NCBI RefSeq assembly: GCF_001194135.2
Contig: NW_026371731.1
Coordinates: 3,213 to 36,024 of the forward strand
Reading direction: 5' to 3'
Origin: Octopus bimaculoides
Taxonomy: Eukaryota
DNA length: 32,812 nt
Shown one piece after another: positions 1-32,812 of this stretch (position 1 is the stretch's first letter; each line of letters begins with the position of its first letter). The translations under genes and the position numbers were made by a program. The notes below the pieces were generated by a model, which made no database searches, was not told the origin of the DNA, and saw only the letters and a program-made list of their open reading frames with translations.

Positions 1-282
1 ATATATACACACACATACATACATACAGATACATATATACTACATATATATGTACACACATACATTTAAGCACACACACACATATATATATACATATACA
101 TACATACACACAAATATACATACTTATATACACATACATATCTACATATACACACACATATATATACATAGGCATACATATGCATATGCATACATATATA
201 CACATACACACATAATATATACATATATATATATGTGTGTGAGTATTTATACATATGTATATATACATGTGTGTGTGTGAGA

Positions 283-346
<64 letters not shown>
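1..346. repeat. Compound (TACA/CA/TA)n microsatellite with a pure (TA)n run at about 283-346
   Basis: Directly visible; it explains the H/T/Y/I and M/Y/V/C ORFs at 50-280. Confidence 0.95.
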
Positions 347-352
<6 letters not shown>

Positions 353-504
353 TATGTTTAAGATGAGAAAGTGATGATACTAGTTAACCAGCCCCCATAT
401 AAACCAGCCCCACCACCCCATATGCACCACCCCAACCCCTGCCCACTCCTCTCACTTGAATGAATGATGTCTTCAGCCCAATCCAAAGCCTTTTATATCT
501 AGCG

Positions 505-737
505 TCATAGTCTACATAGACAGAAAAGGAGTGGTATAAAGGCCCCTATGGCCACAAATACAGGCAACAACATGGTGCTAGTATCGTCGGCAGCATAAGG
601 GTCTTGGACCTTTGGCCCTGAAGGACGGCGGGATTTTGAGGGGGACCTGGCTTCTGAGCTTTCGTCTTCTTCCTCCTCTTCCTCCTCCTCACCATGAGGA
701 GTATCAGCACCAGGGAGTGGTGGAAGCTTTGGAACAT
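505..737 (-). CDS. MLEC: Malectin, last coding exon (phase 1 start, stop codon)
   Basis: Acceptor ttttttcttctgcag at 738, then (G)AT GTT CCA...: DVPKLPPLPGADTPHGEEEEEEEEDESSEARSPSKSRRPSGPKVQDPYAADDTSTMLLPVFVAIGAFIPLLFCLCRL*, TGA at 507-505. Matches the recalled malectin C-terminus (DVPKL, poly-E, SGP..PY, TM, FCLCRL). The frame is not in the supplied ORF list. Confidence 0.95.
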
Positions 738-855
738 CTGCAGAAGAAAAAAATATGCAAATGTATACATATATATTTTATACATATACAGATGTTTGTG
801 CAGTGCATGTGTGTGTGCATTTATATTTGTACGTTTTATACATATAGGTATGAAC

Positions 856-1243
856 TTGTTTGTTGTTGGTACTCCGTCGCTTACGACGTCAAGGGTTCCA
901 GTTGATCCGATCAACGGAACAGCCTGCTCGTGAAATTAACATGCAAGTGACTGAGCATTTCACAGACACGTGTACCCTCAACGTAGTTCTCGGGGATATT
1001 CAGCATGACACAGTGTGACAAGGCTGACCCTTTGAATTACAGGCACAACAGAAACAGGAAGTAAGAGTGAGAGAAAGTTGTGGTGGAAGAGTACAGCAGG
1101 GTTCGCCACCATCCCCTGCCGGAGCCTCATGGAGCTTTAGGTGTTTTTGCTCAATAAACACTCACAACGCCCGGTCTGGGAATCAAAACCTCGATCCTAT
1201 GACCACGAGTCCGCTGCCCTAACAACCGGGCCATTGCGCCTCC
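856..1243 (-). mobile_element. tRNA-derived SINE, family C, full length
   Basis: Head GGAGGCGCAATGGCCC..TTAGGGCAGCGG with B-box-like GGTTTTGATTCCC; (CAA)-type tail. A near-identical copy lies on + at 23276-23643. Confidence 0.8.
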
Positions 1244-1267
1244 ACTGGTGTGAACTTGTATACACAT

Positions 1268-1410
1268 CATAATCCTTTCTACTATAGGCACAAGGTTTGA
1301 AACTTGGAGGAAATGAGGGGCTTGTTGATTATATTGACCCCAGTGTTCCACTGGTACTTATTTCATCAACCCCGAAAGGATGAAAAGCAAAGTCAACCTC
1401 GGTGGAATTT
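1268..1410 (-). mobile_element. SINE family B fragment (Meta-domain-like core)
   Basis: Minus strand carries GTTGACTTTGCTTTTCATCCTTTCGGGGTTGATGAAATAAGTACC, which recurs at least six times in the window. Resemblance to the MetaSINE domain is from memory. Confidence 0.65.
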
Positions 1411-1989
1411 AATGTCTACATATCATAATGCTAATAGATGTGAAAAGCTGTAGGTATTTACAGGTATACATGTGTATATAGACTAGGCATATATATCTAT
1501 ATGCATCTGTATGGACACTAAGAAGAATATATGCACAGTTGTGTATGCATTTGTTTGTACACAGGTATGTCAGTATTGTGCATTGCCCCACCCCCATACA
1601 CACACACACATATGCAGCACAATTTTACTTCCAGTCAACGTTGCAGTTTTGAGTAAAAATCTTGACACCATATAACAAATAAATGTTTAAGTAAAGTTGA
1701 TGGTTTGTGTGTTTTTGAATGATTACATTACATTTCCACACTGAAATCACAGACACATACACACCCACATATATATAGATACACATATACACATAGATAT
1801 GCATATGCACACCAAAACATGCACACACACACATATACATGAACATATTATACACACATTTTGCTGCGTGCATTTGGGCCATGCCTCTTGTTCCACTTTT
1901 TTCTTTTGTTTTTTTGTTTTACTTGTTGAGCCTGGAAAAGGCCCAGTGCAATTGGCTTTCATCAGTTCACTGTGATTAGTGAAATTAAT

Positions 1990-2545
1990 GTTATCAATGT
2001 TCCACTAAAACTGCTACAAGTTCACACCTCCGGAGGGGACATGAGCAGAGAGTGTGTATGTATGTGGCAGGGTGGTCAAGAGGGCCAATAATCTTGGAAG
2101 GACAGACTGAACATTGTGGTTAGTGAGGTGTCTAGGGTTAAGCATAATATGGATGATGAGAAGTGTGTCAGAAGTGTCTAGCCAGCTCAAAGAAGCAGGG
2201 TTCATTATAAGAGAGGTAGAAAAAGTGGAGGGAGAAGACAGTATGCCTATGTTTCAAAGACTGGAGCATGTCTGTTATCGACACATGCCAGTCAGTTAAA
2301 GTAGCCTTTCTCTGGAATCAACCTAAGATGCAACACTGTTCCTGAGGTAGGAGCAATGTTGTGCTAAGGGCCTCACTTGAGCTTTGTAGAGCATCAGTAA
2401 TTGTAGTGGGAGAAAGATTTTTTTCTGGTTCTGAAGGAAAATGGCCTGTTTTTGAGATGTGGCCCTACTTGTTACAGATGTGCTTTCATCAGAAGAGATC
2501 CTTGACAATAGCAATGCCTAACATTTGGAGAGATCATGAGGGCTC
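1990..2545 (-). mobile_element. Decayed CR1/Jockey-like LINE, RT C-terminal region and 3' end
   Basis: Minus-strand translation FLPLQLLMLYKAQVRPLAQHCSY resembles the FTPxQLLxLYKAQxRPxxEYCS thumb motif; stops and frameshifts present. Confidence 0.7.
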
Positions 2546-2569
2546 TAGTTGCATACTTCTCTTGTTTAA

Positions 2570-2789
2570 CCCTTTAGTGTTTAAACCAATGATATGTGGC
2601 AAAAATATTCCACCTATTTTATGTTCTAACTGGCCAGATCTGGCCTCTCACATCAACCTGACAATGTGATTCTAAAAATATACAATCACGTCACTGAAAT
2701 CTCAAAGCTACAGGATAACACATGGTTAATTCAAAACAATGTGAACAAATAAGTATCACATTTGACAGAGTAAACTGAACGCTAAAGGG
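2570..2789. mobile_element. piggyBac-type MITE (220 bp)
   Basis: TTAA|CCCTTTAGTGTT ... AACGCTAAAGGG|TCAA. Terminal CCC/GGG with a TTAA target is characteristic of piggyBac. Same family at 23869, 25101, 28720, 28920, 29485. Confidence 0.65.
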
Positions 2790-2964
2790 TCAAGAGCGGT
2801 GAGGAGAGATATGATGAAAACAACTCAATATCTTGGGCAGCTTTCTATTGCAGCAAACCAGGAGTCATGTGTCTTCCTTGTTTTCTTCTGCCCGTCTCAT
2901 AGACCATGCAAAGTAAACATTGCTGCTCTTCTTCTGACTAAGCTAACAAAATATAACAATTATA

Positions 2965-3513
2965 GGTTTCAAATTTTGAATAAAAGCCAAGTTTCAGGGG
3001 AAGGGGTAAGTTGATTGATTATATTGACCCCAGTGCTCAACTGATATTTATTTTATCCAGTCCAGCACTCACTAACATTCAACTTATAACTTTACTTATA
3101 CGAAGTGCGTGTGTGCATGCATGCATTGTCAGTGAGGGTGAGAGAAAAATGTGCTACATGCTTGTAATACATGAAAGACTGTTTTCTCTTGTAAATACGT
3201 GAGATGGACATCCTGGTTACTATTGACATATAATCTTTAAACCCACTCTCCCCAACTCTTTATCTCTCTCTTTCCCTCTCCCTTTCACACACTCACAGAA
3301 TTCATATAGGCCACATCTCCATGTCATTTTGATATTTCTAACGCATGCTTCTTCCCCCCCCCCCTAAACACAGATGTTTCTTCTGCTTATATAGTTTATT
3401 TTTGTTTTGTTTCATTTTGTTTATCATTTTTTTTTTGTGGGTGAGGAGGCTAAGACCTGAACATATACCTTCTCCACCACCCCTTCACCACTGCTTGACT
3501 CTCATATACATAT

Positions 3514-3563
<50 letters not shown>

Positions 3564-4180
3564 ATAGATGATATAATAGATATAATACATTATGTGTGTA
3601 TATAAGACCCATCAAGCCAAGTAAAATTGCAGCCATGGCAGATACTGGTGTCATGCAAATGGCACCTGTGCCGGTGGCACATAAAAGAACCTTTTGAGCG
3701 GAGGCAAGGGCTGAGACCATTTGACATTATGCCATGCTTCGAGCATTGGGCCTCACAGAGGCAATGACCAAGTCCACTTGGCATTATGTTATGCTTGAGA
3801 AGAAGACCCATCAAGCCAAGTAAAACTGCAGTTGTGGCAAATATTGGTGTCACACAAATGGCACCTGTGCCGGTGGCATGTAAAAACACCCATTACACTC
3901 TCGGAGTGGTTGGTGTAAGGAAGGGCATCCAACTGTAAAAACCATGCCAAAACAGACTGAAGTTTGGTGCAGCCTCCCAGCTTACCAGCCCTGGCCAAAC
4001 TGTCCAACTCATGCCAACATGGATAATGATGATGATGATGATGATGATGACGATTCCGACTCCAAAAGTATGAAATGCGAGGCCAACACTGGTGGAATTT
4101 GAACAGAAAGACAATATGCTGCTAAGCATTTTGCCCGGTGTGCTAGCAATTCTGCCAGCTCACAGCCTTGGACTTCCATC
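2965..4180 (-). mobile_element. SINE family B split by a ~1 kb insertion (halves 2965-3057 and ~4056-4180)
   Basis: Left half ends ...TTTATTTTATC. Right half resumes CCGACTCCAAAAGTATGAAA...GGTGGAATTTGAAC...CTGCCAGCTC, the continuation seen in uninterrupted copies (9425-9598, 24105-24297). Confidence 0.7.
3058..4050 (+). mobile_element. Chimeric retro-insert: ~540 bp non-SINE sequence + 5'-truncated family E element + (GAT)n tail
   Basis: Collinear inverted homolog at 26209-27156 with the same junction; ends CCAACTCATGCCAACATGGATAAT(GAT)n; interrupts a SINE. Confidence 0.7.
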
Positions 4181-4189
4181 GGTCACAAA

Positions 4190-4506
4190 TGACCATGAGA
4201 TTGCACCTAGAAAAGTTCCCCACCGAGGCACAAGTTCGGGCAAGGTTGTTTATGGAAGACCAGCCGTCACCCACACATACCAGCCTCCCCTCTCAACACC
4301 ATTGATGCTATCCAAAGGAAAGGCAAAGGCTGATACAGCTTGGCCACCAATGACATCGCATCTCATTTTTACAGCTGAGTGAACTGGAGCAACATGAAAT
4401 AACATGTCTTGCTCAAAAACACAACACACAACCTAGTTTGGGAATCAAAGTCACTATCTCATGATTGTGAGCCCAACGCTTTAACCACTGAACTATGCAC
4501 CTTCAC
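4190..4506 (-). mobile_element. tRNA-derived SINE, family D
   Basis: Minus-strand head GTGAAGGTGCATAGTTCAGTGGTTAAAGCG..., CORE-like TTGAGCAAGACA; a second fragment lies at 10515-10633. Confidence 0.6.
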
Positions 4507-4531
4507 AAAAGAAAGCAGACCAGCCACCAGA

Positions 4532-4604
4532 TGCCGAAACCTGGGATTGAACCAGAGACATTTAGATCTTCAGTCTAATGCTCTCCTAACTGAGCTATTT
4601 TGGC
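4532..4604 (-). tRNA. tRNA-Phe(GAA)-like gene, probably a pseudogene
   Basis: GCCAAAATAGCTCAGTTAGGAGAGCATTAGACTGAAGATCTAAATGTCTCTGGTTCAATCCCAGGTTTCGGCA, 73 nt: 7 differences from the recalled metazoan tRNA-Phe, including A4:C69 mismatch and G18A. No CCA; TTTCTTTT ~16 nt downstream. Confidence 0.85.
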
Positions 4605-4794
4605 TCACCACCTTAATAATAACAATAGTAATTAAATTAAAAAAATGTAACCTTGTTCATCAGAGCATGGCAAAGACATTCAGACTTCTGCTGGCAACAA
4701 AGGTTTGAGGCCTGCTAACCTAATCTCATACTTGACATTGTTTTTAAAACACTGTAACTAATACTCCATAAAAATAAGCTGTCAGGGGTAGAGT

Positions 4795-5251
4795 ATCATC
4801 ATCATCATCATCATCGTTTAACGTCCGCTTTCCATGCTAGCATGGGTTGGACGATTTGACTGGTGAAACCGGATGGCAACACCAGGCTCCAGTCTGATTT
4901 GGCAGAGTTTCTACAGCTGGATGCCCTTCCTAACGCCAACCACTCAGAGAGTGTAGTGGGTGCTTTTACGTGTCACCCGCACGAAAACGGCCACGCTCGA
5001 AATGGTGTCTTTTATGTGCCACCCGCACAAGCCAGTCCAGGGGCACTGGCAACGATCTCGCTCGAAAATCCTACAGGAGCCAGTCAGGCGGTACTGGCAA
5101 CGGCCACGCTCAAAATGGTGCATCTCATGTGCCACCCGCACAAGAACCAGTCCAGGGGCACTGGCAACGATCTTACTTGGCTTGCCGGGTCTTCTCACGC
5201 ACAGCACATTTCCAAAGGTCTCGGTCAGTAGTCATCGCCTCGGTGAGGCCC
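4795..5251 (-). mobile_element. Non-autonomous retroelement family E with RTE-like 3' tail and internal minisatellite
   Basis: Minus strand ends CCAACCCATGCTAGCATGGAAAGCGGACGTTAAAC(GAT)n; internal repeats of GTGCCACCCGCACAAG..CCAGTCCAGGGGCACTGGCAACG; highly similar copy at 15601-15973. Confidence 0.75.
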
Positions 5252-5574
5252 ATTAAATATATCTTTTGGACAAACAAAATAAAACAAAGCAAATAAAAAC
5301 TCGAACTTCTCAATATACACTTACGAAAAAACAACAACCCCTATTAATATTAGTTTCTCAATAACAATTGCTCTAACAATTCTAAAAAATACTTCATGCT
5401 CAAATAAAGAATATATGTCAGTGAAATATGATATATGTAAGAGGTTCTGTGTTGTGTGTGTATGCATGTGTGTGTATGCATGTGTGTGTGTGTGTACTAG
5501 TATTTGGTTTAAATAATATGACTTTAGCACAAGAGGTCAGACTTCCAGTAACAAAAGATGTTATTAAAACTTAC

Positions 5575-5632
5575 CATCTAGAGTACCCTTCATAACGTAA
5601 ATGGCATTAATTTTTGGATTGTCTGAGTCACC
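5575..5632 (-). CDS. MLEC: Malectin, penultimate coding exon (58 nt, phase 0 to 1)
   Basis: tttatttatctttcattatag|GGT GAC TCA GAC AAT CCA AAA ATT AAT GCC ATT TAC GTT ATG AAG GGT ACT CTA GAT G|gtaagt = GDSDNPKINAIYVMKGTLD; matches malectin G..DNPK..A.Y.M.GT.D; phases fit both neighbouring exons. Confidence 0.93.
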
Positions 5633-5784
5633 CTATAATGAAAGATAAATAAAATTGATAACAAACACATAAGATGAAAACAATCATACATACAAGTTCA
5701 CACACATAATATCCTATTTACTGTAAGCTGAAAATTTTACTAACTGTAACAGCAGTGAATGCTGGACAAGCAATATCTATCTAT

Positions 5785-5820
<36 letters not shown>

Positions 5821-6671
5821 TTATCTTCTTCCATAAAAAAAATCTATGAAAGTGTTTCATGACAATGCTGAATCCTGTCTGGATGCTGGTGGAATAATCA
5901 TATTATTGAATATCATAACTAACATCAGGATGCATAATATTTTTAAACTTTGCTATTAAAGTGCATATGAACATGAAAATAACATTTTTTATCTGATAAA
6001 GTTAAAGAAAAAATTTTTTATATGCATATGCATTTTAACTACAAAATTAAAAGCTCACATGCAAAATGCAAGAAAATGACACCTTCCCCAACACCTAACC
6101 AGGATCTAAGCATCCGGGTCAAACATTTTCACACACATGCAGGCAGGCATAAGTGCATATGTGTGTTTATTAGGGAAACAACTATATATGCAGATTATAC
6201 TTGTTTCAGCATTCACAGCCATCCAAAGATTGAAAATGTGAAACTCAGAGCAAAGATTTAATAAAAGTTTTCAGCTTACAATAAATGAGATAAAACTCAA
6301 AAATATCATTGAATACATTTTTATTCCTTGGTATCACAATATTCTGTACTTTATCATCAAGAACATATAGATATATGCATATGTATATATATTAGCTGTA
6401 ACATAAATAGTTAAAATTTTTCAATATAAATTACAAGTCATTTATAAGTACTACCTATCACAGAAAAATCTTCTGGTAGATGAGTTGCTATGAAGTTGTG
6501 TATAATCTTCATGTGATGTGAAGGGGAGGTAATTCTGCTCGTTTATCCACTAAGAGGAAATTGGCAGAACCTATTTAATGTAACCTGTCGTGCAATCTGC
6601 CAGCAAATAATAGATATGCAGTTCAGCTTCTAGAATTGAACCTGTTCCCATTATTATATCTTAGGCCATAC

Positions 6672-6742
<71 letters not shown>

Positions 6743-6761
6743 TATTTTTATATATACTCTA

Positions 6762-7230
6762 CTTACTTTTACTCTTTTACTTGTTTCAGTCATTTGACTG
6801 CGGCCATGCTGGAGCACCGCCTTTATAGTCGAGCAAATCGACCCCCAGGACTTATTCTTTGTAAGCCTAGTACNNNNNNNNNNNNNNNNNNNNNNNNNNN
6901 NNNNNNNNNNNNNNNNNNNNNNNNNNNNNNNNNNNNNNNNNNNNNNNNNNNNNNNNNNNNNNNNNNNNNNNNNNNNNNNNNNNNNNNNNNNNNNNNNNNN
7001 NNNNNNNNNNNNNNNGACAAACAGACACACAAACATACACACACACACACACATATATATATATACGATGGGCTTCTTCCAGTTTCCTTCTACCAAAGTC
7101 ACTCACAAGGCTTTGGTCGACCCAAGGCTATAGTAGAAGACACTTGCCCAAGATGCCACGCAGTGGGACTGAACTCAGTTCCACGTGGTTGGTAAGCAAG
7201 CTACTTACCACACAGCCACTCCTGCACCTA
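6762..7230 (-). mobile_element. tRNA-derived SINE family A (CORE-like), spans an N gap
   Basis: Head GGAGTGGCTGTGTGGTAAG...GTTCAGTCCC, CTTGGGCAAGTGTCTTCTACTATAGCC core, internal (TA/TG)n, (GTAAAAGA)n tail. Confidence 0.8.
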
Positions 7231-7281
7231 CTTACTAGACATCCACTCCTGCGCCTACTTACCACACAACCACTCCTGTGA
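7201..7281. repeat. 3 x 27-bp tandem repeat of the SINE A 5' end
   Basis: Units 7201-7227, 7228-7254, 7255-7281; consensus CTACTTACCACACAGCCACTCCTGCRC. Confidence 0.85.
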
Positions 7282-7509
7282 CACACACACACACACACAT
7301 ACATATACACACGTGTACATACATACATACATACAGATATAAATGCAATATGATATATATATACCTTGTATGTTCTTATGATTGTTTTACATACATCTAT
7401 ATATGTCTAAATGTCTCTCTAAACATTGCCCTACACTCATCTATATACATCCAAATATGTGCACCTATGGATTGTCCTACACAGACCTATATATATTCTT
7501 TCTTTTATC

Positions 7510-7920
7510 TTTTTATTTGTTTCAGTCATTCAACTGCAACTAACCTGGAACACCACCTTAAGGGATCTTTTAGTTAAAGAAATTGACTCCAGGACTTATT
7601 CTTTGTAAGCCTGGTACTTATTTTAGTGGTCTCTTTTGCTGAACCGATAAGTTATGGGGACGCAAACACACCAACATCAGTTGTTAAGCGATGGTGGGGA
7701 GGGGGACAAACACAGGCACAAAGACACACACACATAAATATATACACATACATATATACAATGGGCTTCTTTAAGTTTCCCTCTACAAAATCCACTCACA
7801 AGACTTTAGTCAGCCTGAGGCTATAGTAGAGGACAATTGTTCAAGGTGCCACACAGTGGGTCTGAACCTGGAACCATATAGTTGGAAGCAAACTTCTTAC
7901 GACACAGCCTCACCTGCATA
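7510..7920 (-). mobile_element. SINE family A, full length, diverged
   Basis: Same head, core and tail as 11801-12312, in reverse. Confidence 0.75.
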
Positions 7921-8799
7921 CATATATATATATATATATATANNNNNNNNNNNNNNNNNNNNNNNNNNNNNNNNNNNNNNNNNNNNNNNNNNNNNNNNNN
8001 NNNNNNNNNNNNNNNNNNNNNNNNNNNNNNNNNNNNNNNNNNNNNNNNNNNNNNNNNNNNNNNNNNNNNNNNNNNNNNNNNNNNNNNNNNNNNNNNNNNN
8101 NNNNNNNNNNNNNNNNNNNNNNNNNNNNNNNNNNNNNNNNNNNNNNNNNNNNNNNNNNNNNNNNNNNNNNNNNNNNNNNNNNNNNNNNNNNNNNNNNNNN
8201 NNNNNNNNNNNNNNNNNNNNNNNNNNNNNNNNNNNNNNNNNNNNNNNNNNNNNNNNNNNNNNNNNNNNNNNNNNNNNNNNNNNNNNNNNNNNNNNNNNNN
8301 NNNNNNNNNNNNNNNNNNNNNNNNNNNNNNNNNNNNNNNNNNNNNNNNNNNNNNNNNNNNNNNNNNNNNNNNNNNNNNNNNNNNNNNNNNNNNNNNNNNN
8401 NNNNNNNNNNNNNNNNNNNNNNNNNNNNNNNNNNNNNNNNNNNNNNNNNNNNNNNNNNNNNNNNNNNNNNNNNNNNNNNNNNNNNNNNNNNNNNNNNNNN
8501 NNNNNNNNNNNNNNNNNNNNNNNNNNNNNNNNNNNNNNNNNNNNNNNNNNNNNNNNNNNNNNNNNNNNNNNNNNNNNNNNNNNNNNNNNNNTATATATAA
8601 GGACACAGGAAATGTATCAAGGCTGACAAAAAGTGGTGCTGCTTCCTAGGGTTAAATAGCAGTAGTATTATTCCCTTCATGGGACTGTCACATTAAGTTG
8701 ATAGCATACAACTACTTTATCATATTACTACTGCATAAATCTCTCTGAGAGATTTCGAAATATATTATTTCTATTTATATATATATTTGTATGTATGTA

Positions 8800-9025
8800 T
8801 GCATGCATGTTTATATTTGTCTCCTATCACTGCATGACAACCAGTGTTGGTGTTTATGTCCCTATGACTTAGTGGCTTGACAAAAAGAGACTGATAGAAT
8901 AAGTACCAGGTTTAAAGAAAAAAATAAATAGTAAGGGGTTGATTCATTTGACTAAAATACTTCAAGGTAGTGCTCCAGCATGGCTACAGTCTAATGGCAG
9001 AAACAAATAAAAAATAAAAAGATTA
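8800..9025 (+). mobile_element. SINE family A, 3' half
   Basis: GATAGAATAAGTACCAGG...GTGCTCCAGCATGGCTACAGTCTAATGGCAGAAACAAATAAAA. Confidence 0.65.
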
Positions 9026-9424
9026 GCTCAAGTAAAAACAACAAAACCTAATAAAATAAATTTTTTCCCCCAAAAAAATGAGAAAAAAAAAATCAAAAAG
9101 AAATTTTTTTTAAATTAGAAAAAAATCAGAAAGTTTCTTCTAAGTATGCACAAAACCAGTTAAAGCCAGTCTGAAGCTAGTGGATCCTTTATATTATCAA
9201 ATGGCTCACAGGTTTTTATTCATATTTATCAAACACAGATGAATGAAAAGCTATGTTGGCATCATTATCCTGTGTGATCTAAACTAAAAATAGTTAAAAT
9301 CATGTTTTACTATTTTTTGTTCTTTTCTTTAAATCCTCTTCTAAATAATGTGGAATGTTCAGGAAGTCAGCAAAGGTTAAGACACATCACCTTGTGAGAT
9401 TAATATTCTTTTCTTATTTTGCAT

Positions 9425-9598
9425 AAGGCCAACAATTTCGGGGGAGGCGGGGTGCTCAGTTGATTACATTGACCCCAGTGCTCAACTGACATTTTATTAA
9501 CCCTGAACAGTGGAATTTGAACTCTGAATGTAAAGACAGATGAAATGAGGCTAAGCATTTTGCCAGGTGTGCTAACAATTCTGCCAGCTTGCCACCAT
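9425..9598 (-). mobile_element. SINE family B
   Basis: ATTACATTGACCCCAGTGCTCAACTG...GGAATTTGAACTC...CTGCCAGCTTGCCACC. Confidence 0.7.
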
Positions 9599-10059
9599 AC
9601 TATGAGATTATATATGAAGTATAGGGGATCTCTGAATGGAGGTAGTACCTATGATGTCTGGCAACTGCATCTTCTCAGGGATGGTCAGGGGGTCAGGCAT
9701 CCCTGGTCTTCATTCAACTCCTAATCTCTCACTTGATGGCTCTTAATGCCACACCCTGGTATCCCACGTCAGCAGGTGAGCTAAACCAAGTATGGGAATG
9801 GTGTTAAAACTGCACCAGTAGGTGTAAAACCCTGGGTAAAGCTTCCCAAGGAATCACTGCCTAGGGTGGAGGAACCTACTCAGATCAACAGCCTAGTGCT
9901 TAGGGCCTAAGTGTTGGTATCTCAAGTAGGTTTTGGCTAACAGCTTAGAGAGGAATGGGCACTGTCAAGCTAACTTGCCCATGATGCATTCATGATAACA
10001 ACCAGACCAGAACCAATATCAGATTGGTCATCGCCTGAGTTAACACCAAAAAGTGGATA

Positions 10060-10330
10060 GACCTCAATGAATGACTTCATGCCATCCAGTTAGTTGTCAC
10101 ATTTTTAAATGCAGTCTAAAATGTCTTTGTGTATAGCAGCAGCACCTTCTCCAAATGTAGGAACAATATTTCACTGTGGGTCTCATTTGAGCTTTGTAGA
10201 GGGCTCATAATTGTTGGGTTAGGATGGGATACCTGAAGTATTATCTGGCTCTGAAGATGAAGGTCAGACTTTGAGATGCAGTTTTTGCCTGATCAAAAGC
10301 AAGTTATTTACTGGTTTTGAACATGTCAGC
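10060..10330 (-). mobile_element. Decayed CR1/Jockey-like LINE RT fragment
   Basis: Minus-strand translation ASQSLTFIFRAR*YF...L*ALYKAQMRPTVKYCSYIW; same region as 1990-2545. Confidence 0.65.
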
Positions 10331-10398
10331 TTAGCTTTAGTGAGGAGTACCCAGTAAGAAATTCTTTTAAGTTAGTTTCTGTCTTGAGCCTACAGGTT

Positions 10399-10481
10399 CA
10401 TTAGGTTAAAGGTTATTCCAGTTTTTGAAATGTTTAAACAAGTGAGACTATAACACTCTCACCTGGACTGGTCAACAGTCC
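10399..10481. repeat. 83-bp direct repeat, copy 1 (copy 2 at 11474-11556), with two hairpins
   Basis: CATTAGGTTAAAGGTTATTCCAGTTTTTGAAATGTTTAAACAAGTGAGACTATAACACTCTCACCTGGACTGGTCAACAGTCC; 4 substitutions versus copy 2. Confidence 0.9.
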
Positions 10482-10514
10482 CCCACAATGTTAACTCCAG
10501 CTGCTTCTAGCACA

Positions 10515-10633
10515 TACTTTTAGTTGAATGGACAGGAGCAACATGAAATGAAATATTTGCTCAAGGAAGAATATATCACCCACTTTTAGGGCTGTGAACC
10601 CAACACCCTAACCACAAAGTCATGTGCTTTCAC
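10515..10633 (-). mobile_element. SINE family D fragment
   Basis: GGAGCAACATGAAATGAAATATTTGCTCAAGG...CCCTAACCAC matches 4386-4506. Confidence 0.5.
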
Positions 10634-10671
10634 AGTAAGAAATTCAATGTTTATAAAATGAAACTACTTAC

Positions 10672-10851
10672 CTTAATAAACTCCACAGTAATTTTGCCAT
10701 CAATCTGTGATGTTTCCCCATTTACTCTCACTTTACCATTTTTCACTGAAAATGTTAGCATCTCATCATGTGCCACACCTCTTCCAACTTTGGCAAAAAT
10801 ATCAAGTTCATCTACAATGGTGTGTTCTCCATTTAAAACCACATCAAATAT
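10672..10851 (-). CDS. MLEC: Malectin internal coding exon (180 nt, phase 0-0)
   Basis: ctctttttgcag|IFDVVLNGEHTIVDELDIFAKVGRGVAHDEMLTFSVKNGKVRVNGETSQIDGKITVEFIK|gtaagt; matches malectin [29 protein letters not shown]...GKLYIEFVK. Confidence 0.95.
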
Positions 10852-11473
10852 CTGCAAAAAGAGAATGTTGAACACATACTTAGAGTCATCTCCATGGGGT
10901 AGTGAACAGTACAATTATATGCTTGGGTTTTGGCTGTTAAAGTGCCAGACCCAATGTTGTTAATTAACTTCAACTCAACCTGATACATGTTTATTCAGCC
11001 ATATTGAGATAACTGAGTACATCATCCCATGTGTCCTTCCATTTTTTAAGAAAGTTTGTTATGATTTGAGGGAGATTTATTTGCTATTTCTAGCATATTG
11101 AGCCACAACATAAAAGTTCTCCTGTTGGCTCATATGCTATTGCTGTTGATGATGTCGCTGCAAGCAGCCTCAATCTTTTTTTAAGAACCTCAGTCATTTT
11201 AAAGAAATTTTGAGGCACCAAATTCATTTAACCTCCATCAAAAGTTCTTCATTGATTCTGCCCCCACCCCCATCCTCCCACCTAACTCCACCTTTTTTTC
11301 AGACCCGCTGATGTCCATGTTATTGACTTTTTGCACTTTGAGTGCAAGCATAGCCACATGGTTAAGAAGTGAACCTCATAATCATGAGTTCCATGGTTTA
11401 ATTCCATTTTGAAATACTTTAGACAAGTATCTCCTGTCACAGTCTCAAGACTTGTTGAGTGAAATCAGGTAGA

Positions 11474-11556
11474 CATTAGGTTAAAAGTTATTCCAGTTTT
11501 TGAAGTGTTTAAATAAGTGAGATTATAACACTCTCACCTGGACTGGTCAACAGTCC
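11474..11556. repeat. 83-bp direct repeat, copy 2
   Basis: 79/83 identical to 10399-10481 by eye. Confidence 0.9.
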
Positions 11557-11800
11557 TTCACAAGGCCACCCTATCAGGTGGCCTGCATTTTAACCCTTTG
11601 CTTGTCCTGTATGTATGTCACACATGATACACATGATACACAGGATATTCCCCTGGTGTCCATGCATCATATTTGATACACATTCCCAATTCTTTTTCAC
11701 CCACCAGAGTAACGTGAGACTTTCAAAAGGAAGGCATTACATTATTCAGAATGTGTGAAACAAAGGACAAATTAAAAGTTTGGAAACAAGAATGGACATA

Positions 11801-12312
11801 TAGGCGTAGGAGTGGCTGTGTGGTAAGTAGCTTGCTTACCAACCACATGGTTCTGAGTTCAGTCCCACTGCGTGGAACCTTGGGCAAGTGTCTTCTACTA
11901 TAGCCTCGGGCCGACCAAAGCCTTGTGAGTGGATTTGGTAGACGGAAACTGAAAGAAGCCCATCGTATATATGTATATATATATATATATATNNNNNNNN
12001 NNNNNNNNNNNNNNNNNNNNNNNNNNNNNNNNNNNNNNNNNNNNNNNNNNNNNNNNNNNNNNNNNNNNNNNNNNNNNNNNNNNNNNNNNNNNNNNNNNNN
12101 NNNNNNNNNNNNNNNNNNNNNNNNNNNNGTGTGTCTGTGTTCGTCCCCCTCAACATCGCTTGACCAATAGAATAAGTACTAGGCTTACAAAGAATAAGCT
12201 CTGGGGTCGAGTTGCTCGACTAAAGGCGGTGCTCCTGCATGGCCGCAGTCAAATGACTGAAACAAGTAAAAGAGTAAAAGAGTAAAGAGTAAAAGAGTAA
12301 AGAGTAAAAGAG
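11801..12312 (+). mobile_element. SINE family A, full length, spans an N gap
   Basis: AGGCGTAGGAGTGGCTGTGTGGTAAG (A-box-like), GTTCAGTCCC (B-box-like), CCTTGGGCAAGTGTCTT (CORE-like), (GTAAAAGA)n tail. Confidence 0.85.
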
Positions 12313-12964
12313 TATTTAGGACAAACATATGAAAATGCTTTGGACAAGCAAAGGATTAATTCAAGGAATTCAGCCTCGTCATATACAGTATCACACCGAT
12401 TCTGCCTGAGGTTTACATTAAGAGTACACATGTTTATGAAATAATCAGCCATTTTAACTATGATGAACTGGTAGTTCTCTTGATGCTATAATTGTAACAC
12501 ACACTATCAAAATTGTCAGAGGAGCCATTTACTTACATTTATTTCTGCAACCCCTGCATTAAGCATTTAGCCTGATTATTTCTTGCTGAGAGTTTATCCC
12601 TTTACAACAACTCTCTATTGCATTCCTTAAGCCCCTACTACCCAAACCTATAAAATCAAAATTAAATATTGAACTCAAATACTTGCACTTATCCCATACT
12701 AGGAGAACCTAAAAAAAGGGAAATAATCAATGTCTCTTGTACTCATAAATAGTAGTTCACTCTAATGATAGGAATTTCTATACATTCACTTGATCTGCTA
12801 GAAATAACATCCAAATCTCCCTTGTATCACATTCCATCATCATTAATAACAACAAAAAAAAAACATTGAATAATAATGTGCTGGGCATCAAAAATACAGT
12901 ATGGTCAAGGCTTATAACAGTTCTATTCAATAAGGGTCAATTTGGGCTAAACAACACCAATAAT

Positions 12965-13110
12965 AGCAACAATCAATATCAGTTTCAAATTTTGGCAAAG
13001 GGCCAACAGTTTTTGAGAGGAGGGGTAAGTTGATTACATTGACCCAGTCCTTCACTGATATTCGTTTTATTGACCTTGAAAGGGTGAAAGGCAAAGTCAA
13101 CCTTGATGGA
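12965..13110 (-). mobile_element. SINE family B fragment
   Basis: GTTGATTACATTGACCCAGT...GAAAGGCAAAGTCAACCT. Confidence 0.6.
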
Positions 13111-13151
13111 ACTAATAGAAACAATTTATATTAGTATTTACAATATATTAA

Positions 13152-13364
13152 CCCTTTTGTTATCGCAGTTCAACTGAAATATACTGCCTTTCACCAATTA
13201 ATTTTTTTAAATAATGAAGAACTTTTTGTCATTATTAAGCTGATATCTAGAAACAAATTAATATGAAATTTTGATGGAAGATTTTAATTTAGATAACTTT
13301 AAAGGTAGAAGTTTGTATTACAGAACAAAGGGCAGTCTCAGGCAGATTAGGTTAATCAAATGGG
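13152..13364. mobile_element. Second piggyBac-type MITE family
   Basis: TTAA|CCCTTTTGTTA ... TAATCAAATGGG|TTAA; TTAA intact on both sides; body differs from the 2570 family. Confidence 0.6.
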
Positions 13365-13678
13365 TTAATCAAATATGTACATTATTTATCTTTTGATTAG
13401 ATGCAGAATCAATATTTGTAGCAGCAAAGATATCTCCAACCAATGAGAGTTGAACTTAAACTGTGGGTAGACAAAACTAAATACTATTAGAACTTTACCA
13501 CTCCAGCTATTCCATTGCTCCAGCTGTTACCCCTCTTATGTCACTGCAGTACTAATAGCAATTTCTTTAACTAGAACACTGCCACACTTTTTTTTGTTGA
13601 TGTTTACCTCCAGATCAATACTGATCAAGCAATCCTATGATCAAAGTCATTTAAATAAGGATATCTTTTTTTATATAT

Positions 13679-14050
13679 AGGTTCAGATGTGGCTGTGTGG
13701 TAAAATCTTTGCTTCTCAACCATATGGCTCTGGGTTCAGTCCCACTGTGCGGGACTTTGGGCAAATGTCTTCTACTATAGCGTTCAGGCCAACCAAAGCC
13801 TTGTGAGTGGATTTGGTAGACAAAAACTGAAAGAAGCCTGTCTTTGTGTCTGTTTTGTTCTCCTGCCACTGTCTGACAAGCAGTGCTGGTGCATTTATGC
13901 CTCCATATCCAGCAGTTTAGCAAAAAGTGACTGATAAAATAAGTACTATGATTTTTAAAAAAAGTTTCGGGGTCAGTTCATTCGACTGAAATTCTTCAAG
14001 GCAGTGCCCCAGCATGGCCACAGTCTAATGACTGAAACAAGTAAAAAAAA
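13679..14050 (+). mobile_element. SINE family A
   Basis: Head, core and tail as in other copies. Confidence 0.8.
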
Positions 14051-14199
14051 TACAAGATCTAAGACTACATTATCTAGAGAGTAGCTGTTGCTGTTTAGTC
14101 TTAGAGCAGGCTTATGATCAAAATATATTCCAACTATGACCACCACCCTGTTTTCTTAGGCACATGCATGATTAAACTGACTGATGTGTCCTTTTTTTG

Positions 14200-14410
14200 C
14201 AGCAATGAAGAAGATAAAACTGGTATGACCCAATGGAGGGTGTTTTCAAAGTATCTTGTTCATTGAGTCAATGTTGATTTGGCATGAGATATCTAGGTGA
14301 TGTGAATGGTACTTGAGTGTAGGAGGTTAGTATTGTCTGCATAAGAGTTACAACTGTTGGAGATAACTGCATGTAGGTCATTCATACATATACAAGAGAA
14401 AGAGAATGAG
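14200..14410 (-). mobile_element. Decayed LINE RT fragment around the YADD motif
   Basis: FSCICMNDLHAVISNSCNSYADNTNL resembles FxLFINDL...SYADDxxL. Confidence 0.55.
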
Positions 14411-14419
14411 GGGTAGAAC

Positions 14420-14709
14420 TGAATTATGGGGTACAACACATCAACACAAGTTGTCAAGTGGTGGTGGAGGACAAACACAGACACAAAGACACACACACAT
14501 AGATATATACCTATATATACATGATGGGCTTCTTTCAGTTTTTGTCTACAAAATCTACTCACAGCCTGAGGCTACAGTAGGAGACACTTGCCCAAGGTGC
14601 CACGCCATGGGACTGAACTTGCAACCAAGTGGTTGGGAAGCAAGCTTCTTACCTTGCTTCCCAACCACTTGGTTATTGGTTCAGTCCCACTGCATGGCAC
14701 CTTGGGCAA
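14420..14709 (-). mobile_element. SINE family A whose 5' end folds back into an inverted copy
   Basis: Body 14420-14652 on minus; 14653-14709 is the reverse complement of 14588-14644. Confidence 0.75.
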
Positions 14710-14879
14710 TATACATAATAGTATATATAATATAAATTCCTCATTTCAGAAATTGTAGTAATTTTATGCCAAATTACTACACTAAATTCAAAGAACAAAT
14801 TTCTAATTCATTAAAGCAGTGTTTCTCATGGGGGAGGAGGCTACTAGTGAGAATTGAAAAGGAAATGAACAACTTGTTA

Positions 14880-15190
14880 TCTATACATATATAAATGTGA
14901 GTCTGTTTGGTTGTCTGTTTGTGTCAAGTTGCTGTCTACACCCGTTAACAAATTTTCATGAAACTTTGCAAACATGTTAAAGTAACATCCAGTTTGTTAC
15001 TAGTCACATTGAAGCTTAATAAAAATCTATAATTGGATGGCTAGGGCTCCTAGAAGGGGGTCCACATATAAATAATCTATTTTCCTTTGACAGCCAAGGG
15101 AAATAATCCATTCATTTTCTTAGCCAAGGGAAATAACCCAACTTATCCTGACATTTCTGTTCTCATAAATCTAATATTAACAAATGCGAA
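14880..15190 (+). mobile_element. Non-autonomous Helitron-like 5' fragment
   Basis: A|TCTATACATATATAAATGTGAGTCTGTTTGGTTGTCTGTTTG...AATTTTCATGAAACTTTGCA: 5' TC after A, plus GTCT-type microsatellite. No 3' CTAG end identified. Confidence 0.5.
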
Positions 15191-15600
15191 AACTAATTTC
15201 TGTGTGTCACACTTTGACCCCACACCTCCTCACTATTCAATGACACTTCTACTATTCCTTGTGCTGGGGTGAGACTAACAGTAAAGACGGTGAGGGTGGT
15301 GGTGAAGACAGAGAGAGAGTGAGAGAGAAAGAAAGAAAAAGAGAGGGAGAGAAAGAGAGACAAAGAAATTTAGGGAGAGTTGATGATGTTTTATTAAAAG
15401 TAGTAGTGTTGATGGTGACAGTGGGAATAATAATAATAGGAGAGAGACAAAGAGTGGGTATGTGAGAAAAAGAGGGAGATGATGTACAACTTTGTTTAAC
15501 CATGTCTCTTTGACAGAAATTCCTGTGGCCAACATACCGAACCAGCATACTGAACACTATCATTTTTGTTTTATTTTTTGCTTCTTGAATATATATATAT

Positions 15601-15973
15601 CATCATCATCATCATCATTGTTTAACGTTCGCTTTCCATGCTAGCATGGGTTGGACGATTTGACTGAGGACTGGTGCAACCGGATGGCTACACCAGGCTC
15701 CAATCTAATTTGGCAGAGTTTCTACAGCTGGATGCCCTTCTTAACGCCAACCACTCAGAGAGTGTAGTGGGTGCTTTTACATGTCACCCGCACGAAAACG
15801 GCCACGCTCGAAATGGTGTCTTTTATGTGCCACCCGCACAAGAGCCAGTCCAGGGGCACTGGCAACGATCTCGCTCGGAAACCCTACAAGGCCAGTCAGG
15901 CGGTACTGGCAACGGTCACGCTCAGGATGGTACATCTTATGTGCCACCCGCACAAGAGCCAGTCCAGGGGCCC
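15601..15973 (-). mobile_element. Family E retroelement, 5'-truncated, young
   Basis: Near-identical to 4795-5160, including (CAT)n tail and minisatellite. Confidence 0.75.
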
Positions 15974-15987
15974 TATATATATATATA

Positions 15988-16611
15988 CAAGGGTGAGTTA
16001 AAAAGTAATGCCATTTTGTTTAGGACAGATATAATTACCAACACAGGAACATGTATCATACATCAAAATGAAGCTGGTCTTCTGTGGATTACATCCCTAC
16101 TTCTCAANNNNNNNNNNTACATCAAAATGAAGCTGGTCTTCTGTGGATTACATCCCTACTTCTCAACATAGTCACCGTTTCTCTCAATAGCAATGTTCCA
16201 CCTTCGAATAAGAGCATGTATCCCTGTCCTGTAAAATTCTGTTCACTGTTCTTTGAGCCACTTCTTCACTACAGTTTTCACTTCCTCATCACTGGACTAT
16301 CATCGTCACTGAACTATCATCTCTTTGGCCCCATGAAAGAGTGTTTGAGAGGCAAACATTATTCCAGTGACGAGGAAGTGAAAACTGTAGAGAAGAAGTG
16401 GCTCAAAGAACAGTCAACAGAATTTTACGGAACAGGGATACATGCTCTCATTCGAAGGTGGATCATTGCTACTGAGGGAAGAGGTGACTATGTTGAGTAG
16501 TAGGGATGTGATCCACAGAGGACCAGCTTCATTTTGATGTATGATACATGTTCCTGTGTTGGTAATTATACTTGTCCTAAACTAAATGGCATTATTTTTG
16601 ACTTACCCTTG
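15988..16611. mobile_element. Fold-back mariner derivative with ~250-bp inverted arms
   Basis: TA|CAAGGGTGAGTTAAAAAGTAATGCC ... GGCATTATTTTTGACTTACCCTTG|TA. Right arm plus loop encode the mariner C-terminus YHLFGPMKECLRGKHYSSDEEVKTVEKKWLKEQSTEFYGTGIHALIRRW...GDYVE*. Confidence 0.9.
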
Positions 16612-16757
16612 TATTGGGATATTCTAACTTTACATATTTTTTCTAATTTGTAAATGTTGTACTAATGTTTGTTCATGCAAAATTACACGGTGTAGACATA
16701 GACATGTTTCCAAACACACACACACATACGCACACAGACACACATATGCACACACAC

Positions 16758-16807
<50 letters not shown>

Positions 16808-17035
16808 TTAATTTTTCATAGACCTTCTTATTTTCCTTCTTGGCACATTAAGGAAAAAAAATGCTTTTAGTGATGAACGCACCCCATCCTTTTTCGTTAT
16901 TTTCCCCATCCTAAAAGAGGTCACTATCCTTGAACTCATGTCCCATGCCAGTAGCTATACAATGGTAAAATAAATAAATAAATAAATGGTAAAAAAAACA
17001 TTCCAAATTGAAAAGAAATCCCTCCTCCTCCCTCT

Positions 17036-17135
17036 CTCTACCTATCTGTCTGTCTATCTATCGACCTACCAATCTATCTATCTATCTATCTATCTACCTA
17101 TCCATCTATCTACCTATACATTTACCTATCTATCT
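17036..17135. repeat. (TCTA)n microsatellite
   Basis: Directly visible. Confidence 0.9.
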
Positions 17136-17343
17136 CACCTAAAAAAAACAAAAACAAAAACAATGTTCTTGTCTTCTAAACAAAACAAAAAAAACACCTG
17201 ATTTATTTAAATGAACAAACTGTTTGCACATTCGCAATTTTATTTGACAAGTTCAAAGATGAACGAAAGCACTAATAATAATGACTGAATAAAAAAATTC
17301 TTTATCCAAAATTCTGACGACTTCCGTTTTTCTCAATACTCAG

Positions 17344-18321
17344 TGAGGGCTGGGAAGAAGATGCTGTCTTCAGAAGTGGGACCATTGGGAGGGTGTACAC
17401 TGTGCATCGTAATCAACAAGAGTGCTTGTTTCTGCATCTACTGCTGCACACTGTCAGAGGTCCTACATCATTCACAGACCATTGAAGACACAATGGGGAT
17501 GTCTGCATGACATACAGAGAAGCCTGTGGCAAACATGGACTACTGAAGGACGATGCTCATTGGGACCAGACACTGGAGGAGTCAGCAGAGCAGCAAGTCA
17601 ACTGCATCCAGCTATTTTCTATCATGTTGATGACATGTGGCTTGGGTGAACTTCTGAAGCTTTAGGGACCCACAAAACCAACATGGCAGAGGACATCCTA
17701 CAAAGGATTCAGCAGAAAATGTTCAATAATGCCATTTACTTGACCTGGACACCTGAGTGCAAGTTATGGGAGGTCAAGGCATTGCCACATTTGGTCTGCC
17801 TCAACCAGAGCAGGCAGCAATCTCACAACAGAGTACCTGTGAGAAATCAGCTATAACATCGAGGAAATGACGACATATATAGCTGATAACGAACAAACTG
17901 ATGGAGGACCAACTTGATGTTTATAAGACCATTATTTTGAGCACTGAAAGTGAAAGAGGAGGTCTTTTTTTTCTGGATGCTCCAGTTCCACCTGGTGGAA
18001 CTGGCAAAACATTTGTCATCAACCTTCTTCTGGCTAAACTGCATCAAATGAAACACATTGCTATAGCAGTGGCATCAAGTGGAATAGCTGCAACTCTGCT
18101 AAGTGGTGGAACTGACTTCACAGTTTGAGTATTCATAACTTATTGGGATTTCCTAAAAACAAGATCCTATGTAAGACATTTCGGTATTATCTGTAAATGC
18201 ACAAAAACTGTTTTAAGAGCTACATACTTTGTATTGTTCTTATTGGATTAGTAAAACAATTATGAGAACAGAACCAAGGGATAAGCCCCGCTTTTCTGGG
18301 AATTACCGGGTACGTCAGCTA
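17344..18321 (+). mobile_element. Helitron RepHel remnant (Pif1-type helicase region), frameshifted
   Basis: IGRVYTVHRNQQECLFLHLLLHTVRGPTSFTD / TYREACGKHGLLKDDAHWDQTLEE / LFFLDAP...GGTGKTFVINLLLAKL...IAVASSGIAATLLSGG; then non-coding sequence ending ACCGGGTACGTCAGCTA, like a Helitron 3' end. Confidence 0.9.
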
Positions 18322-19639
18322 TCTATCTATATATATAAAAATGAGAATGTGTGTCTGTCTGTCTGTCTGTCTGTGTGTGTGAATCCCTAAAACTCGAGAA
18401 CTACGCAACCAATTTCATTCAAATTTTACAGATGCCTTACTTAGGGTTCCAGTTGTGTTTTAGTCAAAAAAATTTTTTAACTTCTTGCAGAGTTCGAGCC
18501 CACGGCAACATAATATCTCCTCCACTATTTAAGTATTACATGTCAAAAGTGAAACAAAAACACTCATGTCAAATACTTTCACTTAAAACATGAAACTATT
18601 CCACTAACTGAAACAATCACATTTCGATACTTTCAGAGAGAGAGAGAGATGTATATGTATACATATACATGTATATGTACACGCATATGTATAGATATAT
18701 ATATAGATATAGATCTATATGCATGTATATGTATACATATGTGTAGAGGTATATATATATAGATGTACATGTAATATGTACACATATATACATATATATA
18801 CATGCATACAGATATCTATACATATATACACCCATCACACACATACACATGCACACAAACACACACATTAGTAATTTGTTTTCTTATCCAAAACTACGTC
18901 AAAAGTACTGAACGGATCTTTATGAAANNNNNNNNNNNNNNNNNNNNNNNNNNNNNNNNNNNNNNNNNNNNNNNNNNNNNNNNNNNNNNNNNNNNNNNNN
19001 NNNNNNNNNNNNNNNNNNNNNNNNNNNNNNNNNNNNNNNNNNNNNNNNNNNNNNNNNNNNNNNNNNNNNNNNNNNNNNNNNNNNNNNNNNNNNNNNNNNN
19101 NNNNNNNNNNNNNNNNNNNNNNNNNNNNNNNNNNNNNNNNNNNNNNNNNNNNNNNNNNNNNNNNNNNNNNNNNNNNNNNNNNNNNNNNNNNNNNNNNNNN
19201 NNNNNNNNNNNNNNNNNNNNNNNNNNNNNNNNTTGTAATTCAACGGTACAACAGTGTAAGACTACCCTTTCAGATATACTTACATTGTGATTTCTGCAAT
19301 GTGGTGCATAAATTGTCAAGTAAATGAGACGCATCTTTGCCTCCACTGATTCACTTGCAAAGTGTTGAGTAAAATTATTTCATTGTAGACCTCCTTTGAA
19401 TCTTTTTATTATCACTGCGACACATAGTCCCCAGTTGGTAACATTGATTTCAAGGCCTTCCCAGATGAGAGACTGGCATTCCACTTAATGTCTATGTTCC
19501 ATGCTGGCATGGATTGGAGAGTTATTAATGTAGAAATATGGTATCGTAGCTACTAACAGTTGAGGGTTGCATAGTCTAGACGGCGTTTTTAGATTTCATT
19601 ATTCTCTTTAACCCGGGCAAAGCTGGGTATTTCTGCTAG
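18322..19639 (+). mobile_element. Non-autonomous Helitron-like element(s), gapped
   Basis: 5' TCTATCTATATATATAAAAATGAGAATGTGTGTCTGTCTG...; 3' ACCCGGGCAAAGCTGGGTATTTCTG-CTAG|T at 19611-19640. The two ends may belong to different copies. Confidence 0.6.
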
Positions 19640-20078
19640 TATTTAATAAAAATAAGATGATTATCCAGCACCATGGTAAATGTAAGAAGAATTATATAGA
19701 TACAGATTCTATTTTGTCTTCTCGTGTATAGAGGGGCATGGAAAATTTCACTAATATTTTGGGGGAAGGCCTGGGATTTGTACTTGAGGAGAACTGCTGC
19801 CATTAAGTGACATTGATAAACTAAAGAACATTATCATGTGGTGGTGGTGGTGGTGGTAGTGGTGATACTGTTTAGCTGGTTAAAGGTGTATTTAAGTAAA
19901 TTTTGGGTGGGTTTTTTGAGCTGTGCTCCATCAAACAAAATATTACAAGATCAACTTCTTAAGTTTCAGGCCTACTCTGATTGGGGAAACCTTATGATCA
20001 AAAGCTATCCGACCATGGACATCCCATATTGTTTTCAGGAATAGTGTATCAGGGGTTACATAATGCACTATGTTTTCT

Positions 20079-20119
<41 letters not shown>

Positions 20120-20454
20120 AAAATGGTAGGATGTAATTTAAGGGAAACTTGGCTGCTATTTCTAGCAGGTCAAGTGGCCACATAGAGGCTTCTTTGCTGA
20201 GTTGGCTCTTTGAGACATCAAGATCGCATTAATTATCATGCTGCTATGGCAACAAATTAACCAATTTCTCTGGGACAGATCTCTGTCTTCTTTTACAAGT
20301 AAACAGGTGAGAAGGAGGAGGACTCAGCAACCACCTCCACCCACTACCCTGTGAAATAAAATAAACATTTAACTGAAAGGAGAGTTAGTAGGTATGAAAG
20401 ACATCAGCTGATGTTAAGTTAAGAGACTGACTATGTTACTATGGAGTTATGGGG

Positions 20455-20675
20455 AGAGAGACCAAAGAAGAAAGAAAGAAAGAAAACCAGATGGGGAAAA
20501 AAGAAAGAATAAAAGAAAGCAAAACTACAAGAAAAGAAAGAAAAGGAAAAAAAGTAAGAAAAAAGGAAAGGAAATAGAAAGAATACAGAATGGAACAAAG
20601 AATAATGGCAAAACAAAGAAAAAAGGGAAGGAAGAAAGAAAAGAAAAGGAGAAAGAAAGAAAATCTTGTGAAGAA
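20455..20675. repeat. Low-complexity A/G-rich tract
   Basis: Directly visible; explains the K/E/R and F/S/L ORFs. Confidence 0.85.
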
Positions 20676-20919
20676 AAATCGTGTCAGAGATGAGAAACTT
20701 TTGTTCTCACTGGTATGGCTGGTTATGTGAAATATTGAAGGATATAGTAAGAAGTAAGGGTTAACAAAATTTGCAGACCTGTCCAACCCATGCCAATGTG
20801 GAGAAACAAAAAAGAGATGCTAACATAATGATTATGATGATATCATTTAGTGAATTTTGTTTCTTGGTTTCTTTATATTTATTATAAAAATTAATATATT
20901 TTCTATATTTTTCTTTAAC

Positions 20920-21270
20920 TTATTTTCAGTCAGTGAACTGTGACTATGCCAGGGTTCAGCTTGAAGAGTTTAGTTGAACAAATTCATTCTGGTATGATAT
21001 TTTTAAGCCTGGTACTTATTGTATGGTGCATTCTGCTGAACCACTAAGTTTCAGAAGGTGTACAAACCAACATCAGTTGTCAAGTGTGTGCATGGAACAC
21101 ACACATACACACAATGGGCTTCCACAGAGTTTCCATCTACCAAATCCACTCACAAGGCATTGGTCAACCCAGAGCTATAGTAGAAGATACTTGCCCTAGG
21201 TGCTACCAAGTGGGACTGAAGCTGAAAGCATGTGATTGCGAAGTGAGCTTCTTAAACTCCGCTCCACACA
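20920..21270 (-). mobile_element. SINE family A, diverged
   Basis: CAAATCCACTCACAAGGC...CTATAGTAGAAGATACTTGCCCTAGG...GGGACTGAA. Confidence 0.7.
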
Positions 21271-21318
<48 letters not shown>

Positions 21319-21339
21319 AAATGTACAGAAAACAAAAGA

Positions 21340-21600
21340 CAAAGGCGGGTGAAGGAACAACAAGTATGTGTATTAGTTTAACACTTGGGAAGAATGGAAA
21401 AGTCTTTGACGTTTTGAGCTTACACTCTTCAATGTAAAGGGTTGAGAGGGGGAAAAATGGAAACAGAAAAACACAGAGAGAGAGAAAGAAAATTTGTAGG
21501 GATTAACGGTTCAACAAGATGAAATGGCTAGAAGAAAGAGGCTGAAGGAAAGGGAGATAATAATGGTGACCTGGACGAACTAAGGTGCGCAAGCACGTAT
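21340..21600 (-). mobile_element. Possible Penelope-like-derived repeat with degenerate hammerhead-like motif
   Basis: Minus strand TTGAAGAGTGTAAGCTCAAAACGTCAAAG resembles CTGANGAG...CGAAACGTC; no protein evidence. Confidence 0.3.
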
Positions 21601-22075
21601 GTGTATGTAAGAATGGTGTATGTGAGTGTGTACGTATGAATGGGGACAAGTGCAATAGTATGTATATGTAGACGAGCTTAAAATTATGTGGGCCTGTGTG
21701 TGTGTATATAAGTAACCTAGTGTGTACATTATATACATATATATATATATATATANNNNNNNNNNNNNNNNNNNNNNNNNNNNNNNNNNNNNNNNNNNNN
21801 NNNNNNNNNNNNNNNNNNNNNNNNNNNNNNNNNNNNNNNNNNNNNNNNNNNNNNNNNNNNNNNNNNNNNNNNNNNNNNNNNNNNNNNNNNNNNNNNNNNN
21901 NNNNNNNNNNNNNNNNNNNNNNNNNNNNNNNNNNNNNNNNNNNNNNNNNNNNNNNNNNNNNNNNNNNNNNNNNNNNNNNNNNNNNNNNNNNNNNNNNNNN
22001 NNNNNNNNNNNNNNNNNNNNNNNNNNNNNNNNNNNNNNNNNNNNNNNNNNNNNNNNNNNNNNNNNNNNNNNNNNN

Positions 22076-22390
22076 CTTATTCTTTGTAAGCCTAGTACTT
22101 ATTCTATTGGTCTCTTTTGCTGAACCACTAAGTGACGGGGACATGAACACACCAGCATCGCTTGTCAAGCAATGCTAGGGGGACAAACACAGACACACAA
22201 ACACACACACATATATATACATATATACGACAGGCTTCTTTCAGTTTCCGTCTACCAAATCCCCTCACAAGGCTTTGGTCGGCCTGAGGCTATAGTAGAA
22301 GACACTTGCCCAAGATACAACGCAGTGGGACTGAACCCAGTACCATATGGTTGGTAAGGAAGCTACTTACCACACAGCCACTCCTGTGCC
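22076..22390 (-). mobile_element. SINE family A
   Basis: Head and core clear; 3' part runs into the gap 21756-22075. Confidence 0.8.
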
Positions 22391-23275
22391 TATAAAGCCT
22401 TGGGAGTGAAATTTGGTAAACAGAAAATGTGCAGTATGTTTGTGGCTATAGTAGTGATAGAGATGTATAGAAATGTTCAGTAAATACATCATGGGAAAAT
22501 ATATCAAAATATATCGTAGTAAATACATTGTCTGAATTTTCATTGCAAGCTAATTAACATTATAAGCCAATTGAATCATCATCTGCCTTTTATCCACGAC
22601 ATAAATACATCTTTAAATAAGTGCATTGCCTTTCATTAACAAATAAAACTTGTAATTTGATTTTTTTACTGCAACGCTAGAAAAGATGTATGTTATGTAA
22701 TAAAAGAAGAAAGGATCGATCAATGAAATATTATATCCCCTTCTTAATTTCTGAATAATCATAGAAAAAAAAATTTCCCTATCTATGTGCATGACAATAA
22801 TCTAATTACATCATATTATTAACATTAATTACTACAGAAATGTAACAATGTAGTCTTAATTCATTATATTTTAATTGGACCTAATGAGGAAATAATGATG
22901 GTAATAGTCTCAAAGTAAATAAATATGTTGCCTTTCATTAACATTGTTAAACAAAATTTGAAGACAAAGAAGAGTTATTAGTAACAAGTGTACTCAGTGT
23001 ACACATGAAAGAAAAAACAAACAAAACAAAAACAAATAAACAAAACAAATAAAAGTTATTTTTTCAAAATAGAACCATGACCATAAAGAAAATGCACTAT
23101 TAACACTATTTTAACCTTTGAGCATTATAAACAGATTGGCTGCTTGTTCAGGGATTGGAATTGATTGAGGTTGTTCATCATTTATTCAATATACACAGAA
23201 ATAGGAAAATTTATACAGTTTATATCTACTACATAGGTTACATATATTTTAACCCTGTATTTATACTATTCGAGT

Positions 23276-23643
23276 GGAGACGCAATGGCCCAGTGGTTAG
23301 GGCAGCAGACTCACGGTCATAGGATCGCGGTTTCGATTCCCAAACCGGGCGTTGTGAGTGTTTATTGAGCGAAAACACCTAAAAACTCCGCAAGGCTCCT
23401 GCAGGGGATGGTGGCGAACCCTGCTGTACTCTTCCACCACAACTTTCTCTCGCTCTTTCTTCCTGTTTCTGTTGTGCCTGTATTTCAAAGGGACAGCCTT
23501 GTCACACTGTGTCACGCTGAATATCCCCGAGAACTACGTTAAAGGTACACGTGTCTGTGGAGTGCTCAGCCACTTGCACGTTAATTTCACAAGCAGGCTG
23601 TTCCGTTGATCGGATCGACTGGAACCCTTGACATCGTAAGCGA
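23276..23643 (+). mobile_element. SINE family C, full length
   Basis: GGAGACGCAATGGCCCAGTGGTTAGGGCAGC...GGTTTCGATTCCC; reverse complement of 856-1243. Confidence 0.8.
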
Positions 23644-23852
23644 TGCTCCAATGTCTGCTTTGGCATGATTTCTACGACAGGATGCACTTCTTAATGCTAA
23701 CCATTTCACAAAGTGTACTGGGTGCTTTTTACATGGCACTAGCACTAGTAGTTCATAAGAAAGGATCCCTTGACTGAGGTGAGCATATCACTGAGGGAGG
23801 TGGCTTTATGCCAGGTGACGAGAAGGACAGTGTGATAGTGTATTTACCAACA
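23641..23852. repeat. 212-bp exact repeat (copies 23641-23852, 24847-25058, 25366-25577)
   Basis: Identical by eye from CGATGCTCC to TTACCAACA; the third copy is a contig bounded by two 10-N gaps. Confidence 0.9.
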
Positions 23853-23868
23853 ACAACATATTATTTGA

Positions 23869-24050
23869 AACCTTTAGCATTCAGGTTAATTTATGAAATG
23901 TAATGCTTATTCATTCACATTTTCAAAAATTAATCATGTTGCTCTTGTAACTTCAAGATTTTGAAGATGTGATTTTTTTATTTTTAGAATTGTCATTGTA
24001 GAGTAGGTGTGAGAGGCTGGATCTGGCCAGTTTCAACATAAAACATGTTA
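23869..24050. mobile_element. piggyBac-type MITE fragment
   Basis: CCTTTAGCATTCAG...GAAATGTAATGCTTATTCATTCACAT...GGATCTGGCCAGTTTCAACATAAAAC. Confidence 0.6.
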
Positions 24051-24104
24051 ATTTGTCTGAGAAACATCAGCTTAGTAATTCGTTCGACTACAGATGCAAA
24101 GCCT

Positions 24105-24297
24105 GAAATTTTGAGGGAGGGAGCTACTCAATTACAATGACCTCAGTGTTCAGCGAGTACTTATTTTATTGACCACGTAAGGATGAAAGTTGGCCTTGAC
24201 AACATTTGAACTCAGAACATAAAGCCAGAAGAAATGCTGCTTCGTGCTTTGTCCAGCATGCTAACAATTCTGCCAGCTTGCCACCATTCGCCAGCTT
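24105..24297 (-). mobile_element. SINE family B
   Basis: Same motifs as 9425-9598. Confidence 0.65.
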
Positions 24298-24774
24298 AAC
24301 AATGACAGTTATTTTGCTAAATTTTTCATCATTTAAAAATTTATTTGAAATAAAAGCAGTGTATTTCAACAGAAATACAGCAACAAAACAGTTAAACTGG
24401 GGGGAAAGAAAAACATATAAAAAAAGACAAATTATGAGCAATGCTTTCCAAATATTTTGGTATTTTGGCAGCTTTGATGTTCACTGATGACACATTGACT
24501 TCTGACTTTTTATTTCTTTCTGTGATGTGTCATGTCTGTAGCAGTAATACACAGTTTGACTGATTATTACTTTGTTTCTTGGTTGTTCCTTTTTCAAAAG
24601 TTCTAAAAAGTTTCCAGATCAAAGGATGGAATATTTTGTCTCCTGAATCTTTTTTTTTTTCATTCTTAATAGAAAGCAGTCTGTGTATAAATACTTTCAA
24701 TAAAGCTTTAAAATGTGTTAACTCCACAAATAATAACTTTAAATAACGTTTAGCAATGTATTTTTTCTTCATCA

Positions 24775-25058
24775 ACATTTAATATCTGTTTTCCATGCTG
24801 ACATGGGTTGGATGGTTTGACAGGAACCCATGAGCCAGAGGACTCGCGATGCTCCAATGTCTGCTTTGGCATGATTTCTACGACAGGATGCACTTCTTAA
24901 TGCTAACCATTTCACAAAGTGTACTGGGTGCTTTTTACATGGCACTAGCACTAGTAGTTCATAAGAAAGGATCCCTTGACTGAGGTGAGCATATCACTGA
25001 GGGAGGTGGCTTTATGCCAGGTGACGAGAAGGACAGTGTGATAGTGTATTTACCAACA
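24775..25058 (-). mobile_element. Family E-related retroelement, 3' part
   Basis: TTTTCCATGCTGACATGGGTTGGATGGTTTGAC tail signature. Confidence 0.6.
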
Positions 25059-25100
25059 ATGAATTTAGTAAGATGATGAATCTACTGATGAAGTATTTAA

Positions 25101-25300
25101 CCCTTTAGCATTTAAACCAGTTATATCCGGCCAAAATATTCTACCTATTTTATATTCAAACCAGCCAGATCCAGCCTTTCACACCTACCCTACAATGTCA
25201 TTATAAAAAACAACCGCAACATCAAAATCTCAAATTTATGAGATAATGCATGATTAATTGAAAACAATGTGAATAGACAAGCTTTACAATTGACAGATAA
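25101..25300. mobile_element. piggyBac-type MITE, right end lost
   Basis: TTAA|CCCTTTAGCATTTAAACC...; homologous to 2570-2789. Confidence 0.6.
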
Positions 25301-25587
25301 TGTACTGGTTTTAATGTAATTACCTTGTGGTGACCAGCAAATCATATATATATATNNNNNNNNNNCGATGCTCCAATGTCTGCTTTGGCATGATTTCTAC
25401 GACAGGATGCACTTCTTAATGCTAACCATTTCACAAAGTGTACTGGGTGCTTTTTACATGGCACTAGCACTAGTAGTTCATAAGAAAGGATCCCTTGACT
25501 GAGGTGAGCATATCACTGAGGGAGGTGGCTTTATGCCAGGTGACGAGAAGGACAGTGTGATAGTGTATTTACCAACANNNNNNNNNN

Positions 25588-25618
<31 letters not shown>

Positions 25619-25984
25619 CAGTGCATCAAACCAAAAGCAGATATGAGGTTGATGTAACCAATTAAAACCTTTGAAGGTGGTTTCCCAGCATGGTTGCAGT
25701 TACAAGACCAAAACAAGTAACAGAATAAAAGAAAAGTATACATATCTATTATTTAATAAAAAAAAAAAGATTGGTAGAATCTGTAAAGTGTCAAACAAAA
25801 TGCAATGCAGTACTTTATTATTTCATTCCTTTATGTTTGGAGTTCAAATATTGTTTGGGTCAACTTTTCCATCCTGCTTCTGGGGTTGATAATATAATTA
25901 CCAGTCATGAACTGGGTTGAAGATTTATTATAGTCAACTGTACCACTTCCTTGAAATGTGTGATCATGTACCTATATGTATCTA

Positions 25985-26213
25985 TATCAACATCATCATC
26001 ACCATCATCATGATCTATTCTCTGCAGTCTGTTTGGTGTACCATTGCACATGGTAGGTCTTCTCAGAGCACTTGGAGGCTTCACATAGTTGCTTTATGTA
26101 GGTTCGATGTGGTCTACCAACCTTTGCATACCCAGAGAAGAACAGCACTGATAATATCATCATTTGCTCTCCAGCAATGTCAGCAAATCTTGTTCTTTTT
26201 TTCTCTGATGGGT
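25985..26213 (-). mobile_element. RTE-clade LINE 3' end fragment
   Basis: Frameshifted IRE(K)RTRFA(G)HCWRANDDIISAVLLW...GRPHRTYIKQLCE, then a (GAT)-rich tail. Confidence 0.7.
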
Positions 26214-26665
26214 TGGATGGTTTGACTAGGGCTGGTAAGCTAGGAGGCTGCACCAGACCCCAGTCTGCTTTGGCATGGTTTCTACAGCTGGATGTCCTTC
26301 CTAACGCCAACCAATCCAAGTTTAGTGGGTGCTTTAATATGCCACCAGTTTGGGTACCATTTGCATGACACTGATATCCACCACAACTGCAGTTTTACTT
26401 GGCTTGATGGGTCTTCTCAAGCACAGCATAATGCCAAATGGACTCAGTCATTGGCTCCGTGAGGCACAATGCTCAAAGCATGGCACAATGCCAAATGGTC
26501 TTGGTCCTTGGCTCCATGAGACCCAACACTAGAAAGGTGCTTTTACGTGCCACCAACACAGGTGTCATTTGTGTGACGCCAATATCTGCCACAACTGCGA
26601 TTTTATTTGGCTTGATGGGTCTTATATATATATATATATACACATAATGCACTATATTTATTATA

Positions 26666-26714
<49 letters not shown>

Positions 26715-27074
26715 GAGAGAATGCCAGGCAGTGGTGAAGGGGTAATAGAGAAGTTATATGTTCAGATCTTAGCCTCCCCACCCACAAAATATAAAATAAA
26801 CAAAATAAAACTAAAACAAACAAAAACAAACTATATAAGCAGAAGAAACATCTGTGTTAGGAAAAAAAAAGCATGCATTAAAAATATCAAAACGACATGG
26901 AGATGTGGCCTATATGAATTGTGTGTATGTGTGGGGGGAGATAAAGAGGTGGGGAGAGTGGGTTTGAAGATTATGTGTTAATAGTAACCAGGATGTCCAT
27001 CTCACATATTTTACAAGAGAAAACAGTCTTTCATGTATTGCAAGCATGTAACACATTTTTCTCTCACACTCACT

Positions 27075-27110
<36 letters not shown>

Positions 27111-27156
27111 TCATATAAGTAAAGTTATATGCTGAATGTTAGTGAGTGCTGGACTG
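26209..27156 (-). mobile_element. Inverted homolog of the 3058-4050 chimeric unit (possible source copy)
   Basis: Collinear; about 94% identity over a 112-bp stretch compared by hand (3144-3255 vs 26950-27063); both copies yield the ORF piece ERKMCYML.IHERLFSLV. Confidence 0.8.
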
Positions 27157-28719
27157 TATGTATAATGTATATAAGAAACACAGTGTGCGTTGAGATATGC
27201 CCAGTATGTATATACTGAACGAATTCTTTTTGGTGACTATTGTCGTCGTCATCATCATCACTATTTCAATCAATGTCTATTTATTTATTTATTTATTTTA
27301 TGCAAGTCGCAATGCTTGTATTACAAGTGTTTTTATATTCAAGGGTGTATATAGAAATAAGCATGCTTGTGCATATAAGTGAGGGTGTGTTTGCCTGTGA
27401 GTTTATATGATGGAAAGCTAAAGAGTGTCTGCATGTGAGAAAGAGAGTGAGTGAGTGAGTGAGTGAAAGAGAGTTTTGATAAAATGAAAAGTGTTGAGAA
27501 TTCAAACACGGAAGTAAAATATCTTTTCAAATCACATACATCAATTATACACATTGACAGGCCAGCATAAACACACTGGAATGTAAACACACACACACAC
27601 ACACATCACATTTGTAATGAGGACATTATATAATTTAGTCTTAGAATGCATTATGTGTAACTAAAAGACAGGATAGTCATGTTTGGAACACATTTTTTTT
27701 AACATAGTATCTGCTCAGTCAGAAATGAACGGGTGCTAAATTACAATAACAGCACCATAACCCACAAACACACACACACATAGATACAAACAACTTGACA
27801 AGTTACCACACACACACACACACACACAGTCACATAAGCAAACATACAGAAGTACGGATACACTGACACATTCACATACCGATACCTAAACATAAAACAT
27901 ATACACTCACACATACACAATTTATACAGAACCTGTGCAGATTTTCTTTTAAATATATTTATTGCCACTGATAATGCAGCAAAGCATCTTTTCATATTTC
28001 TAAAGAGCATTTCTTCTACAGAGACACTCACATACACACACAAACAGAATTGACATAGGCAGAGGAAATGACTTATACAAATCAAACATTATTAGAAAAA
28101 TACCACCATATGGAATCTACAGAAAAAAAACAGACCCTTCCTCCTCACCCCCGCCATATATATATAAATGTGTGCATGTGTGTTGTTATATGCATATATA
28201 AATGCATGAATAATAAACATCTAAGACAGAGAGAAAAAGGAGAGAGAGGCCATTCACTGAAGGTCTTGAAAAATATACTGCATCTACTTGGGCACAATGT
28301 GATCTTGAATACAATACAAACCAACTCACACTGCTTTGTACCGAAAAATACCAGTCATGTTTTATCCTATCTTGTTTTCTTTTACCCTCAAATATAATGC
28401 TACCCTGCCAATTTCGATTGGTGTTTTGCATTAAATTTCTCACTTTATATGTGAGTAAACATATTGTCAATGTCATCATCATCATCTTAATGTCTACCTT
28501 TTTCATGCATTCATAAATGAGATGGAATTTGTTGAGGCAGATTTTCTTTGGTCAGATACCCCTACTTGTCACCAACCCTCACCTGCTTCCAAAACAAGAT
28601 TATATTTCCCCGTGGCCAGACATATTTTCACACAAGATTGGAAACAAACGGCACTGCTTGTAAAACAAGTTGTATGATGAATGGGGTAAATGTGGTACCA
28701 GCTAGTTCACCTACTTTCC

Positions 28720-29123
28720 TTAACTCTTTTAGCACTCAGATTACTCTGCCCAATTTAACACTTATTTATTCACATTGTTTCGAATTAATCATGCATCATT
28801 TCATAGATCCGAAATTTCAATGATGTAATTGCTTTATTCTTAGAATGACATTGTAGGGTAGGTAGAAAGGCTAAATCTAGTCAGTTTGAACATAAGACAG
28901 GTAGAATACTTTGGCCAGTTTAATCCTTTTGTATTTAAACTGGCCACATCCAGCCCTACCTGTTTTATGTTGAAACTGGCCAGATCCAGCATCTCACACT
29001 TGCCCTACAATGTCATTCTAAAAATATACAACCACATCATCGAAATCTCAAAGCTAAAAGATAATGTATGAGTAATTCAAAACATTAGATTTGACAAAGT
29101 AATCTGAATGCTGAAGTGTGTTA
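28720..29123. mobile_element. Two piggyBac-type MITE copies abutting in inverted orientation
   Basis: 28720-28918 in one orientation; 28920-29123 in the other, starting TTAATCCTTTTG. Confidence 0.6.
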
Positions 29124-29484
29124 GAGGATAAGTAAGCAGTTTTGACATTCCAGCTCTTCTCAGAATTGGTTATTCCTGTAAACTATATTACAACAGCATA
29201 TGAGACACTGCTAGTCTCCATTATTTGATTCATTTAGAAAGGTGGAAACAGTTACAGTTTGAAATCTTAGACTTTTTTGTTTATTTTTATTGTTTCAGAA
29301 TAAATCATTGATTAATTTTGAAGCCATAAAAAAACGAGGCTTTTGCACTACTTTTTGGTACTGAATTTTCCAACCCATGTCAGCATAGAAAGCAGTTGTA
29401 AAATGAAGATGATGATGAGTTTCATTGTTCACTAACCATAGCTAAAGAAAGTAAAGAATTTTCATATGCACTGTTTTCTATTAA

Positions 29485-30072
29485 CCCTTTAGCATTCCTA
29501 TAACTCTATAAAATGTAATGCTTATTTATTACCTCCACCTTTGCTAAGGCGGAGGTATTGTTTTCAGTCGTGTTTGTTTGTTTGTTTGTCCGTGGACAGG
29601 ATATCTCAAGAACTGTTGGATGGATTTGAATGAAACTTTCAAGGATGTTTGGCCTCATGACTGGCACAAACTGATTAGATTTTGGGGTCGATCCAATACC
29701 GGACAAGGATTCTGGATTATTTTTCCTGTTTTTTTACTTAATTTTTGAGAGCAGTCGGGTTCATTTTTAGTATTCTTGTTTGTGAGAGCAGTCGAGTTTA
29801 TTTCAGATATTCTCATTTTAAAAATCATTTCTGGCTAATCATTGAGAGAACACTGGTATTGCCTTGGCAGAGGTTTGCACTTTCTGAGTGCTCTTGTTCA
29901 CATTGTCTTCAAGTAATTAGGCATAATCGCAAAACTCCAAGATTTTGATGATGTGACTGTATATTTTCAGAATGACATTATAGAATAGCTGTGAAGGACC
30001 AGATCTGAGTATCTTGAACATAAAACAAGCTGAATATTTGGGCTGGTTGTGGCTGGTTTAAATGCTAATGGG
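29485..30072. mobile_element. piggyBac-type MITE hosting a nested insertion
   Basis: TTAA|CCCTTTAGCATT ... AATGCTAATGGG|TGAA; host sequence GCTTATTTATT|CACATTG is interrupted at 29530/29899. Confidence 0.7.
29531..29898 (+). mobile_element. Helentron-associated (DINE-1/HINE-like) non-autonomous element
   Basis: 5' subTIR ACCTCCACC with nearby IR GGCGGAGGT, (GTTT)n, 3' subTIR GGCAGAGGT, terminal hairpin GCACT-TTCTG-AGTGC; inserted at TT with no TSD. Confidence 0.75.
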
Positions 30073-30940
30073 TGAAGTCAGTGAGTTGGATTTGGTATGT
30101 GGGCTGTATTTTGCCAAAACCTGATATAAAGTATAGAAAACACTGGAGCTTGATATTTTTGTGAGGTGAGAGACCTTCATCTGGAGAGCTGCAAGAAAGA
30201 ATGGTTGTGAGTGGGGGTGAGGTGACAAATTTGAAACCACAGAAGATGCTTTGAAAAGCCTTCAGTCTTAATCAATCGTTATATGATTGAGAAACAGCAA
30301 GAACTCTTGCAGTAACAACAACATCAACAGTAACTTCTCTATGGAGGTGAATATGCAGAACCATCAGAGCATCAGATACATGGTGGTATTTGTTCTGATT
30401 CATTGCTTTCTGAGTTCAAATCTTGTCATGGCCAACATGAATAATGGAGTTAATCCAATGCACAGATTAACACCACCACACCACTTTGGTGGCCTTTAGC
30501 AGAGTCCATTCTGCCACAAGCATTTGGTCCAGGTCTCTAGTTTGAGGATATATACCTTCTTTTCTCCTTCCAACCTGTCTCAGAGACTCTGTAAAAGATT
30601 ACAGGCACCACCCTTCATCCTGACTAAGCAATAAAATAAAACCATCAGCAAACTTGACACTTGTGTTGAGTTGTGAATTCTTAGCTGACTCATGATGAAT
30701 TTTGACAAAGAGAAAAACATACCTTCGTAATATCATGCTATAAAAAAACACATTATACAAATAACACTTGACTTATAGGAGGATAAATAGAGAAATTAAA
30801 ATTTTGGAACACTCAGTTAAAGAGGTTCACCATTGTTGCTCTATACTATCACACAAGCTGCTAGAAATAGCAAGGAAACCTTCCTCAAAATCATGTCTTA
30901 CTATCTTAAAATGGGGAAGAAAGAAAAAAGATATAAACAC

Positions 30941-31355
30941 AGGTGCAGGTGTAGCTGTGTGATAAGAGGCTTGCTTCCCCACCACATGGCTCCAGGTTCA
31001 GTCCCACTGTGTGGCTCCTTAGGCAAGTGTCTTCTACTATAGCCTTGGGTCAACCAAAGCCTTGTGAGTGGATCTGGTAGACAGAAACTGAAATAAGCCT
31101 GTTGTGTATATATGTGCGTGTGTGTGTGTCTCTTTGTGTCTGTATTTGTTTCCCACCACCACCACCACTTGACAACCTTTGTTGGTTTGATTATGTCCCT
31201 GTAACCTAGCAGTTTGGCAAAAGGGAACAACAGGATAAGTACCAGGTCTGGAAAAAAAATAAGTACTGAGGTTGATTCATCTGACTAAAATTGTTCAAGG
31301 TGGTACCCCAGCAAGGCTGCAGTCTAATGACAGAAACAAGTAAAAAAATAAAAAA
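30941..31355 (+). mobile_element. SINE family A, full length
   Basis: Head, core and tail as in other copies. Confidence 0.8.
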
Positions 31356-31569
31356 CACAATATAGAATTTACACATAGCAACGTCATACAACATGCACGT
31401 GTGCACACAATATAGTATTTACACATATGGCAACATCAGATAAGCAGATACACAATATAGAATTCATACACATGGTAATGGCATACATCACACACATACA
31501 CAAATAAATACAAACATACACTTAATTTAGAATTTACAGACATGGCAACATGAGACTGGTGCACTAAAG

Positions 31570-31787
31570 CTTAAACATGCCAACAACCAATAGTAAGAAA
31601 GCCAGGTTGCACTGGACAGACTGTGTGCAAGGAATGAACAACAGTTCAAATAAGAGTAATCAAACAATATATGAAGATCAATTCTTTTTAAAGTAATCAT
31701 TAGTTATCTGAAAGGGCCAGAGGATGGCAAAGAAGGGAGAAGAGGCAAAAAGAAAGGATAGTGATGAGTACTGATGATAGCAACGAC

Positions 31788-31829
<42 letters not shown>

Positions 31830-31875
31830 AATGATGATAATGATGATAATGATGATAATGATGATGATGATGATA
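31570..31875 (+). mobile_element. Decayed RTE-like LINE 3' end with long (GAT/AAT)n tail
   Basis: KKARLHWTDCVQGMNN resembles R(K)ARLRWAGHVxRM; a GRRG-like stretch follows, then the trinucleotide tract at 31786-31875. Confidence 0.5.
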
Positions 31876-32319
31876 TTGATTGGGTTTGTTATTTATCATA
31901 GTTTAGGGATGATACAAGTAATAACGAAGATAATTATGATTGGTGCTGGAGAAAGATAGCGGTGAAATATAAGATAAAACAATGATGATGATGATGATGA
32001 TAAAGGAGAAGATATAAAAACAAGAGAAAACATGTCTAACTGATTGCAAAGAAACACAAATGGAAGTAGACAATGGCAGTTGAAATTATTTCAATTTTAC
32101 AGTACAGTCTAGTTGCTATCAACACACTCACTTAGAAACGCCCTGTCATCTTCCTTTCTCCTCTTACTATTCACTTTTGAATGCACACGCACGCATGTGC
32201 ACACCCACCACCACCATTGTGGGGGATGCTTTACAGAATCATTCAACCTGTTTGAAGCAGTAGCCAAACTGCCCTCCCTTCTTCTATTACACCTATTGTC
32301 CTAAGGAAGGAATGACATG

Positions 32320-32420
32320 TTTGATATTGGTTTCAAATTTTGGCACAAAGCCAGTAAGTTGTGGGGGTGGGGGTAAGTCGATTACATCAATCCCAAAAGG
32401 AATTGAACTCAGAATATTAA
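32320..32420 (-). mobile_element. SINE family B fragment, cut by the RTE insertion
   Basis: GGTTTCAAATTTTGGCACAAAGCC...GTCGATTACATCAATCCC...GAATTGAACTCAGAA. Confidence 0.55.
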
Positions 32421-32432
32421 AAAAAAACGATG

Positions 32433-32812
32433 GGACCAGCTATCCGAGTTGATAGTACCAGGGTAGATAAAGCAATTAAGAGTATGAAGACCGGGAAAGC
32501 CCCCGGCCCATCAGGAATCACTGCAGAGATGCTCAAAATATCTGGCAGTGTTGGCTATAGCCTAGTCACCCGTATTATGAACCAGGTGATACACGAAGGA
32601 GTCATACCCAATGACTGGTGTAGCAGCATCATAGTCAACTGCTACAAAGGTAAAGGTGACGCTTTAGATACAAATAATTACAGAGGCATCAAGCTGTTAG
32701 ATCAGGTTATGAAAGTTACAGAGAGGGTCATAGCCCAACTAATTAGGGAGCGAATCAATTTAGATGAGATGCAGTTTGGGTTCGTGCCAGGTAAAAGCAC
32801 TACTGATGCCTT
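32433..32812 (+). mobile_element. RTE-clade LINE reverse transcriptase, 5'-truncated, open frame running off the window
   Basis: 126 uninterrupted codons: GPAIRVDSTRVDKAIKSMKTGKAPGPSGITAEMLK...PNDWCSSIIVNCYKGKGDALDTNNYRGIKLLDQVMKVTERVI...DEMQFGFVPGKSTTDA, with typical RTE motifs KAPG, NYRGI, QFGF.PG.STTDA. Confidence 0.92.

What the first reader, a model, noticed from the sequence alone, without database searches (positions are those of the whole stretch)
3058..27156. ~1 kb chimeric retro-insert that appears to be a local copy of another part of the same gene
Seen: 3058-4050 (+) and 26209-27156 (-) are collinear. Each has ~540 bp of ordinary-looking non-SINE sequence fused at the same junction (..CATTATGTG(TA)nAGACCCATCAAGCC..) to a truncated family E element. 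The 3058 copy ends in a (GAT)n tail and cleanly splits a family B SINE, so it arrived as one unit. The 26-27 kb copy is in the malectin sense orientation and continues into non-homologous intron past 27156. Inference: a read-through or pre-mRNA transcript was primed at the E tail by RTE machinery, 5'-truncated at 27156, and reinserted 23 kb away in the opposite orientation, i.e. a 5' transduction of host intron in cis. Alternatively, both are members of an undescribed composite retroposon family.
Basis: partly seen in the sequence, partly recalled or inferred. Interest (0 to 1): 0.7.

Follow-up and report, generated by a model that had tools for sequence, protein, structure and literature searches.

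The report
Two copies of a composite retroposon
Two diverged ~1 kb copies of one unit (a 440 bp non-SINE head, a TA-rich linker and a SINE-type body) lie about 23 kb apart at the Octopus bimaculoides malectin locus; both look like ordinary RNA-mediated insertions of a repeat, not parent and daughter, but no octopus genome was available to count copies.

Summary
3058-4012(+) and 27156-26208(-) align collinearly: 79.5% identity over 995 columns, 14% substitutions. Both begin at the same base (CAGTCCAGC...) and share the (TA)n/AGACCCATCAAGCC junction.

Copy 1 is a clean retro-insert. It has a canonical SINE-E 3' end and a (GAT)n tail (4022-4054), and it splits a B SINE with a target-site duplication (TSD) of at most 2-3 nt.

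- It lacks the last ~45 bp of E.
- It is fused at 26208/26207 to a ~200 bp LINE ORF C-terminus (inferred RTE-type) whose stop codon runs into its own (GAT)n tail.
- The whole 1.18 kb unit is bracketed by a 7-nt direct repeat, ATACATA (empirical p about 0.005-0.01).

So copy 2 also looks like an insertion, not native intron. It cannot in its present form be the template of copy 1.

A daughter landing within 23 kb of its parent by random retro-integration has a chance of about 2e-5. Same-family pairs are common in this window.

Best reading (about 0.6): both are independent copies of a composite, LINE-mobilised non-autonomous retroposon. The cis-transduction idea is not refuted (about 0.12). Genome-wide copy number could not be tested because no octopus genomic DNA is reachable with these tools. 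The finding is ordinary and of low-to-moderate interest.

The parts
3058..3497 (+). Copy 1, 5' non-SINE head (U). It includes a GT/GCAT microsatellite at about 3105-3130 and a conserved imperfect 20-nt inverted repeat at 3141-3189.
   Evidence: Aligns to 27156-26722(-) with 12% substitutions. Inverted repeat. No tRNA, 5S, 7SL or other Rfam family. No further copies or fragments in the window.
3498..3596 (+). Copy 1, (TA)n microsatellite and AT-rich linker ending in CATTATGTG(TA)n, at the junction with the E-type body.
   Evidence: Same junction in copy 2. Another E copy (15974-15598) is inserted in a (TA)n with a TA target-site duplication, so this junction looks like an old E insertion into a (TA)n.
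3597..4021 (+). Copy 1, E-type SINE body. Modules: X (about 3597-3683), Y (about 3684-3748), Y' (about 3749-3803), X' (about 3804-3885), then the shared E 3' domain (about 3886-4021).
   Evidence: Internal repeat 3604-3686 vs 3803-3885 at 88%. Only 3867-4048 aligns to the other E copies 4982-4795 and 15793-15599. A Y-Y'-X' arrangement also appears exonised in another O. bimaculoides gene model, P0127.
4022..4054 (+). Copy 1, (GAT)n tail.
   Evidence: Read directly. The same kind of tail ends the other E copies and the LINE fragment at 26015-25980.
2955..3057 (.). Left half of the B SINE split by copy 1.
   Evidence: Joined flanks align across the junction to B copies 9410-9589, 1325-1410, 12968-13121 and 24131-24278. 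At most 2-3 nt are duplicated.
4055..4230 (.). Right half of the B SINE split by copy 1.
26722..27156 (-). Copy 2, 5' non-SINE head (U). It has the same first base (CAGTCCAGC), a (GT)n at about 27112-27073 and an inverted repeat at 27064-27016.
26208..26721 (-). Copy 2, (TA)n linker plus E-type body. It is truncated about 45 bp before the E terminus and has no E tail.
   Evidence: Homology to copy 1 and to the other E copies stops at 26208.
25980..26207 (-). 5'-truncated LINE 3' end fused to copy 2. The ORF C-terminus reads ...RTRFADIAGEQMMILSVLFFSGYAKVGRPHRTYIKQLCEASKCSEKTYHVQWYTKQTAENRS*. The stop codon (26010-26008) runs into a (GAT)n tail (26015-25980).
   Evidence: ORF; tail. No Pfam hit. 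The RTE-clade assignment is inferred from the GRPxxTY motif and the near-absent 3' UTR ending in a trinucleotide repeat (my knowledge of the RTE class).
27157..27163 (-). Upstream copy of the 7-nt direct repeat ATACATA, abutting the 5' end of copy 2.
   Evidence: The second copy is at 25981-25975, directly after the tail. Empirical p is 0.005-0.01 against window-sampled flanks, rising to 0.1-0.3 if both flanks are assumed TA-rich for independent reasons.
25975..25981 (-). Downstream copy of the ATACATA direct repeat (candidate target-site duplication).
508..12452 (-). Annotated malectin-B-like gene model, with exons at 12452-12324, 10851-10672, 5632-5576 and 738-508. Copy 1 sits antisense in the last intron.
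   Evidence: Three of the four exons are identical to XP_014783029.1 (P0001); the first annotated exon (12452-12324) matches it at 97.7%, 42 of 43 residues. Pfam Malectin hit at 2.6e-09.

Best explanation
Both segments are independent retro-inserted copies of one composite, non-autonomous retroposon RNA. That RNA has a defined 5' end (CAGTCCAGC...). It consists of a ~440 bp non-tRNA head, a ~100 bp TA-rich linker containing an internal (TA)n, an E-type SINE body and a (GAT)n tail.

The composite probably arose once, when a 5'-truncated E element inserted into a (TA)n tract and an upstream-initiated transcript carrying that flank became retrotransposition-competent. This is a 5'-extension of the SVA/LP-SINE kind. 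It was then copied by a LINE reverse transcriptase that uses (GAT)n tails, inferred to be RTE-clade.

Copy 1 is a plain full-length insertion into a B SINE in the last malectin intron.

Copy 2 is a chimeric insertion. Reverse transcription began on the LINE's own RNA and copied ~200 nt plus the tail. It then switched template to the composite RNA about 45 nt from its 3' end and ran to its 5' end. This left one target-site duplication (ATACATA) around the whole unit.

Shown: the homology, the shared termini and junctions, the tails, the split SINE, the missing E end, the fused LINE-like fragment and the flanking repeat.

Inferred: the RTE identity, the template switch, the existence of further copies elsewhere, and the origin of the head.
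For: 1. Identical 5' terminus and internal junctions in both copies. Both parts of the unit are equally diverged.
2. Copy 1 ends exactly at a (GAT)n tail and splits a B SINE, so it is RNA-mediated.
3. Copy 2's E end is replaced by a LINE-like ORF terminus with its own (GAT)n tail. One template-switch event explains this, and it means the present copy 2 cannot be copy 1's template.
4. A 7-nt direct repeat sits immediately 5' of CAGTCC and immediately 3' of that tail, with p about 0.005-0.01.
5. The composite's two insertion sites and that of E2 (15974-15598) are all AT-rich or (TA)n: TTATTTTATC, TTATACATA and (TA)n. This fits endonuclease targeting.
6. Same-family pairs are common in this window. 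Examples are 877-1246 vs 23643-23273 at 92% and 4794-5162 vs 15598-15974 at 92.6%, plus many B, E and other copies. Two copies in 33 kb is therefore not special.
7. By inference, a random retro-integration lands within 23 kb of its source with probability about 46 kb / 2.7 Gb, or 2e-5. A family of N copies gives about N times that.
8. Mollusc retroposons that combine a non-tRNA (LINE-derived) head with a SINE body and tail are documented (PMC4758252). RTE LINEs are reported as potentially active in O. bimaculoides (PMC9115989). K2P 0.16 between the copies, about 0.08 per copy, fits the reported octopus SINE/LINE bursts at JC 0.065-0.09 (PMC13282606).
Against: - No third copy was seen. The window holds none, not even a diverged fragment.
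- No octopus genomic DNA could be searched. All external searches were uninformative because the SINE-E controls also failed.
- The head looks like ordinary microsatellite-bearing genomic sequence and has no recognisable promoter or RNA-gene origin.
- Copy 1 has essentially no target-site duplication while copy 2 would have 7 nt.
- The 7-nt repeat lies in TA-rich low-complexity sequence. Its significance falls to p about 0.1-0.3 if both flanks are TA-rich for unrelated reasons.
- The RTE fragment could instead be a later insertion, nicked at a (TA)n target-site duplication and deleting the E end.
- Close proximity is what a local mechanism would predict.
Confidence: 0.6

Rival explanations
1. 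Copy 2 is native sequence of the malectin transcription unit into which an E element once inserted at a (TA)n. A sense read-through or pre-mRNA was reverse-transcribed from the E tail, 5'-truncated at 27156, and reinserted 23 kb away in the opposite orientation as copy 1. Later a 5'-truncated RTE inserted at the source and deleted the E terminus and tail.
For: - Only two copies are visible, and they are close together on one scaffold.
- Copy 2 is in the malectin sense orientation.
- U looks like ordinary intron with microsatellites, and the E body abuts a (TA)n as an E insertion would.
- The TA-like stretch after the RTE tail (ATATAGATACATATAG) could be the remnant of the (TA)n target-site duplication of that E insertion.
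Against: - The present copy 2 lacks the E end and tail that copy 1 carries, so an extra insertion-plus-deletion event is needed.
- The 7-nt direct repeat bracketing copy 2 plus the RTE fragment would be coincidence, with p about 0.005-0.01 under a random truncation point.
- No malectin exon is found upstream of copy 2 in the window, so its presence in the pre-mRNA is unproven.
- No local bias is known for target-primed reverse transcription. The chance of landing within 23 kb is about 2e-5 (inference).
- Distance and orientation depend on eight scaffold gaps.
Confidence: 0.12
2. One of the two visible copies is the direct parent of the other through its own internal promoter. For example, copy 1, or an equivalent full-length element, would be transcribed from its first base and give copy 2 by template switching. 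The family would then be very small, with only a few copies.
For: - Both copies share the same 5' terminus, abutting their flanks.
- Copy 1 has the complete 3' end needed to be a template, and copy 2 has a derived chimeric 3' end.
Against: - No promoter is recognisable in U.
- Copy 1 is itself an insertion, so at least one further parent must have existed.
Confidence: 0.08
3. DNA-level local inverted duplication. A break in the B SINE was repaired by copying about 1 kb from the nearby locus (templated insertion or replication template switch), with no RNA intermediate.
For: DNA-templated events are strongly local and often inverted, which would explain the 23 kb spacing and the orientation (inference).
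Against: - Copy 1's 3' boundary coincides with the end of the (GAT)n retroposon tail, and its 5' boundary is sharp.
- Homology does not extend into either flank.
- The neighbouring 92% pair (877-1246 vs 23643-23273) is not collinear with an inverted segmental duplication.
- The source would still have needed an intact E end.
Confidence: 0.05
4. Assembly artefact. One copy would be a misplaced or duplicated contig.
For: This draft scaffold shows redundancy nearby. A 212-214 bp block is present three times at 100% identity (23640-23853, 24846-25059, 25366-25577), and the last is bounded by two 10-N gaps.
Against: - The two copies differ by 14% substitutions plus many indels and have different flanks and 3' ends.
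- Each lies inside an uninterrupted contig (1-6873 and 25588-32812).
- Only their relative placement could be artefactual.
Confidence: 0.02

Closest known systems
SVA-type composite retroposons and their 5'-transduction subfamilies (e.g. the MAST2-SVA lineage; PMC10681720, PMC12593883, PMC3287187)
   Same: Both are non-autonomous composites mobilised in trans by a LINE. A stretch of ordinary genomic sequence was captured at the 5' side by upstream-initiated transcription and then propagated together with the SINE-like 3' part. Copies share the same 5' end.
   Different: - This is an octopus element with a (GAT)n tail rather than poly(A).
- The inferred partner is RTE-like, not L1.
- There is no VNTR, Alu-like or SINE-R module.
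- Amplification beyond two copies is not demonstrated.
Mollusc 'LP-SINEs' and jigsaw SINEs (Matetovici et al. 2016, PMC4758252)
   Same: These are short mollusc retroposons whose head is not tRNA-derived. They share the body and/or tail with conventional SINE families of the same genome, and they evolve by exchange of modules.
   Different: - The LP head is a ~70 bp LINE 5'-UTR piece. Here the head is ~440 bp of unknown origin, followed by a ~100 bp TA-rich linker, and carries microsatellites.
- Homology of U to any LINE 5' UTR was not testable.
LINE template-switch chimeras (U6/L1 and other chimeric retrogenes; PMC4476161, PMC2104539)
   Same: Copy 2 has the expected layout: the 3' end of the LINE RNA with its tail, fused head-to-tail to another RNA copied up to its 5' end, with one pair of direct repeats around the whole unit.
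   Different: - Here the second template would be a non-autonomous retroposon RNA entered about 45 nt from its 3' end.
- The LINE is RTE-like.
- The event is inferred from one locus only.
Octopus E-type SINEs with (GAT)n tails, as seen elsewhere in this window (4794-5255, 15598-15974)
   Same: They share the 3' ~190 bp domain and the (GAT)n tail. They also insert in AT-rich or (TA)n sites.
   Different: The composite carries different upstream modules (X-Y-Y'-X') and about 540 bp of extra 5' sequence. It is only 75-78% identical to the other E copies in the shared domain.

Membership tests
LINE-mobilised (target-primed reverse transcription) non-autonomous retroposon insertion | 3' end is a simple-repeat tail of the same type as that of a LINE in the same genome | tested here: met
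   Copy 1 has a (GAT)n tail at 4022-4054. The LINE-ORF fragment has a (GAT)n tail at 26015-25980. Other E copies end in (GAT)n.
LINE-mobilised (target-primed reverse transcription) non-autonomous retroposon insertion | Insertion interrupts a pre-existing sequence (an empty site can be reconstructed) | tested here: met
   Met for copy 1. The joined flanks align across the junction to other B SINE copies. For copy 2 there is no paralogous or orthologous empty site available.
LINE-mobilised (target-primed reverse transcription) non-autonomous retroposon insertion | Target-site duplication flanking the whole insert | tested here: inconclusive
   Copy 1 has at most 2-3 nt. Copy 2 plus the LINE fragment has a 7-nt ATACATA repeat, with p of 0.005-0.01 unconditioned and 0.1-0.3 if both flanks are taken as TA-rich.
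Repeat family (composite retroposon with many dispersed copies) | More than two genomic copies sharing the same termini and internal junctions | not testable with these tools
   There are two copies in the window and no further fragment. No octopus genomic DNA is in the searchable collections, and the SINE-E control patterns also found nothing.
Classical SINE (Pol III, tRNA/5S/7SL head) | 5' head derived from tRNA, 5S or 7SL with A/B boxes | tested here: not met
   ARAGORN and Rfam find nothing in U or at its 5' end. The only tRNA-like hit in the window is 4532-4604(-), outside the element.
   Copy 2 lacks the E terminus and tail (homology stops at 26208) and carries a LINE fragment instead. 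Continuity with the native flank is contradicted, weakly, by the flanking direct repeat. A later rearrangement could rescue the model.
   This needs a genome-wide BLASTN.
   The sense orientation is met. However, copy 2 is 13.7 kb upstream of the first annotated exon, and no N-terminal malectin exon was found between 12.5 and 32.8 kb. Such exons may lie in gaps or beyond the window.
Segmental (DNA-level) duplication | Homology extends into unrelated flanks, with boundaries unrelated to element termini | tested here: not met
   Homology starts sharply at CAGTCC in both copies. It ends inside the E 3' domain of copy 2, at 4012/26208. Copy 1 alone continues through the canonical E terminus to the end of its (GAT)n tail at 4054, an element terminus. 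Neither flank is homologous.
RTE-clade LINE (for the fragment at 26207-25980) | Reverse transcriptase/endonuclease phylogeny within RTE; very short 3' UTR ending in short tandem repeats | tested here: inconclusive
   Only about 65 C-terminal residues are present. There is no Pfam hit. The stop codon overlapping the (GAT)n tail fits the RTE hallmark (my knowledge; Malik and Eickbush 1998 is cited in the reference list of PMC9115989). Phylogeny is not possible.

The most novel reading that the evidence does not exclude
Copy 1 really is an in-cis retrocopy. A stretch of malectin-locus primary transcript ending in an intronic E-SINE tail would have been reverse-transcribed by RTE machinery and reinserted 23 kb away in the same locus. 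This would imply that nascent, chromatin-tethered RNA can serve as a template for target-primed reverse transcription near its own gene, giving local retro-duplication of intron sequence.
Probability: 0.12. Interest if true: 0.6.

Novelty: new member of a known kind. Interest (0 to 1): 0.25.

Why it matters
If it is a family, it is one more example of how mollusc and cephalopod SINE-type elements acquire new 5' heads by capturing flanking sequence. It also gives one clean candidate for LINE template switching in an octopus. That is useful for repeat-library curation in a genome where hundreds of SINE families remain unclassified (PMC13282606), but it is not surprising. It would matter more only if the two loci proved to be the sole copies. 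That would point to locally biased retro-duplication, which has no established precedent.

Tried and rejected
1. Counting copies through the protein databases.
- A six-frame translation of U from both copies, run against 5.8 G proteins, gave no hit.
- A six-frame translation of the X-Y-Y'-X' body gave only P0127, an O. bimaculoides kinase model with exonised SINE pieces.
- An exhaustive search with the ORF at 26476-26856 returned only YIYIY low-complexity hits and nothing on its E part.
- Conclusion: octopus repeat ORFs are not in these databases, so the nulls say nothing about copy number.

2. Exact-pattern scans. A U 26-mer was scanned against metagenome contigs and genome contigs. An abundant SINE-E 24-mer control was scanned against those two and viral contigs. 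All returned zero, so no octopus DNA is there.

3. Orthologous loci.
- P0001 is not on record.
- The Logan contig L001 (SRR9969973) is from a distant cephalopod, and only the exon aligns, at 79%.
- Window ORFs spanning U or the tail/B junction are not on record.

4. K-mer search of the O. vulgaris transcript FASTA in the supplements of PMC9115989. It found no U k-mers, but no E control k-mers either. The PMC13282606 supplement holds no sequences.

5. Diverged U fragments in the window. nhmmer profile and word-7 BLASTN found only microsatellite matches.

6. An RNA-gene or promoter origin for U. Rfam at E up to 10 and ARAGORN found nothing credible.

7. A larger inverted segmental duplication that includes the 92% pair 877-1246/23643-23273. 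Rejected because the two pairs are not collinear.

8. Copy 2's post-26208 sequence as a decayed E end. Rejected because it reads as an open LINE-type C-terminus that starts right at the junction.

Full report
**Identity of the window**

The exons at 10851-10672, 5632-5576 and 738-508 (minus strand) are identical to Octopus bimaculoides malectin-B-like XP_014783029.1 (P0001), and the model's first annotated exon (12452-12324) matches it at 97.7%. The 10.7 kb exon hits the Pfam Malectin domain. The window is therefore a draft O. bimaculoides scaffold carrying the 3' half of the malectin gene on the minus strand.

The annotated model lacks the N-terminal half of the malectin domain. tblastn with full-length malectins from other animals finds no such exon anywhere in 12.5-32.8 kb.

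**The observation**

BLASTN of 2500-4799 against the window gives one long inverted match: 3055-4012 against 27159-26208, at 79.5% identity over 995 columns. A MAFFT alignment with flanks shows three things:
- Homology starts exactly at CAGTCCAGC (3058 / 27156).
- It runs collinearly through a non-SINE region, a (TA)n tract, the junction CATTATGTG(TA)nAGACCCATCAAGCC and a SINE-type body.
- It stops at 4012 / 26208.

Substitution divergence is 12% in the non-SINE part and 16.5% in the SINE part. At non-CpG sites the figures are 11.3% and 14.8%, which is not a significant difference. The whole unit therefore has a single age, with K2P about 0.16 between the copies.

**Assembly gaps**

No N run lies inside or within 390 bp of either copy. 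Copy 1 sits in contig 1-6873 and copy 2 in contig 25588-32812.

Eight N runs separate them, however. Two of these are 10-N runs (25356-25365 and 25578-25587) that were not in the scan program's list. Nearby, a 212-214 bp block occurs three times at 100% identity, and one occurrence is bounded by those two gaps.

The copies themselves are real, because 14% divergence excludes an assembly duplicate. Their spacing, relative orientation and linkage rest on scaffolding.

**Anatomy of copy 1**

- 3058-3497 is a head (U) with no similarity to anything else in the window and no tRNA, 5S, 7SL or other Rfam signal. It holds a GT-type microsatellite and a 20-nt imperfect inverted repeat that is conserved in both copies.
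- 3498-3596 is (TA)n plus an AT-rich linker.
- 3597-4021 is the 'E' body.
- 4022-4054 is a (GAT)n tail.

Only the last ~190 bp of the body is shared with the other E copies in the window, at 75-78% identity. Upstream of that it has its own modules in the order X, Y, Y', X' (the internal repeat is 88% identical). A Y-Y'-X' arrangement also turns up, exonised, in an unrelated O. bimaculoides gene model (P0127). The body is therefore a genuine SINE subfamily rather than something private to this locus.

The flanks 2940-3057 and 4055-4230, when joined, align straight across the junction to three or four other B SINE copies. At most 2-3 nt are duplicated. Copy 1 is a clean, tail-terminated insertion into a B SINE. 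It lies antisense in the last malectin intron.

Homology to copy 1, and to every other E copy, stops at 26208. That is about 45 bp short of the canonical E terminus (...CATGCTAGCATGGAAAGCGGACGTTAAAC(GAT)n).

An open reading frame begins directly at 26207. It ends ...RTRFADIAGEQMMILSVLFFSGYAKVGRPHRTYIKQLCEASKCSEKTYHVQWYTKQTAENRS*. Its stop codon (26010-26008) runs into a second (GAT)n tail at 26015-25980.

A GRPxxTY-type C-terminus, with virtually no 3' UTR before a trinucleotide-repeat tail, is what I know of RTE-clade LINEs. Pfam has no model for this region, so the clade assignment is inferred.

The 7 nt immediately 5' of CAGTCC (ATACATA, 27163-27157) recur immediately after this tail (25981-25975). 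Against flanks sampled from the window, a match this long has p about 0.005-0.01. If one assumes both flanks are TA-rich for unrelated reasons, p rises to 0.1-0.3.

The composite's two insertion sites and that of another E copy, E2 at 15974-15598 (which sits in a (TA)n with a TA target-site duplication), are all AT-rich. This fits endonuclease-targeted integration.

**Interpretation**

Copy 1 is RNA-mediated. The question is whether copy 2 is its native source or another insertion. Four considerations bear on this.

First, the present copy 2 cannot be the template, because it lacks the E end and tail that copy 1 has. A single template switch explains the layout in one event and predicts the flanking direct repeat. 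In that event, the reverse transcriptase starts on LINE RNA and then jumps to the composite RNA. Such switching is well documented for L1 and other LINEs (PMC4476161, PMC2104539).

Second, if copy 2 is an insertion, both copies are full-length with the same first base. That implies an RNA with a defined 5' end, meaning a real element.

Third, proximity. A retrocopy that integrates at random lands within 23 kb of its source with probability of roughly 2e-5. For a family of N copies, the chance of a neighbour is N times larger. This window alone holds other same-family pairs at 92% identity.

Fourth, composite heads on SINE bodies are a known theme in molluscs (PMC4758252). RTE LINEs are reported as potentially active in O. 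bimaculoides (PMC9115989). The per-copy divergence of about 0.08 fits the reported octopus SINE/LINE bursts (PMC13282606).

I therefore favour two independent copies of a composite, LINE-mobilised retroposon (about 0.6). That capture would have happened at some locus and been followed by propagation. It would not be a parent-daughter pair in this window.

**What remains open**

The decisive test is the copy number of U in the genome. I could not run it. The protein databases, the metagenome, prokaryote and viral contig collections, Logan look-ups and paper supplements all lack octopus repeat DNA. In each case a SINE-E control also came back empty. The one orthologous contig I retrieved is from a distant cephalopod.

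Consequently the local-transduction reading (about 0.12), a tiny family in which one visible copy fathered the other (about 0.08), and a DNA-level templated insertion (about 0.05) are not excluded. The DNA-level reading is disfavoured by the tail-coincident boundary and the absence of flank homology.

**Verdict**

This is most likely an undescribed or unrecognised member of a known kind of element, and of modest interest. The chimeric copy 2 is the most instructive detail.

Noticed in passing
window 4532-4604 (-): A tRNA-Phe(GAA)-like sequence scores 61 bits in Rfam and is also called by ARAGORN. It lies between the split B SINE and an E copy. It could be a genuine tRNA gene or the head of a tRNA-derived SINE.
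   Followed up: no
window 23640-23853, 24846-25059, 25366-25577: A 212-214 bp block is present three times at 100% identity, and the third occurrence is bounded exactly by two 10-N gaps. This is likely assembly redundancy or gap-fill artefact close to copy 2.
   Followed up: partly
window 25356-25365 and 25578-25587: Two 10-N gaps lie inside the finding's span but were not in the list supplied by the scan's program.
   Followed up: yes
window 877-1246 vs 23643-23273: This is another two-copy inverted pair (92% identity over 371 bp), just upstream of the last malectin exon and again near 23.5 kb. It is not collinear with the composite pair, so it is probably an unrelated younger repeat family.
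   Followed up: partly
window 4794-5162 vs 15598-15974: Two E copies are 92.6% identical. The second is 5'-truncated and inserted into a (TA)n tract with a TA-repeat target-site duplication, which suggests a preference of the mobilising endonuclease for (TA)n or AT-rich sites.
   Followed up: partly
window 12324-12452 (-) and the whole gene model: The RefSeq model XP_014783029.1 starts with a dubious exon (MADYFINMC...) and lacks the N-terminal half of the malectin domain. The true 5' exons are not in the sequenced part of the window.
   Followed up: partly
window 17883-18125 (+): A PIF1-like helicase fragment (Pfam PF05970, 1.2e-15), probably a Helitron remnant.
   Followed up: no
window 32421-32810 (+): An open reverse-transcriptase fragment (weak RVT_1 hit) runs off the end of the window. 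A long (GAT/AAT)n tract lies upstream at 31788-31875.
   Followed up: no
window 16118-16541 and 28776-29084: Two self-inverted stretches (85.6% over 425 bp and 74% over 314 bp). The first starts right after the 10-N gap at 16108-16117. They could be head-to-head repeat copies or an assembly fold-back.
   Followed up: no
protein P0127 (O. bimaculoides, UniRef): A predicted 1098-aa serine/threonine kinase model has an N-terminal ~500 residues that are largely translated SINE fragments in both orientations. This is an annotation artefact that exonises E-type repeats.
   Followed up: partly
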